From Breznakia blatticola (lineage in GTDB: Bacteria > Bacillota_I > Bacilli_A > Erysipelotrichales > Erysipelotrichaceae), in NCBI RefSeq assembly GCF_004365815.1, contig NZ_SODD01000046.1:1-19874 (forward strand): a stretch of DNA of 19,874 bases. Reading direction: 5' to 3'. The translations under genes and the position numbers were made by a program. How positions within the stretch are numbered: position 1 is the first letter of the stretch; every line of letters begins with the position of its first letter. This document shows positions 1 to 19,874 of the stretch, piece after piece. The notes under the pieces were generated by a model. The model had not been told where the DNA came from and searched no databases. It saw nothing but the letters and a program-made list of their open reading frames with translations.

Positions 1-1
1 T

Positions 2-94
2 TACCTTCCTTATTTTTATATGGTAATCTTACATTTCAATGTATCATCATACATGTAACAATCTAAGTTAGGTGCGCATCGGTTGAATTAAGCC
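2..94. repeat. Left copy of a perfect 93-bp terminal inverted repeat. Probably the inward-facing end of an IS or transposon copy that continues beyond the window.
   Basis: I reverse-complemented 19782..19874 by hand and it matches 2..94 at 93/93 positions. Identity stops exactly at 94/19782. The outer end reads AAATAAGGAAGGTA, which looks like an SD, so a gene may start just outside the window. An internal ATGTAT-catc-ATACAT hairpin is present. Confidence 0.9.
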
Positions 95-448
95 TGATGG
101 TTTGTAATGTAAATCTGCAGCTGTCTTACGATAAAAACTAAAATCTCTTTCTCCATTAGCTGCTAATGATACAAATGCAAGCGACGTATCATAATCTTTA
201 CTTTGGTGTAGTTCACTTGTATCCACACCGACTTTTTGTAACGTTTCAACAATATGATCACCAAATGCATCTGCACCTACTTGACTTAAGATTTTAGCAT
301 GACCTCCAAGTTTAGCAACTGCACCTGCTACATTGGTTGGTGCTCCACCAACGACTCGATGAAAATTTTCAACATCTTTAAGTCGACACCCTTTTTCTAC
401 TGGGATAAAATCAATTAACGCTTCTCCGATTGCACATAGATTTTTCAT
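68..448 (-). pseudogene. Truncated PfkB-family sugar kinase (fructokinase-like). Only the N-terminal ~118 codons remain, fused to 8 repeat-encoded codons and a stop.
   Basis: MKNLCAIGEALIDFIP...GGAPTNVAGAVAKLGG is a typical PfkB N-terminus. A GAGGAG SD lies upstream of the ATG at 448. The kinase reading frame runs into the inverted repeat at 94 and ends GLIQPMRT*. Full-length family members are roughly 300 aa. Confidence 0.8.
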
Positions 449-476
449 AACGATACTCCTCAATCCTTTTTATTTA

Positions 477-505
477 ATTGTACACGAATTCTAGTTATCA
501 TCCAA
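477..505 (-). promoter_or_regulatory. Candidate sigma-A promoter of the kinase stump (TTGGAT-N17-TACAAT).
   Basis: On the minus strand, TTGGAT is at 500..505 and TACAAT at 477..482 with a 17-nt spacer. This sits ~30 nt upstream of the ATG. Confidence 0.4.
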
Positions 506-513
506 TGGCTGTA

Positions 514-545
514 ACAAAAACAAGTCAGCATTTTTACTGACTTGT
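514..545 (-). terminator. Rho-independent terminator after the P-type ATPase gene.
   Basis: Perfect 9-bp stem ACAAGTCAG/CTGACTTGT (520..528 and 537..545), followed on the minus strand by TTTTTGTT. Confidence 0.8.
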
Positions 546-552
546 CATTTCT

Positions 553-3207
553 TTATTTCATTTTAAATACTCGTTTTAGTACATATACAATGATGGTTGC
601 AGTAATTGAGAATGTTAGGATATAGATCCAGTTTTCAACTCCTAATGGAACTGTTCCAAGTACATTATTGAATAATGGTACATAGATTGCCACAAGTTGT
701 AATCCTACAGCAACAAGCATTGCTATAATCATGGATTTGTTTTGTAGTAATGTTTTATCCAATCCAAACACTTTTACACGACGTACATTTAGTATATGTA
801 ACAACTGCATGATTGCCATCAGTGTAAACGTTGTCGTTTGTGCTTCAATAACAGAAAATCCACGATGTAGTGAAAATGCATAGATTCCAAATGCAGTGAA
901 TCCTAGCACAAGACCACTAAGTAAAATTGGCTTTAAGAAACTTGCAGATAATAAACCTTGCCCTTTCTTTCGTGGTGGTTGATCCATAATGTTATCCTCA
1001 GCTGGTTCAAAACCTAATGACATTGCTGGTAAGATATCAACAACCAAATTCAGCCATAAAATATGTAAGGGTAATACTGGTAAATCTGGAATCAGGAATA
1101 ATAAACTTAAGATAATCGAAGTAATCTCTACCATATTACATGAGAATAAATAGTAGACAAACTTACGTATATTGGCAAAGATAATACGTCCTTCTTTAAC
1201 TGCATCTACAATCGTAGAAAACTTATCTGTTGTAAGAATCATATCAGCAGCTTCTCTAGCTACTTCGGTTCCTCTTACACCCATTGCAATACCAATATCT
1301 GCACCATTCAAAGCAGGAGCATCATTCACACCATCACCAGTCATTGCGACAACTTCATTGGTTTCTTGTAATATTTTAACAATATCCAATTTATTACGTG
1401 GACTTACTCTGGCAAATACACCTGTACGACATACATCATGATCAAACTTTTGCGTATGTTTTGAATTATCAAACTCAAATCCAGTCATAACATTATCATA
1501 CGAGCGCATCCCAATTTGCTTTGCGATAACACTTGCCGTTTGTGGGTGATCTCCAGTAATCATTTTTACACGAATTCCTGCTCTTTGACATAAACGAATG
1601 GATTCCATAACATCTTTTCTTGGTGGATCAATAATTCCTACCAACCCTAGAATCCGTACATTTCCATCACATGTATTGTTATAGATGGCTTCATTATCAT
1701 CAATCATCCCAATAGCTAGTACACGCCAACCGTGACTTGCCATTTCCTCGTTTTTTTCACGAATCTTTGCTTTTGTATCTTGGTCATGATGTGACATATC
1801 AAGTAGTACATCTGGACCACCTTTAATAAAGGTGTATTTTTGATCACCTTTTTGATACAACGTAATCATATATTTTAATTTTGAATTAAATGGAATTTCA
1901 TCTAATCGTTCAAAACCTTCATCGTGTAAACGATTTCGACTATAGCCTACCTTATCACCAAGTACAATAAGTGAACCTTCTGTAGGATCACCAATAATAC
2001 TGTACTCTCCATGCTCCTCTTGTAGGGTGGCATTTGTATTCAGTACTGCTGCATATAAAAACTGTTGTAGTTTTTCAACACTGTCCACTGTAATTGCTGT
2101 CCCATCATGTAAGATTTGTCCAGTTGGTTCATATCCACCACCTGTAACTTCATATTCTTGTCCATTTAATAAATAGATGGACTCTACTGTCATTTGATTT
2201 TCGGTAAGTGTACCTGTTTTATCCGAACAAATAACACTTGTACTTCCTAGTGTTTCTACTGCATCTAATGTTTTCACTAACGCTTTATGTTCACTCATAC
2301 GTGACATACCTTTGGCCAGTGTAATTGTGGATACTGCAGGCATTGCTTCTGGAATCGATGCAATTGCTAGTATTAAGGCAACTTGTAAAACAAATGATAA
2401 TTCACGTCCTGTTGCTAATCCAATCACAATTACAATTAGAGCAAATAGTGCTGCAATTCCAATAAGTAAACGTCCAAGCTTATCAAGTTCTTGATTTAAT
2501 GGACTTGCCTCTTTTTTGGTTTCTTTTAGTAAACTTGAGATTTGCCCAACTTCACTATAACTTCCGGTAGCAGTAACAATTGCTTTAGCATTTCCTCTAG
2601 TAACTGCTGTTCCTGCAAACACATAGTTCTTACGGTCACCTAAAGATACATCTTCATCAAAGGTTAGACTTGCATCCTTACTTGAAGCAATACTTTCACC
2701 AGTTAAACTTGCCTCCATACAAGCTAAGTTTGTTGATTCAATTAATCTAGCATCCGCACTAATTGCATCTCCACTTTTTAAAGATAGTAAATCTCCTGGA
2801 ACCAAATCTTCTGAATTAATTTCCATCAACTGTCCATCACGAACAACATCTGCTTTTGTCTTAATCATGCTTTGTAGTGACTCGACAGATTTTTGTGCCT
2901 TTAGTTCTGAAACAAACCCAAAAGCAACTGCTATAAAAACAGCAATTAGTACTGCAATTCCTTCTACTGTATCACCTAGCGCAAACGAAATTGCTGCTGC
3001 TGCTAACAATAAATATACAATAATATTATTCAGTTTTTCTAACAATATATGCCATGGTGATACTTTTTTACCACCTTCTAATACGTTCTTTCCATACTCT
3101 TCTAAGCGCGTTTCTACTTCCTTACTTGTTAGTCCAACTTGACCATCACTTCCTATATCGACGATGACCTGATCGATCTCACATTTATAATATTCCTTAT
3201 TTGCCAT
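553..3207 (-). CDS. Cation-transporting P-type ATPase (P2-type, Ca2+/Mg2+-like), 884 aa.
   Basis: Motifs present: TGES (SLTGES), the phosphorylation site CSDKTGTLT, MITGDH, GDGVNDAPAL, and about 10 TM segments. I chose the start at MANKEYY (ATG at 3207) because GGAAAGGAAG lies upstream. The 30 extra codons in the ORF track are discarded. Confidence 0.93.
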   Translation of the reverse strand: MANKEYYKCEIDQVIVDIGSDGQVGLTSKEVETRLEEYGKNVLEGGKKVSPWHILLEKLNNIIVYLLLAAAAISFALGDTVEGIAVLIAVFIAVAFGFVSELKAQKSVESLQSMIKTKADVVRDGQLMEINSEDLVPGDLLSLKSGDAISADARLIESTNLACMEASLTGESIASSKDASLTFDEDVSLGDRKNYVFAGTAVTRGNAKAIVTATGSYSEVGQISSLLKETKKEASPLNQELDKLGRLLIGIAALFALIVIVIGLATGRELSFVLQVALILAIASIPEAMPAVSTITLAKGMSRMSEHKALVKTLDAVETLGSTSVICSDKTGTLTENQMTVESIYLLNGQEYEVTGGGYEPTGQILHDGTAITVDSVEKLQQFLYAAVLNTNATLQEEHGEYSIIGDPTEGSLIVLGDKVGYSRNRLHDEGFERLDEIPFNSKLKYMITLYQKGDQKYTFIKGGPDVLLDMSHHDQDTKAKIREKNEEMASHGWRVLAIGMIDDNEAIYNNTCDGNVRILGLVGIIDPPRKDVMESIRLCQRAGIRVKMITGDHPQTASVIAKQIGMRSYDNVMTGFEFDNSKHTQKFDHDVCRTGVFARVSPRNKLDIVKILQETNEVVAMTGDGVNDAPALNGADIGIAMGVRGTEVAREAADMILTTDKFSTIVDAVKEGRIIFANIRKFVYYLFSCNMVEITSIILSLLFLIPDLPVLPLHILWLNLVVDILPAMSLGFEPAEDNIMDQPPRKKGQGLLSASFLKPILLSGLVLGFTAFGIYAFSLHRGFSVIEAQTTTFTLMAIMQLLHILNVRRVKVFGLDKTLLQNKSMIIAMLVAVGLQLVAIYVPLFNNVLGTVPLGVENWIYILTFSITATIIVYVLKRVFKMK

Positions 3208-3317
3208 TGACCCACTTCCTTTCCTTCTTCCTACAAATATCGTAACAAACATGTAATCATATACAAAATGATATGCATAATAAATTATAACTATCACAAT
3301 GTTTCACAAAGTAGAAA

Positions 3318-3348
3318 ACACAAAAAAAGAAGATGTGTTTACACCTTC
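3318..3348 (-). terminator. Probable terminator after the ABC permease gene.
   Basis: Minus strand reads GAAGGTGTaaACACatCTTC followed by TTTTTTTGTGTTTTC. The stem is imperfect. Confidence 0.5.
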
Positions 3349-3358
3349 CTTAATCTGG

Positions 3359-5383
3359 TTATTTTGAATGAATAATCTTCTTTGCGCCCACATACGTAAC
3401 CACAAAGTAACATCCATAAATTAGTAATAATATGGCACATGCAATTGCACTACCTTCAAGAATCGAACTTCTTCCAGTTGTCATAATAATCGCATCAACA
3501 AAATGGATTCCCACAAAACTATGTACTAGTGCTAATGCTAATGGAATAAAGAAGTAAATACATAATTGTTTAAATAATGCACGGTTCATCATCACATCAT
3601 CTGCACCAATTTTATTTAAAATCAAGTACCGTTTTTTATTGTCATTTGCCTTTGTGAGTTGTTGAAGTGCTAATAGTGTCACACTACTTAACATGAAGAC
3701 AATCCCTAAATAGATACCAACATATGTCACAATAACTGACGTACCTTTATTTCCATCATATATATCTTGACGTGTCGATGCAAAGTAAGAAAAGGTATAT
3801 CCCTTGTTAGAGAATTGTTCAGTTATTTCGTTTTCTAATGCTTCTCGAATTGCATCATGTTTCGTTTCATCTTTTGCATTTATATTAATTGCATGATAGA
3901 TAAATGTCGGATCATCAAATTCGATTTCATCATCAACGACACAAATAAATGAATTGTCGATAAGTGGTGATGATGCTAATGTCATTTCAGGTAAATCGAT
4001 TTCTTTTAAACTAAATGTATATCCTTGAACATTCAATGTACGTTTATTTGCAATATCTTTGCTTATTGGATCACGTAGTTGTACAGATGTTGTATAAGGA
4101 ACAAGCTCATTTTTCTTTATCTCAATGGGTTTGTAGCCTTGATCAGTAAGCACATCATTGAAATCACTTTCATGTATAAAACTAAGTTCTTCATAGTTAG
4201 ATTGTTCTGTCATTCCAATTTCTCTATTTGCATAATGATTCACTACATGCTCAAATACGTTATTGTATTCTGCTGTAGGAATTCCTATAGCTACCTTTTT
4301 TTGAACCCGAAGTATGCTTGCATCATCTTTGACACTATCTGGTAATTGTAATTCGATGACTTCAATTGGTGTATCTTCACGATATTGTCTATATTCAACA
4401 CTTACATCATATGGTGTTGATTGTTTTAATGATTTATTAATCGTTGCATTCAAACTCAATCCTGTACATAACGCTCCAATTGATAATAGAAGTAGAATAC
4501 AAACAAAGCTCATTGAAATGAAGTTGCTTTTAATACTTGCATTTACCTCTTTCAAGACAAACATATTTAAACCTTTGTAGTATAGTTTTTTACTGCTCGA
4601 TACAAAGCGTAACATAAATCCTGCCAAACTTAGGAAGAATAGTAGTGTTCCAATACAACCAAAAGAAACTACAAATATGAATTTATTACCAAGCACATTA
4701 AATGGATCGGTCCACGCATGGTAATAAGAAACACCTAAACAAACTAATGAAACAATAAAAATTAGTACATAAATACCCACGTATTTAATGTGAATCTCTT
4801 CATTTTTGCGGTCTGCATATAATAAATCAATCAGTTTAAATTTTGATAGTATTACTATATTTAGTAACATGGCAAGAAAAAATACCAGACCAAAACATAA
4901 GATTGTCAGTATTAGTGCCTCAAATGAGAACACAAAACGATAGTTCAGTTGCACTTCAAACAAACTTGCAGTTGCGATCGTTAACACTTGTGATAATGCA
5001 ATGCCAAATACAATTCCAACAACTAGTGATAATAAACCAATAATAAATGTTTCATATAATAGAATTCTTGCCATCTTGGATTTTTCCATTCCAAGTAGCA
5101 TATACGTTCCAAACTCTTTTTTTCTACGCCGTACAAGAAAACTATTGGCATACATAATAAGAAAGCATAGTACTACAGCTACAAACACTGACATATATCC
5201 CATGATTTCTGTAAGTAACTTCATAATTTCTGATTGTGAAGTTGTCATTTCAATGACAGCTTGTTGTTCCGTAAATGAGTTAAATGCAAAGAATAAACAA
5301 ACCGAGAACGCTAAAGTAAGAAAGTAAATAAAATAATCTTGAAAACTCTTACGTACGTTCTGTAAAGCAATTTTAAAGTACAT
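3359..5383 (-). CDS. BceB-type ABC transporter permease (FtsX family, large extracellular loop), 674 aa.
   Basis: The size, the N-terminus MYFKIALQNVRKSF..., the multi-TM layout and a long hydrophilic insert of ~200 aa match Bce-type permeases. The start is the ATG at 5383, 9 nt after AGGAGG. It overlaps the upstream ATPase gene by 11 nt. Confidence 0.9.
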   Translation of the reverse strand: MYFKIALQNVRKSFQDYFIYFLTLAFSVCLFFAFNSFTEQQAVIEMTTSQSEIMKLLTEIMGYMSVFVAVVLCFLIMYANSFLVRRRKKEFGTYMLLGMEKSKMARILLYETFIIGLLSLVVGIVFGIALSQVLTIATASLFEVQLNYRFVFSFEALILTILCFGLVFFLAMLLNIVILSKFKLIDLLYADRKNEEIHIKYVGIYVLIFIVSLVCLGVSYYHAWTDPFNVLGNKFIFVVSFGCIGTLLFFLSLAGFMLRFVSSSKKLYYKGLNMFVLKEVNASIKSNFISMSFVCILLLLSIGALCTGLSLNATINKSLKQSTPYDVSVEYRQYREDTPIEVIELQLPDSVKDDASILRVQKKVAIGIPTAEYNNVFEHVVNHYANREIGMTEQSNYEELSFIHESDFNDVLTDQGYKPIEIKKNELVPYTTSVQLRDPISKDIANKRTLNVQGYTFSLKEIDLPEMTLASSPLIDNSFICVVDDEIEFDDPTFIYHAININAKDETKHDAIREALENEITEQFSNKGYTFSYFASTRQDIYDGNKGTSVIVTYVGIYLGIVFMLSSVTLLALQQLTKANDNKKRYLILNKIGADDVMMNRALFKQLCIYFFIPLALALVHSFVGIHFVDAIIMTTGRSSILEGSAIACAILLLIYGCYFVVTYVGAKKIIHSK

Positions 5384-6140
5384 TAGAGATGTCACCTCCT
5401 AATAAGGTAACAACTTCAATGATTTGATCAAAAAACTGTTTACGACTTTGATTTCCTTTGTAGATTTCATTGAAGATCTTCCCATCTTTAATAAATAATA
5501 TACGATCACAGAAACTTGCAGTAAACGTATCATGTGTAACTAGTAAGATGGTACTGTTATACTCTTTATTTAACTTTTCTAATGATTCAAGTAACATTCG
5601 ACTTGATTTACTATCTAATGCTCCTGTTGGTTCATCTGCTAAAATCAAACTTGGATTATGAACCAAAGCACGTGCAGCAGCAACTCTTTGGCGTTGTCCT
5701 CCTGACATTTGATATGGATATTTTGGAAGTACTTCTTCAATATCTAATTTCTTTGCAACTTCTTTTACTTGTGCATCAATCTTCTTTGGATTTACCTTTT
5801 GAATCGTCAATGCTAGTGCAATATTTTCAAATGCTGTTAGTGTATCAAGTAAGTTAAAGTCTTGGAAAATAAATCCCAATTGTTCGCGACGAAATTTACT
5901 TAGCTTTTGTTTTTTCAATTCTGTAATATTTGTATCATCAATTACAATATTTCCACTTGTTACTTTATCAATAGTAGACACACAGTTTAATAAGGTTGTC
6001 TTTCCAGATCCACTTGGACCCATGATTCCAACGAATTCACCTTCGTTTATATCAAAGGTAATTCCGTCAATTGCCTTTGTTAAGTTATCCTTATTCCCAT
6101 AATATTTCTCAATATTTTGAACATTTAATACTTGTTTCAT
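5373..6140 (-). CDS. ABC transporter ATP-binding protein (BceA/MacB-like), 255 aa.
   Basis: Walker A GPSGSGKTT, signature MSGGQRQR, Walker B LILADEPT. An AGGAGGAG SD precedes the ATG. Confidence 0.95.
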   Translation of the reverse strand: MKQVLNVQNIEKYYGNKDNLTKAIDGITFDINEGEFVGIMGPSGSGKTTLLNCVSTIDKVTSGNIVIDDTNITELKKQKLSKFRREQLGFIFQDFNLLDTLTAFENIALALTIQKVNPKKIDAQVKEVAKKLDIEEVLPKYPYQMSGGQRQRVAAARALVHNPSLILADEPTGALDSKSSRMLLESLEKLNKEYNSTILLVTHDTFTASFCDRILFIKDGKIFNEIYKGNQSRKQFFDQIIEVVTLLGGDISNVL

Positions 6141-6184
6141 TATGTTCTCCTCCTGTATGTAACTATCATAAACTTTCTATCTTT

Positions 6185-6229
6185 AGTATACACGCGAACT
6201 ATCTTACACTTTCCTTACATTTTTGTAAG
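6185..6229 (-). promoter_or_regulatory. Bce-type response-regulator box plus -10 element upstream of the ABC transporter genes.
   Basis: The minus strand reads CTTACAaaaaTGTAAG (6214..6229), a third half-site TGTAAG (6203..6208), and then TATACT (6185..6190). The inverted repeat fits the TNACA-N4-TGTAA type of site that I recall being reported for BceR-like regulators. Confidence 0.6.
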
Positions 6230-6254
6230 AAAGAAAAAAGGTGCGATAGCACCT
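6227..6254 (-). terminator. Rho-independent terminator after the small DUF6440-like gene.
   Basis: Stem AGGTGC-tatc-GCACCT, followed on the minus strand by TTTTTTCTTTC. Confidence 0.75.
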
Positions 6255-6457
6255 CACTGATGAGAATCAATTTCTCCCATCATATATTTTGTAATAACGA
6301 CATTCCCATGACTATCTAAGAGTGGTGTTAATCCACTTCCTTCAGGAGTATTGACCAATAAATAATTGACCCCCGTAATTTGATCTTCAAGAATACGGAT
6401 ACCTTGAAGTGTTGTTTCTTCGTGGACAATAACAAATCGTTCCTTATCTGTACGCAT
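6254..6457 (-). CDS. Small conserved hypothetical protein (DUF6440-like by recollection), 67 aa.
   Basis: MRTDKERFVIVHEETTLQGIRILEDQITGVNYLLV...GLTPLLDSHGN. The ATG at 6457 is preceded by an AGGAGGA SD. The longer track ORF overlaps the upstream gene and is rejected. Confidence 0.7.
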   Translation of the reverse strand: MRTDKERFVIVHEETTLQGIRILEDQITGVNYLLVNTPEGSGLTPLLDSHGNVVITKYMMGEIDSHQ

Positions 6458-6465
6458 GATTCCTC

Positions 6466-6654
6466 CTAGTGAAATAAAATAAAGTAGATAACATAGACCC
6501 AACCAAGCAAACCGTGAACGATTGCCCAACCAATACTATGCCATGTTGTATAGCTTATCACCATTGCTAGTGCACTACCAAAGGACAATCCTTGTTTGAT
6601 CGTCTTATTCACAATTGTTGTTTTGCCATCTGCACGGCGTTCATATTCTGACAT
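6466..6654 (-). CDS. Small hydrophobic membrane protein of unknown function, 62 aa.
   Basis: One or two predicted TM segments (FGSALAMVISY..., IGWAIVHGLLGWVYVIYFILF). An AGAGGAGAAG SD is present. The gene is tightly packed between the HK stop and the next gene's SD. Confidence 0.6.
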   Translation of the reverse strand: MSEYERRADGKTTIVNKTIKQGLSFGSALAMVISYTTWHSIGWAIVHGLLGWVYVIYFILFH

Positions 6655-6665
6655 AGCTTCTCCTC

Positions 6666-7679
6666 TTACAATAAGTTTTTATAAAATCGACTATTGGGAA
6701 TTGTTATACTCACACAAGTACCTTTATGTACTGTACTATCTAGTCGTATAGACATATAAAGCTTGTCACATAACGCTTTACATAAATACAATCCCATACC
6801 TGTTGCTTTCTTTTCCAATCGTCCATTTTCACCAGTAAATCCACGATCAAATACTCGAGAAACATCTTTTGGATCAATTCCTATTCCTGTATCTGAAATA
6901 CGCACTTCAAGATCTTGATCATGTACTACAGTATCAATATGGATAGATCCACCAACATCTGTATACTTTAATGCATTATCTAATATCTGATGCAAAATGA
7001 ATTCTAACCATTTACTATCCATCGTGATCATGTGATCACTATTCGTAATTGATAATTTAATTTCTTTATAAATGAATCGCTGCTTTAAACGACGTACAGC
7101 TGCATTGATACTATCACTAAGCTGGATTTCTTTTAATACATAATCGCGTGAAGGATCACTACTTTTTGCATAATATAAAGCTTGCTCAATATAATCATTC
7201 ATCCGCTCGATTTCCAAGTCCAAAGCTTTACTTATTCCACTTGGATGATTGGTATTCATCAATTTCGCAGCGGTCAATGGACTTTTTATCTCATGAATCC
7301 ACATTTCGATATATTCTTTATAATCTTTTTCACGTTTCTCATATGTTGCAATTCGATCATTGTAGTTTTTATTAATTTCTTCTAAGGTTTGATATAGAAT
7401 TCTACCTTCTTGAAATTCTGGTTCATCAATAACTTCGATTAATAAACTTTTTTGATCCAGTCGTTCCAACTGGTCTTTAAGTTGTTTATAGTACCCATTT
7501 TTTTGTCGATACTCAATAAATAAAAAGCCAAAGATAAATGACCATATACTAACAAGAAAAAGTATAACGGTATCTATGCTTAGTTTAGAAGCAAGTAAAA
7601 AGAATCCTTGCAACGCACTTAACAATGCACCTAAAACTAAAATATAAAAATGCTCTTTTAGATATGTATACTTACTCAT
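6666..7679 (-). CDS. Intramembrane-sensing histidine kinase (BceS-like), 337 aa.
   Basis: Two N-terminal TM helices are separated by a very short loop. An H-box (IHEIKSPLTAA) and HATPase_c motifs (DNALKYT, DTGIGI, GTGMGL) are present. There is an 8-nt overlap with the RR gene. Confidence 0.92.
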   Translation of the reverse strand: MSKYTYLKEHFYILVLGALLSALQGFFLLASKLSIDTVILFLVSIWSFIFGFLFIEYRQKNGYYKQLKDQLERLDQKSLLIEVIDEPEFQEGRILYQTLEEINKNYNDRIATYEKREKDYKEYIEMWIHEIKSPLTAAKLMNTNHPSGISKALDLEIERMNDYIEQALYYAKSSDPSRDYVLKEIQLSDSINAAVRRLKQRFIYKEIKLSITNSDHMITMDSKWLEFILHQILDNALKYTDVGGSIHIDTVVHDQDLEVRISDTGIGIDPKDVSRVFDRGFTGENGRLEKKATGMGLYLCKALCDKLYMSIRLDSTVHKGTCVSITIPNSRFYKNLL

Positions 7680-8343
7680 TAATTAAATACCCCATACCAC
7701 GTTTTGTTTCAATAAAGTTTTCCAAATCAATATATGCAAGTTTCTTGCGTAGACGATTCATGTTTACCGTTAAGGCATTATCATCCACAAACATATCACT
7801 ATCCCACATCTCCGACATCAACTCTTCACGTAAAACAATACGATTTTTATGTTTGAATAATGTCGTCATAATGCGCAGTTCATTTTTTGTGAGTTCAATA
7901 CTTTGTTTATTGTAAGTAAGTGTACTTTTTGCGACGTCCAGTTGGACACCCGCAACAAATAATTTACTACCATTATCCCCTTCATAGCTACGATTTAATA
8001 ATCGTTCCATGCGTGCAAGTAAAATTTGTAAGTTATATGGTTTTGAGACAAAATCATCTGCGCCCATATGCATACTCATCAACTCATCTAAATCTGTATT
8101 ACGACTGGTAACAATGATCATTGGTACATTGCTTTGCTTACGTACTTCTTTGGCAATATGATTCCCATCAATACCCGGCAAGTTCAAATCAAGCAAAATC
8201 AAGTGTACATCACTATCAAGAATTTGCTTGCTCACATCACAAAAATCCACAACGGTTTGGACATCATATCCATTGGTTTGTAGAAACGTTGCAAGTTCAT
8301 CACGAATATTAATTTCATCTTCAACAATTAAGATTTTATACAT
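7672..8343 (-). CDS. OmpR-family response regulator (BceR-like), 223 aa.
   Basis: A receiver domain (MYKILIVEDE..., LILLDLNLPGIDG) is followed by a winged-helix C-terminus (TKNELRIM...ETKRGMGY). I chose the start at MYKILIV (ATG at 8343). No SD is visible. Confidence 0.88.
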   Translation of the reverse strand: MYKILIVEDEINIRDELATFLQTNGYDVQTVVDFCDVSKQILDSDVHLILLDLNLPGIDGNHIAKEVRKQSNVPMIIVTSRNTDLDELMSMHMGADDFVSKPYNLQILLARMERLLNRSYEGDNGSKLFVAGVQLDVAKSTLTYNKQSIELTKNELRIMTTLFKHKNRIVLREELMSEMWDSDMFVDDNALTVNMNRLRKKLAYIDLENFIETKRGMGYLINE

Positions 8344-8370
8344 ATTTTTATTATACATGAATTTTGTGGT

Positions 8371-8399
8371 AAAGCGACAAAAACGAGCATTCGCTCGTT
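8371..8399 (-). terminator. Rho-independent terminator after tethered sigma gene 1.
   Basis: Stem AACGAGC-gaat-GCTCGTT (8382..8399), followed on the minus strand by TTTGTCGCTTT. Confidence 0.65.
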
Positions 8400-8402
8400 C
8401 TC

Positions 8403-9716
8403 TCATGATTCATCATGTAATGTAATCTCTAACTCATTTCCTGCATAATCAGAAATATAAAGTACACCTGTTACTCCATATGGACAAGTTAGAATCATTT
8501 GATTCAATGATGGATGTATCGTTATTTCTTTGTTGATACGTACTCCATTTTCATAATAGCGAATACTTTCAAAGTTAACTTGTGATGCATCATCAGAAAC
8601 ATAAATTGTATACGTTGTTCCATCAATTTCATACCCTTGAACTACCGGACTATGCATATCAAATGTAGAAATACTCACGATTCGCTCATCAATTTGTTTG
8701 CCATCCTTCATTAGAGTTACACTATAACTTCCATTACTTGCGATGACTAGACTCTCTTGATTATTCACAAGAATTTGATCATACTCCATATTGGATGTAG
8801 TTACAGTTAGTGTAATTGGCTGATTTGTCCAATTTGTTGGATGCTGAATATCTGTAATACTTGCGAGTTCTTGTACAACAGGTTGTACATCTTGTATTTC
8901 AGGTGCTACTGCTGGCTGTTTTTCTTCTTGATTTAACATGATTGCACCTACAACACCACTTACTCCAATCGTGGAAGCAAGTGCAATTTTTGCCCCTACA
9001 CCAATTCCTACTTTACTTCCTGCTGCTGCACTTCCTACACCTATTGCACTTGTTTGTAATGCGAGATTGATCACTGGAGCATGAATATTCTTTGCTGCTG
9101 AAGCATATGCAACTTGAATTAGCATTGGTGAAATTGCAAATCCCGGTAATGATTTTGCACTAATCCCCTGTTTTTCCAACATTACTTTTAGTTTACTACG
9201 AAGATGATTCAATCGTGAATATACCGTACCTTCAGGTATTTGTAAAATGTATGCAATCTCACTTACTTGAAGTTCATCATAGTATCGCAAGAGTGCAACA
9301 TTTCGTAATGACGCATTTAAAGAATGAATGCAATTATATACGATTGCTTGCATCTCTTTATTCTCTATGATTTCTTTTGCTGTTTGTTGATTTACATCTT
9401 CGAAATCTTCCACGCGAACATCATCTCCTAAATCCAGTAGTTTCTTTTTCTTACGCTCATAATCATGGCAAATATTCATTGTAATACGTTTCATCCAAGT
9501 ATAGAATGCTTCAGGACTCTCCAATGTATCAATCTTGTTGTAAATACGGATAAATACATCTTGAACAACATCTTTTGCTGTATGTTCATTATGAAAATAA
9601 TCCCATGCTGTAAAATATACATTGTTTGCATATATCTCGTACAATTTCTGAAATGCCTCTTGATCGTTTTGCTTAACTCGATTCACTAACTCTACTACTT
9701 CTCTTTTCTCTTTCAT
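8403..9716 (-). CDS. Membrane-tethered ECF-type sigma-70 family protein (sigma region 2 + region 4, TM segment, ~175-aa extracytoplasmic domain), 437 aa.
   Basis: Region 2 reads DVVQDVFIRIYNKI...FYTWMKRITMNICHDY. The region 4 HTH reads LLRYYDELQVSEIAYILQIPEGTVYSRLNHLRSKLK. A Gly/Ala-rich TM segment lies at about 8934..9002, followed by a beta-rich C-terminal domain. The ATG at 9716 follows GAGGGGTG. Confidence 0.85.
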   Translation of the reverse strand: MKEKREVVELVNRVKQNDQEAFQKLYEIYANNVYFTAWDYFHNEHTAKDVVQDVFIRIYNKIDTLESPEAFYTWMKRITMNICHDYERKKKKLLDLGDDVRVEDFEDVNQQTAKEIIENKEMQAIVYNCIHSLNASLRNVALLRYYDELQVSEIAYILQIPEGTVYSRLNHLRSKLKVMLEKQGISAKSLPGFAISPMLIQVAYASAAKNIHAPVINLALQTSAIGVGSAAAGSKVGIGVGAKIALASTIGVSGVVGAIMLNQEEKQPAVAPEIQDVQPVVQELASITDIQHPTNWTNQPITLTVTTSNMEYDQILVNNQESLVIASNGSYSVTLMKDGKQIDERIVSISTFDMHSPVVQGYEIDGTTYTIYVSDDASQVNFESIRYYENGVRINKEITIHPSLNQMILTCPYGVTGVLYISDYAGNELEITLHDES

Positions 9717-9810
9717 CGAACACCCCTCACACAAACTACCAGTTCTAAATCTTTTTCTTTCATACAATTATGTCGCTACCCAAATGGATGAAAGAATTAT
9801 GTAGTATTTG

Positions 9811-9839
9811 ACACAAAACGAGGCAAATGGTTATGCCTC
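9811..9839 (-). terminator. Weak terminator-like hairpin between the LRR gene and sigma gene 1.
   Basis: Stem GAGGCA-taaccatt-TGCCTC followed by GTTTTGTGT on the minus strand. The stem is short, so read-through is plausible. Confidence 0.4.
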
Positions 9840-9860
9840 ATTTTGCGCTGCCCATAATAT

Positions 9861-11267
9861 TTAGTTTTCTTTCTTTTTCTTAATTGCGATTGCACCAATG
9901 GCAACACCACTAATCAATAAAGTGTATAGAAGTGTATTTGTTGTATATACATCACCAGTTGCAACACTTGGTTTACTTGATAATCCTTTCGATGGATCAT
10001 TTACTGGTTCAGTTGGTGTCGGTTTAACTGGATCCACTGGTTTTACTGGATCAATTGGATCTATTGGATCAACTGGGTCCACTGGATCGATTGGATCGAC
10101 AGGGTCAACAATCGGTGGTTGTTTTATACTAACCTTGGATACGATAAACATATACTCTTCTCTTTTTGCATCATCACCAACTACATACCCATCTGGAGAA
10201 AATAGTCTTTGTGGGCGAACTTTAATTTCATCAACTCTGTAGTAATAGTTTAGTGCTTCTAGTTCAGCGGCACGTAAAATAAAACTATGTTTATCTAGTA
10301 CTTCCCAATTACAATCTTCGTGTAATTCAACTTTATTCATATTAATACCATCAATAGTTACTACATACCCATCATCTGTTTCGTCAGCAATTAAATCAAT
10401 TACATTCGACTTTATCGCAAAATCTGCTTTTGTACTTCTATCATAGAATCTGTACTGTACGGGATCACCACCAATTTCCAAAAATGGAAATTGATTTCCA
10501 CCTAATATAACTGATAAATAATCATAATTTGAATCTGCCAGAAAATACGGATTACTAAAAAGAGTATTAAGAATTCCAACCGTATGAACATCAGATAAAT
10601 CGAAATATTCATCTGTGATTGGAACACTTTCAATATCTATAGAACCAGTCACCTTAACTGCACCGTTAATACTCGTAAGTTTTGGTAATGAAGATAATGA
10701 AAATACATCAATTTCACTTTCTTCATGTAGTATCAACGATGAAAGACTATCCATCGCCCATAAATTTAATTCTCCTATTTCACGCATATGTGAAACATCA
10801 ACACTTGTAACATTAGGAACTACAGACAATGTTAAATAATACATGAAATCTAGTGCATCTAAATTTACTGTCTTAAGATCATCTGTTTCATATACTTCTA
10901 AGGCATTTAGTTTGCTTCCTTCAGGTATTACTAAATTTGAACCTTTAAAATGCCCTAAAGTAAGAGATTTTGTCTCCAGTAATTCAATTCCTTTGAAATC
11001 ACGAATATCATATTCATCGCAATCAATATCTAGATCTTTAAATGGATTATTGGTTGCAAGTTCTTCCTTTGTGATGATACCATCACTTGCAATTTCTTTA
11101 CTTTCTACATAACTTCTAAAATTTGCATCAGGAAAATTTTCCTTTGTAACATGCACATCACTATCTACAACATTCATAGGTTGTAATGTTTCCAAATGTT
11201 GTACATTTGGTTGCATGATTCCTAGTGATAATGAAATCATGGCTACTGTTTTCAATACTAAATTCAT
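9861..11267 (-). CDS. Cell-wall-anchored leucine-rich-repeat surface protein with a Pro-x-Asp stalk, 468 aa.
   Basis: It has a signal peptide (MNLVLKTVAMISLSLG...), LRR-like ~22-aa periodicity in the region L..L.L....L..VD.S, and a PVDPIDPVDPVDPIDPIDPVKPVDPVKP stalk. The C-terminus carries SVATGD, a hydrophobic segment and KKKKEN. An AGGAGGAG SD precedes the ATG at 11267. Confidence 0.85.
   Translation of the reverse strand: MNLVLKTVAMISLSLGIMQPNVQHLETLQPMNVVDSDVHVTKENFPDANFRSYVESKEIASDGIITKEELATNNPFKDLDIDCDEYDIRDFKGIELLETKSLTLGHFKGSNLVIPEGSKLNALEVYETDDLKTVNLDALDFMYYLTLSVVPNVTSVDVSHMREIGELNLWAMDSLSSLILHEESEIDVFSLSSLPKLTSINGAVKVTGSIDIESVPITDEYFDLSDVHTVGILNTLFSNPYFLADSNYDYLSVILGGNQFPFLEIGGDPVQYRFYDRSTKADFAIKSNVIDLIADETDDGYVVTIDGINMNKVELHEDCNWEVLDKHSFILRAAELEALNYYYRVDEIKVRPQRLFSPDGYVVGDDAKREEYMFIVSKVSIKQPPIVDPVDPIDPVDPVDPIDPIDPVKPVDPVKPTPTEPVNDPSKGLSSKPSVATGDVYTTNTLLYTLLISGVAIGAIAIKKKKEN
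10021..10110. repeat. Ten tandem 9-bp units (GGATCNAYT-like) encoding the P-x-D stalk.
   Basis: Units read directly from the sequence: ggtttaact ggatccact ggttttact ggatcaatt ggatctatt ggatcaact gggtccact ggatcgatt ggatcgaca gggtcaaca. Confidence 0.85.
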
Positions 11268-11464
11268 TCCTTCTCCTCCTGTTAATATTTTATTAACCAC
11301 ACAACAATCCTTAACACTTTCTTGCACACGGATAGCAACGAGATCGATTATTCATATTAAGGATCCAAGAATATTCAGTTGAATATTTCTTTCAATACAT
11401 AGACGTAGCACATTTCGCTAACCATCAAACTTTTTTTACTTTTTATCAGCTCCTTACTTTTGCA

Positions 11465-11497
11465 TATAAAAAAACAGCTCGCACAATTTTGAACTGT
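11465..11497 (-). terminator. Terminator-like hairpin inside the sigma2-LRR intergenic region.
   Basis: Minus strand reads ACAGTTC-aaaattgtgc-GAGCTGT (one G-U pair), followed by TTTTTTTAT. Confidence 0.55.
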
Positions 11498-11717
11498 TTG
11501 TAAGGTTAAGCTATATTTGTCTAATTATACCGATATGACAAAAACTGTAATTTGGATAGACTAAAAAAATCCCTATTACATTACTTTCCATTATTGGCAC
11601 ATATACACATAGAGTACACACATACTCTACTTTCATAGTAAACAAGAAAATGAAAACTGTAAAGAAAAAGGATAGATATCTTTATTGTGATATTTTATGT
11701 ATGTTATAGATAATCCA

Positions 11718-11860
11718 GCAAAAAGAAAACAGCCTTTGCGTTCAGGGTAGCAAAAGACTGTTCTCCAACTTCGTTTATGTGTGATGGAAGTTTTGAAGGT
11801 ATGATTTTCCCTCTTGTATCACCCTTCACTTATTAGACGCTTTTTATAACGTATATCTTC
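11718..11860 (-). ncRNA. Copy A of a ~140-nt repeated two-hairpin element (candidate sRNA or 3'-UTR element), ending in an intrinsic terminator.
   Basis: It is colinear with copies B and C: GAAGAT...GTCTA.TAAG.GAAGGGT...CCTT..ACTTC[CA-rich loop]GAAGT, then a second hairpin CAGTCTTTTGC/GCAAAGGCTG (11731..11760) and TTTTCTTTTTG. It starts 16 nt after the sigma-2 stop codon. Confidence 0.45.
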
Positions 11861-11876
11861 AAAAAAGTTTGTTTTT

Positions 11877-13208
11877 TTATCCATTACCATCCCGGAGTAC
11901 CAATTTTAGCTCGTTTCCAGCATGATCATAGATGTAGACAATCTCTCTACTTCCGTATGCGCAATCAAGCGAAATGGTATTTGTTGATGGATCAAAACGA
12001 ATGTCTTTTTGAATATACTTCCCGTCTTTCTCACATACCGTTTGTGAGAAATCAATTCCGGATAGTGCATCAGCTAATGTAATCGTATATGATGTTTGGC
12101 TAATTGTATAATCAGGTACTGTTGGACTTGCAAAATCAAAGTTTTCAATACTTACTCTTTGCTCATCAATTTGTTTTCCTTCATACATCAAAGTGACTAC
12201 ATATTCACCATTATCTACAACTGTTAAATCTTGATTTCCATTAAGTAGTATTTCATCATATACATCACTTGTCGTTGTTACTTGCAAAGTGTATGCCGTA
12301 TTCGTCCAAGCCGTTGGATATGTAATATCTTTTATTTTTGCATGTTCTTTTACTGCAGTTGCTGGTTGTTGAACAATTGGATCTGGGTGATTATCTTCTA
12401 ATGGCGCACTTTGTGGTTGATTAAAAAAGTATAATCCTACTAAACTTGCTACACCAACAGTGGAAACGAGTGCTACCTTAGTTGATGCCATCCACCCAGA
12501 TTTCGTACTTGCCGTTGTTAATGCTTCTTTACTTACTCCAATAAGCGCAGCAGAAGACATAGTTACAGGAACTGAAATATGATTTGCACCAGCTTCAAAA
12601 GCAAGTTTCAATAACGTCGGAGTTAATACAAAACCTGACAAACTACGAGAAGATATCCCTTGTTCTTCAAGTACTTCTTTTAACTTTGCCTTCATACTAT
12701 GTAATCTAGAATGTACAGTTCCTTCAGGAATTTGTAATACATCAGAAATCTCAGAAACCGATAGTTCATCATAATATCGAAGAATTCCAACCGTACGAAG
12801 TGGTGTACGTAACGATTGTATCCCTTCATATATGGTTTGTTGAAGTTCTTTATTTTCTAAAATTGCGCTAGCATCTTTTTGATTGAAGTCCTCAAAGTCT
12901 TCTATTGTATATTCACTTCCCAAATCTACTACCTGGTCTTTCTTTTTATCATAGTCATAACATACATTATAGGTAATTCGAATAATCCAAGTATAAAATG
13001 CACCTGGATTATCTAATTTATGAATGTTTTTATGTATTCGAATAAACACATCTTGAACAACATCACGTGCAGTCACTTCATCATGAAAATAGTTTAGCGC
13101 TTTGAAATACACATTATTTACATACGCTCGATATAGTTCTTCAAATGCTTCTTGGTTTCCTTCTTTTACCTTCACTATCAGGTCTTTTAATTTCTCTTTA
13201 TCTTTCAT
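11877..13208 (-). CDS. Membrane-tethered ECF-type sigma-70 family protein, paralog of 8403..9716, 443 aa.
   Basis: The architecture and block-wise sequence conservation match those of 8403..9716 (DVVQDVFIRIH..., LRYYDELSVSEISDVLQIPEGTVHSRL). The TM segment lies at about 12423..12491 and the C-terminal domain is homologous. I chose the ATG at 13208, ~9 nt after AAGGAA. Confidence 0.85.
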   Translation of the reverse strand: MKDKEKLKDLIVKVKEGNQEAFEELYRAYVNNVYFKALNYFHDEVTARDVVQDVFIRIHKNIHKLDNPGAFYTWIIRITYNVCYDYDKKKDQVVDLGSEYTIEDFEDFNQKDASAILENKELQQTIYEGIQSLRTPLRTVGILRYYDELSVSEISDVLQIPEGTVHSRLHSMKAKLKEVLEEQGISSRSLSGFVLTPTLLKLAFEAGANHISVPVTMSSAALIGVSKEALTTASTKSGWMASTKVALVSTVGVASLVGLYFFNQPQSAPLEDNHPDPIVQQPATAVKEHAKIKDITYPTAWTNTAYTLQVTTTSDVYDEILLNGNQDLTVVDNGEYVVTLMYEGKQIDEQRVSIENFDFASPTVPDYTISQTSYTITLADALSGIDFSQTVCEKDGKYIQKDIRFDPSTNTISLDCAYGSREIVYIYDHAGNELKLVLRDGNG

Positions 13209-13394
13209 TTCACACATTTCCTTGATTTATTTTATTTATAACGGCATAGCGCCACTTCACTAATTATTGCTACCCTTCAAATCGAATATCATGTATCGAA
13301 TAATAGAAATTTTGTCCCCCTTAGTCTTTGATATAGCTTTAGCTTTCAATGTTGGTAAGGAGGACATTTCATTTATGTTAAGAAATATTTATGT

Positions 13395-16300
13395 TTATTT
13401 CTTTTGTAGTTTCTTGCGTGCAAATAATAAGCAAATAACAAACCCGCTCATCATTACACAAGCAAGTAATGCATTAGCTGCACTTACATCACCTGTTTTC
13501 ACACTTGGAATCACATCTAATTCCTTCACTGGAGATGTTGATGGTAATTCTGTAAATGGATCTTCAGGTTTTTCTGGTGTTGGTGGAGTTTCTTTTGGAT
13601 CTTCCACTTTCTTCGTATTATATGCTTTTACAACAATCACACCAGTTGTATCTTTTGTAACTTCAAATTCTACATTGGTTGCATCTAATACATATCCTTC
13701 AGGTGCTCCTACTTCTTTAAAGTAGTATGAACCTTCTGGTAAGTCTTTTACTTCAATGCGTCCATCTGCATTTGTTGTATATACCTCATCATTTACTTTT
13801 GTTGCATTTCCTTTTTCATCTACAACGTATAGATCAAATTCAGCACCCTCTAATGTAATCGCTTCATTACTATCTGTATCATACTTAATTAACTCTACAT
13901 CTGCAACATTTGGTGGAGTTTTCGTATTGTATGCTTTTACGATGACTTTCGTATTTGTGTTTTCATCAATTTCAAACATCACTTTTGCATCATCTAAGTC
14001 ATATCCATTTGGTGCTTTTACTTCTTTAAAGTAATATGAACCTTCAAGTAGATCTTCAACTGTGATTTTTCCATCTTTATCTGTAACATATGGAGTTGTG
14101 TTTACTTTCGTATCACCATTAGTAGCATCCACGACATATAAATCAAATTCTGCTCCTTCTAATGTTACTGATTCATTTGTATCTGCGTCATATTTAATCA
14201 GTTGAACATCTTCTGTATGTGGTGGGATTTTTTTATTATATGCTTTCACTTGCATCGTTGCTTTATCATCTTTGCTGATTGTAAATGGAATATGTTTGTC
14301 ATCTAGCTCATATCCTGAAGGAGCTTTTACTTCTTTAAAGTAATATGAACCTTCAAGTAAATCATTTACTTCGATTTCACCATACATATTTGTTGTGTAT
14401 GGTGTGCTATTCATTTTTGTATCACCATTATTATCCACTAGATATAAATCAAACTCAGCACCTTCAAGCGTAGTTGTTTCATTGCTGTCTAGATCATATT
14501 TTGTTAATTCTACACCACCAGTATATATTTTTTGGTTATACACAGTTGTATACACAACCTTTTGTGCATTTGCTTGTTCGATAACTTCAAATACAATCGG
14601 TTCATTAGACTCTACACCATTGTGTTGATAAACCGCACCGCTCATTTCATAATTTGGTGCTGCTTTTACTTCCTTCCAATAGTAGTAACCATCTTCAAGT
14701 CCACTAACAGTAATCATTCCCCAACTATTTGTAGCTCTCTTTGCAACGAGTGTATCACTACTACTTGGTGTTGTTCCATTTGCTACTTTATATAATTCGA
14801 ATTCTGCATTTGCGATAGTCAGTTGATTCTCTTCATCTTTAGTTGCTAAATCGTATTTATACAGTCCAGCACTTCCTTTTGCACCACCAATAATGGTTCC
14901 ACTATATTCGCTAAACGAAAGTTTAATCTCATTTGATTGCTCACTATTGTTGTTCCAGTATAAGTGTGCTTGATTCGTATATTCTGCACCTTCTGCCATT
15001 CCCTCAGGAAATCTTGCTTTAAAGTTTACACGGTATGCAGGAATTACATAATCAACAGCTGCTAACTCTTTATCTAAATACTCAGCTTGTTTATCTGTAT
15101 AGTAACGGTATTTTACGTCTACACCATTTTCCTCTTTTTCATACGTTAATGTCTTTAAATATGCCAAGAATTTACTATCACCGTTTGTTGGTTCTTGCGC
15201 CTTTACTGCTGGTAAATCTGTGAACTTAGCACCAACATATGATTTACTCGTTGGATCTTTATCTCCTAAATCACCAAAATAAACTATCATTGTTGTTTTA
15301 TCTAAACCGTTTGTATCTTTTTCACGATATAAAACAAGCGATTGACGATCCACATTCTCTAAAAATGCTGCCTTAAATTCATCATAGCTTAGACCAGTTG
15401 CAAATGAATAGTTATCATTTAACTTTAATGTCTCTGTACTGTCTTTATGATATTCGACTTTATCAAAGATACCTCTGGTATCTGCTCCATTTGTTTTATC
15501 TTCTGTATATAAAGCATACCATGCATATTGGCGATCTGAATATGCTCCTATTCCACCATTGTCAATATTTCGTTCTTCATAATCCAATTCATTTCCATCT
15601 TTATCTGTAGTCGCAAATACACGCATAATATGTTGAATTGAAATGGAATCAATTGTTTGGTTATAAGTCAATTCATCTTCCATGTACATTTTTGCACGTG
15701 CATTTGTAATTTTTCCAGACTCATCTTTTCTTCCATTGTATAAAGATATATTGTAATCTACACCTAAGTTAATCGTCCAACTTGTATACCCTTCTTTCTC
15801 ATAGAAGACACCTTCTTTTGAGATTTTTGTAGAATTATCATATGGATTTGCCCCAGTATCTTCAACTGGTTGTTTTTCTGGTGTTTGAATGTTACCTCCA
15901 TCAAGAATCGCATTACCATTGATTACAAGTCCTGAATCTAAACCATTTCCAATAATTTTACCTTCTGCACTTACTGATCCACCTTTAACTACATATGGAC
16001 TATTTGGATCTTCTCCAGCAGGAAGTTCTAAAATTGTAATTGCAATTGTTGTTGTTCCCGTTTTGTCATCTGTTTTAATGGTAAATTCTGCAATTTTATT
16101 ATTCGATCCATCATATAATGGAAATGATTTATCTGCAGTATCAAATACAAGTCCAAACCCTTGACCTGGTACTTTCGAATTATTAATTTCTTCAATTACA
16201 AATTTAAATGTATCGCCTTCTTTAAGCAAATTATCACCATCTGTAACATTTGTATATAAAGCTTCCCAAGCAATATTTAGTCTAACTTGACTATAGTTTT

Positions 16301-16517
16301 TTACTTGATAATTACCTTCTAGGTCAACCAAATCTTTGATATCCACAAAATTTAGTCCATTTGTTACTTCCACAGTTACCGTTGGTGCTTTAATCTTGTG
16401 ATATGCATTACCGTAATCTACATCACCTTCTGCTGCTAGTGCTGTTCCACCACTAGCAAATATCATGTTAATCATCATAAAAGCCGCTAATAAAACACTA
16501 AAAAATTTCTTCTTCAT
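13395..16517 (-). CDS. Large cell-wall-anchored adhesin: signal peptide, ~510-aa N-terminal adhesin region, four SpaA/Cna-B-like (prealbumin-fold) repeats and a sorting signal, 1040 aa.
   Basis: The signal peptide ends ...GTALA|AEG. The repeats carry LEGAEFDLY.VD...G.I.V.DL.EGSYYFKEVKAP.GY. The C-terminus carries PSVKTGD, a hydrophobic segment and RKKLQKK. An AAGGAGA SD is present. Confidence 0.9.
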   Translation of the reverse strand: MKKKFFSVLLAAFMMINMIFASGGTALAAEGDVDYGNAYHKIKAPTVTVEVTNGLNFVDIKDLVDLEGNYQVKNYSQVRLNIAWEALYTNVTDGDNLLKEGDTFKFVIEEINNSKVPGQGFGLVFDTADKSFPLYDGSNNKIAEFTIKTDDKTGTTTIAITILELPAGEDPNSPYVVKGGSVSAEGKIIGNGLDSGLVINGNAILDGGNIQTPEKQPVEDTGANPYDNSTKISKEGVFYEKEGYTSWTINLGVDYNISLYNGRKDESGKITNARAKMYMEDELTYNQTIDSISIQHIMRVFATTDKDGNELDYEERNIDNGGIGAYSDRQYAWYALYTEDKTNGADTRGIFDKVEYHKDSTETLKLNDNYSFATGLSYDEFKAAFLENVDRQSLVLYREKDTNGLDKTTMIVYFGDLGDKDPTSKSYVGAKFTDLPAVKAQEPTNGDSKFLAYLKTLTYEKEENGVDVKYRYYTDKQAEYLDKELAAVDYVIPAYRVNFKARFPEGMAEGAEYTNQAHLYWNNNSEQSNEIKLSFSEYSGTIIGGAKGSAGLYKYDLATKDEENQLTIANAEFELYKVANGTTPSSSDTLVAKRATNSWGMITVSGLEDGYYYWKEVKAAPNYEMSGAVYQHNGVESNEPIVFEVIEQANAQKVVYTTVYNQKIYTGGVELTKYDLDSNETTTLEGAEFDLYLVDNNGDTKMNSTPYTTNMYGEIEVNDLLEGSYYFKEVKAPSGYELDDKHIPFTISKDDKATMQVKAYNKKIPPHTEDVQLIKYDADTNESVTLEGAEFDLYVVDATNGDTKVNTTPYVTDKDGKITVEDLLEGSYYFKEVKAPNGYDLDDAKVMFEIDENTNTKVIVKAYNTKTPPNVADVELIKYDTDSNEAITLEGAEFDLYVVDEKGNATKVNDEVYTTNADGRIEVKDLPEGSYYFKEVGAPEGYVLDATNVEFEVTKDTTGVIVVKAYNTKKVEDPKETPPTPEKPEDPFTELPSTSPVKELDVIPSVKTGDVSAANALLACVMMSGFVICLLFARKKLQKK
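13614..14876. repeat. Intragenic tandem repeats encoding the SpaA/Cna-B-like domains. Three units have a 309-bp period and a fourth is more divergent.
   Basis: The marker string acttctttaa recurs at 13711, 14020 and 14329, which gives exact 309-bp spacing. The antisense shadow ORFs on the plus strand repeat the same peptide (YP.GA.TSLK). Confidence 0.85.
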
Positions 16518-16671
16518 AACTTGTCTCCTTATCTTTCACACATACAATTCACACACTGACCAAGTTTGTAATTCACTGCCTACTTTGCTTACACATTCAA
16601 AGTGCAACGAGAGTTCCATATCCTAGAAATCTATCTTTGAAGTCATCTACACAAACAGTTATCTATCAAAA

Positions 16672-16717
16672 CACTAAAAAAGAGTGTCTATGCTATGTTG
16701 AACAACAAGACACTCTT
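16672..16717 (-). terminator. Strong rho-independent terminator ~155 nt upstream of the large adhesin start codon.
   Basis: Perfect 10-bp stem AAGAGTGTCT/AGACACTCTT (16680..16689 and 16708..16717), followed on the minus strand by TTTTTAGTGTTTTG. Confidence 0.8.
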
Positions 16718-16834
16718 AAAAAATGTTGCCATTTTTCACCTAGAGAGTTTCCTTACCCACACATAACACACTGATATTTACACACTTTAACTCAATTTTG
16801 TATATCTTTCCCACTCCACACAAGTTCAAGTATT

Positions 16835-16976
16835 GAAAAGCAACCTTTAATTTTGAAGATTGCTTTCAGACTTCAAATTAAATGTGTGTATGGAAGTCCT
16901 GAAGTTCAACTCTTTATTTTCTTTTTTCTATGAGTATCGCTTCATTTATATAGACTTCAATTTTTCTAAAATCTTC
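16835..16976 (-). ncRNA. Copy B of the ~140-nt repeated two-hairpin element. It has its own upstream promoter, and its second hairpin lacks a U-tract.
   Basis: GAAGATTTT...GTCTAtaTAAatGAAgcgaTACTCA...GACTTC[catacacacatttaattt]GAAGTC, followed by GAAAGCAA/TTGCTTTTC. It is colinear with A and C. Confidence 0.45.
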
Positions 16977-16981
16977 GGAAA

Positions 16982-17010
16982 TTTATAATTTTTTTTCATT
17001 TTTTATTCAA
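16982..17010 (-). promoter_or_regulatory. Candidate sigma-A promoter (TTGAAT-N17-TATAAA) driving element B.
   Basis: On the minus strand, TTGAAT is at 17005..17010 and TATAAA at 16982..16987, with a 17-nt spacer. The predicted TSS falls at the GAAGAT where the A/B/C homology begins. Confidence 0.5.
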
Positions 17011-17061
17011 ATTTAATACCATTACTATTTGATTGATAGTTTTGATTGTTGTAAGGTGTAT

Positions 17062-17097
17062 TTCAATCAAAACAAAAGAACAATTTCTCGTTCTTTT
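17062..17097 (-). terminator. Rho-independent terminator downstream of the Cna-type adhesin gene.
   Basis: Stem AAAAGAAC-gagaaatt-GTTCTTTT followed by GTTTTGATTG on the minus strand. Confidence 0.7.
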
Positions 17098-17107
17098 TAA
17101 AATATAT

Positions 17108-17151
17108 AATCGTATCTTATTATCATATTTAACAGTATATAAGATACGATT
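17108..17151. other. Perfect 13-bp inverted repeat with an 18-nt loop, function unknown.
   Basis: aatcgtatcttat (17108..17120) pairs with ataagatacgatt (17139..17151). It lies ~100 nt after the Cna gene stop codon. Confidence 0.7.
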
Positions 17152-17253
17152 GTTATTGTCCACTAAGTTACATTATATAACAATTAGTTATAACTAAATA
17201 AACATATTGTTAATAACCTATAGTTTTAAACGTGAGAGTAACACTCATGTTTC

Positions 17254-19506
17254 TTATACTTTGCGTCTTCTACGAATTGCTACTAGTATACATAGAGATA
17301 TCCCACTAACAATCATCATTGCATATAGTATCGCTTTTGGACTTTGATCACCAGTACTCACTTTGCTTGAGGATACCACTGATGGATTAATAAGCAATTC
17401 CTTCTCTGGTTTCTTTGAAGGATTTGCTGGTGTCACAATTTCGGGTTGTTTAATCACTGGTGTTTCTACTACTGGTGGTTGTTCTATCATTGGATCTTCT
17501 GGTACAACAACTTCCTTCTTGTACGTATTAATAATCGTAAAATCCGTTTCTGTATTTTTTATTACTTTGGATGTATAGTTATTTGCTACTTCAAGTTCCA
17601 CAACTGTATAGGTTACCGATTTCCCATTAACTAACAACGGTAAATCATTCCATGTATATGTCCAATGATCTTGTTTTGTCACTATTGCATCAAATGTCGC
17701 AATTGCTACATGTTCATCTGTAGACTGAATCAGTTGAACCTTGATTTCATCAGGACGAATATCTAAATCATCATTCTCCCATTCTTTACTTACTGAAATG
17801 GATGTAAGTGGAAGTTTATATGTATTGGTAATTGTATAGTCATTTTTTGCATGTTCCTCAACACTTGCTGTGTAATTTTCTGCTACATGAATTTCATTTA
17901 CCGAATATGTAACTTCTTTATTTCCTTGAAAAGCAGGTAAATCATCCCATTGATATTCCCACACATTGTTGAGATCTTTTTCTATTTTTACGGTGTCCAC
18001 AATTGATGTATTTCCATCAACTGATTTTTGTAATTGCACTTCAACAAATGATGGACGTACCCACTGATCATCATCACCAGCCCACTTCTTAGTTACATGT
18101 ACACTGGTTCTTGGTACTTGATACGTATTTACAATCGTGAAATTATTAAATGAATTTTCAATTACTGTCTCAGTATAGTTATTTGGTACACTTGCTTCAT
18201 GTACTGAATATGTTACATATGTAGTACCTTCCAGCATTGGTAAATTGGTGAACTCATATTGCCATTGATTTTTTGCATTCAAATCAATTTGACCAATTTG
18301 CACTGGGCTTCCACCTTTTAGTGTTTTGTATAAATTCACAGTTACAGTTTCTGGATGTGTAATTTCTGGATCATCACTTTCCCATACTTTATGAACTTTC
18401 ACGCTAGTTGATGCATCACCAGAACCAACTCCACCAGTTACAAGACGTTGATCATATGCTTCGATTGTCCCAGATTCATAGTTATCTCCTTCAATCGTAG
18501 CTTTATTTAAATAGATTTGTGAAACTTTATTGTCTAAGATGCGTGTAGAATACTTAATATATAAAGATTTTCCATCCGCTTTCGCTTCTTGTTTTGTTGC
18601 TTCATCATTTGGGGTAAATACTCCACCGTTTTCTGGTAATGCTGTGGATGCACCACTAACAAGATTACCCAAATGTACTGTAAATCCATCACTTTGAAGT
18701 ACAAATCGCTCTGGATTTGTATTTGATGTATAGTATCCAAAATACTTCCAAGATGATGCTCCTTTATCATTCCAATCAATACGTGCGACTTGCACTGTGA
18801 TTGCTGGCTTTGTTGGATCATCTACTACAAGTTCATGTTTTCCAATAATTTCATCAATGACACTCGCATTGTAAATATCCTCAGCAGCAACATTTACACG
18901 AATCGTCCAATCGATAGTATTGGTTGTCGTATTCGCTGTTCCCCACTTTGTGATTTTTTCATCACGTGGTTCATAATTTGCTTTACCTACCCAAACATCT
19001 TGACTACTTGTATCACTGAATTGAAGTACAAGATCTTCAGCACCTGCTACTTCATTGCGATCCCATGATGCAACAACAAAAAAGTATCCTTTACGATTCT
19101 GCTTATTCTTAAAATAATCATTGAATGTAATGGTAATACTCTTATCTGATGCATTCATACTTGCATTTGCAACTACAATTTCCGTTTCATTATTTTCTGC
19201 GTCAATTTCTTTAAGCTCAAATTCAAGATTTTTCACACTTAATTGCGAAGGTAGTTGAATAACTACAGTATCTCCACTATTTACTTCATAAGTATCATCA
19301 AATGCATATTCATAATACACACGCATCGAATCATAGTATCCATAGTATTGACTATCTTCACCTGTATACGTTGTTACTTTTCCACTTACGATAAAATCGT
19401 TTTGTGAAATGCTACCTTGTGCTTCTGTAGCTAGTATTTTTCCCGTGTACGAGAACATTCCTGCAAGCACAAAAAAAACTACCACAATTTTACTTATTTT
19501 CCTCAT
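17254..19506 (-). CDS. Cna-type collagen-adhesin-like surface protein: signal peptide, collagen-binding-type A region, three Cna-B repeats, Pro-rich stalk and a sorting signal, 750 aa.
   Basis: The A region has SGDTVVIQLPSQL and IDWTIRVNV. The Cna-B repeats read V.K.W..DD...RP..V.V.L......W.Y.W.DLP......V.Y.V.E..V...Y. The C-terminus carries KVSTGD, a hydrophobic segment and RRRRKV. An AAGGAGGAA SD is present. Confidence 0.92.
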   Translation of the reverse strand: MRKISKIVVVFFVLAGMFSYTGKILATEAQGSISQNDFIVSGKVTTYTGEDSQYYGYYDSMRVYYEYAFDDTYEVNSGDTVVIQLPSQLSVKNLEFELKEIDAENNETEIVVANASMNASDKSITITFNDYFKNKQNRKGYFFVVASWDRNEVAGAEDLVLQFSDTSSQDVWVGKANYEPRDEKITKWGTANTTTNTIDWTIRVNVAAEDIYNASVIDEIIGKHELVVDDPTKPAITVQVARIDWNDKGASSWKYFGYYTSNTNPERFVLQSDGFTVHLGNLVSGASTALPENGGVFTPNDEATKQEAKADGKSLYIKYSTRILDNKVSQIYLNKATIEGDNYESGTIEAYDQRLVTGGVGSGDASTSVKVHKVWESDDPEITHPETVTVNLYKTLKGGSPVQIGQIDLNAKNQWQYEFTNLPMLEGTTYVTYSVHEASVPNNYTETVIENSFNNFTIVNTYQVPRTSVHVTKKWAGDDDQWVRPSFVEVQLQKSVDGNTSIVDTVKIEKDLNNVWEYQWDDLPAFQGNKEVTYSVNEIHVAENYTASVEEHAKNDYTITNTYKLPLTSISVSKEWENDDLDIRPDEIKVQLIQSTDEHVAIATFDAIVTKQDHWTYTWNDLPLLVNGKSVTYTVVELEVANNYTSKVIKNTETDFTIINTYKKEVVVPEDPMIEQPPVVETPVIKQPEIVTPANPSKKPEKELLINPSVVSSSKVSTGDQSPKAILYAMMIVSGISLCILVAIRRRRKV
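17518..18411. repeat. Three tandem Cna-B domain-encoding repeats (~97-100 codons each).
   Basis: Protein repeats at aa 366-463, 467-563 and 568-663, counted by hand from the start at 19506. Confidence 0.75.
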
Positions 19507-19573
19507 GGTTCCTCCTTATAAAACACACTTTGGTTTCACACACCAATTGTCTCTTTCAAGACTCAGCGAGGCT

Positions 19574-19603
19574 ATTATACTATGTTCATTTCAATTTTTC
19601 CAA
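19574..19603 (-). promoter_or_regulatory. Candidate sigma-A promoter of the Cna-type adhesin gene (TGGAAA-N17-TATAAT).
   Basis: A perfect TATAAT lies on the minus strand at 19574..19579 and TGGAAA at 19597..19602. This is ~68 nt upstream of the ATG and downstream of the element C terminator. Confidence 0.55.
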
Positions 19604-19621
19604 TGTAATAATATTTTTCTT

Positions 19622-19758
19622 TAAAACAAAAAGAAAAGCAATCCAGGTAGCATATGGATTGCTTTTCAAACTTCTTGGTGTGTGTGTGAAGTCCAAAAGG
19701 ATAACTCATATTGAGTACCCTTTCACCTTAATAGACTCTTTGAATAAAGAAAATCTTC
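19622..19758 (-). ncRNA. Copy C of the ~140-nt repeated two-hairpin element, ending in a strong intrinsic terminator.
   Basis: GAAGATTTT...GTCTAtTAAGgtGAAagGGTACTCA...GGACTTC[acacacacaccaa]GAAGTTT, followed by a perfect 13-bp stem GAAAAGCAATCCA/TGGATTGCTTTTC and TTTTTGTTTT. Confidence 0.5.
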
Positions 19759-19781
19759 ACTTTTTTCGATTATTTTATAAT

Positions 19782-19874
19782 GGCTTAATTCAACCGATGC
19801 GCACCTAACTTAGATTGTTACATGTATGATGATACATTGAAATGTAAGATTACCATATAAAAATAAGGAAGGTA
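19782..19874. repeat. Right copy of the perfect 93-bp terminal inverted repeat.
   Basis: Exact reverse complement of 2..94. It abuts AT-rich non-coding DNA whose sequence aligns with the promoter region of element B. Confidence 0.9.

Follow-up and report, generated by a model that had tools for sequence, protein, structure and literature searches.

Features of the locus

The window, by which we mean the whole stretch of DNA analysed (positions 1-19874), is the entire contig C46 of a 98-contig short-read draft assembly of a gut bacterium with a genome of 2.46 Mb. At its left end lies a PfkB (fructokinase-like) sugar kinase gene (68..448, minus strand, as are the other genes of this paragraph), disrupted by an insertion sequence (IS) and recognised from profile matches and from a join across the junction. 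It is followed by a P-type cation ATPase gene of the Ca2+ type (P2A-like, 914 aa; 553..3297), assigned by profile search, a Bce-like ABC transporter (3359..6140), consisting of an FtsX permease (3359-5395) and an ATPase (5373-6140), and a two-component system (6666..8406), made up of a histidine kinase (6666-7679) and an OmpR-type response regulator (7672-8406). Profile searches also identified two paralogous long ECF-type sigma factors (8403-9767, 454 aa; 11877-13217, 446 aa), between which lies a 488-aa ORF (9861-11327) with no family match. The right-hand part encodes two wall-anchored surface or pilin-like proteins, one of SpaA/SpaH-EbpB type (13395-16517, 1040 aa) and one of Cna_B/collagen-binding type (17254-19506, 750 aa).

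The contig is bordered by two arms of 93 nt, at 2-94 and 19782-19874, that are 100% complementary and 19687 nt apart. A first-pass annotation of this DNA had described them as exact reverse complements, and an inverted-repeat comparison bears this out, the runner-up pair within the window being 34 nt long at 74%.

The insertion sequence

The 93-mer is found again at about 20 contig ends of the genome, and the element to which it belongs is present in full as contig C95. This is 1138 bp long and has a single transposase ORF (nt 100-1101, 333 aa) and terminal inverted repeats, beginning GGCTTAATTCAACC, that match at 14/14 positions at the tips and 19/24 overall. IRL stands at 20 contig ends, in stubs of 91-95 nt, and IRR at 20 others, the stubs of both kinds together ranging over 88-95 nt, and C46 stops at both ends because the assembler collapsed this multi-copy IS into C95. 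The length of 93 nt was set by the assembler and is not biological, the repeat proper being the element of 1138 bp. Where a short-read (de Bruijn graph) assembly collapses a repeat, a unique segment likewise ends on both sides in identical short stubs, which face opposite ways if the two copies of the repeat do, although here the variation in stub length (88-95 nt) does not correspond to a single fixed k.

The left stub occupies 1..94 on the minus strand (IS nt 94 to 1, identical to C95 nt 1-94), with IRL at 71-94 and the SD AAGGAAGG at 4-11 on the minus strand, and the transposase ATG falls 5 nt outside window position 1. The right stub matches C95 at 19782..19874 on the plus strand (IS nt 1-93), with IRL at 19782-19805 and the SD at 19865-19872, and here the ATG falls 6 nt past the window end. 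The first-pass annotation had read the outer ends as SD-like, suggested that identical outward-facing genes may begin beyond both edges and favoured inverted IS copies as the explanation; the presence of AAGGAAGG, the transposase ATG at IS nt 100 in C95 and the IRL stubs of one IS at both ends agree with each of these proposals.

The element is an insertion sequence of the IS1595 family. Its transposase matches PF12762 (DDE_Tnp_IS1595) with 56.7 bits (cut-off 27) over residues 139-291 and profile positions 1-150 of 153, and NF033547 with 127.2 bits (cut-off 75). An N-terminal Cys4 motif, CPCC...x18...CKDC, is visible at residues 44-69; the zinc-finger profile NF050000 scored 25.2 bits, under its cut-off of 28, and PF12760 gave no reported match. 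The N-terminal zinc-finger domain is expected in all IS1595 groups save IS1016. According to PMC8101967, which cites Siguier, Gagnevin and Chandler (2009), the family is characterised by an 8-bp target-site duplication (TSD), a single transposase and a zinc finger. Like the family, the present element is about 1.1 kb long, has one DDE_Tnp_IS1595 transposase and short IRs starting GG, and makes TSDs of 8 bp; its Cys4 motif may correspond to the N-terminal zinc finger.

Among the relatives detected, even the nearest share no more than 74% identity with the transposase, and a scan of species-representative genomes gave distant relatives only (35-53% identity, for example in a Solobacterium MAG). 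An exact-protein look-up held no record of this transposase, and blastn of the IS against a plasmid collection gave no DNA match. From its size, GGC terminus and apparent DDNK motif the element may be nearest to the ISPna2 group of ISfinder, and under the usual naming rule it would receive a new IS name. The repeat at about 40 contig ends appears to be a new member of the IS1595 family, the family itself being known. The element is probably transpositionally active, because about 20 identical copies are present with intact TSDs.

Insertion history

In all, 19 of the 20 IRL flanks pair uniquely with one IRR flank through a perfect 8-bp TSD, whereas 196 offset controls gave 0.005 matches on average and never more than 1. 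The match is exact at length 8 only, the duplications are mostly A/T-rich, and among the 20 IRL and 20 IRR flanks there are no cross-paired (inversion-type) TSDs. Transposase ORFs and TSDs were what the first-pass annotation had advised looking for, and both were found, with separate TSDs for each copy. The left insertion has the TSD TGATGGTT at 95..102 (plus strand), with its second copy on contig C1 beside an IRR stub; the right insertion has TTTATAAT at 19774..19781 (plus strand), with its second copy on contig C25, again beside an IRR stub. Because the TSDs match, the contigs are probably physically linked across each IS copy. The two particular copies that border the segment are likely to be full length, and the length of the border repeat is presumably 1138 bp. 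Seven contigs have the IS at both ends (four inverted, three direct), and inverted flanking is not special in this genome.

The remaining copy (1/20), between C9 and C41, is without a matching TSD, which implies that the genome has undergone at least one rearrangement associated with the IS or that one small contig was dropped. Such a contig, under 1 kb long, would read IRR-AATTTTTA...TTAAGGAT-IRL; if there is none, the missing TSD is probably due to a deletion between two copies in direct orientation.

At the left junction the kinase ORF comprises 118 native codons (448 down to 95), followed by eight IS codons encoding GLIQPMRT and a stop (94 down to 68), which confirms the earlier description of a gene truncated by the left copy after about 118 codons. 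When the C46 half is joined to the C1 flank, an intact 321-aa ORF is restored that matches the PfkB profile with 210 bits (positions 1-297 of 302) and a fructokinase model at 3-302 of 302. A congener (G003) has an uninterrupted kinase homologue across the junction, at 59.5% over 321 aa; this homologue has different neighbours, and the wider context of the left junction is without synteny support. The first-pass annotation had reasoned that an inversion would place the 3' part of the kinase gene beyond the right copy. It was found on C1, beyond the left copy, which on that criterion means that the segment was not inverted when the insertion took place.

The surface-protein genes go on past the right IS, where C25 carries a VWA surface-protein gene. 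Synteny with the congeners did not reach the right junction, so that here the TSD by itself carries the join; homologues of the VWA protein in congeners G002 and G003 adjoin long sigma genes and have no Cna_B neighbour. In the order and orientation given by the TSDs, all five chained contigs share the sign of their GC skew (-0.12 to -0.18) and their gene-strand bias.

We propose that the draft contig is bounded by two independently inserted IS1595-family copies and that the 19.7-kb segment is resident, a reading that we hold with high confidence. The two copies would have inserted independently and in opposite orientations, each with its left, transposase-proximal end toward the segment. The left copy would have landed in codon 118/119 of the PfkB gene, inactivating it, and the right copy in the space of about 360 bp that separates the Cna_B adhesin gene from the VWA surface-protein gene of C25. 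The order at insertion would have been C1(+) - IS(-) - C46(+) - IS(+) - C25(+), with the 19.7 kb between the copies being resident chromosome and not cargo.

The right copy had also been thought to remove the -35 region of a promoter. When the empty site is reconstructed, a promoter-like sequence at threshold level spans the point of the right insertion, which lends this some weak support; however, the best promoter-like site of the Cna_B gene, TTGGAA-18-TATAAT (19574..19603, minus strand; a consensus match only), lies 67 nt before the ATG and is left intact by the IS. The promoter homology said to start at TATAAA finds support only over an 11-nt A/T match, and the best local alignment of the adhesin upstream regions is short and weak (score 31), in a CACACACA-rich stretch. 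A hybrid promoter formed from TTGAAT of IRL and TATAAA was rejected, since the spacer in the junction sequence is only 8 nt.

Alternative histories

It is improbable that the 19.7-kb segment at present lies the other way round, or flips in part of the population, by recombination between the 1138-bp inverted IS copies. With inverted IS copies at both borders, the earlier suggestion that the copies are a substrate for homologous inversion holds in principle: perfect inverted repeats of 1.1 kb with 19.7 kb between them can serve RecA as a substrate, and since recombination within the IS leaves all flank/IS junctions unaltered, draft contigs would look alike in both orientations. Moreover, the TSD pairs prove only how the segment was arranged when the copies inserted. 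However, an un-inverted long-term state agrees with TSDs, GC skew and strand bias alike, an inversion would leave 13 genes that share one direction running against the dominant strand bias, and no site-specific recombinase family match was obtained among the 13 large ORFs. The segment probably retains its original orientation today. That the inverted copies drive recurrent inversion of the block in the population is highly improbable; if true, this would reverse 13 genes relative to replication and would act as a crude switch, uncoupling the Cna_B and SpaA-type surface-protein genes from the VWA gene that lies upstream of them.

The first-pass annotation had also suggested a composite transposon, in which the segment, together with both IS copies (about 22.0 kb in all), would have arrived as one unit. 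The block does lie between two inverted copies of an IS that appears to be active, and IS1595-family elements can form pseudo-compound transposons (PMC12561309). A close parallel is ISApl4 of Actinobacillus pleuropneumoniae, which belongs to the same family, has terminal IRs that match perfectly over 14 bp and 8-bp DRs rich in A/T, and is present in 39 copies (PMC12561309). In that system two copies form a real resistance transposon without individual DRs, and matched versus unmatched DRs separated simple insertions from the pseudo-compound transposon and an inversion (PMC12561309). The present IS resembles ISApl4 in its 14-bp matching IR tips, its A/T-rich 8-bp DRs and the many copies that break draft assemblies, although it is 1138 bp long compared with the 712 bp of ISApl4, which belongs to the IS1016 group and is without a zinc finger (PMC12561309). 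Unlike the ISApl4 resistance transposon, both IS copies here retain their own DRs.

A composite transposon should show a single outer TSD and individual IS copies without matched TSDs. Here each copy has its own matched TSD, the outer flanks share none (TGATGGTT vs TTTATAAT), and the kinase gene runs from inside the block over the left IS into C1, all of which refutes a composite origin. Although two copies of one IS flank the supposed cargo, this cargo is not foreign to its site: its GC content (33.5%, vs 34.1% for the genome) shows no compositional difference, and in GC skew and gene strand it is collinear with the neighbouring contigs. In addition, the surface-protein genes continue on C25, so that the block is not a self-contained unit. 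We consider arrival as one unit scarcely credible.

Finally, the chance that the inverted repeat is a pure assembly artefact, with no repeated element really adjoining this DNA, is negligible: the repeat does sit exactly at both contig ends, and stubs of assembler-determined length (88-95 nt) occur at 40 contig termini, but the stub forms the genuine terminus of an IS that is complete and encodes a transposase, and an artefact would not yield exact 8-bp TSDs common to the flanks and their partner contigs together with a gene split precisely at the junction.

Discussion

On this reading a false lead disappears: the adhesin, sigma, Bce and ATPase block is not a mobile unit. The TSD pairs also provide a scaffolding map of 19 joins, for example C45-C1-C46-C25-C18, which spans about 260 kb. 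Recent insertions have knocked out a sugar-kinase gene and divided an array of surface-protein genes. All copies are probably near identical owing to a recent burst, and about 20 identical copies in a 2.46-Mb genome of a gut bacterium point to such an IS burst, of a kind that is well known.

The terminal repeat and its insertion sequence

The first-pass annotation described a perfect 93-bp inverted repeat at the ends of the window and this was confirmed, with positions 2-94 and 19782-19874 being 100% complementary over 93 nt, while the runner-up inverted pair within the window spans 34 nt at 74%. This is a genuine repeat and well outside chance. A sequence search of the genome, a draft assembly of 98 contigs and 2.46 Mb, showed that the window is all of contig C46 and that the same 93-mer lies at the ends of about 20 other contig termini. 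On unique contigs these stubs measure 91-95 nt for the left, transposase-proximal terminal inverted repeat (IRL, n = 20 termini) and 88-95 nt for the right one (IRR, n = 20 termini), and this range of 88-95 nt means that the assembly set both the length and the perfection of the 93-nt repeat. Biologically, what is repeated is not 93 nt but a 1138-bp insertion sequence (IS), present in full as contig C95.

This element starts at its 5' end with GGCTTAATTCAACCGATGCGCACC, and its 3' end is an imperfect reverse complement of that start (14/14 over the first 14 nt and 19/24 over the first 24 nt). It contains a single ORF (nt 100-1101, 333 aa) with AAGGAAGG ahead of it, and the transposase ATG falls 5-6 nt past each edge of the window, as anticipated by the earlier proposal of identical outward-facing genes just outside both edges. 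The ORF matches Pfam DDE_Tnp_IS1595 (PF12762) at 56.7 bits (cut-off 27) and the NCBIfam IS1595 family transposase (NF033547) at 127 bits (cut-off 75), and residues 44-69 contain a CxCC...CxxC motif that resembles the IS1595-family zinc finger, although the NF050000 model falls slightly short of its cut-off of 28 at 25.2 bits. A published summary gives 8-bp target-site duplications, a single transposase and a zinc finger as traits of the family (PMC8101967, citing Siguier et al. 2009). The closest transposases are at most 73-74% identical and lie mostly on ~1.1-kb metagenome-assembly contigs, with one at a congener contig end; the nearest named relatives come from Erysipelotrichaceae-type MAGs. 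A search of a plasmid collection with the element DNA gave no match. The 1138-bp element adds a new member to the known IS1595 family. Among published elements ISApl4 is a close analogue: its 14-bp IRs are perfect, its 8-bp direct repeats are A/T-rich and it has 39 copies (PMC12561309). In a congeneric genome (G002:C15:3-503) a transposase 74% identical to that of C95 is likewise cut by a contig end, indicating that related IS1595-family elements break assemblies elsewhere in the genus.

The disrupted kinase gene and target-site duplications

The left IS copy truncates a PfkB kinase gene, which reads ...HYKPS and then GLIQPMRT*, as had been described. The missing 3' part, which the first-pass annotation suggested locating, was found on contig C1, beyond the left IS copy. 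When the empty site was rebuilt by deleting the IS and one copy of the target-site duplication (TSD) and fusing the window fragment to the C1 flank, an uninterrupted 321-aa ORF resulted that covers 1-297 of 302 positions of the PfkB profile (210 bits), compared with 1-116 (91 bits) for the window fragment alone. It spans the whole fructokinase model with a score under that model's cut-off, and it is therefore named here a fructokinase-like PfkB kinase. In a congeneric genome, an unbroken homologue runs across the junction (71% nucleotide identity, and 59.5% amino acid identity over all 321 residues).

To pair junctions, all were oriented on the IS and the 8 nt before IRL were compared with the 8 nt after IRR. 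Of the 20 IRL flanks, 19 each matched exactly one IRR flank. Repeating this at 196 offset positions yielded 0.005 matches on average and never more than 1; pairing was exact at length 8 only. The left junction of the window carries the TSD TGATGGTT on the plus strand (AACCATCA in IS orientation) and its partner is the right end of C1, while the right junction carries TTTATAAT and is partnered by the left end of contig C25. The chain inferred from the TSDs is C45(-)-IS-C1(+)-IS-C46(+)-IS-C25(+)-IS-C18(+). The sole IS copy without a matching TSD has its flanks at the left ends of contigs C9 (IRL flank AATTTTTA) and C41 (IRR flank TTAAGGAT). This could reflect a deletion between two directly oriented IS copies or, alternatively, two copies less than ~850 bp apart whose linking contig was lost to a 1-kb size filter; the smallest contig in the assembly is 1044 bp.

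Gene content and the right junction

All genes of the 19.7-kb block between the two IS copies lie on the minus strand. They comprise the truncated PfkB kinase, a P-type Ca-type ATPase, a Bce-like ABC permease and ATPase, a small DUF6440 protein (6254-6529), a histidine kinase and response regulator, a long ECF sigma factor (8403-9767, 454 aa), a 488-aa ORF (9861-11327) with no family match in Pfam or NCBIfam, a second long ECF sigma factor (11877-13217, 446 aa), a SpaA/SpaH-EbpB-type protein (1040 aa) and a Cna_B/collagen-binding-type protein (750 aa). The DUF6440 gene lies between the ABC transporter and histidine kinase genes, and the 488-aa ORF between the two sigma genes.

The sigma factors are paralogues of ~450 aa whose first 200 residues hold the sigma domain, followed by a C-terminal extension of ~250 aa that has no family match. 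Each adjoins a gene for a large secreted or surface protein, and in two congeners (loci L028 and L029) homologous long sigma genes lie directly upstream of a homologue of the VWA surface protein, which suggests a recurring module of long sigma factor plus surface protein. Across window positions 13395-19506 and C25:187-2445, VWA-domain, Cna_B/collagen-binding and SpaH/EbpB-type proteins are consecutive on one strand, a row that resembles a sortase-dependent pilus cluster with its tip, base and major pilins; the window contains no sortase gene. The right IS separates the first two genes of the row, VWA and Cna_B. Within the SpaA-type gene, three tandem 309-bp (103-codon) repeats (13612-14555, 60-77% identity) correspond to the prealbumin-like (SpaA) domains that recur in its product.

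It had also been proposed that the right copy of the repeat apparently removes the -35 region of a promoter-like sequence ahead of the adhesin gene. Once the empty site is rebuilt, the insertion point is straddled by a sigma-70-like match at threshold level (TCGAAA-16-TAAAAT, 9/12), 265 nt before the ATG, and the IS splits it. A better match (TTGGAA-18-TATAAT, 10/12; 19603-19574, minus strand) lies 67 nt before the ATG and is undisturbed. About two matches of such quality are expected by chance in a region of that size. The similarity between the upstream regions of the two adhesin genes, on which the proposal drew, is weak, and the right-copy transposase points away from the adhesin gene. The IS could affect adhesin expression, but this is unsupported.

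Origin of the block

Inversion of the block between the IS copies would be possible in principle. Recombination within two inverted copies flips the segment and leaves the flank/IS junctions unchanged, and the TSD pairs therefore record the arrangement when the copies inserted, which is not necessarily the present one. No cross-paired TSDs occur at any IS junction of the draft, although in a draft none would be expected to appear anyway. The kinase 3' part beyond the left copy argues against inversion before or during insertion. Moreover, the sign of GC skew and a strong minus-strand gene bias are common to all five contigs of the chain, and the skew data identify the un-inverted order as the long-term state.

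The proposal of a composite transposon was correct in that IS copies flank the window. A composite transposon moved as a unit would carry a single TSD, at its outer ends, and its inner junctions would bear no relation to the outer flanks. In this case each IS copy has its own TSD, the outer flanks differ and a resident kinase gene crosses the left IS, and we regard a composite-transposon origin as refuted. Further points against it are the GC content of the block, equal to that of the genome (33.5% vs 34.1%), and the skew and strand bias shared along the chain. Just past the right IS, C25 encodes a secreted surface protein (748 aa) with a VWA domain and a C-terminal membrane anchor, so that the surface-protein array runs on and the block is not self-contained cargo. 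Finally, seven contigs carry the IS on either side, four of them with the same IS end at both termini and three with opposite ends; inverted flanking is thus not unusual in this genome, which also counts against a composite transposon. In a draft genome rich in IS copies, such window ends are ordinary.

Follow-up and report, generated by a model that had tools for sequence, protein, structure and literature searches.

Two paralogous genes on the minus strand of the window (the whole 19,874-nucleotide stretch analyzed) each encode an ECF sigma factor, one predicted transmembrane (TM) segment, and tandem Ig-like domains in a single polypeptide. These genes, sigA (8403..9716; 437 aa) and sigB (11877..13208; 443 aa), with stop codons included in the coordinates, belong to an undescribed family that spans more than 100 sequence clusters in Erysipelotrichales. 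The overall reading, to which we give a little better than an even chance, is that the sigma factor is held inactive at the membrane, is freed by intramembrane proteolysis, and drives the adjacent adhesin genes. A first-pass annotation of the sequence had proposed a fusion of sigma factor, tether, and sensor that lacks an anti-sigma partner and acts either after regulated intramembrane proteolysis (RIP) or from the membrane. Support for one chain holding sigma factor, tether, and ectodomain, and for the lack of a separate anti-sigma gene, came from domain scans, predicted structure, neighboring genes, and the hydropathy and charge of 85 homologues; the principle, however, proved not to be new.

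Genes and sigma domains

The ORF list and translations bore out both reading frames at the positions first proposed for them; the strand, minus for both, had been left unsaid. The ATG starts (9716 for sigA and 13208 for sigB) are each preceded by a ribosome-binding site and agree with the N termini of database homologues. The homologue search gave 98% identity between sigA and a Breznakia sp. protein (P0005) and 96% between sigB and Breznakia P0001. Pairwise alignment of sigA and sigB gave 48% identity over their whole length (437/443 aa), and the motifs previously quoted for the C-terminal domain as common to both copies all lie within this alignment. The shared layout consists of Sigma70_r2, Sigma70_r4_2, a linker of 55 to 60 aa, one hydrophobic segment, a stalk, and an all-beta C terminus of ~155 aa.

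The Pfam scan found PF04542 and PF08281/PF04545 in both proteins within aa 25 to 177, with E values of 1e-12 and 1e-14 for Sigma70_r2 and of 1e-7 and 3e-8 for Sigma70_r4_2. It found no domain past aa 180 in either protein and no region 3 or region 1 domain. Region 2 of sigA was assigned to aa 25 to 91 (9444..9644, minus strand) on the basis of PF04542 (E 1.3e-12), an AF2 pLDDT above 90, and Foldseek matches to sigmaE and SigW. The region 4 HTH was assigned to aa 125 to 177 (9186..9344, minus strand; PF08281, E 1.4e-7), and its residues T164, V165, and R168 are invariant or nearly so in a 22-member alignment. The general sigma70-ECF model TIGR02937 scored 95 to 96 bits for the two proteins against a cutoff of 42.9. 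The specific NCBIfam sigma models (SigW, SigM, SigV, SigY, RpoE, and others) all scored far under their cutoffs, the top ones being SigW PRK09641 (110.8 bits versus 209) and TIGR02954 (116 versus 188.5). In the Foldseek search, the sigma core of the AF2 model resembled sigmaE, SigW, and AlgU at 30 to 32% identity (E 1e-7 to 1e-9). By domain content and predicted fold, the N-terminal part of each protein is an ECF (group 4) sigma factor, with regions 2 and 4 present and regions 1.1 and 3 absent. The earlier claim that each ORF contains a whole ECF-type sigma factor, including region 2 and the region 4 HTH, thus agrees with both Pfam and TIGR02937.

Ectodomain and family

The sigA C terminus (aa 284 to 437; 8406..8867, minus strand) was modeled by AF2 as all-beta, with two sandwiches of seven to eight strands at a pLDDT of 96 to 98. 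It is preceded by a Pro/Glu/Gln-rich, disordered stalk (aa 262 to 283; 8868..8933, minus strand). In Foldseek, the C terminus matched tandem Ig/FN3 domains as well as adhesin modules of SraP and SiiE. The corresponding domains of sigB (aa ~288 to 442; 11880..12347, minus strand) were delimited by alignment and by hmmsearch with the C-terminal profile (E 5e-80). A beta-strand-rich domain of ~175 aa had been suggested at this position; it is indeed all-beta, but the folded part is ~155 aa and comprises two Ig-like domains after a disordered stalk of ~20 aa. No Pfam match at threshold, including to the Big/BID families, was obtained for this domain in the seven members scanned.

The C-terminal profile search returned 385 relatives. 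About 80 of the 150 matches listed (of 385) are proteins of ~420 to 450 aa with the sigA layout, and the other listed matches are giant surface proteins built of repeats. These repeats are homologous to the ectodomain; the giant proteins also carry SLH and Big domains, and Pfam matches to BiPBP_C, DUF7743, Big_3_2, and Big_13 in them lie elsewhere or overlap the repeat. Since the homologous repeats sit in giant SLH/Big-domain proteins, the ectodomain was deduced to be an extracellular module. Sigma domains were found in 9 of 10 sampled relatives of ~385 to 485 aa.

Transmembrane segment

Hydropathy analysis (Kyte-Doolittle [KD], 19-residue mean, threshold 1.6) gave one hydrophobic peak each in sigA and sigB, with a mean of 1.8. 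The predicted TM segment of sigA is aa 244 to 261, IALASTIGVSGVVGAIML (8934..8987, minus strand; peak 1.79), with which that of sigB, aa 245 to 262, VALVSTVGVASLVGLYFF (12423..12476, minus strand; peak 1.77), aligns. Both peaks fall within the Gly/Ala/Ser-rich hydrophobic segments that had been recognized by eye at 8934..9002 and 12423..12491. In the 85-member family alignment, which was used for topology, charge, motif, and conservation analyses, the highest hydrophobic window is at this one aligned site in every member (median 1.93; at least 1.6 in 76 of the 85). The N-side flank has a net charge of +1.9 and the C-side flank one of −0.6, which follows the positive-inside pattern. The segment is rich in Gly, Ala, Ser, and Thr, that is, in small and helix-destabilizing residues. 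G257 is the commonest residue at its TM position (49/85), and the flanks are marked by K243 (64/85) and N262 (43/85). As a type II, N-in single pass with helix-destabilizing residues, the predicted segment shows, in silico, the traits of a substrate of site-2 proteases (S2P) of the RasP/RseP type.

Linker and predicted sigma conformation

The cytoplasmic linker of sigA (aa 185 to 243; 8988..9164, minus strand) is a candidate built-in inhibitory element, as judged from the AF2 deep-MSA model (mean pLDDT 83.8) and from conservation. Helices are predicted at aa 197 to 209 and 219 to 226, followed by a Gly/Ala/Ser-rich stretch up to the conserved K243; the block-mean pLDDT is 77 to 88 for aa 191 to 210 and 57 to 72 for aa 211 to 230. 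Along with K243, G184 and P197 are conserved in the family alignment. A search of the linker profile against the PDB and of 23 single linker sequences against Pfam (E up to 10) gave no sequence match and no similarity to any anti-sigma family. This includes the class I anti-sigma domain (RseA, RsiW, and RslA type), an ~80-aa helical bundle that the linker profile did not match; the linker is only 55 to 60 aa. As first claimed for the two copies, the zinc anti-sigma motif HxxxCxxC is absent from sigA and sigB; it is also absent from all of the 85 family members (0/85), and zf-HC2 had no match in sigA/sigB or in the linkers (Pfam, E up to 1 or 10).

The sigma2/sigma4 domains of the AF2 model superposed on those of anti-sigma-bound structures, namely, CnrH:CnrY (TMt 0.81; rmsd 3.9 Å), SigW:RsiW (TMt 0.80 to 0.82), and EcfG:NepR (TMt 0.75), but failed to superpose on holoenzyme states (TMt 0.33 to 0.43; rmsd ~26 Å). 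The sigma domains of sigA are therefore predicted to be in the closed, anti-sigma-bound conformation, of which AF2 training bias may be the cause. The two predicted linker helices may represent a built-in minimal anti-sigma element. The claim that there is no anti-sigma thus stands for gene and motif but is qualified by these helices, which may serve in that role. A cut by S2P would leave the linker on the sigma factor, so that a further step, either trimming or conformational change, would be needed.

Gene neighborhood and candidate targets

No anti-sigma gene was found beside sigA or sigB, in agreement with the first reading; the neighbors are surface protein genes and a two-component system, and the only ORFs in the interval from sigB to the gene after it (11328-11876) are of 23 to 55 aa. 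The two-component system (6666..8406, minus strand; ORFs and Pfam) consists of an OmpR-type response regulator (7672-8406) and a histidine kinase (6666-7679). The response regulator is probably cotranscribed with sigA, since its start overlaps the sigA stop (ATGA). This linkage is not kept in the contig that carries the sigA orthologue (L011).

Three surface protein genes were found on the same strand. The first, a candidate target located between sigA and sigB (9861..11267, minus strand), is translated into a product with a signal peptide, an LRR-like region (a weak Pfam hint), a Pro-rich stalk, and a sorting signal composed of SVATGD, a TM segment, and KKKK. Its position beside sigA is conserved in L007 and L011. 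The second candidate target, directly upstream of sigB (13395..16517, minus strand), encodes a pilin-like protein with SpaA domains (PF17802 in four stretches, E 1e-63), an SVKTGD sorting signal, and a score of 98 bits for the NCBIfam SpaH/EbpB major pilin model; the order of SpaA gene and then sigma gene recurs in Erysipelotrichaceae MTC7. The third gene of the island (17254..19506, minus strand) encodes a Cna_B/collagen-binding adhesin (PF05738, PF05737, and PF17961) whose translation ends in a KVSTGD-type sorting signal. The linkage extends to the family: all 16 family genes examined adjoin a gene for a signal-peptide protein, the neighbor protein has a C-terminal anchor signal in all but one (that one being cut by the locus end), and in 11 of the 16 a secreted-protein gene lies at most 70 nt downstream.

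The surface genes in the window look monocistronic, and hairpins resembling terminators follow both sigB and the LRR gene; coregulation here is therefore suggested by proximity alone. No ECF-type promoter was definable upstream of sigA, sigB, or their neighbors in the window. Only in another subclade was a GAAC-type motif seen: the ECF-like ATGAAC-N17-CYACWAAT precedes 4/4 sigma genes there, and this motif would be consistent with autoregulation.

Proposed mechanism and alternatives

We propose that sigA and sigB would be single-pass membrane proteins with the N terminus in and the C terminus out and that the cytoplasmic N-terminal ~180 aa would be a functional ECF sigma factor. At rest, the sigma factor would be inactive both because it is tethered and because the linker helices would clamp sigma2/sigma4 closed in the manner of a short class II anti-sigma peptide. 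A cell surface signal would act on the Ig tandem, the ectodomain would be trimmed or shed, and a site-2 protease of the RasP/RseP type would then cut the TM segment. The freed sigma factor would bind RNA polymerase (RNAP) and transcribe its own gene and the adjoining adhesin/pilin surface protein genes.

The sigma factor could instead work while tethered, as do ToxR and CadC. The full-length protein would recruit RNAP to nearby promoters and the ectodomain would modulate it by conformation or oligomerization, with no proteolysis; adhesin transcription could in this way be coupled to cotranslational export. The linker of 55 to 60 aa, partly low in complexity, is long enough for sigma4 to reach RNAP, the probable targets are adjacent genes that all encode exported proteins, and neither a site-1 protease nor a cleavage motif came to light. 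We nevertheless consider this alternative unlikely. The predicted closed sigma2/sigma4 cannot bind core RNAP, and a passive anchor would not need the small-residue, Gly-containing TM segment that is conserved here. In addition, IutY, the only characterized sigma-TM fusion, is inactive until it is cut by RseP (PMC5411451), and no sigma factor acting from the membrane was described in the literature searched. The in silico evidence thus leans to RIP over tethered activity, on the basis of the Gly/Ala/Ser/Thr-rich TM segment with its conserved Gly, the predicted closed sigma domains, and the IutY precedent.

A more speculative and rather doubtful reading, compatible with either RIP or tethered activity, is that each sigma-TM-Ig gene and the adhesin gene beside it make up a self-contained "sensor plus cargo" cassette and that such cassettes have multiplied in Erysipelotrichales genomes. 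The juxtamembrane Ig tandem would sense whether its own surface protein is exported, anchored, or mechanically engaged, or would sense a host/matrix ligand shared with that protein, and would feed back on transcription of the cargo. With RIP, the Gly/Ala/Ser-rich stretch before the TM segment would stop a degrading protease; with tethered activity, the giant adhesin genes would be transcribed at the membrane, where their products are exported. If true, the cassette would give each adhesin a dedicated transcriptional feedback circuit of its own, with a sigma factor as its basis. Many paralogues of the sigma-TM-Ig family occur per genome.

It is very improbable that the protein is wholly cytoplasmic, with a hydrophobic segment that fails to span the membrane and an Ig tandem that folds back on the sigma domain as a regulatory C-terminal extension, as in ECF41 and ECF42. 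AF2 modeled the segment of sigA as coil with a pLDDT below 50 rather than as a helix, the KD mean of sigA and sigB is only moderately over the threshold, and C-terminal extensions are a common form of ECF control, the second commonest (PMC7826278). However, the hydrophobic peak common to all members, its positive-inside flanks, the disordered stalk after it, and the extracellular nature of the giant multirepeat proteins that are the other homes of the domain all argue for a membrane-crossing segment.

Equally hard to credit is a role comparable to that of the PhyR sigma-like domain, in which this part of sigA/sigB would not be a transcription factor but would bind some other regulator at the membrane as a decoy or adaptor. 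The lack of a definable promoter motif or target in the window and the failure of any specific NCBIfam sigma model to reach its cutoff would be in keeping with it. On the other hand, the RNAP- and DNA-contact positions D49, Q52, W74, E153, and I154 reach at least 90% conservation across the 85 members, and nearer relatives keep the motifs D-[IV]-[VL]-Q-[DE]-x-F of region 2.2 and G-T-V-x-S-R-L of the region 4.2 HTH, unlike degenerate sigma mimics. A receiver domain is also lacking, as is a gene for a NepR-like partner near sigA/sigB, and the subclade noted above has its ECF-like motif before all four sigma genes. Finally, a sequencing or assembly frameshift that fuses separate genes for a sigma factor and an ordinary anti-sigma factor, which the first-pass annotation had raised against itself, was ruled out as extremely improbable, as was chance, because the unbroken architecture is present in two independent copies in the window and recurs in dozens of divergent homologues from independent genomes and metagenomes (25 to 98% identity), with no anti-sigma domain after sigma4.

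Comparison with known systems

In class II minimal anti-sigma factors (CnrY of the CnrYXH system; NepR), two short helices within ~45 cytoplasmic residues clamp sigma2/sigma4 closed, and in CnrY a TM segment comes directly after. For sigA, AF2 predicts two linker helices ahead of the TM segment and a sigma core that can be superposed on CnrH of the CnrH:CnrY complex. CnrY and NepR, however, are separate polypeptides, and no sequence similarity to the linker was found. In Clostridium thermocellum and Bacillus subtilis, the SigI-RsgI systems comprise multiple paralogous sigma/sensor pairs per genome beside extracellular-protein genes, with an exchangeable extracellular binding module on the membrane sensor and RasP-dependent RIP. 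They share with sigA/sigB the Firmicutes host and the paralogous copies beside extracellular-protein genes, but SigI forms a sigma70 subfamily of its own, outside the ECF group, and RsgI is a separate protein with an N-terminal anti-sigma domain and an autoproteolytic juxtamembrane domain, neither of which was detected in sigA/sigB. The membrane-bound one-component regulators ToxR, CadC, and TcpP are likewise single chains in which one TM segment links a cytoplasmic output that binds DNA to an extracytoplasmic sensor. Their output is a winged-helix OmpR-type domain that works as an activator while tethered, whereas that of sigA/sigB is a sigma subunit, which must join RNAP.

A close precedent in design is IutY of Pseudomonas putida, a sigma/anti-sigma hybrid of ECF243 (Bastiaansen et al. 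2014; PMC5411451). Prc and RseP are needed for release of its ~23-kDa sigma domain, and it is the only such fusion experimentally shown to be RIP activated, by Prc and then RseP (PMC5411451). IutY resembles sigA/sigB in that a single polypeptide holds an ECF sigma domain in the cytosol, one TM segment, and an extracytoplasmic sensor/regulatory domain, and in lacking a separate anti-sigma gene. Unlike them, it belongs to Gram-negative cell surface signaling, with a FecR-type periplasmic domain, the TonB-dependent receptor IutA, and an iron uptake regulon. No Pfam match to a FecR-type domain was found beyond aa 180 of sigA/sigB, and no TonB-dependent receptor gene is among their neighbors; this family is instead found in Erysipelotrichales, with a tandem Ig-like ectodomain, beside adhesin/pilin genes, and with its many paralogues per genome.

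ECF48, ECF52, and ECF53, found in Actinobacteria only, have a ZAS zinc finger (pfam13490) between the sigma domain and the TM segment, a long Pro-rich region, and a carbohydrate-binding module, and release by proteolysis, as for IutY, has been proposed for the ECF52 protein SCO4117 (PMC5826349, PMC8999054). These groups resemble sigA/sigB in joining an ECF sigma domain to a long C-terminal extension with TM helix(es) and an extracytoplasmic binding module. sigA/sigB differ in having no HxxxCxxC, no zf-HC2, the short linker, and an Ig-like ectodomain. In the main text of the ECF Hub classification (Casas-Pastor 2021), TM-bearing extensions are given for ECF263 only; the five to seven TM helices listed there do not fit the single-TM layout, and ECF263 was rejected as a group for sigA/sigB. 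The arrangement had first been taken as uncharacterized. This holds for the family, which is undescribed, and for the ectodomain, which has no Pfam match, but not for the design, since the fused sigma-TM-sensor is an established kind represented by IutY and ECF48/52/53. What is new here is the family, the ectodomain, the lineage, and the gene context rather than the principle.

Domain content of the two sigma fusions

The two long ORFs described in the first-pass annotation were both found on the minus strand, sigA at 8403-9716 (437 aa) and sigB at 11877-13208 (443 aa), in a window with a G+C content of 33% in which all major genes lie on that strand. Each ATG start has an RBS upstream, and the N termini agree with those of database homologues. 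The identification as ECF sigma factors with regions 2 and 4 was supported by a Pfam scan, as the domains Sigma70_r2 and Sigma70_r4_2 were located within aa 25-177 of both proteins. Beyond the sigma region nothing significant was found in Pfam, and the C-terminal domain had no match in NCBIfam either. Both proteins were assigned to the generic sigma70-ECF superfamily of NCBIfam (95-96 bits, cutoff 42.9), and no named equivalog passed, with SigW reaching 111 bits versus a cutoff of 209. Judged from their domain content, sigA and sigB are genuine ECF sigma factors but fit no named equivalog; such genes are currently labeled only as "sigma-70 family RNA polymerase sigma factor."

Over their entire length the two proteins share 48% identity, which takes in every C-terminal motif that had been quoted as common to both copies. 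A single hydrophobic peak was observed at aa 244-261 of sigA and aa 245-262 of sigB (Kyte-Doolittle 19-residue mean of 1.8), inside the segment originally marked as hydrophobic. The HxxxCxxC zinc motif is lacking from both proteins, as had been claimed.

Extent of the family

A word-indexed search returned only six full-length relatives, which were from Breznakia spp. (96-98% identity), Erysipelotrichaceae bacterium MTC7 (57%), and metagenomic sequences, together with remoter ECF proteins of 366-646 aa that have other C-terminal regions, including an LRR_5/BspA domain in P0009. A search of 1.84 billion representatives with a profile of the last 155 aa (E <= 1e-3) then gave 385 matching proteins. 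Among the 150 matches listed, approximately 80 have the layout of sigA and sigB, with a length of 385-485 aa and the domain at aa ~270-435, and the remainder are proteins of 800-4250 aa with up to 29 copies of the module. Sigma region 2 and/or region 4 domains were present in nine of ten sampled mid-sized matches. The tenth (216 aa) and three more short ones (163-226 aa) begin in or after the linker between sigma region 4 and the transmembrane (TM) segment and look like truncated gene calls. The giant proteins were deduced to be extracellular repeat proteins because they also contain BiPBP_C, DUF7743, Big_3_2, and Big_13 domains, with SLH in one case.

Clustered at 50% identity, the family falls into more than 100 groups within a Firmicutes lineage associated with the gut. 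The named members belong to Breznakia pachnodae, Breznakia sp. PF5-3, and Coprobacillaceae MAGs; several paralogues occur per Breznakia genome, and Breznakia sp. GCA_029893515.1 is near-identical to the window. A locus harvest with sigma-region-2 patterns recovered mostly unrelated ECFs, along with five full-length family loci and one related fusion. Since the uninterrupted fusion is conserved across relatives, a frameshift or assembly error joining a sigma gene to an anti-sigma gene, which the first-pass annotation had raised as a way in which its reading could fail, was ruled out, and it is unlikely that the fusion is an artefact. Two sigma-adhesin pairs stand in tandem in B. pachnodae (L014, 2640-8482), and two sigma paralogues lie side by side at L005 (10001-13067); expansion by local duplication is therefore indicated.

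The remoter relatives (P0007, P0008, P0009, P0011-P0013, P0018, and L020) are Firmicutes ECF sigmas of 28-32% identity with the same layout as the family, namely, sigma followed by a hydrophobic or amphipathic helix and then a hydrophobic segment. Their C termini are unrelated and consist of a Thr-rich stalk plus a small domain, LRR_5/BspA repeats, an unknown domain of ~300 aa, or a helical tail of ~110 aa. The one-polypeptide chassis thus appears to be broader than the family studied here.

Membrane topology and predicted structure

In the full-length family alignment (n = 85), the strongest 19-residue hydrophobic window occupies one aligned position in every member, with a median Kyte-Doolittle value of 1.93 and a value of at least 1.6 in 76 of the 85. 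The mean net charge is +1.9 over the twelve residues before this segment and −0.6 over the twelve after it. The shared hydrophobic position and the flanking charges fit an N-in/C-out single-pass membrane protein, and the alternative, in which the whole protein is cytoplasmic, is unlikely. A caveat to this topology is that AlphaFold2 modeled the segment as low-confidence coil. Conserved residues mark the linker (G184 and P197), the position immediately before the segment (K243), its interior (G257), and the position immediately after it (N262).

A first AlphaFold2 run on 8 sequences (pLDDT 67), in which the sigma core gave an uninformative TMt of ~0.5 to everything, was superseded by a run on 85 sequences with a mean pLDDT of 83.8. 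In the latter, the sigma2 and sigma4 helices exceed pLDDT 90. Two linker helices were predicted, the first at 197-209 (block-mean pLDDT 77-88 over aa 191-210) and the second at 219-226 (57-72 over aa 211-230), followed by values below 50 over aa 231-272. Residues 284-437 form two Ig-like beta-sandwiches at pLDDT 96-98, in keeping with the beta-strand-rich domain claimed from sequence. Foldseek matched this tandem to Ig/FN3 ectodomains (Sidekick, NCAM, neuroplastin, and cytokine receptors) as well as to modules of the adhesins SraP and SiiE.

The invariant or near-invariant residues of the ectodomain lie at sigA aa 328-329, 353-357, 375-378, and 423-427 (window ~8436-8735) and are, with few exceptions, Asn, Asp, Ser, Gly, or Pro, in the patterns NG, D..SP (at the domain 1/2 junction), D..S, and D.AGN. 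This pattern recalls the Ca2+ sites between domains in bacterial adhesins with Ig-like or cadherin-like repeats, for example SiiE and SraP, both of which were among the structural matches.

By Foldseek, the whole sigma core superposes on anti-sigma-bound sigma factors, with TMt values of 0.81 for CnrH:CnrY (rmsd 3.9 A), 0.80-0.82 for SigW:RsiW, and 0.75 for EcfG:NepR, and fails to match the arrangement of sigma in holoenzymes or initiation complexes (TMt 0.33-0.43, rmsd ~26 A). This closed-state superposition, together with the confident linker helix, suggests that the linker may act as a built-in, class-II-like (two-helix) inhibitory element, though the closed state of the model may itself reflect AlphaFold2 bias. 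In sequence, the linker matched no anti-sigma family of the PDB or Pfam at E values up to 10, and its assignment to a known anti-sigma domain by sequence was dropped.

Gene neighborhood

In minus-strand order, the island begins with a Cna_B/collagen-binding adhesin gene (17254-19506), followed by a SpaA-domain pilin-like protein gene (13395-16517) adjoining sigB, and, after the spacer, an LRR-like surface protein gene (9861-11267) preceding sigA. The stop codon of sigA overlaps the start of an OmpR-type response regulator gene (ATGA), beyond which lie genes for a histidine kinase, a Bce-like ABC transporter, and a P-type ATPase, all on the minus strand. The stretch at 3359-8406 (minus strand) holds, in this order, the regulator gene, the gene for the histidine kinase (337 aa), two small ORFs, of which one is a DUF6440 member, and the genes for an ABC ATPase and a permease of the FtsX type (678 aa). 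It is a BceRS-BceAB-like module for peptide-antibiotic sensing and detoxification. The linkage of this two-component system to sigA was seen in Breznakia sp. and is not conserved on the contig of a sigA orthologue (L011). The view that neither copy has a separate anti-sigma gene nearby was upheld, as no plausible candidate was found when the neighbors were scanned and the small ORFs following sigB, up to the next gene, were listed.

A surface-protein neighbor was present for 16 of 16 sigma genes examined, with the two window genes counted, and in the retrieved loci most neighbors begin 2-70 nt downstream of the sigma gene. The neighbors are a giant 4661-aa protein with its C terminus cut by the locus end (L001), SpaA (L002, MTC7), a lectin/MucBP/SHIRT protein (L003), Cna_B (L010), an LRR protein (L011), an adhesin-like protein (L012), and proteins of 704 (L006), 1810 (L015), 363 (L016), and 1052 aa (L017); the paired sigma genes of L005 lie between 964-aa and 721-aa proteins, and at L014 each sigma gene has its own cargo. 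An hmmsearch with an Ig-tandem profile, covering every ORF of 80 aa or more from the window and 12 loci, matched only the sigma fusions. The sensor is consequently not a copy of a cargo domain, and homotypic sensing through an Ig tandem recurring in the adjoining surface proteins was rejected at the sequence level.

The three window surface proteins have signal peptides and C-terminal signals (9861-9960, 13395-13500, and 17254-17350) that are not LPXTG and read [SK]V[AKS]TGD, followed by a TM segment and a Lys/Arg tail. All complete neighbors elsewhere (L002-L017) end in [VI]x[TA]GD or V[ND]TxD, again with a TM segment and basic tail. Sortase B substrates of Clostridioides difficile carry an NVQTG-type motif to which these ends are similar, and the pattern suggests a lineage-specific sorting signal; no sortase gene was found in the window.

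Upstream motifs and the sigB-LRR spacer

No promoter motif could be defined for sigA or sigB, and no regulon motif can be claimed for either. A sigma-70 consensus scan gave 53 sites, fewer than the 62.7 in shuffles. The block GGGTAGC..ATAATT is common to the two upstream regions, with the extended pattern not significant alone. In one Breznakia subclade, all four sigma genes (L014 twice, L015, and L016) are preceded at a distance of 40-70 nt by ATGAAC-N17-CYACWAAT; this motif is ECF-like and would be consistent with autoregulation. It is not present in the intergenic regions upstream of the window genes.

Exact copies of the 9-mer TCTCGTTGC occur at only two places in the window (minus strand), namely, 11335-11343, 76 nt upstream of the LRR start, and 16604-16612, 95 nt upstream of the SpaA start. 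Each is followed 5-9 nt later by GTGT(A/G).AAG, with a GGAAC or GAATAA element ~17-18 nt ahead of the GTGT; picked post hoc, this is a possible shared promoter or operator. A GTGTG-containing motif with a consensus of about ATGTGTGAA, often doubled, lies ~10-60 nt from the start codon, by the RBS or between RBS and ATG. It was observed at all five island genes, sigA (9732), LRR (11302/11329), sigB (13215), SpaA (16541-16556), and Cna_B (19528-19543), all on the minus strand, and at L002, L006, L007, and L010, with a further occurrence at a VWA-like gene farther upstream in L007. In MTC7 the orthologous SpaA and sigma genes also have the motif upstream, as does a sigma gene of a Coprobacillaceae MAG, and the response regulator, ABC transporter, and ATPase genes that were checked lack it. 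The motif may be a shared translational or operator site.

The spacer between sigB and the LRR gene (11328-11876, ~550 nt) holds ORFs of just 23-55 aa, none of them convincing. Within it are two hairpins that resemble terminators and have U-tracts (~11745-11790 and 11460-11495), as well as sigma-70-like promoter matches, of which 11551-11524 scores 10/12, and its folding is more stable than that of shuffles (z −2.6). The spacer may encode a small RNA or a long leader; an Rfam scan of the window gave no match.

Proposed mode of action

Of the two modes put forward in the first-pass annotation, regulated intramembrane proteolysis was favored over transcription from the membrane. In this best-supported model, the protein would be a membrane-anchored pro-sigma, tethered and probably autoinhibited at rest. 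A cell-surface signal would act on the Ig tandem, after which site-1 trimming and then site-2 (RasP/RseP-type) cleavage of the small-residue TM segment would release the sigma factor, which would turn on its own gene and the adjoining adhesin gene. The model is supported by the topology, the TM segment resembling an S2P substrate, the predicted closed state, and the precedent of IutY. The main rival is a sigma factor active while tethered, in a ToxR-like manner. This is physically possible, as a linker of 55-60 aa makes reach feasible, and is appealing for genes with exported products, but the literature search gave no precedent for it and the closed-state prediction disfavors it. That the sigma part is a decoy is unlikely. 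The family raises questions open to direct test: whether a sigma factor can itself be an S2P substrate in Gram-positives, whether a two-helix linker suffices for autoinhibition, and what signal the juxtamembrane Ig tandem receives.

Among the routes of transmembrane signaling in bacteria, ECF sigma factors rank as the third major one, and their understanding rests almost wholly on two-protein sigma/anti-sigma pairs. Here, a one-polypeptide design with a different sensor fold is common in a gut-associated Firmicutes lineage and is tied to surface adhesin and pilin genes, which determine colonization. The family offers a compact, anti-sigma-free signaling module with possible uses as an orthogonal one-gene sensor in synthetic biology and in better gene annotation. 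It is clean, abundant, and tractable by experiment, and is unlikely to surprise a specialist.

Comparison with known systems

To our knowledge, IutY, which has been called unique, is the only sigma-TM-sensor fusion to have been dissected. This sigma-TM-periplasmic hybrid is inactive until Prc and RseP free a ~23-kDa sigma factor, and its periplasmic truncation is constitutively active and still RseP dependent (PMC5411451). An equivalent proteolytic release has been proposed for the ECF52 protein SCO4117 (PMC5826349, PMC8999054). The sigA/sigB family would work in a similar way but belongs to neither type; it lacks the FecR domain and TonB-dependent partner of IutY and the zinc-finger ASD of ECF52, and it occurs in neither Proteobacteria nor Actinobacteria. 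The main text of the 2021 ECF reclassification describes 19 groups with C-terminal extensions, of which only ECF263 has a membrane-spanning one, with 5-7 TM helices (PMC7826278). The comparison rests on that main text, and family members may possibly have been binned into an existing group of the classification. A literature search on Erysipelotrichaceae, sigma fusions, and membrane-tethered sigma factors found no paper describing the family. The initial impression of an ECF sigma factor fused to an unrecognized ectodomain was retained in part. The principle of a fused, membrane-anchored ECF sigma factor is already known; new features are the Ig-like sensor fold, the lineage, the apparent lack of any conventional anti-sigma domain, the expansion in paralogues, and the strict association of sigma and adhesin genes.

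Follow-up and report, generated by a model that had tools for sequence, protein, structure and literature searches.

Membrane-tethered ECF sigma factors encoded beside sortase-type surface-protein genes in Breznakia blatticola, and a candidate small RNA that may connect them

Two ECF sigma factors, each built as a single polypeptide with a membrane helix and an extracytoplasmic Ig-like part, are encoded in a stretch of 19,874 nucleotides from the gut bacterium Breznakia blatticola (contig NZ_SODD01000046.1, analysed whole and called the window below). They belong to a conserved family whose genes adjoin surface-protein genes across several families of Bacillota, with the type of surface protein matching the subclade of the sigma factor. 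We give an even chance to the proposal that these one-component sigmas, once released by proteolysis, drive expression of a small RNA encoded in several copies, which would act back on the translation of surface-protein and sigma mRNAs; sensing, release and RNA pairing are the conjectural steps of this scheme. A more specific version, in which each adhesin would have its own tethered sigma with an Ig ectodomain and a lineage-specific ECF-driven RNA would repress the mRNA of every adhesin and sigma in the island in a surface-homeostasis circuit, is put forward tentatively, as possible rather than probable.

The region can be read as an island of sortase-type wall-anchored surface genes interleaved with two paralogous genes for one-component tethered ECF sigmas. 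On re-check, the open reading frames of the earlier note, all on the minus strand, and the gaps of 186 and 144 bp between them proved exact, and its domain assignments agreed with Pfam, the leucine-rich repeat (LRR) assignment alone being weak:

17254..19506, minus strand: Cna-type surface protein gene (ORF list, Pfam)
13395..16517, minus strand: SpaA/pilin-like adhesin gene (ORF list, Pfam)
11877..13208, minus strand: sigma-2 gene (ORF list, Pfam/NCBIfam, AlphaFold model)
9861..11267, minus strand: LRR-like wall-anchored protein gene (ORF list; LRR assignment weak)
8403..9716, minus strand: sigma-1 gene, a paralogue of sigma-2 (ORF list, Pfam/NCBIfam)

The Cna-type protein (750 aa) comprises a signal peptide, Big_8, Collagen_bind and three Cna_B domains according to Pfam; its C-terminus consists of a KVSTGD motif, a membrane helix and an RRRRKV tail, in that order. 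The SpaA-type adhesin (1040 aa) contains four SpaA domains in Pfam and the sorting signal PSVKTGD. The LRR-like protein (468 aa) is divergent, with a proline-rich stalk and the sorting signal PSVATGD; its Pfam match to LRR_Zer-1 (E = 0.009) lies under the threshold, and an internalin-like FPDANFRSYV cap and repeats of about 22 aa can be seen in its sequence. All three surface proteins of the window carry a signal peptide and a C-terminal xTGD motif with a membrane helix and a basic tail, a layout shared by most partner proteins at other loci, and the sorting motif is a variant, S/V-x-T/A-G-D, that differs from the canonical LPXTG. No sortase gene was found within the window; sortase genes adjoin members of the tethered-sigma family at three other loci (L001, L018 and L019). 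A fourth, VWA-like surface gene (747 aa), accompanied by neither a sigma gene nor the repeated element described below, lies upstream in the Breznakia genome. The locus is repetitive and rich in paralogues, and the window is bounded by 93-nt inverted repeats.

Sigma-1 and sigma-2 are 48% identical over their full length and share the same architecture. Pfam places Sigma70_r2 and Sigma70_r4_2 within residues 1-195 of both, and the NCBIfam model TIGR02937, whose cut-off is 42.9 bits, scores 96.5 and 95.0; no specific NCBIfam equivalog reaches its cut-off for either protein. Both contain sigma2 and sigma4 only, with neither sigma3 nor sigma1, as is characteristic of ECF (group 4) sigmas, and the fusion of this core to a C-terminal extension with a membrane helix is a trait they share with the hybrid ECFs. 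In sigma-2, the ECF core (aa 1-190) is followed by a linker, a membrane helix (aa 245-263) and a tandem Ig-like ectodomain (aa 290-440). The single hydrophobic helix lies at about residues 244-263 in both sigmas, and a single hydrophobic 19-aa window (Kyte-Doolittle 1.45-2.95, within residues 227-269) recurs in 46 of 46 aligned family members. The ectodomain, of about 150 aa, is modelled by AlphaFold as all-beta (pLDDT 95) and matches tandem Ig modules; these structural matches are generic (TM-score 0.3-0.45), so that no ligand can be inferred from them, and no sequence similarity was found between the ectodomains and the neighbouring adhesins. In the linker of about 55 aa AlphaFold predicts one short, low-confidence helix (aa 197-206). 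Pfam and NCBIfam detect no anti-sigma domain of the FecR N-terminal or zinc-finger type in aa 190-245, hence tethering alone, or some other control, may apply.

The family is small and conserved, with 127 clusters among 1.84 billion representatives, nearly all of them 420-455 aa long with an Ig-like domain at the C-terminus. The earlier note had proposed dedicated pairs of sensor-regulators and adhesins, and had expected their adjacency to recur in other genomes. It does, so that the proposal survives one of the refutations that the note had named: of 20 genes surveyed in Breznakia, Erysipelotrichaceae MTC7, Coprobacillaceae, Clostridium MAGs and Paraclostridium plasmids, 19 have a gene for a large, secreted or sortase-type surface protein beside them or (three cases) within a few genes, the exception being L022. 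In several other genomes the two genes are on the same strand and separated by as little as 2-19 nt. Within sigma subclades the type of partner stays constant across genera, in keeping with the idea of dedicated pairs.

The closest parallels are the sigma/anti-sigma hybrid ECFs, such as IutY of Pseudomonas putida (ECF243) and members of the ECF48, ECF52 and ECF53 groups, e.g. SCO4117 (PMC8999054). Like IutY and the ECF52 hybrids, the Breznakia proteins are single polypeptides in which an ECF core is joined through a membrane span to a C-terminal part outside the cytoplasm, with no separate anti-sigma gene. However, they come from Bacillota, their linker lacks the FecR-type or zinc-finger anti-sigma domain, their ectodomains are tandem Ig-like instead of FecR or carbohydrate-binding, and their partner genes encode sortase-type surface proteins, whereas those of IutY-type hybrids encode TonB receptors. 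Activation by regulated intramembrane proteolysis has been demonstrated for IutY (PMC8999054), while for the Breznakia family it is suggested by analogy. SigI/RsgI of Clostridium thermocellum, in which multiple sensor-sigma units serve cellulosome components (PMC4711584), likewise combines several paralogous units per Gram-positive genome, an extracellular sensor domain and a dedication to cell-surface components; but SigI is not an ECF sigma and RsgI is a separate protein with carbohydrate-binding ectodomains, in contrast to the fused sigma and Ig-like sensor of Breznakia. Identity with SigI/RsgI was rejected: the models that score highest are those of ECF sigmas (SigW, SigY and SigM types), and RsgI domains are absent.

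The window also contains three copies of a repeated element, named A, B and C, and short GUGUG boxes precede the cassette genes:

19732..19759, minus strand: ECF-type promoter of element C (TGAAGAT-N-AGTCTA; consensus match)
19625..19731, minus strand: element C RNA, three hairpins (predicted fold)
19523..19543, minus strand: GUGUG boxes in the Cna 5'UTR (-37/-35/-22 relative to the ATG)
16951..16977, minus strand: ECF-type promoter of element B (consensus match)
16832..16950, minus strand: element B RNA, three hairpins, CACACA loop at 16883-16888 (predicted fold)
16676..16822, minus strand: GUGUG-rich stretch, then a strong second terminator (16676-16717), between element B and SpaA
16536..16556, minus strand: two GUGUG boxes in the SpaA 5'UTR, AAUUGUAUGUGUGAAA being conserved in MTC7
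13210..13216, minus strand: GUGUG box between the sigma-2 ribosome-binding site and ATG
11834..11861, minus strand: ECF-type promoter of element A (TGAAGAT-N15-CGTCTAAT; consensus match)
11718..11833, minus strand: element A RNA, three hairpins, UCACACAUA loop at 11778-11783 (predicted fold)
11298..11303, minus strand: GUGUG box in the 5'UTR of the LRR-like gene
9727..9733, minus strand: GUGUG box abutting the sigma-1 ribosome-binding site

Each element has its own putative ECF-type promoter and a predicted RNA of about 110 nt, folding into three hairpins and ending in a terminator, and sits upstream of a surface gene. Two copies, following Cna and sigma-2, had been reported; there is a third upstream of Cna, and since every copy bears a putative promoter and a predicted terminator and precedes a surface gene, the suggestion that Cna is a cassette that lost its sigma gene finds no support. 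The promoters share the consensus TGAAGAT-N15/16-(C/A)GTCTAnTAAG, and the pattern GAAGAT-N13-18-GTCTA has three matches in the window against 0.05 expected, all at the elements. In element C the second hairpin bears a CACACACACACC loop and the third is a terminator with a U-tail, followed by a sigma-70-like promoter for Cna at 19603-19574. The promoter of element A begins 16 nt past the stop codon of sigma-2, and its third hairpin doubles as the first terminator downstream of that gene. Second terminators lie downstream of elements A and B, and the GUGUG-rich stretch with a second terminator is also present in MTC7.

MTC7 carries the element in syntenic positions, likewise upstream of surface genes, with two copies in tandem and one copy preceding an unrelated DUF488 gene. 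All six copies from Breznakia and MTC7 are predicted to adopt the same three-hairpin fold: pairing holds in 94.6% of cells, and both sides have changed in 8 of 19 pairs, a level reached by 0-1 of 500 shuffles. The terminator hairpin with a U-tail is predicted in every copy, with covariation in 7 of its 13 pairs. The six promoters match an ECF-type consensus (-35 GAAC-like, -10 CGTC-like, spacing of about 16), that of MTC7 copy 3 reading TGAACC-N16-CGTCTTAAT, and resemble those preceding the tethered-sigma genes of B. pachnodae (ATGAAC-N17-CGACTAAT and GAAGGAT-N15-GTCTATAAGG). By consensus they are putative promoters of ECF type in general, assignable to neither sigma-1 nor sigma-2 in particular. 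Promoter, hairpins and CACACA loop are kept between the two species, in which sigma-2 and its orthologue are 57% identical. Across the whole window, Rfam covariance models yield no match with E <= 1. The element was seen only in Breznakia sp. and MTC7, being absent from the loci of other tethered-sigma family members and from JGI metagenomes, and the RNA arm would therefore be lineage-specific, not family-wide.

The CACACA loop of the second hairpin is complementary to the GUGUG boxes. GUGUG occurs within 40 nt of the start codon in six of six cassette genes versus none of eight flanking genes, and computed loop-UTR duplexes average -16.1 kcal/mol for the cassette genes versus -7.4 for the others (Mann-Whitney p = 0.0007), p-values that are optimistic because the box was noticed before being tested. 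The predicted seeds are short (7-10 bp) and the motifs of low complexity: the total of GUGUG/CACACA (TGTGTG) in the window is not above chance, and placement alone stands out.

Taken together, these features suggest the following scheme. By analogy with fused IutY and ECF52 (PMC8999054), the tethered sigma would stay inactive at the membrane until its Ig-like ectodomain registers some event outside the cytoplasm that sets off regulated proteolysis and thereby frees the sigma core. The freed sigma could then use the three local element promoters, to judge from motifs of the same flavour as in B. pachnodae, each of which, in the Breznakia/MTC7 lineage, would start the three-hairpin RNA. In the mRNAs for surface proteins and sigmas, GUGUG boxes that lie at the ribosome-binding site or a little before it may be bound by the CACACA loop of this RNA, which would exert a post-transcriptional feedback, in all likelihood a repressive one; if some transcription ran on into the adhesin-sigma operon, autoregulation could result as well. 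With the small RNA as the repressor arm of the sigma, the surface-homeostasis reading amounts to a negative feedback loop, a Gram-positive, adhesin-dedicated analogue of the sigmaE-MicA/RybB/MicL arm.

The sigmaE-dependent small RNAs MicA, RybB and MicL of E. coli (PMC4102768), and sigmaE-FoxI in Fusobacterium (PMC9546586), are precedents for such an arm. In common with MicA, RybB and MicL, the predicted RNA has a putative ECF-type promoter, a predicted intrinsic terminator and a seed complementary to translation-initiation regions of envelope proteins, exposed in the computed fold as the CACACA loop facing the GUGUG boxes; like MicL, element A maps to the 3' region of another gene. It differs in having no sequence or Rfam relationship to them, in its Gram-positive host and in its proposed targets, wall-anchored adhesins together with sigma genes. 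LhrC1-5 of Listeria monocytogenes, a multicopy, partly tandem family induced by an envelope-stress sensor that represses the lapB adhesin mRNA (PMC4132741), resembles it in copy arrangement, loop-exposed motifs and the proposed repression of adhesin mRNA; however, LhrC depends on the LisRK two-component system and acts through UCCC motifs, as opposed to a putative ECF-type promoter and CACACA.

Except in a few pathogens, little is understood of how Gram-positive bacteria choose among their many sortase-anchored adhesins for display. Were the scheme true, each adhesin would have a dedicated sensor-regulator encoded beside it, one protein reaching from the cell surface to RNA polymerase, and the control of adhesins in gut Erysipelotrichales and Clostridia, Paraclostridium plasmids included, would follow a simple rule open to testing. 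The short list of sigma/anti-sigma hybrids would gain a branch from Bacillota with Ig ectodomains, and the small RNA would found a new RNA family, making this a candidate case of an ECF sigma with a small-RNA repressor arm over wall-anchored proteins in a Gram-positive; in the literature searched we found none. That the Ig-ectodomain tethered ECF family and the multicopy ECF-driven RNA are both undescribed parts of such a surface-homeostasis circuit is again a cautious suggestion, with the balance somewhat against it.

Alternatively, the elements could be 5' leaders or attenuators in a case of classic ECF autoregulation: ECF-dependent transcription would continue past the terminator into the surface gene and the sigma, and the CACACA loop would pair in cis with GUGUG boxes further along the resulting long mRNA and so control its translation. 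Autoregulation is the rule for ECF sigmas, B. pachnodae has an ECF-type promoter directly upstream of its sigma-adhesin operon, and in the Breznakia/MTC7 lineage the only ECF-type promoters found lie upstream of adhesin-sigma units, with no further one between elements and genes. However, a stable hairpin with a U-tract ends each element, no upstream competitor for the terminator stem is seen, and MTC7 has two complete tandem copies and one before the DUF488 gene; the sigma-70-like promoter between element C and Cna and the second terminators after A and B favour a free-standing small RNA. We consider the leader explanation unlikely, if worth keeping in mind.

Direct transcriptional control alone, in line with the earlier note, would have each sigma transcribe the neighbouring adhesin; the hairpins would then be ordinary terminators and the boxes chance low-complexity sequence. 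This reading draws on the tight conserved pairing with its short same-strand gaps and on the unremarkable overall TGTGTG count. We regard it as quite improbable: in the window no ECF-type promoter directly precedes SpaA, the LRR-like gene or Cna except those of the elements, promoter, hairpins and loop outlast the divergence of the sigma, and the placement of the boxes is hard to put down to chance. The absence of any functional link, sigma and surface genes merely co-residing in a variable island that grows by duplication, would suit the paralogue-rich locus, the inverted repeats and the solitary L022, but is very improbable given that adjacency extends over at least five separate sources, plasmids included, and that partner type follows the sigma subclades.

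Co-transcription of each surface gene with the following sigma gene, suggested earlier, is plausible for one pair and doubtful for the other. The SpaA-to-sigma-2 gap has a hairpin without a U-tract, in agreement with the previous finding of no convincing terminator; in the absence of a canonical terminator, co-transcription is plausible. The terminator between the LRR-like gene and sigma-1, formerly judged only weak, is fairly good (z = -2.5), so that this pair may not form one transcript:

9811..9848 (approximately), minus strand: A-tract/hairpin/U-tract terminator in the LRR-to-sigma-1 gap
8379..8399, minus strand: intrinsic terminator directly 3' of sigma-1

The latter sets off a Bce-like two-component/ABC module that lies beyond sigma-1.

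The cassette genes of the locus, i.e. those of the surface proteins and of the two tethered sigma factors (sigma-1 and sigma-2, each comprising an ECF core, one membrane helix and a tandem Ig-like ectodomain), are all encoded on the minus strand, and our ORF calls reproduced exactly the coordinates of the earlier note, as well as its adhesin-to-sigma gaps of 186 and 144 bp.

Cassette genes of the window
19506..17254, minus strand: Cna-type surface protein (Pfam: Big_8, Collagen_bind, three Cna_B)
16517..13395, minus strand: SpaA-type large adhesin (Pfam: four SpaA domains)
13208..11877, minus strand: sigma-2 (Pfam: Sigma70_r2 and Sigma70_r4_2 within the first 195 residues)
11267..9861, minus strand: LRR-like surface protein (sole Pfam match weak, E = 0.009)
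9716..8403, minus strand: sigma-1 (Pfam: Sigma70_r2 and Sigma70_r4_2 within the first 195 residues)

Each of the three surface proteins begins with a signal peptide and ends in an xTGD motif, a hydrophobic helix and a basic tail, the layout of a sortase-type sorting signal, albeit with a motif that is non-canonical. Support for the LRR label is weak, although an internalin-like cap and repeats of ~22 residues are visible in the sequence; a sequence search of the PDB with this protein returned only noise. Across these surface proteins of Erysipelotrichales (window 9861-19506; related loci L004-L009 and L014) the sorting signal has the form (S/V)-x-(T/A)-G-D, not LPXTG, and those of Breznakia pachnodae exhibit N-T-M-D in place of LPXTG; judged from these motifs, a sortase of unusual specificity is suggested.

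Sigma-1 and sigma-2 are 48% identical over their full length, and both belong to the ECF superfamily according to NCBIfam (TIGR02937 above cut-off), with neither assigned to any named equivalog. The core is followed by a linker of ~55 residues, a single hydrophobic helix and ~180 residues that have no match in Pfam. A word-indexed protein search with the C-terminal half of sigma-2 gave no match; a profile of both C-terminal halves, scored exhaustively against 1.84 billion representative proteins, revealed a family of 127 clusters, nearly all of 420-455 residues with the profile match located C-terminally. The ECF core was found at the N-terminus of those members that were tested, and the same kind of repeat as in the ectodomain occurs in a few giant surface proteins. 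In all 46 aligned members the most hydrophobic 19-residue window lies at positions 227-269. An AlphaFold2 model of the ectodomain comprises two beta-sandwich domains (pLDDT 95), and in the full-length model confidence is low at residues 211-286, i.e. in the linker and membrane region. Foldseek matched the ectodomain only to generic tandem Ig modules of receptors and adhesins (TM-scores 0.3-0.45), which offer no clue to a ligand, and comparison of the ectodomain profile with PDB sequences yielded noise only. A domain shared between the ectodomain and the cognate adhesin was also considered and dropped, as no similarity to the neighbouring adhesins was detected (E > 0.4).

An annotated protein 96% identical to sigma-2 is present in an unclassified Breznakia, whose genome (GCA_029893515.1) retains the gene order of the window, with an additional VWA-like surface gene of 747 aa ahead of Cna. 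The closest distinct orthologue of sigma-2 is that of the Erysipelotrichaceae bacterium MTC7, 57% identical over the full length and 52% over the best ectodomain segment. Gene neighbourhoods were compared for 20 tethered-sigma genes, namely the two of the window and 18 outside this strain, including six from three loci of B. pachnodae.

Neighbourhoods of tethered-sigma genes in relatives
MTC7: SpaA-type adhesin, immediately followed by sigma
Coprobacillaceae MAG, locus one: sigma, then VWA-like protein of 711 aa
Coprobacillaceae MAG, locus two: sigma, then SpaA/Big_8 protein of 1039 aa
B. pachnodae: sigma, then FctA/SpaA protein of 1595 aa (2-nt gap)
B. pachnodae: sigma, Flg_new protein of 549 aa, sigma, wall-anchored protein of 401 aa
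B. pachnodae: sigma, LRR protein of 995 aa, FctA protein of 873 aa, sigma, sigma, LRR/Endotoxin_C2 protein of 712 aa
Clostridium-type MAGs: Flg_new/Ig-like protein of 1576 aa or 1397 aa (with a sortase gene in one case), then sigma
Three further metagenomic contigs: sigma, then Ig-like proteins of >746 aa, >1279 aa and 3364 aa
Three Paraclostridium plasmids: genes for Ig-like, DUF5011 and LRR proteins and for sortase B, adjoining sigma or a few genes away

The adjacency across genomes on which the earlier note had staked its proposal was found for 19 of the 20 genes, window pair included; the only one lacking a surface-protein neighbour is that of locus L022. The adhesin precedes the sigma gene in the lineage of the window and in the Clostridium MAGs, and follows it in the other loci. 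Moreover, sigma subclades keep the type of their partner: the sigmas preceding FctA/SpaA adhesins in B. pachnodae and Coprobacillaceae have cores that are 61% and ectodomains that are 57% identical, the two preceding LRR proteins cluster together, and so do the two preceding proteins with the NTMD sorting signal. Together with the adjacency, this sequence pattern supports cognate pairs that would have spread by cassette duplication. The observation of the earlier note is confirmed, and the dedicated pairs it postulated are supported by conserved synteny; we regard it as very probable that each sigma and its adhesin are cognate. In Clostridium-type relatives an ORF of 41-58 aa is found beside the tethered-sigma gene (L017 7503-7634, L018 7090-7236, L022 3330-3461, L020 6789-6965), in many cases along with an Rrf2-family regulator encoded ahead of the giant surface gene; this ORF may be an extra cassette component in that branch.

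The closest known kind to the tethered sigmas is that of fused sigma/anti-sigma proteins, represented by IutY (ECF243), which is released by Prc and RseP, and by the actinobacterial groups ECF48/52/53 (PMC8999054). They share the membrane-anchored, one-polypeptide design with the present family, which, however, has no recognisable anti-sigma domain and differs in ectodomain, taxon and gene partner. The SigI/RsgI systems of C. thermocellum, many paralogous sensor-sigma units for surface components (PMC4711584), are a functional analogue, not a relative. No description of the family or of the cassette was found in the literature on tethered or membrane-bound sigma factors and on ECF sigmas with sortases or adhesins, nor is the family mentioned in the main text of the ECF classification paper.

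The locus also includes three copies of a repeated unit, in which an ECF-type promoter motif is followed by a predicted ~110-nt RNA of three hairpins ending in a terminator.

Copies of the repeated element
~19759-19625, minus strand: element C
~16977-16832, minus strand: element B
~11861-11718, minus strand: element A

The promoter motif GAAGAT-N15/16-(C/A)GTCTA has three matches in the window versus 0.05 expected by chance. Hairpin 1 begins at RUGAAR and differs in sequence in every copy, with pairing kept in all; hairpin 2 has the form ACUUC-loop-GAAGU, its loop containing CACACA in every copy; and hairpin 3 is followed by a U-tract. MTC7 has three copies at matching positions: a tandem pair ahead of SpaA and a single copy immediately downstream of the sigma gene. 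The single copy has a textbook ECF promoter motif, TGAACC-N16-CGTCTTAAT. The same fold is found in all six copies: 94.6% of cells pair across the alignment, compared to 39-57% in slid controls, and 8 of the 19 pairs have changed on both sides (seven of the eight in the terminator stem), values reached by at most 1 in 500 shuffles. Rfam contains no match at E <= 1. Among the family loci scanned with a covariance model, copies were found in Breznakia sp. and MTC7 only, and none in those of B. pachnodae, Coprobacillaceae (filters off for both), Clostridium MAGs or Paraclostridium; the best extra match, in locus L008, turned out to be a coding region plus terminator. A specific element pattern had no matches in JGI metagenomes. 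Thus, the element does not follow Cna and sigma-2 as a trailing unit, as the earlier note had it, but has its own promoter and terminator and lies ahead of a surface gene in every case (Cna, SpaA or the LRR-like gene); since it is self-contained, there is no basis for a Cna cassette that has lost its sigma gene. The reading of the element is here corrected and extended into a proposed, testable circuit.

ECF promoters typically have a GAAC-like -35 and a CGTC-like -10 box, and the element motif is of this form. In B. pachnodae a related motif precedes every operon-heading tethered-sigma gene, each motif being common to one sigma subclade: aATGAAC-N17-CGACTAAT in one, ATGAAC-N17-CTACAAAT together with GAAGGAT-N15-GTCTATAAGGGTG in another, and GTGAGAC-N16-CCGTCATAT in the third, with GTGAGAT...AGTCCTATAT in the Coprobacillaceae orthologue. 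A subclade-matched motif before an ECF gene is the usual sign of ECF autoregulation. In the sigma subclade of the window the corresponding motif is found at the elements only. Judged by these motifs, sigma-1 and/or sigma-2 would transcribe the elements, whose promoters we consider probably sigma-dependent.

The product could be a free small RNA or a leader that is read through into the downstream gene, and both could be true. ECF genes normally have an autoregulatory promoter, and without read-through the sigma genes of the window would be left without one, which speaks for leaders. A free small RNA is nevertheless favoured by the strong terminators predicted to close the elements, by a second terminator after elements A and B, by a sigma-70-like promoter (10-of-12 match) between element C and Cna, and by the context in MTC7, where one copy is followed by an unrelated gene and two are in tandem. 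Besides, element A begins 16 nt after the stop codon of sigma-2 and its hairpin 3 is the first terminator after that gene, so it may double as the 3' end of the SpaA-sigma-2 mRNA. It would then resemble MicL (PMC4102768); parallels to the proposed RNA arm as a whole are the small RNAs of sigmaE (PMC4102768, PMC9546586) and LhrC, multicopy RNAs that repress the LapB adhesin (PMC4132741).

Candidate targets of a free small RNA are GUGUG boxes near the start codons. At the locus of the Breznakia genome, each of the six cassette genes (VWA-like, Cna, SpaA, sigma-2, LRR-like and sigma-1) has a GUGUG in the 40 nt preceding its start codon, versus none of eight flanking genes (Fisher p about 3e-4, indicative only, as the motif was spotted before testing). 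The box of the sigma genes is placed either between ribosome-binding site and ATG or immediately next to them, and MTC7 retains the box of SpaA, AAUUGUAUGUGUGAAA, as well as that of sigma, AUGUGUGA. The total of TGTGTG in the window is not above chance; it is the placement of GUGUG, not its number, that is non-random. Duplexes of the hairpin-2 loop alone with the -50..+5 regions, used since whole-RNA prediction was uninformative (huge interior loops), average -16.1 kcal/mol for cassette genes versus -7.4 for others (p = 0.0007, again indicative only, for the same reason). Among the predicted duplexes, that of element C CACACACCAA and Cna UUGGUGUGUG has 10 bp, and that of element A UCACACAUA and SpaA UAUGUGUGA has 9 bp. 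That a trans-acting small RNA pairs with the boxes is a tentative proposal, to which we give slightly less than an even chance.

Further GUGUG sequences were noted nearby. Between element B and SpaA (16676-16822, minus strand; same layout in MTC7, L004 6320-6425) a GUGUG-rich stretch ends in a strong terminator (AAGAGUGUCU...AGACACUCUU + U6); it may represent another small RNA or a sponge with complementarity to the CACACA loop. A small hairpin with UGUGUG in its loop, GUAGAGUA-UGUGUG-UACUCUAU, is found ~90 nt beyond the terminator of element A (~11607-11628, minus strand) and could engage the CACACA hairpin as a loop-loop partner. In MTC7 (L004 11375-11396) the gene of a sugar-binding lipoprotein (Peripla_BP_4) has two GUGUG boxes ahead of its ribosome-binding site, so that the putative small-RNA regulon may extend beyond adhesins.

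The earlier note regarded co-transcription as plausible for both adhesin-sigma pairs. This holds for SpaA and sigma-2, since the hairpin in their gap lacks a U-tract; the LRR-to-sigma-1 gap includes an A-tract/hairpin/U-tract structure resembling a functional terminator. A good terminator also directly follows sigma-1, so the Bce-like two-component/ABC module downstream is a separate unit; a link between them was rejected on this ground and because the neighbourhood is not conserved in MTC7. The module (3359-8343, minus strand) comprises an OmpR-family response regulator, a 337-aa intramembrane-sensing histidine kinase, a 62-aa ORF, a DUF6440 ORF, an ABC ATPase and a 678-aa FtsX permease, and is followed by a P-type cation ATPase (553-3297).

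The window ends, 2-94 and 19782-19874, are perfect inverted copies of 93 nt, absent from all 22 loci compared. The left copy interrupts a PfkB-type sugar-kinase ORF (463..68) and the right one stands where L014, the Breznakia genome locus, has the 3' end of the 747-aa VWA-like gene; they reflect either a fold-back artefact or an inverted repeat, perhaps of IS ends, at which the assembly broke. Finally, the upstream regions of SpaA and the LRR-like gene have in common a block (A/C)TCTCGTTGC-N5-9-GTGT(G/A)..AAG, ~100 nt before each gene (16630-16645 and 11335-11350, minus strand), and Cna has CCTCGCTGA directly 3' of its -10 box; these sequences may mark the 5' ends of surface-gene mRNAs.

Follow-up and report, generated by a model that had tools for sequence, protein, structure and literature searches.

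The GUGUG motif before the adhesin and sigma-factor genes of this Breznakia blatticola cluster is real, specific and conserved. We propose, with about even confidence, that it marks the mRNA side of an RNA-based control: small RNAs with a CACACA loop (CA-loop RNAs), driven by the sigma factors of the cluster, would repress translation by pairing with these "UG boxes" at ribosome-binding sites. If true, the adhesins would be under coordinated post-transcriptional control and the sigma factors under negative feedback.

The window, meaning the whole stretch of 19,874 nucleotides analysed here, had been read before from its sequence alone, and the motif had been reported before all five adhesin and sigma start codons. 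Its positions were borne out: CACAC(A) is present on the plus strand at 9728, 11298, 13211, 16537, 16550/16552, 19524 and 19537/19539, and GUGUG lies on the mRNA strand 2-39 nt upstream of all five start codons:

19524..19546, minus strand: UG boxes of the Cna 5′ UTR, UUGGUGUGUGAA-N6-GUGUGU, then 6 nt, then AAGGAGG; start codon 19506, GUGUG at -37/-35/-22
16537..16562, minus strand: UG boxes of the SpaA-type adhesin 5′ UTR, CUUGGUCAGUGUGUGAA-UUGUAU-GUGUGAAAGAU-AAGGAG; start codon 16517, GUGUG at -39/-37/-24
13211..13216, minus strand: UG box of sigma-2, lying after the SD (AAGGAA) and before the AUG at 13208; GUGUG at -7
11298..11303, minus strand: UG box of the LRR gene (UUGUGUGG); start codon 11267, GUGUG at -36
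9728..9733, minus strand: sigma-1 UG box (UUGUGUGAGGGG), abutting the SD; start codon 9716, GUGUG at -16

A sixth cluster gene, encoding a VWA-like surface protein just beyond the window, likewise carries GUGUG before its start. The two large adhesin leaders have the common GTGTGAA-N6-GTGTG layout that had been described, but the gap to AAGGAG is 6 nt and not 7-8. As had also been noted, GTGTG is absent before the RR, HK, ABC and P-type ATPase starts; the FtsX start has none either. The predicted enrichment at cluster starts holds against a background of 20 other Breznakia genes (about 45 kb of genome): GTGTG falls within -45 to -1 in 6/6 cluster genes and 0/20 others (Fisher 4.3e-6), and GTGTG/TGTG is the top discriminating k-mer among 4-6-mers. 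The consensus is roughly (A)UGUGUGAA. The signal is one of placement, not of overall count, with 33 CACAC/GTGTG in the window (37.6 expected) and a GTGTG density on the gene strand of 5.7 per kb in intergenic versus 0.58 per kb in coding DNA. Orientation is strictly strand-specific; the reverse is confined to the P2 loops of the RNA modules described below. Six of the eight CACAC occurrences on the gene strand are intergenic, and every one of those six lies inside the three P2 loops.

The boxes stand within the ribosome footprint or at its edge: 4-6 nt 5′ of the SD in four adhesin mRNAs, and between SD and AUG at sigma-2 and at the sigma gene of a second genus, Erysipelotrichaceae MTC7. Those of Cna and VWA lie inside likely 5′ UTRs, downstream of sigma-A-like promoters, and folding finds the RNA around UG boxes weakly structured; a small hairpin stands between the LRR box and its SD, AGGAGGAG. 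The two sigma genes of the window are paralogues:

11877..13208, minus strand: sigma-2, in which an ECF sigma is joined to a TM helix and a tandem Ig-like ectodomain
8403..9716, minus strand: sigma-1, about 48% identical to sigma-2, with identical architecture

Both retain the box despite its differing position relative to the SD. In a comparison spanning two genera and one short contig, the box is kept at the orthologous SpaA and sigma starts of MTC7 and at a third sigma relative, L085 (57% and 54% sigma identity to sigma-2, respectively); across genera the motif persists at sigma protein identities of 47-57% and amid non-coding sequence that has diverged. The proximal SpaA-type box, AAUUGUAUGUGUGAAA, is identical in MTC7, and the sigma-2 box position is matched in the MTC7 sigma. 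A distant sigma relative, L173 (28% identity), lies near a promoter of similar type but lacks both module and UG box. Cluster specificity, cross-genus conservation, 5′-UTR location and SD proximity support the sequence-only reading in its proposal of a shared control site overlapping or flanking the ribosome-binding sites, and the evidence favours a post-transcriptional over a transcriptional site.

Two observations go beyond that reading: complementary RNA modules, each with a CACACA loop and an ECF-type promoter of its own, and additional GUGUG clusters farther upstream in the leaders. A conserved module of about 100-117 nt lies upstream of the Cna, SpaA-type adhesin and LRR genes, in the order ECF-type promoter (GAAGAT-N15/16-GTCTA), hairpin P1, hairpin P2 and terminator hairpin P3, P2 having the CACACA loop and an anti-SD-like 5′ arm, ACUUC(C):

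19727..19758, minus strand: ECF-type promoter of module 1 (GAAGAT-N16-GTCTAT), its function predicted from sequence only
19627..19726, minus strand: CA-loop RNA module 1, upstream of Cna, with P1, P2 loop ACACACACACCAA and P3 terminator; fold z -6.0, 82 bits
19574..19603, minus strand: sigma-A-like promoter (TTGGAA-N18-TATAAT) between module 1 and Cna, the best match in the window
16946..16976, minus strand: putative ECF-type promoter of module 2 (GAAGAT-N15-GTCTAT)
16829..16945, minus strand: CA-loop RNA module 2, upstream of the SpaA-type adhesin, P2 loop CAUACACACAUUUAAUUU; fold z -3.8, 80 bits
16758..16821, minus strand: cluster of four GUGUG directly 3′ of module 2; the extended MFE fold pairs it with the P2 loop
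16675..16717, minus strand: second terminator-like hairpin, SpaA leader, with an equivalent in MTC7
11830..11860, minus strand: putative ECF-type promoter of module 3 (GAAGAT-N16-GTCTAA), beginning 17 nt past the sigma-2 stop codon
11718..11829, minus strand: CA-loop RNA module 3, P2 loop CAUCACACAUAAAC; fold z -3.3, 92 bits
11596..11630, minus strand: GU cluster that follows module 3 and contains the hairpin AGAGUA-UGUGUG-UACUCU; the extended MFE fold again pairs it with the P2 loop
11466..11497, minus strand: second terminator-like hairpin, LRR leader

Module 3 is the sigma-2 3′ region and, at once, the LRR-gene upstream region. VWA and sigma-1 have UG boxes, but no module in the same intergenic region. 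MTC7 likewise has three copies, and promoter, P1, P2 and P3 are common to the six modules in two genera. Folded alone, five of the six give an identical three-hairpin MFE structure (z -3.3 to -6.5), and the sixth shows P1 and P3 in an extended fold. RNAalifold recovers P2 and P3, with double-sided changes in 8/19 pairs; P1 varies in sequence from copy to copy with its pairing always kept, the P2 stem is conserved in sequence itself with little covariation in its core, and the P3 U-tract is weak in 3/6 copies. Between strains, P2, P3 and the UG boxes are unchanged, and the module-bearing intergenic regions diverge by 1.0-2.6%, versus 3.4-6.2% for the coding sequences of their neighbours Cna, SpaA and sigma-2. 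A covariance model scores 73-95 bits at the known copies and at most 31 bits elsewhere in related loci; 1.37 Mb of other ECF-sigma loci yielded no match to it at E<=0.1, and matches to a regular-expression pattern for P2 (CTTC, CACACA, GAAG) were confined to the Breznakia and MTC7 loci among roughly 2 Mb. A search of Rfam returned no match. The CA-loop RNA is a putative, previously undescribed small structured RNA of a very narrow family.

Loop and box are complementary. Perfect Watson-Crick runs of 7-10 nt join them in 8/9 targets, among them 10 nt between the Cna box and the P2 loop of the Cna module (CACACACCAA/UUGGUGUGUG), 9 nt at the SpaA-type boxes, and UGUCACACAU/AUGUGUGACA at the MTC7 sigma. 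CUUCC..CACACA in the RNA is arranged as the mirror image of GUGUG..GGAGG in the adhesin mRNAs. In a test designed after the data had been seen, in which the flanks were shuffled with the GUGUG cores and SD fixed, the summed duplex energy was -163.7 versus -143.5 +/- 7.4 kcal/mol (z -2.7, reached by 1 of 500 shuffles); the flank effect is modest (p about 0.002-0.006), with several single targets individually not significant. Complementarity exceeds, modestly, what the common core explains. Cofolding gains of -6.6 to -14 kcal/mol at targets, against 0 to -6.6 at 19 non-targets, partly restate motif presence. Since both partners are low-complexity, (CA)n and (UG)n, loop and target are without true compensatory covariation.

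From the computed motif, modules, folds and complementarity, we infer a pairing system with the UG boxes as its mRNA half and the family of structured RNAs, three copies per genome, as the other. The modules would be transcribed from their ECF-type promoters, presumably by the membrane-tethered sigma factors of the cluster (sigma-2 being the presumed driver), and would end at P3, acting as an intrinsic terminator. The P2 loop could nucleate pairing in vivo with (A)UGUGUGA(A) beside the ribosome-binding site of the Cna, SpaA-type, LRR and VWA-like adhesin mRNAs and of both sigma mRNAs; extension toward the SD would block 30S binding, and translation would fall, repression being our guess at the sign of regulation. 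In read-through or co-transcribed RNA the CA element might instead pair in cis with the GU clusters directly downstream, and in the sigma mRNAs a CA element in the 3′ UTR might pair with the 5′ end of the same mRNA.

It is possible, although we consider it unlikely, that the system is purely cis-acting, with CA element and GU clusters on one long transcript forming a long-range helix that encloses P3 and sets translation or stability of the same mRNA without any trans-acting RNA, the sigma genes using a 3′UTR-5′UTR helix. In extended read-through folds, a CA:GU helix in cis does replace P2 in 5/5 cases, in both MFE and centroid for Cna (z -4.3), MTC7 module 2 (z -6.6) and MTC7 module 3 (z -6.6), and in the MFE only for SpaA and LRR. 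A GU cluster of its own stands behind every module. For module 3 and MTC7 module 3 the distance past the sigma stop codon is 17-35 nt, and MTC7 module 3 has a perfect 10-mer against the start region of that adjoining MTC7 sigma. However, VWA and sigma-1 have boxes but no module in their own intergenic region. With the sigma-A-like promoter before Cna (its spacer has the same length in strain L001, three indels notwithstanding), module 1 would form a transcription unit of its own. In three copies P3 resembles a strong terminator, which would cut off the CA element from the partners downstream of it. Cis pairing is compatible with trans action, and both may coexist.

Rather unlikely, in our view, is that the UG box serves an RNA-binding protein controlling initiation, with the CA-loop RNAs unrelated or antisense decoys. 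Short repeated motifs in unstructured RNA are typical of protein-bound sites, such as those of CsrA or TRAP, and the boxes, with 2-4 repeats per leader at irregular spacing in unstructured RNA near the SD, fit that description; the conserved P2 stem sequence could equally be a protein-binding site. Yet no conserved RNA-binding protein gene was found in the cluster, and a protein would leave unexplained both the exact complement in a conserved hairpin loop, six times and only at these loci, and the complementarity outside the core.

We give little credence to a DNA-level site, either an operator (such as one for the OmpR-type regulator adjoining sigma-1, or for a CRP/Rex-like protein) or a promoter part. 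TGTGTGAA resembles CRP/Rex half-sites, and about 5 kb away is a Crp-family gene; a direct repeat with 13-bp spacing occurs in the two large adhesin leaders, and GAAGTA-N16/17-GTGT precedes the sigma gene in MTC7 and L085. Against this, no palindrome is present, 13 bp is not a helical repeat and just one proximal box stands before the MTC7 SpaA, the boxes keep no consistent distance from GAA-type -35-like hexamers (10, 14 and 23 nt), and the response regulator is missing from the MTC7 locus. The sites follow SD and start codon rather than any promoter, lying downstream of the likely Cna and VWA promoters, and their strand specificity, reversed only in P2 loops, also speaks against it.

Phase variation, by promoter inversion between CA/GT repeats or by (CA)n/(GT)n slippage, is very improbable: adhesins are often phase-variable, and a perfect 10-nt inverted repeat (CACACACCAA/TTGGTGTGTG) surrounds 128 bp with the sigma-A-like promoter upstream of Cna, but comparable repeats were not found in the other four leaders, nor a recombinase gene in the window or its flanks, L001 aligns collinearly with the window and its repeats have the same lengths, other Breznakia loci have modules and UG boxes of the same sequences on the gene strand, and, at 3-5 units, the tracts are short for slippage. 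Hardly tenable, and already disfavoured, is a lack of function through chance, composition or residual likeness of duplicated leaders: the window-wide count is at expectation, and paralogy could link the Cna and SpaA leaders, and likewise the two sigma genes, but this is countered by the 6/6 versus 0/20 contrast, the conservation across genera and between sigma paralogues, and the low intergenic divergence between strains.

Several known systems resemble the proposed sigma-driven RNAs. In enterobacteria, the sigma-E-transcribed small RNAs RybB, MicA and MicL repress envelope and surface proteins and feed back on the sigma response, much like the path proposed here from ECF sigma to small RNA to surface-protein repression and sigma feedback; those RNAs, however, act with Hfq in Gram-negatives and reduce sigma-E activity indirectly, whereas here the sigma mRNAs themselves bear the target motif and the sigma-promoter link is a predicted one. 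The multicopy LhrC1-5 RNAs of Listeria monocytogenes, sibling small RNAs of a Firmicute induced via an envelope-sensing regulator, bind the start region of the mRNA for the cell-wall-anchored adhesin LapB and block its translation, as we propose for the CA-loop RNAs. Unlike these, the LhrC seed is CU-rich (UCCC) and aimed at the SD itself, LhrC needs the LisRK two-component system rather than an ECF-type promoter, and its genes are not directly upstream of their targets; the modules have no Rfam match. GcvB of enterobacteria blocks initiation by binding C/A-rich elements in or just upstream of the ribosome-binding sites of many mRNAs, and so likewise uses one short low-complexity seed against a repeated dinucleotide-type motif (PMC3879156, citing Sharma et al. 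2007); its mRNA-derived sponge recalls the GU clusters behind each module (PMC4474525). The polarity is reversed, with a CA-rich RNA and GU-rich mRNAs here, the host is of Gram-positive type, the seed lies in a hairpin loop rather than in the single-stranded R1 region, three sibling copies stand beside their targets, and there is no sequence or Rfam relationship. Finally, the icaR mRNA of Staphylococcus aureus represses translation of this biofilm and adhesion regulator by pairing a 3′ UTR motif with its own SD region (PMC3868564), as module 3 and MTC7 module 3 are complementary to the start region of the sigma gene they follow; the icaR motif is UCCCCUG against the SD, whereas the modules described here have their own putative promoter and sibling copies elsewhere in the cluster.

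Our analysis supports the proposal of the sequence-only reading that the adhesin and sigma genes share a control site at the ribosome-binding site, and sharpens it to a pairing model. In this model, the GUGUG motif shortly before the start codons (UG box, on the mRNA strand) would serve as a docking site for the loop of CA-loop RNA modules, which lie upstream of the Cna, SpaA-type adhesin and LRR genes. The CA loop would dock on the UG box at the ribosome-binding site and lower initiation, with repression as the direction of effect taken from the position of the box only. We hold this model with about even confidence; its main caveats are the low complexity of the complementarity and a comparison that spans two genera only. 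The window has a G+C content of about 33%, with all genes on the minus strand:

19506-17254, minus strand, Cna-type collagen adhesin, first in transcription order
16517-13395, minus strand, SpaA-domain adhesin, after Cna
13208-11877, minus strand, sigma-2, after the SpaA adhesin
11267-9861, minus strand, 'LRR' protein, secreted and membrane-anchored, after sigma-2
9716-8403, minus strand, sigma-1, after the LRR gene
downstream of sigma-1, minus strand, OmpR-type regulator, kinase, small ORFs, ABC/FtsX and P-type ATPase
window edge, minus strand, partial PfkB-family sugar kinase gene

In related assemblies, a gene for a 747-aa VWA-like surface protein is found upstream of Cna. A protein search also returned a sigma-2 homologue in 'unclassified Breznakia' that is 96% identical.

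Every CACACA or GTGTG site listed in the sequence-only reading is present in the window. Relative to the AUG, GUGUG starts at -16 in sigma-1, -36 in the LRR gene, -7 in sigma-2, -39, -37 and -24 in SpaA, and -37, -35 and -22 in Cna. The two large adhesin leaders do share the layout GUGUGAA-N6-GUGUG; 6 nt, not the 7-8 nt first reported, separate it from AAGGAG. Because the GTGTG count over the whole window is at expectation (33 vs 37.6), what distinguishes the motif is where it lies: its gene-strand density is 5.7/kb in intergenic vs 0.58/kb in coding sequence. As background for motif specificity, about 25 kb of flanking Breznakia sequence was added, giving about 45 kb of genome in all. This brought the genes with the motif to six, the added one being VWA (AUGUGUAGUGUGUUAAU-GAGGAGG), and confirmed the absence of the motif from other genes, as 0 of 20 other Breznakia genes, including another SpaA-domain adhesin from a different operon, carry even TGTG within -45..-1. 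Indeed, GTGTG is the 4-6-mer that best discriminates the six cluster genes from the 20 others (Fisher 4.3e-6).

The UG-box consensus approximates (A)UGUGUGA(A), and the boxes are located in weakly structured RNA. They lie 4-6 nt 5' of the Shine-Dalgarno sequence (SD) at four adhesin/VWA genes and abut it in sigma-1, while the LRR gene has a 20-nt gap bridged by a small hairpin. The box of sigma-2 is between SD and AUG; the sigma gene of Erysipelotrichaceae MTC7, whose product is 57% identical, reads AAAGGAAUGUGUGACAUG and so places its box exactly as sigma-2 does. Since the Cna box is downstream of a sigma-A-type promoter (TTGGAA-N18-TATAAT, the best match in the window) and the VWA box downstream of another with an extended -10, TGGTATAAT, the boxes are most likely part of a transcribed 5' UTR. 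At 13208-13217, an ORF finder puts the sigma-2 start at an in-frame ATG within the UG box (AUG-UGU-GAA-AUG), an arrangement also seen in the MTC7 sigma. SD spacing favours the second AUG (13208), with a three-residue N-terminal extension being possible. A start-stop or leader-peptide reading (GUG-UGA, or AUG-UGU-GAA in frame before sigma-2) was rejected, as the frame is not kept in a short contig with a third sigma relative and sigma-1 has no upstream AUG.

The boxes recur in relatives. The MTC7 SpaA adhesin has AAUUGUAUGUGUGAAAUAAGGAGG before its AUG, the same 16-mer as in the window, and a 3.2 kb metagenomic contig with a 54% identical sigma has the start region CUAUGUGUGAAGGUGUGUAUG; the UG box is absent at a distant sigma (28% identical). 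Between two Breznakia strains, module-bearing intergenic regions diverge by 1.0-2.6% vs 3.4-6.2% for the Cna, SpaA and sigma-2 coding sequences, with zero changes in the UG boxes and in hairpins P2 and P3 of the modules. A comparison of window 8403-19874 with 3388-14770 of the second strain's locus (L001) puts the divergence of the LRR gene, sigma-1 and most intergenic regions at 0.7-2.6% and shows several indels that rearrange the sequence upstream of module 1. Such a mosaic suggests recombination or diversifying selection on surface proteins. In addition, the SD of a gene for a periplasmic sugar-binding protein in the MTC7 locus (L004) is preceded by two UG boxes (AUGUGUGUAAAGAAGUAUGUGUGUC; 12190-12256). 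This gene, which lies about 1 kb past the sigma gene with a kinase and an AraC-type regulator after it, may be a further target besides the adhesins.

Alignment of the three long adhesin leaders revealed the shared module (modules 1, 2 and 3 at 19627-19726, 16829-16945 and 11718-11829), which consists of a 5' hairpin (P1) about 7-9 nt after a promoter motif, a second hairpin (P2) whose ACUUC/GAAGU stem is capped by a loop of 13-18 nt with CACACA at its centre, and a terminator hairpin (P3), AAGCAAUC...GAUUGCUUUUCUUUU. MTC7 also carries three copies at corresponding positions: two precede SpaA and one comes directly after sigma. Folded alone, five copies adopt an identical three-hairpin minimum free energy (MFE) structure (z -3.3 to -6.5) in which the CA loop is always unpaired; in the sixth, P1 and P3 are visible in an extended fold. 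P2 and P3 were also recovered by RNAalifold, with 8 of 19 pairs changed on both sides. P3 covaries across copies, and P1 varies in sequence while its pairing is always kept. The U-tract of P3 is strong in three of the six copies and weaker in the other three. Thus, the modules have the compact conserved structure and intrinsic terminator of a terminator-ended small RNA and, as judged from their loops, an accessible seed complementary to several mRNA start regions. Small ORFs inside the modules were rejected, as they are not kept between copies.

A covariance model gave the known copies 73-95 bits; any other sequence in the related loci (about 127 kb) scored 31 bits or less, and the neighbourhoods of other ECF sigma genes (1.37 Mb) yielded no match at E<=0.1. 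Similarly, a Rfam 15 cmscan of the whole window on both strands (E<=1) returned no match, LhrC, GcvB and Firmicute small RNAs and leaders included. The P1 and P2 arms of all three window modules share the words GAAG/CUUC, so the P1 3' arm could pair with the P2 3' arm, or the 5' end with the P2 5' arm, which hints at alternative conformations. A GU cluster of its own lies 3' of each module (16821-16758; 11630-11596; MTC7 about 7165-7195 and 11553-11570). Between this cluster and the gene, each long adhesin leader has a second terminator-like hairpin (window 16675-16717 and 11466-11497; MTC7 about 7230-7260), which suggests an additional attenuation step. The GU clusters were rejected as antiterminators of these hairpins, as they resemble the hairpin 5' arm instead of complementing it.

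On the gene strand, six of the eight CACAC occurrences are intergenic, all within the three P2 loops. Perfect Watson-Crick runs between P2 and the start regions reach 7-10 nt in eight of nine targets; examples are the Cna module with Cna (CACACACCAA/UUGGUGUGUG) and with SpaA (UUCACACAC/GUGUGUGAA, plus ACCAAG/CUUGGU), the LRR module with SpaA (UCACACAUA/UAUGUGUGA), and MTC7 module 3 with the MTC7 sigma (UGUCACACAU/AUGUGUGACA). As a (CA)n/(UG)n core is common to the two partners, the flanks were tested alone, with the GUGUG cores and SD fixed, everything else shuffled and the best duplex energies summed. The observed sum was -163.7 vs -143.5 +/- 7.4 kcal/mol (z -2.7, 1/500 shuffles), and a looser control gave z -2.7 (3/500). 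Cofolding yields gains of -6.6 to -14 kcal/mol for six Breznakia targets vs 0 to -6.6 for 19 non-targets, a difference that partly restates motif presence. Moreover, the P2 5' arm, ACUUC(C), is anti-SD-like, and the order CUUCC..CACACA mirrors GUGUG..GGAGG of the adhesin mRNAs, so that loop pairing could extend over the SD.

These data also bear on other explanations of the UG box. Recognition by a UG-binding protein is improbable: the exact complement of the box occurs six times in a conserved hairpin loop, only at these loci, and the flanks are complementary too. A DNA operator is less likely still, as the arrangement is strictly strand-specific and the boxes follow the SD, not any promoter; these four points weigh against every alternative, and phase variation and chance are barely credible in view of them. 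CRP/FNR or Rex operators (TGTGA-N6-TCACA; TTGTGAA-N4-TTCACAA) were considered and rejected, there being no palindrome; the repeats are direct with 13-bp spacing, or the boxes are single copies. An invertible promoter switch of the fim or cwpV type, inversion and slippage were likewise rejected, with a single 10-nt inverted repeat, at Cna only, no recombinase gene in the window or flanks, and no variation among assemblies. The second-strain locus is collinear with the window, and the modules of other Breznakia loci are likewise on the gene strand. As for pairing of the UG box with ACACACC of 16S rRNA near position 1400, a conceivable alternative, only Cna would fit.

The two sigma proteins (8403-9716 and 11877-13208, minus strand) contain ECF sigma regions 2 and 4, a linker, one TM helix and a C-terminal domain of about 155 aa, modelled by AlphaFold as two Ig/FN3-like beta-sandwiches (pLDDT 88) that in the PDB best match cell-adhesion ectodomains and bacterial adhesins (SraP, SiiE). 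Each is a one-protein, membrane-tethered sigma. The family comprises five protein clusters at at least 47% identity among 5.8 billion proteins. Apart from MTC7, no full-length relative was found among 185,579 species genomes or metagenome contigs, where the remaining matches were generic ECF sigmas (25-37% identity), and a whole-protein profile search added no members. A profile search with the C-terminal domain gave zero matches and is uninformative, since it missed even the family itself. The distribution of the system is very narrow, covering two genera and a few metagenomic contigs. At 6140-8406, the start of the OmpR-type regulator overlaps the sigma-1 stop codon (8403-8406), and a kinase, two small ORFs (one DUF6440), an ABC ATPase and an FtsX-type permease follow, resembling Bce-type peptide-sensing modules; this block is not present beside the MTC7 sigma.

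A promoter-like motif, GAAG(A/C)-N15/16-(G/C)TCTA, stands immediately 5' of P1 in all six copies (GAAGAT-N15/16-GTCTA(T/A) in those of the window). With GAAGAT/GAACCT-N15-16-GTCTA/CGTCT, it has the GAAC-like -35, (C)GTC-like -10 and 15-17 nt spacer of ECF promoters. In the locus of the distant, fused-type sigma (L173, 28% identity), GAACTT-N16-GTCTAA lies at 11120-11150, after the sigma and before a 692-aa gene; that sigma adjoins a giant Flg_new/Big_3 surface protein and a two-component system. The promoter type may be more widespread than the CA/UG system. From the ECF-type consensus, the strict co-location in two genera and the motif at the distant relative, we infer that both sigma factors of the cluster act at the module promoters. 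GAAGTA-N16/17-GTGT(G/T), with a module-like -35 hexamer and a GTGT element at the place expected for GTCTA, is found upstream of the MTC7 sigma (9930-9965) and of the sigma on the short contig L085 (about 836-870); this may be an autoregulatory promoter of variant form or mere coincidence. Reading GTGTG itself as a variant -10 was rejected, since it stands 10, 14 and 23 nt from GAA-type hexamers.

For CA-loop pairing, the arrangement favours action in trans for three reasons: the leaders of VWA and sigma-1 contain boxes but lack a module; module 1 and Cna are divided by a sigma-A-like promoter, whose spacer has the same length in both strains despite three indels; and half of the copies have a strong terminator in P3. 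Action in cis is also likely, given the long-range CA:GU helices: when modules are folded with downstream sequence, a helix enclosing P3 replaces P2, as both MFE and centroid for Cna (z -4.3) and MTC7 modules 2 and 3 (both z -6.6), and as MFE only for SpaA and LRR. Moreover, module 3 and MTC7 module 3 begin 17-35 nt past the sigma stop codon and therefore would probably form the 3' end of the sigma transcript, opposite a 5' end to which they are complementary.

It is tempting to speculate on a surface-sensing circuit, although as a whole we consider it rather unlikely. The tethered ECF sigma, with its Ig-like ectodomains, would transcribe sibling CA-loop RNAs directly before each adhesin gene. 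RNA terminated at P3 would repress UG-box mRNAs in trans, those of the sigma factors included, while the CA loop of read-through RNA would be caught in cis by the built-in GU cluster and thus disarmed, licensing translation of the downstream adhesin. In this scenario, the efficiency of P3 termination would set the choice between repressing all adhesins and expressing this one.

If the pairing is true, the CA-loop RNAs would be an undescribed small-RNA family with a defined regulon, adhesins and their own sigma factors, and would tie the post-transcriptional regulation of surface proteins to an unusual ECF sigma that is one-component and membrane-anchored. To our knowledge, Erysipelotrichaceae are a gut lineage with essentially no known RNA regulators. 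The system is apparently a sigma-linked sibling small-RNA or leader regulon, and sigma-E-dependent small RNAs are a further parallel to those that follow. For the sigma genes, the 5'-3' UTR pairing of icaR (PMC3868564) is comparable: module 3 lies 17 nt after the sigma-2 stop with a predicted 8-nt perfect complement to the sigma-2 start region, and MTC7 module 3, after its sigma stop, has one of 10 nt. The CA-loop RNAs resemble LhrC, multicopy small RNAs repressing the LPXTG adhesin LapB (PMC4132741), in copy number and adhesin targeting. Functionally closest is GcvB, described in PMC3879156 as having a GU-rich seed for CA-rich mRNA sites at or upstream of ribosome-binding sites. However, the polarity is reversed here, with CA in the RNA and UG in the targets, which excludes a GcvB-type regulon; the GcvB sponge (PMC4474525) may have an analogue in the CA-loop/UG-box system. 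The CA-loop RNAs belong to none of the GcvB, LhrC, sigma-E small RNA or icaR families, since they have no Rfam match and differ in seed, promoter type and organization; they would instead provide a compact mirror-image counterpart of the GcvB seed logic.

What the first reader, a model, noticed from the sequence alone, without database searches (positions are those of the whole stretch)
11718..19758. Three same-orientation copies of a ~140-nt two-hairpin element in the intergenic regions (candidate novel sRNA family)
Copies A (11718..11860), B (16835..16976) and C (19622..19758) align colinearly on the minus strand. The shared order is GAAGAT(T/A)T, GTCTA(-/t)(a/t)TAA, GAA, G(G)TAC, CCTT/CTTC, then hairpin 1 with stem ACTTC/GAAGT and a CA-rich loop, then hairpin 2. 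The sixth base pair of hairpin 1 changes as A-U (A), G-C (B) and G-U (C). Hairpin 2 keeps its structure with a different stem sequence in A (CAGUCUUUUGC/GCAAAGGCUG) than in B and C (GAAA(A)GCAA.../...UUGCUUUUC). A and C share the loop sequence UGCUACC. A and C end in U-tracts. B has a TTGAAT-N17-TATAAA promoter whose predicted TSS coincides with the start of the homology. C retains the TATAAA right at the border of the terminal inverted repeat. Conservation that begins at a TSS, together with structure-preserving substitutions, argues for a functional RNA rather than a duplication remnant.
Basis: seen in the sequence. Interest (0 to 1): 0.78.

Follow-up and report, generated by a model that had tools for sequence, protein, structure and literature searches.

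The report
Sibling small RNAs with ECF-type promoters
The three repeats are real copies of an undescribed small structured RNA gene in an insect-gut bacterium (Breznakia), each apparently driven by a stress-type sigma-factor promoter, and each showing a CA-rich loop that matches "UGUGUGA" boxes at the start of the neighbouring sigma-factor and surface-adhesin genes.

Summary
Copies A, B and C are colinear on the minus strand. Three more copies sit at equivalent places in a second genus, Erysipelotrichaceae MTC7, whose sigma factor is only 57% identical. The flanking intergenic DNA there is not conserved.

The RNA has three hairpins, not two:
- P1 varies in sequence but keeps its pairing.
- P2 has the invariant stem ACUUC/GAAGU and a CA-rich loop.
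- P3 is a terminator-like hairpin.

On the six distinct copies, 96% of cells pair and 22 of 28 pairs carry double changes. Slid controls give 39-56% and 3-6.

The locus encodes two SigW-like, membrane-anchored ECF sigma factors. The proposed sigma-A promoter of B is not conserved.

The CA loops are complementary to (A/U)UGUGUGA boxes. These lie within 45 nt upstream of the start codon of all 10 sigma and adhesin genes, against 3 of 27 other genes.

Best reading: sibling base-pairing sRNAs under ECF-sigma control. No transcript data exist, and a 5'-leader role is not excluded. Nothing matches in Rfam or the searched literature, so this is a new family of a known kind.

The parts
11832..11861 (-). 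Copy A, predicted ECF-type promoter: TGAAGA (-35), 16 nt, CGTCTA (-10)
   Evidence: Motif hit; coordinates. The orthologous MTC7 copy D3 reads TGAACC-N16-CGTCTT. The promoter role is inferred; no transcript data exist.
11720..11831 (-). Copy A RNA: P1 11828-11794, P2 11792-11767 (loop CAUCACACAUAAAC at 11786-11773), P3 terminator hairpin plus U-tract 11766-11720
   Evidence: Covariance-model hit at 86.7 bits. The minimum-free-energy fold gives three hairpins. Covariation.
16948..16977 (-). Copy B, predicted ECF-type promoter: CGAAGA followed by TTTT, 15 nt spacer, AGTCTA
   Evidence: The promoter role is inferred.
16830..16947 (-). Copy B RNA: P1 16943-16901, P2 16899-16868 (loop CAUACACACAUUUAAUUU at 16892-16875), P3 16867-16835 with no clean U-tract
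   Evidence: Found at E 3e-4 by model R2, which was trained without B. Fold.
16676..16824 (-). GU-rich stretch with four GUGUG boxes, ending in a strong second terminator, directly 3' of copy B. It may be the 3' part of a long form of B.
   Evidence: Sequence. The counterpart in MTC7 lies downstream of D2. In both lineages the predicted fold of the long form pairs the CA segment with the first GU box.
19729..19759 (-). Copy C, predicted ECF-type promoter: TGAAGA followed by TTTT, 16 nt spacer, AGTCTA
   Evidence: The promoter role is inferred.
19623..19727 (-). Copy C RNA: P1 19724-19695, P2 19694-19668 (loop ACACACACACCAA at 19687-19675), P3 terminator hairpin plus U-tract 19667-19623
   Evidence: Fold energy z-score -4.1. 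This copy seeded model R1.
19511..19544 (-). GU boxes (GGUGUGUGAA ... AGUGUGUU) just 5' of the Shine-Dalgarno sequence of the Cna_B adhesin gene; putative target site
   Evidence: (D19). Loop C pairs here at -16.0 kcal/mol.
16525..16558 (-). GU boxes (AGUGUGUGAA, UAUGUGUGAAA) 5' of the Shine-Dalgarno sequence of the SpaA adhesin gene. The 16-nt block AAUUGUAUGUGUGAAA is identical in MTC7.
13206..13223 (-). GU box AAUGUGUGAA between the Shine-Dalgarno sequence and the true start codon (ATG at 13208) of sigma factor 1
   Evidence: MTC7 has the same arrangement.
9714..9736 (-). GU box UUUGUGUGAGG 5' of the true start codon (ATG at 9716) of sigma factor 2
11292..11309 (-). GU box UUGUUGUGUGG in the 5' region of the LRR-like surface protein gene (start codon at 11267)
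11877..13208 (-). Sigma factor 1: SigW-like ECF domain, one transmembrane helix and a ~170-aa outer domain. Candidate sigma factor for the sRNA promoters.
8403..9716 (-). Sigma factor 2, a paralogue with the same architecture

Best explanation
The three elements are paralogous genes for a small structured RNA of about 100-115 nt.

**Anatomy.**
- Each gene carries its own ECF-type promoter: -35 GAAGA (or GAACC) with a T-tract, 16-17 nt, then -10 (C/A)GTCTA. The likely start site is at the conserved RTGAA.
- P1 is a 5' stem-loop whose sequence drifts freely while its pairing is kept. It probably serves as a 5' stabiliser.
- P2 has an invariant ACUUC/GAAGU stem that displays a CA-rich loop (UCACACAUA, ACACACAC).
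- P3 is a long hairpin that acts as an intrinsic terminator in A and C.

**Proposed mechanism.**
- The promoters are most likely read by the two membrane-anchored, SigW-like ECF sigma factors encoded in the same locus.
- The CA loop is the seed. It is complementary to (A/U)UGUGUGA(A) 'GU boxes' in the translation-initiation regions of both sigma genes and of every sortase-type surface-protein gene of the locus.
- Pairing there would most probably block ribosome loading. In the sigma genes the box lies between the Shine-Dalgarno sequence and the AUG.
- The result would be negative feedback on the sigma factor and post-transcriptional control of the adhesins.

**Shown.** The copies, their conservation across two genera, the three-helix structure with covariation, the promoter-like motif and its exclusive coupling to the RNA, and the loop/box complementarity and its specificity.

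**Inferred.** That the sigma factors use these promoters, that transcripts end at P3, that pairing occurs in trans, and that the outcome is repression.
For: **Copies and conservation.**
- There are six distinct copies. Breznakia has A, B and C. MTC7 has D1 at 6695-6806, D2 at 7011-7118 and D3 at 11389-11504.
- Model R2 finds the two held-out copies B and D3 at E 3e-4 and 2.6e-5. Other hits are at E 0.04 or worse, and there is nothing below E 0.09 in 1.2 Mb of unrelated ECF-sigma loci.
- Cross-genus alignment gives z 11.5 for A~D3 and 9.4 for B~D2. Flanking intergenic DNA gives 0.3-1.0.

**Structure.**
- 96.3% of cells are paired and 22 of 28 pairs have changes on both sides. Slid controls give 39-56% paired and 3-6 such pairs, and 0 of 500 shuffles reach the observed values.
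- RNAalifold predicts the same three helices independently.
- Each RNA folds on its own into P1-P2-P3, except that P2 of D1 is absent from its minimum-free-energy fold.
- All four differences between the window and strain L001 inside the three RNAs fall in P1 apical loops.

**Promoter.**
- The relaxed motif GAA[GC][ACT]-N16/17-[CG]TCT[AT] hits only the element copies in the window, L001 and L004.
- D3 reads TGAACC-N16-CGTCTT.
- ECF promoters are described as having a -35 AAC with a proximal T-tract, a CGT(A/C) -10 and a 14-17 nt spacer (PMC5758882).
- The adjacent sigma factors are ECF-type and closest to SigW.

**Targets.**
- GUGUG/UGUGU lies within -45..-1 of 10 of 10 sigma and adhesin genes, against 3 of 27 other genes. 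Fisher p = 8e-7.
- The boxes are about 10-fold enriched in intergenic DNA, on the sense strand only.
- P2 loops pair with regulon initiation regions at -8 to -16 kcal/mol, against -2 to -9 for other Breznakia genes.
- The seed UCACACAUAAA is identical in A and D3. Its targets, UAUGUGUGAA in spaA and AAUGUGUGA in the sigma gene, are identical in both genera. The D3 loop UGUCACACAU forms 10 perfect pairs with AUGUGUGACA(UG) of the MTC7 sigma start region.

**Independent genes.**
- A, C and D1 have long stems followed by U-tracts.
- D1 is followed by the promoter of D2, not by a coding gene.
- A sigma-70-like promoter lies between the C terminator and the Cna_B gene.
Against: - There are no transcript data of any kind. 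Start sites, 3' ends and expression are all predictions.
- The -35 element is GAAGA in 4 of 6 copies, not the canonical GAAC.
- The only promoter-like motifs of this type in the locus lie upstream of the 'adhesin then sigma' gene pairs: B before spaA-sigma1, A before LRR-sigma2, D1/D2 before spaA-sigma. This is what an autoregulated ECF operon with a long leader would look like.
- B and D2 lack clean U-tracts, so they may be read through.
- CA/GU complementarity is of low complexity, so short matches arise easily. Two unrelated MTC7 genes, rSAM and NAGLU2, also score -13 to -15 kcal/mol.
- Only two lineages, six independent sequences, support the covariation, and the alignment was fitted to the model structure.
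- P3 covariation is expected for any terminator.
- More distant paralogues of the sigma factor have neither the RNA nor GU boxes. The system is therefore narrow.
Confidence: 0.58

Rival explanations
1. **5' leader or attenuator.** The ECF-type promoter is the real, autoregulated promoter of the downstream adhesin-sigma operon. P1-P2-P3 is a long 5' leader whose P3 terminator is conditionally read through. The CA segment then acts in cis on GU boxes of the same transcript.
For: - The order 'element, adhesin gene, sigma gene' recurs three times.
- No other ECF-like promoter motif is found upstream of the sigma genes.
- P3 of B and D2 lacks a clean U-tract.
- In predicted folds of the read-through forms of B and D2, the CA segment pairs with the first downstream GU box in both genera.
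Against: - A, C and D1 have strong canonical terminators.
- B and D2 are followed by a second strong terminator before spaA.
- D1 is followed by another copy, and D3 by an unrelated DUF488 gene that has no GU box.
- The GU boxes lie 3' of the terminators, so they cannot form an antiterminator.
- A sigma-70-like promoter sits between C and its gene.
- The VWA adhesin gene in L001 has GU boxes but no element upstream.
Confidence: 0.2
2. **Protein-binding RNA.** The CA-rich loops, and separately the GU boxes, are recognition sites for an RNA-binding protein. The small RNAs would titrate or recruit that protein instead of pairing with mRNA.
For: - Repeated short motifs in loops, multiple sibling copies and clusters of GU boxes (four in 16824-16676) resemble sponge architectures.
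- Two opposite motifs need not pair with each other.
Against: - No candidate RNA-binding protein gene is seen in the locus.
- Seed and box are exact complements over 8-10 nt. They are conserved together in both genera, which base pairing explains directly.
Confidence: 0.1
3. **Promoter duplication only.** What is conserved is a promoter plus a terminator, and the transcript has no function of its own.
For: The most invariant blocks include the promoter boxes. Terminators always show covariation.
Against: - P1 keeps its pairing through complete sequence turnover.
- The P2 stem and the 11-nt loop core are identical across genera, while the flanks are randomised.
- Between-strain differences avoid everything except the P1 loops.
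Confidence: 0.05

Closest known systems
LhrC1-5 sibling sRNAs of Listeria monocytogenes (recalled from my own knowledge, not re-read here)
   Same: - Several ~110-nt sibling copies in a Firmicute.
- Each copy has its own promoter and terminator.
- They are switched on by a cell-envelope signalling system.
- Short seed motifs are displayed in loops.
- Targets are initiation regions of mRNAs for surface proteins, including an LPXTG adhesin.
   Different: - The LhrC seed is UCCC, which pairs with the Shine-Dalgarno sequence. Here the seed is (CA)n against UGUGUGA boxes.
- LhrC is driven by the LisRK two-component system, not by an ECF sigma factor.
- There is no sequence or structure homology. 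No Rfam family reaches even E 10 at any copy.
Sigma-E-dependent sRNAs MicA, RybB and MicL of enterobacteria (own knowledge)
   Same: ECF-sigma-dependent promoters drive small terminator-ended RNAs. These repress synthesis of abundant envelope proteins and feed back on the sigma factor's own activity.
   Different: - The enterobacterial RNAs are Gram-negative, Hfq-dependent and carry a 5'-end seed.
- Their feedback is indirect, through outer-membrane protein load. Here the sigma mRNA itself carries the target box.
- There is no homology.
csRNAs (CiaRH-dependent sRNAs) of streptococci (own knowledge)
   Same: They form a family of 4-6 paralogous sRNAs in which promoter box and RNA are conserved as one unit. 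They carry stem-loops and a single-stranded region complementary to initiation regions.
   Different: - Their promoter is the CiaR direct repeat TTTAAG-N5-TTTAAG.
- Their seed is anti-Shine-Dalgarno and anti-AUG.
- Neither feature is present in these copies, by reading the sequences.
ECF sigma factors with a fused transmembrane C-terminal extension, such as IutY (ECF243) and SCO4117 (ECF52), PMC8999054
   Same: The sigma factors next to the RNAs have a sigma domain, a transmembrane helix and an outer domain in one chain. This suggests activation by regulated proteolysis.
   Different: - The outer ~170-aa domain has no Pfam match.
- The family is small and largely confined to Breznakia and its relatives.
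- No zinc-binding anti-sigma domain was detected.

Membership tests
Any Rfam 15 family | Covariance-model score at or above the family's gathering threshold | tested here: not met
   A cmscan in E-value mode (E up to 10) over the whole window and over L004 6500-11700 gives no hit at window copies A-C. The hits that overlap the MTC7 copies are weak hairpin matches of 19-25 bits, far below gathering scores of 55-100.
Trans-encoded base-pairing sRNA (the kind, not a homology family) | Own promoter directly upstream of the RNA | tested here: inconclusive
   A conserved bipartite motif sits at fixed distance in 6 of 6 copies. No start-site data exist.
Trans-encoded base-pairing sRNA (the kind, not a homology family) | Own intrinsic terminator that yields a discrete short transcript | tested here: inconclusive
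   A, C and D1 have 13-19 bp stems followed by U-tracts. B, D2 and D3 lack a clean U-tract after P3 and end at a further hairpin.
Trans-encoded base-pairing sRNA (the kind, not a homology family) | Conserved single-stranded seed with conserved complementary sites in target mRNAs | tested here: met
   The loop core UCACACAUAAA is identical in A and D3. GU boxes occur at 10 of 10 regulon initiation regions against 3 of 27 others (p = 8e-7). Predicted duplexes are -8 to -16 kcal/mol. This is in silico only.
Trans-encoded base-pairing sRNA (the kind, not a homology family) | Detected transcript and a regulatory effect on targets | not testable with these tools
   No expression data are available for Breznakia or MTC7.
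ECF (group 4) sigma-dependent promoter | A -35 element containing AAC, often followed by a T-tract | tested here: inconclusive
   D3 has TGAACC followed by TTTTT. B, C and D2 have GAAGA followed by TTTT, A has GAAGAT and D1 has GAAGC. The T-tract and position fit, but AAC is present in only 1 of 6 (criteria from PMC5758882).
ECF (group 4) sigma-dependent promoter | A -10 element CGT(A/C) at 14-17 nt from the -35 | tested here: met
   CGTCTA (A), CGTCTT (D3), AGTCTA (B, C, D2) and CCTCTA (D1), with a 16-17 nt spacing between GAAGA and GTCTA.
ECF (group 4) sigma-dependent promoter | A cognate ECF sigma factor encoded nearby | tested here: met
   Two ECF sigma genes lie in the window. TIGR02937 scores 96 bits against a cut-off of 42.9, and the closest solved structure is SigW at E 9e-22. 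Actual use of these promoters was not tested.
LhrC family | Repeated UCCC seed motifs in loops or single strands; Rfam model | tested here: not met
   There is no Rfam hit. UCCC occurs only sporadically, in the D1 and D2 loops, and is not conserved.
Transcription-attenuation leader | An alternative antiterminator pairing that overlaps the 5' arm of the terminator | tested here: not met
   No alternative helix competing with P3 appears in the folds of A, C or D1. The only long-range pairing, the CA segment with a downstream GU box in B and D2, encloses P3 and does not disrupt it.

The most novel reading that the evidence does not exclude
The locus is a self-contained envelope-homeostasis circuit of a Gram-positive bacterium. 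In this reading:
- A membrane-tethered ECF sigma factor has, as its only direct promoters in the locus, three sibling sRNA genes.
- Once released, the sigma factor makes CA-loop sRNAs.
- These sRNAs pair, partly loop-to-loop, with UGUGUGA boxes. They shut down translation of the sortase-anchored adhesins and of the sigma factor itself.
- The GU-rich RNA downstream of B acts as a built-in sponge.

This would be a functional analogue of the sigma-E/MicA/RybB loop, evolved independently in Erysipelotrichaceae.
Probability: 0.3. Interest if true: 0.65.

Novelty: new member of a known kind. Interest (0 to 1): 0.5.

Why it matters
**If confirmed.**
- This adds an sRNA family that is absent from Rfam.
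- ECF-sigma-driven regulatory RNAs are well known in enterobacteria, but to my knowledge few examples are known from Firmicutes. This would be a clear one.
- Its logic is unusually easy to read. Promoter, seed and target boxes are all recognisable in one 10-kb locus, and they are conserved together in a second genus.
- It links a poorly understood class of membrane-anchored sigma factors to post-transcriptional control of sortase-type adhesins in gut symbionts of insects.
- It gives directly testable predictions through compensatory mutations of the CA loop and the GU box.

**Limits.**
- The phylogenetic range is very narrow: Breznakia, MTC7 and two metagenomic relatives.
- The kind of regulator is familiar.
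- Everything beyond structure and complementarity is inference.

Tried and rejected
**Searches that found nothing.**
- Rfam in permissive mode on the window and on the MTC7 locus gave only noise.
- BLAST of the locus and of single copies against plasmid and phage collections gave no match. The element is therefore not a known mobile repeat.
- Two scans of JGI metagenome contigs found nothing. One used the sigma C-terminal domain and one used an A/D3-type P2 pattern.
- The GTDB genome scan with the sigma alignment returned only MTC7 plus generic ECF sigma loci. Those 79 loci (1.2 Mb) contain no copy.
- Two further word-indexed protein searches added nothing. The C-terminal fragment alone returned no hit at all, although a 96% identical protein is in the database, so this is a tool limitation.
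- Short contigs of two further sigma homologues (L085, L086) carry GU boxes at the sigma start but no RNA copy within reach.
- Four loci of more distant sigma paralogues have neither the RNA nor GU boxes, apart from the L087 sigma gene.

**Readings rejected.**
- Whole-RNA duplex folding against initiation regions was uninformative, so I replaced it with loop-only duplexes.
- A small protein: reading frames from the conserved (A/G)TG differ in length and frame between copies and have no Shine-Dalgarno sequence (by reading).
- DNA-level operator sites for the neighbouring OmpR-type regulator: the boxes occur on the sense strand only, lie next to start codons, and are also present in MTC7, where that regulator is absent from the neighbourhood.
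- The sigma-A promoter of B as the family's promoter: it is not conserved.
- C~D1 orthology: sequence does not support it, because C aligns best with D2.

Full report
**Context**

The window is a chromosomal locus of a Breznakia strain (Erysipelotrichaceae). The sigma gene at 11877-13208 is 96% identical to a protein of 'unclassified Breznakia', and a 284-kb Breznakia contig (L001) is syntenic.

All genes lie on the minus strand. In 5'-to-3' order on that strand they are:
- a Cna_B adhesin (19506-17254);
- a SpaA-domain adhesin (16517-13395);
- sigma factor 1 (13208-11877);
- an LRR-like surface protein (11267-9861);
- sigma factor 2 (9716-8403);
- an OmpR-type response regulator and a histidine kinase;
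- two small ORFs;
- a BceAB-like ABC transporter;
- a P-type ATPase.

The adhesins have signal peptides and C-terminal sorting signals of the type (S/V)-K/V-x-TGD, followed by a hydrophobic stretch and a basic tail.

**Checking the observation**

The three copies are present as described and align colinearly. The box GAAGA-N14-18-GTCTA occurs three times in the window, only at the copies, against 0.14 expected.

Each copy folds into three hairpins, not two, with energies 2.6-4.1 sd below dinucleotide shuffles.

**Relatives**

The sigma family is tiny in the word-indexed protein collection, with five clusters. The one distant genome that carries it is Erysipelotrichaceae bacterium MTC7, whose sigma factor is 57% identical. 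Its organisation is 'SpaA adhesin gene, then sigma gene'.

A covariance model built from copy C alone found A and B. It also found three copies in MTC7:
- D1 and D2 lie in tandem upstream of spaA.
- D3 lies immediately 3' of the sigma gene, the same position as A in Breznakia.

A second model was trained on A, C, D1 and D2. It recovers the held-out B and D3 at E 3e-4 and 2.6e-5. Everything else scores E 0.04 or worse. Nothing scores better than E 0.09 in 1.2 Mb of unrelated ECF-sigma loci.

Cross-genus alignment scores are far above shuffles for the elements: z 11.5 for A~D3 and 9.4 for B~D2. They are at background for the adjacent intergenic DNA (z 0.3-1.0). The paralogue set therefore predates the split of the two genera and has been kept by selection. 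C aligns best with D2, not D1, so only A~D3 and B~D2 are clear orthologous pairs.

**Structure**

- On the model-guided alignment of nine rows (six independent sequences), 96.3% of cells form standard pairs.
- 22 of 28 pairs show changes on both sides. Sliding the 3' partners by 1-3 columns gives 39-56% paired and 3-6 such pairs. No shuffle out of 500 reaches the observed values.
- RNAalifold predicts the same three helices on its own.

Three cautions apply:
- The alignment was fitted to the structure.
- One row (D2) is shifted by one base in P2, so P2 'double changes' are overstated.
- P3 covariation is expected of any terminator.

The informative parts are P1 and P2. P1 shows complete sequence turnover with pairing retained in all six. 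P2 has the invariant core ACUUC/GAAGU.

Between the window and strain L001, all four differences inside the three RNAs lie in P1 apical loops.

**Promoter**

The conserved 5' block is the same in all six copies. It consists of:
- a T-rich stretch;
- GAA(G/C)(A/C), usually followed by TTTT;
- 16-17 nt;
- (C/A)(G/C)TCT(A/T);
- 5-6 nt;
- RTGAA.

D3 reads TGAACC-N16-CGTCTT. This matches the published description of ECF promoters: a -35 AAC with a proximal T-tract, a -10 CGT(A/C) and a spacer of 14-17 nt (PMC5758882).

The two sigma factors next door are ECF-type and closest to SigW. In the window, L001 and L004, the relaxed motif occurs only at the RNA copies.

That makes the RNAs about 100-115 nt long and makes P1 a 5'-terminal stem-loop. 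This is inference; nobody has mapped the start site.

**Targets**

Immediately upstream of the start codons of the sigma and surface-protein genes there are (A/U)UGUGUGA(A) boxes:
- They occur within -45..-1 of 10 of 10 such genes in Breznakia, MTC7 and two metagenomic contigs. They occur in 3 of 27 neighbouring genes of other function. Fisher p = 8e-7.
- One of the three exceptions is the first gene of a sensor operon just downstream of D3.
- The boxes are about ten-fold enriched in intergenic DNA and occur only on the sense strand. The only intergenic GU runs on the other strand are the complements of the P2 loops, apart from one at 3333.

The P2 loops are their complements:
- The loop core UCACACAUAAA is identical in A and D3.
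- It pairs perfectly with UAUGUGUGA in the spaA leader. That leader's 16-nt block AAUUGUAUGUGUGAAA is identical in both genera.
- It also pairs with AUGUGUGA between the Shine-Dalgarno sequence and the AUG of the sigma gene.
- In MTC7 the D3 loop UGUCACACAU forms ten consecutive pairs with AUGUGUGACA(UG).
- Loop-only duplex energies in Breznakia are -8 to -16 kcal/mol for the six regulon genes and -2 to -9 for the eight others. In MTC7 the separation is less clean, with two outliers.

The complementarity is of low complexity, so any single match is weak evidence. The systematic co-occurrence is what counts.

**Free sRNA or leader?**

Points in favour of free sRNAs:
- A, C and D1 have strong terminators.
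- D1 is followed by the promoter of another copy.
- D3 is followed by an unrelated gene.
- There is a second strong terminator between B or D2 and spaA.
- A sigma-70-like promoter (TTGGAA-18-TATAAT) lies between C and cnaB.

Points in favour of a leader role:
- The order 'element, adhesin, sigma' recurs.
- The sigma genes have no other ECF-like promoter.
- P3 of B and D2 has weak U-tracts.
- In predicted folds of read-through B and D2, the CA segment pairs with the first downstream GU box in both genera.

I rank the free-sRNA reading first, at roughly 0.55-0.6 including the pairing mechanism, and the leader reading second, at about 0.2. The two are not mutually exclusive.

**Comparison with known systems**

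No Rfam family matches at E up to 10. Plasmid and phage collections have no similar DNA. Full-text searches found nothing on regulatory RNAs of Breznakia or on this combination.

Functionally the closest systems are these (from my own knowledge, except where a paper is cited):
- the LhrC sibling sRNAs of Listeria, which are envelope-stress-induced and repress an LPXTG adhesin;
- the sigma-E-dependent MicA, RybB and MicL;
- the streptococcal csRNAs, in which promoter and RNA are conserved as a unit.

This element works like them on paper but is not a member of any of them. Seeds, promoters and structures all differ.

The sigma factors resemble the 'fused anti-sigma' ECF groups that are activated by proteolysis (PMC8999054).

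**Extent of the system**

An exhaustive profile-free search with the sigma C-terminal domain finds 94 cluster representatives. Most are 420-445 aa with the domain at the C-terminal end. They include several paralogues per Breznakia genome and a Coprobacillaceae MAG.

Four loci of these more distant paralogues have neither the RNA nor GU boxes. The exception is L087. Its sigma gene carries a GAACTTTT-N-GTCTT promoter-like site and a GGUGUGUGUCUU near its Shine-Dalgarno sequence.

The RNA family therefore seems confined to the sigma1/sigma2 clade.

**Verdict**

- The 'functional RNA family' reading is supported.
- The promoter and boundary details need correcting.
- The mechanism is plausible and testable but unproven.
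- This is a new family of a familiar kind of regulator, with a narrow taxonomic range. I score interest at 0.5.

Noticed in passing
window 2-94 and 19782-19874: A perfect 93-nt inverted repeat sits at the two ends of the window. On the left it cuts off a PfkB-family kinase gene (68-463, only the first ~116 of 302 profile positions). On the right it replaces the sequence that strain L001 has upstream of copy C. It is most likely a repeat or IS end at which the assembly broke, or a fold-back artefact. It is not a biological border of the RNA element.
   Followed up: partly
window 11877-13208 and 8403-9716 (minus strand): The two sigma factors are single chains made of a SigW-like ECF domain, one transmembrane helix and a ~170-aa outer domain with no Pfam match. 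An exhaustive search finds 94 cluster representatives with the same architecture, several per Breznakia genome. This looks like a little-studied family of membrane-tethered sigma factors.
   Followed up: partly
window 16676-16824 (minus strand); L004 7120-7260: Directly after copy B lies a stretch with four GUGUG boxes and a conserved AAGGRAACUC, ending in a strong terminator. MTC7 has the same arrangement after D2. It could be the tail of a long form of B that masks its own seed, or a separate GU-rich RNA that acts as a sponge.
   Followed up: partly
window 11598-11630 (minus strand): About 90 nt after the terminator of copy A there is an 8-bp hairpin, GUAGAGUA/UACUCUAU, that displays a UGUGUG loop and is followed by a second GUGUAUAUGUG. 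A sigma-70-like TTTACA-17-TACTAT precedes it. It lies ~330 nt upstream of the next gene, so its transcript and role are unknown.
   Followed up: partly
L001 9934 and 13392 (window equivalents ~13275 and ~9776, minus strand): GGGTAGC lies 65-67 nt upstream of the start codons of both Breznakia sigma genes. It is the exact complement of the P3 loop GCUACCC of copy A. It is not present in MTC7. It could be a second contact site, a remnant of the gene duplication, or chance.
   Followed up: partly
window 13208-13217 (minus strand): The mechanical ORF start of sigma factor 1 (ATG at 13217) lies inside the GU box (AUGUGUGAAAUG). Homologues start at the second ATG (13208, MKDKEKL). In the same way, sigma factor 2 starts at 9716, not at the TTG at 9767.
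   Followed up: yes
window 17254-19506, 13395-16517, 9861-11267 (C-termini): All three surface proteins end in a non-canonical sorting signal (SKVSTGD, SVKTGD, and SVATGD in the L086 homologue), followed by a hydrophobic stretch and a basic tail instead of LPXTG. This suggests a sortase with unusual specificity.
   Followed up: no
L004 12205-12235: In MTC7 the first gene of a periplasmic-binding-protein, histidine kinase and AraC-type regulator operon downstream of D3 carries two GU boxes (CAUGUGUGUAAAG, UAUGUGUGUCAA) in its 5' region. It may belong to the same regulon.
   Followed up: no
L087 9885-9990: A distant paralogue of the sigma factor, from a JGI metagenome, has GAGAACTTTT-N13-GTGTCTTA upstream of its own gene and repeats GGTGTGTGTCTTA next to its Shine-Dalgarno sequence. 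No sRNA copy is detected there. This hints that the -10 element and the GU box may be related in origin.
   Followed up: no

Follow-up and report, generated by a model that had tools for sequence, protein, structure and literature searches.

CA-Loop RNA Elements with Predicted Pairing to UG Boxes in the Leaders of Surface Adhesin and ECF Sigma Factor Genes of Breznakia and a Relative

The adhesin and sigma factor locus described here carries three copies (A, B, and C) of one unit of about 105 to 115 nt. The loop of the unit's middle hairpin contains the sequence CACACA, which is complementary to a UG-rich box in the leaders of the neighboring surface-protein and sigma factor genes. A fourth copy (D) lies at a second Breznakia locus, and three more (M1 to M3) are found in Erysipelotrichaceae bacterium MTC7 (here called MTC7). 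We have moderate confidence that A to C, D, and M1 to M3 are paralogous small structured RNA genes whose CA loops would base-pair with the UG boxes and mask the ribosome-binding regions, as the modeled pairings suggest. The small RNAs probably act as a local switch for surface-protein production.

The window, meaning the whole 19,874-nt stretch of DNA that was analyzed, is a Breznakia-like (Erysipelotrichaceae) chromosomal segment with 96 to 98% nucleotide identity to Breznakia sp. GCA_029893515 (locus L001). All of its genes are on the minus strand, as are the elements and sites given below. In order, they encode a Cna-type adhesin (19506-17254, with its ATG at 19506), a SpaA-domain adhesin (16517-13395, start codon at 16517), the ECF sigma factor sigma-1 (13208-11877), an LRR-like surface protein (true start 11267, ending at 9861), and a second ECF sigma factor, sigma-2 (true start 9716, ending at 8403). 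An OmpR-type response regulator and a histidine kinase follow, and then a DUF6440 protein, an ABC/FtsX transporter, and a P-type ATPase. The true start of sigma-1 was assigned from homologues. A start at 13217 was rejected, as the MKDKEKL start at 13208 is conserved and the corresponding upstream AUG of the paralogue sigma-3 is out of frame.

The sigma factors of the locus are membrane anchored, consisting of a sigma domain, one transmembrane helix, and an extracytoplasmic beta-rich domain. They score as members of the ECF family, with SigW the closest, yet below the equivalog cutoffs. An AlphaFold model of the sigma factor was of low confidence (pLDDT 55). The MTC7 locus (L004) encodes a sigma factor that is 57% identical to sigma-1, and the second Breznakia locus (L168) contains copy D, a Cna-type adhesin gene (adhesin-2), and then the gene for sigma-3. 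This locus and three others (L171, L172, and L173) were obtained by listing cluster members. In protein searches, hits to the sigma factor and the SpaA adhesin were confined to Breznakia, MTC7, and a few Logan contigs, which limits the comparative depth. The evidence covers two genus-level lineages and seven distinct RNA copies, and these orthologues and paralogues are non-independent samples. Genome-wide and metagenome-wide scans with the sigma alignment returned, MTC7 aside, just generic ECF sigma factors. A plasmid search using a 93-nt end repeat gave no match, and a literature search turned up no account of a CA-loop small RNA or of this membrane-anchored type of ECF sigma factor.

Element C and the leader of the Cna-type adhesin gene illustrate the arrangement. 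The RNA body of element C (19622..19726) is predicted to fold into three hairpins at -34.1 kcal/mol (z = -5.6): a 5' hairpin (19724-19695), the CA-loop hairpin (19694-19668), and a terminator (19667-19633) with a U-tract running to 19622. It scores 61.1 bits against the covariance model of the family described below. The middle hairpin has a 13-nt loop, ACACACACACCAA (19687-19675). The sequence-only reading had placed in this loop a perfect 10-nt antisense match to the Cna leader, about 30 nt upstream of the start codon. Those coordinates are correct. The RNA sequence CACACACCAA (19684-19675, from plus-strand ttggtgtgtg at 19675-19684) is the exact 10-nt complement of UUGGUGUGUG in the Cna leader (19546-19537, from plus-strand cacacaccaa at 19537-19546). 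The whole 10-mer lies in the predicted 13-nt loop, and the 3' end of its target is 31 nt upstream of the Cna ATG at 19506.

Between the element C terminator and the Cna gene is a sigma-70-like promoter (19574..19603: TTGGAA, an 18-nt spacer, and TATAAT). It scores 10 of 12, the joint top value of the window scan, and its spacing is kept in the close relative L001 because the indels there cancel out. The Cna leader then forms a small hairpin, UUGGU-GUGUGAA-ACCAA (19530..19546), in which the 10-nt target, UG box 1 (19546-19537), lies half in the 5' arm and half in the loop; its predicted probability of being unpaired is 0.76 to 0.90. In the cofold, this box pairs with nucleotides 43 to 52 of element C. 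About 6 nt separate a second UG box, GUGUGU (19523..19528), from the downstream Shine-Dalgarno sequence AAGGAGG (about 19517-19511).

Elements A, B, and C can be aligned over about 150 nt. Each unit consists of a promoter-like motif, a 5' hairpin with a base resembling GAAGG/CCUUC, a middle hairpin of the form ACUUC[..CACACA..]GAAGU with a loop of 13 to 18 nt, and a terminator made of a stem and a U-tract. Element B (16830..16976) has its promoter-like motif at 16976-16951, its RNA at about 16945-16830, its CA loop CAUACACACAUUUAAUUU at 16892-16875, and its terminator at 16867-16836 (z = -3.8; 63.1 bits with the covariance model). Between element B and the SpaA-type adhesin gene is a GU-rich stretch (16670..16829) in which four GUGUG motifs are followed by a second terminator-like hairpin (about 16715-16670). 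MTC7 has a counterpart of this stretch and hairpin (L004, 7120-7260). Element A (11716..11860; motif at 11860-11834, RNA at about 11828-11716) carries the CA loop CAUCACACAUAAAC at 11786-11773 (z = -3.4; 75 bits). It begins 17 nt past the sigma-1 stop codon, and M3 occupies the equivalent position in MTC7. About 95 nt downstream of the element A terminator, a hairpin with a UGUGUG loop, GUAGAGUA-UGUGUG-UACUCUAU (11609..11630), can be read from the sequence.

The family comprises seven distinct copies. The three in MTC7 are in syntenic places, two upstream of the SpaA adhesin and one (M3) directly after the sigma gene, while copy D is directly upstream of a Cna-type adhesin gene, 55 nt before the gene start. 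Searches for the hairpin signature ACTTC..ACACA..GAAG gave three occurrences in the window (against zero in 200 shuffles), three in each Breznakia and MTC7 locus, and none in 161 unrelated loci. In covariance model scans, the family copies scored 56 to 75 bits, compared with 20 bits for the best remaining hit in 718 kb; over all scans, everything else scored about 27 bits or less, the highest of the latter being the antisense strand of copy D. The same three hairpins are predicted for six of the seven copies (z = -3.4 to -5.6), the exception being M1 (z = -6.5), whose terminator takes up the 3' arm of its middle hairpin. The CACACA core is invariant and predicted to be unpaired in all seven, and ACUUC is invariant as well. 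Double-sided changes affect 7 of 17 stem pairs, and the covariation score beats all 500 shuffles and all register shifts. In MTC7 and two strains 98% identical to it, the three RNA bodies (335 nt) show no substitutions, whereas the surrounding intergenic DNA has 32 differences in 1,303 nt, three of them in the promoter spacer of M3. At the sequence level, selection on the RNA bodies is visible in this comparison.

The CA-loop RNAs fall outside every described RNA family. With Rfam (release 15) at permissive thresholds, no hit with E <= 1 was found over the whole window, and scans of small regions gave at most 20 bits, far under the gathering scores. Several candidate functions were considered and rejected. 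Reading the sequence of the units reveals no conserved open reading frame or Shine-Dalgarno sequence, so encoded small peptides were discarded. CsrA-type GGA loops in the 5' hairpin are present just in A and M3. Loop sizes and motifs do not fit an ANTAR, RAT, or TRAP-type protein-binding leader. As for a riboswitch or an attenuator, no Rfam aptamer was found, the 5' hairpin varies in both sequence and loop, and the folds show no antiterminator alternative; copy D and the LRR-leader unit of B. blatticola do occupy leader positions.

How might these units be transcribed? A T-rich motif followed by GAAGAT-N15/16-(C)GTCTA, given here as a consensus, precedes all eight units examined (A to D, M1 to M3, and the B. 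blatticola LRR leader). ECF-type promoters combine an AAC-like -35 element with a CGTC-like -10 element about 16 nt away. M3 has the textbook form, GAACCT-N16-CGTCTT, and A and the B. blatticola LRR-leader unit have GAAGAT or GAAGTT with N15 and CGTCTA. The remaining units have GAAGAT and GTCTA, except M1, with GAAGCA and TCTAT. For element C, the motif spans 19732..19758 (GAAGAT at 19758-19753, a 16-nt spacer, and GTCTA at 19736-19732, assigned on the basis of the consensus). A scan of the window for GAAG-N16-20-GTCTA gave three matches, one before each element, against 0.41 expected. The motif is absent from the other intergenic sites of these loci, and the coding genes for the adhesins and sigma factors were not found to have an ECF-like motif in front of them. 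A predicted terminator, made of a stem and a U-tract, closes seven of the eight units, the B. blatticola LRR-leader unit being the one without it. The predicted terminators of C and A are strong; those of B, M2, M3, and D have interrupted U-tracts. Transcription as separate RNAs from ECF-type promoters would be consistent with this layout.

The other half of the pattern is the UG box. In L001, a sense-strand UGUGUG or GUGUGA box is found between -60 and +3 of the start codon in all five adhesin and sigma genes and in none of nine others. The same box precedes the MTC7 SpaA and sigma genes, Breznakia sigma-3, B. blatticola sigma-2 and LRR genes, and adhesin-2, and it is on the sense strand in every case. 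Each adhesin gene and each membrane-anchored ECF sigma gene examined has a box no more than 40 nt from its start codon, and almost none of the neighboring genes does. The exceptions among other genes are an MTC7 periplasmic-binding-protein gene and a nitroreductase gene in L168. In four of five sigma leaders, the box is between the Shine-Dalgarno sequence and the AUG, as for sigma-1, where AUGUGUGA (13210..13217) follows the Shine-Dalgarno sequence AAGGAA and precedes the true start at 13208. In the fifth, Breznakia sigma-2, UGUGUGA (9727..9733) overlaps the Shine-Dalgarno sequence GAGGGG ahead of the true start at 9716. Overall, the sigma boxes span -17 to -3. The leaders read ...AAGGAAAUGUGUGAAAUG for Breznakia sigma-1, ...AAGGAAUGUGUGACAUG for the MTC7 sigma gene, ...AUGUGUGAAGGUGUGUAUG for Breznakia sigma-3, and ...AAGGAUGUGUGAUGAUG for B. 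blatticola sigma-2. The motif of the sigma-3 box is not coding, since the upstream AUG is out of frame.

In the surface-protein mRNAs (Cna-type, SpaA-type, and LRR-like), the box is 5 to 25 nt upstream of the Shine-Dalgarno sequence. The LRR-like leader has UGUGUGG at 11297..11303, with the true start at 11267, and the SpaA-type leader (16534..16564) has CUUGGUCAGUGUGUGAA (16564-16548) and UAUGUGUGAAA (16544-16534), followed by the Shine-Dalgarno sequence. The sole alignable block between the Breznakia and MTC7 SpaA leaders consists of 16 identical nucleotides, AAUUGUAUGUGUGAAA, just before the Shine-Dalgarno sequence. Little structure is predicted in the leaders; the boxes are for the most part accessible, and the Shine-Dalgarno sequences are mostly free.

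How much weight can a single loop-leader match bear? Taken alone, the 10-mer shared by element C and the Cna leader has a probability of 0.012 when leaders are dinucleotide shuffled, 0.053 when loops are shuffled, and 0.0005 under mononucleotide shuffling. It is just modestly significant, because both partners resemble (CA)n and (UG)n repeats. Significance comes from the recurrence and conservation of the pattern, not from the single match. Two shorter matches proposed in the sequence-only reading are both present: 8 nt between the A loop and a sigma leader, where UCACACAU complements AUGUGUGA at 13217-13210, 2 nt before the start of the gene called sigma-1 here; and 7 nt between the B loop and the large-adhesin leader, where CACACAU pairs with AUGUGUG. 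Longer ones also exist, with 9 nt between A and the SpaA leader (UAUGUGUGA) and 9 nt between B and the sigma-1 leader (AAAUGUGUG). MTC7 has a 10-nt match of its own, between M3 and the sigma leader (AUGUGUGACA, at -9 to +1; P = 0.003); its SpaA leader is matched over 9 nt. For individual pairs, P ranges from 0.003 to 0.09.

Energies point the same way. With the best loop for each gene, duplex energies are -11.6 to -21.9 kcal/mol for the five adhesin and sigma leaders, compared with -5.2 to -13.3 kcal/mol for seven other genes. When the C loop is run along 19.8 kb, the four best sites include the SpaA leader (-21.9 kcal/mol), the Cna leader (-17.3 kcal/mol), and, in fourth place, the sigma-2 leader (-16.6 kcal/mol), so that its best predicted partner in the window is the SpaA leader and not the Cna leader. 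The best duplex sites of the A and B loops fall in the GU-rich stretch at 16670..16829. In every full-length cofold, the intermolecular helix joins the CA loop to the UG box. Most pairs gain -8 to -12 kcal/mol (the weakest, M2 with the MTC7 SpaA leader, gains -4.0) versus -4 to -6 kcal/mol for most shuffled-leader sets; the energies are thus better than those of the shuffled controls. Over three loci, the longest perfect loop complement is 7 to 11 nt in 10 adhesin and sigma leaders and 4 to 9 nt in 38 neighboring genes (Mann-Whitney P = 3e-6, with partly non-independent samples). Some pairs extend beyond the core through partner-specific flanks: ACCAA/UUGGU for C with the Cna and SpaA leaders and UGU/ACA for M3 with the MTC7 sigma leader. 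The support comes from conservation rather than from compensatory change between loop and target, because the paired motifs are of low complexity and the core is invariant. The earlier proposal that CA-rich loops pair with GU motifs beside the Shine-Dalgarno sequences is supported, in that all of the computational tests agree on the predicted pairing.

Could the complementarity be an accident of simple-sequence biology, with short (CA)n and (GT)n tracts of the kind involved in slippage and adhesin phase variation happening to match? The partners are indeed dinucleotide repeats, the single-pair probabilities are only about 0.01 to 0.05, and the window overall shows no enrichment of GTGTG (33 occurrences versus 38 expected). 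However, the tracts are short (3 to 5 units) and show no repeat-number polymorphism among strains, their lengths being identical in the window and L001 to L003 and also in MTC7, L172, and L173. They are concentrated in the loops of conserved structured RNAs and at the ribosome-binding sites of one functional set of genes, and their conservation spans lineages in which intergenic DNA cannot otherwise be aligned. Coincidence is therefore, in our judgment, highly improbable.

Another reading would separate the two motifs, making the UG box an operator or an RNA-binding-protein site (for example, one for the adjacent OmpR-type regulator) or a translational enhancer, while the CA loops bind something else and the complementarity is incidental. 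The boxes do sometimes occur as direct repeats 10 to 13 nt apart (in the Cna, SpaA, and sigma-3 leaders), and the locus does encode an OmpR-family regulator and a histidine kinase. Against this, the box keeps the sense orientation throughout and lies past any plausible promoter, and its placement in the sigma leaders, described above, is an RNA-level position. Its exact complement is displayed in the conserved loops of adjacent RNAs in two lineages, and the lineage-specific flanks of element C and of M3 with the MTC7 sigma leader carry the complementarity past the core. We regard independent sites as improbable, if less so than coincidence.

A third alternative keeps the pairing and places it within one transcript. 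The units would be the promoter-proximal parts of ECF-driven adhesin transcripts, attenuated at the terminator. In read-through RNA, the CA loop would pair with its own downstream UG box, altering translation or the stability of the 5' end, and the short RNAs would be by-products. Each unit does have a same-strand UG box 10 to 100 nt beyond its terminator, and several of the terminators have the interrupted U-tracts noted above. Between copy D and its adhesin start, 55 nt away, no (sigma-70) promoter is recognizable, and in the minimum-energy fold of its read-through transcript UUCaCAUACACA reaches past the terminator to pair with UGUGUAUGGAA. In B. blatticola, the LRR leader likewise has a promoter motif, a CA-loop hairpin, and a UG box and no terminator. 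Yet the best-conserved boxes are at the sigma ribosome-binding sites, which have no upstream CA element on the same transcript, and M3 and A are downstream of the sigma genes that they match. The terminators of C and A are strong, and the window's best sigma-70-like promoter follows C. The UG box, moreover, cannot control termination, because it is transcribed after the terminator. As a full account, the leader model is unlikely. It is compatible with action in trans, and because some copies resemble 5' leaders of the downstream adhesin gene, pairing could in those cases be intramolecular. The copy D spacing, its read-through fold, and the terminator-less LRR leader make a cis component alongside trans action plausible. 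Trans action would be needed at least for the sigma targets, to judge from gene order, since the best target of M3, at the ribosome-binding site of the MTC7 sigma gene, lies upstream of M3 and the sigma-3 box is 4.6 kb from copy D.

Returning to the reading that we favor, small RNAs acting at the UG boxes, what would they do? The CA loop would nucleate on the UG box, through a loop-loop contact in the case of the Cna leader, and the targets would be the mRNAs of membrane-anchored ECF sigma factors and of sortase-type surface proteins. Pairing would block 30S binding and repress translation, with mRNA decay possibly affected. Repression is the likelier sign, we infer, because the sigma boxes are at -17 to -3, the Shine-Dalgarno sequences are unsequestered, and the leaders are weakly structured. 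If the sigma factors of the locus read the promoter-like motif, they would drive small RNAs that repress sigma in turn (negative feedback) as well as the adhesins, and the circuit would be the post-transcriptional repressor arm of an envelope-type sigma response. Such sigma-dependent transcription and feedback are suggested by the ECF-like architecture of the motif, by the two or three ECF sigma paralogues adjacent to the RNAs, and by the presence of one RNA always just after a sigma stop codon.

A more elaborate version can be offered only tentatively, as a possibility somewhat on the unlikely side. It posits a self-contained circuit in which membrane-anchored ECF sigma factors drive the CA-loop RNAs, partly via premature termination of adhesin leaders. 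The RNAs would pair in trans with UG boxes at the ribosome-binding sites of the same sigma factors and on sortase-substrate adhesin mRNAs, and in cis in read-through transcripts, and the GU-rich stretches downstream of B and M2 would serve as decoys.

How do these RNAs compare with known systems? LhrC1-5 of Listeria, the csRNAs of Streptococcus, and FasX of Streptococcus pyogenes, which acts on a pilus mRNA, are multicopy loop-seed small RNAs of Firmicutes. These sibling RNAs carry a terminator, expose conserved unpaired motifs, and bind the mRNAs of surface proteins or adhesins on or close to the Shine-Dalgarno sequence, under the control of an envelope-sensing regulator. Their seeds are C/U-rich anti-Shine-Dalgarno sequences (UCCC or CCUCC). 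The CA-loop RNAs resemble them in being siblings with a terminator, an unpaired conserved motif, and predicted adhesin mRNA targets, but the seed is CACACA, the predicted target is a UG box adjacent to, yet distinct from, the Shine-Dalgarno sequence, and there is no Rfam family match. MicA, RybB, and MicL are sigma-E-dependent RNAs that shut off production of abundant envelope proteins and, through feedback, affect sigma activity; they use 5'-end seeds and Hfq and target outer membrane protein mRNAs. The system proposed here would likewise be a repressor arm of an envelope ECF sigma response, given the sigma dependence that the promoter-like motif suggests. It differs in having a Gram-positive-type Erysipelotrichaceae host, a loop seed, sortase-type adhesin targets, and a direct complement to the sigma mRNA.

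Closer in genetic setting is AfaR of pathogenic Escherichia coli, a small RNA whose gene lies within a cluster of adhesin genes and is read from an ECF (sigma-E) promoter. [quoted passage not shown] AfaR belongs to a Gram-negative bacterium, requires Hfq and RNase E, and exists as one copy that is antisense to a 3' untranslated region (PMC3664800). The parallels are an RNA within an adhesin cluster, an ECF-type promoter-like motif, and an adhesin leader as the predicted target. In contrast to AfaR, with which they share no sequence or structure similarity, the Breznakia and MTC7 RNAs are multicopy, have a CA-repeat loop as seed, and also match the ribosome-binding sites of sigma genes.

The arrangement of copy D and of the leader-type unit E resembles srn135 of Streptococcus pneumoniae pilus islet 1, an RNA derived from the 5' leader of a pilus adhesin gene and reported to affect pilus expression both in cis and in trans (PMC8465756). 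It is processed from the rrgA leader and stabilizes the mRNA of a regulator (PMC8465756). Unlike the RNAs described here, srn135 has neither the CA/UG motif pair nor a link to an ECF sigma factor. The predicted pairing itself is reminiscent of GcvB, an Hfq-dependent enterobacterial RNA. Its GU-rich seed is reported to pair with a CA-rich translational enhancer in the mRNA just upstream of the Shine-Dalgarno sequence and to silence translation without covering the start codon (PMC3879156). Both systems would match GU-rich with CA-rich sequence near the Shine-Dalgarno sequence, with the polarity reversed here (CA in the small RNA and UG in the mRNA).

The reach of these findings is limited by the narrow distribution of the RNA family. 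Within that range, the predicted pairing of the CACACA loop with the UGUGUG box at the ribosome-binding site offers a concrete regulatory code, open to testing, for how surface adhesins are produced in Erysipelotrichaceae. In this gut lineage, to our knowledge, almost no RNA regulators have been described. The code is linked to membrane-anchored ECF sigma factors of an unusual family with a very narrow distribution. The logic of coupling an ECF sigma factor to a repressor arm made of small RNAs is best known from Gram-negative bacteria. If the pairing is confirmed, that logic would be extended to sortase-dependent surface proteins, and another case would be added in which a sigma factor's own translation is the direct target of a small RNA. 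Should the self-contained circuit also prove true, it would be the first ECF-driven small-RNA arm in the lineage, with a dual leader and small-RNA design and a CA:UG kissing code.

Where else might the CA-rich loops of elements A and B, two of the three copies of a small hairpin-RNA unit in the window, find a partner? Their best duplex sites are in a GU-rich stretch before the gene for the large SpaA adhesin. This stretch, followed by a second terminator-like hairpin, lies between element B and the SpaA adhesin (window 16829-16670), and the same arrangement is found in Erysipelotrichaceae bacterium MTC7 between M2, one of the MTC7 copies of the unit, and its SpaA adhesin (L004 7120-7260). Four or five UGUGUG-like motifs occur in the GU-rich stretches, on the element B side and on the M2 side, and the stretch before the SpaA adhesin could act as a decoy or sponge, or as a second attenuator. 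Some 95 nt past the terminator of element A there is also a hairpin, GUAGAGUA-UGUGUG-UACUCUAU (window 11630-11609), whose UGUGUG hexaloop may be a kissing partner of the CA loops.

UG boxes, the UGUGUG/GUGUGA motifs complementary to the CA loops, are also found in the leaders of two genes that are neither adhesin nor sigma. One is an MTC7 periplasmic-binding-protein gene with two boxes (L004 12200-12256), and the other is a Breznakia nitroreductase gene with the box GUGUGUGUG (L168 19660-19702); these genes may be extra targets or background. A near-UG box, AAAUGUGUAGUGUGUUAAUGAGGAGG, stands before the start of a VWA-domain surface-protein gene at the corresponding locus of Breznakia sp. GCA_029893515 (L001 1040-1096), with an 8-nt match to loop B.

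That VWA-domain gene, which precedes the Cna-type adhesin gene cna in L001, is absent from the window. In its place, upstream of element C, comparison with L001 places the right-hand copy of a perfect 93-nt inverted repeat found at both window ends (2-94 and 19782-19874), and the left-hand copy truncates the gene for a PfkB kinase, of which about 128 codons precede the cut. A search of plasmids with the 93-nt repeat returned no match. The arrangement resembles a contig that ends on either side in an inverted copy of a repeat, possibly IS-like, or else an assembly artefact.

All three surface proteins of the window end in xVxTGD (SKVSTGD, PSVKTGD, and PSVATGD), with a hydrophobic helix next and then a Lys/Arg tail (17254-17430, 13395-13570, and 9861-10030). 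This ending is a non-LPXTG variant of the sorting signal; no sortase gene lies within the window.

In the sigma-1 leader, the UG box supplies an in-frame upstream AUG (AUGUGUGAAAUG, window 13217-13206), and mechanical ORF calling therefore puts the sigma-1 start three codons early. That start is ruled out, as homologues begin at MKDKEKL. Between adhesin-2, the Cna-type adhesin of the second Breznakia adhesin-sigma locus, and sigma-3 lies a conserved 60-aa ORF (L168 9676-9858), also present in L005 and L167, for which the gene tables give no family match.

The three ECF sigma paralogues (sigma-1, window 13208-11877; sigma-2, window 9716-8403; and sigma-3, L168 10001-11305) are each about 435-445 aa long. 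In each, residues 1-190 form the sigma domain, a single hydrophobic helix spans about 245-268, and the C-terminal domain is beta-rich, the last predicted structurally with a pLDDT of about 80. This architecture suggests sigma factors that are anchored in the membrane. Among 5.8 billion proteins, only 5 clusters of this sigma type were found, all from Breznakia or MTC7-like genomes.
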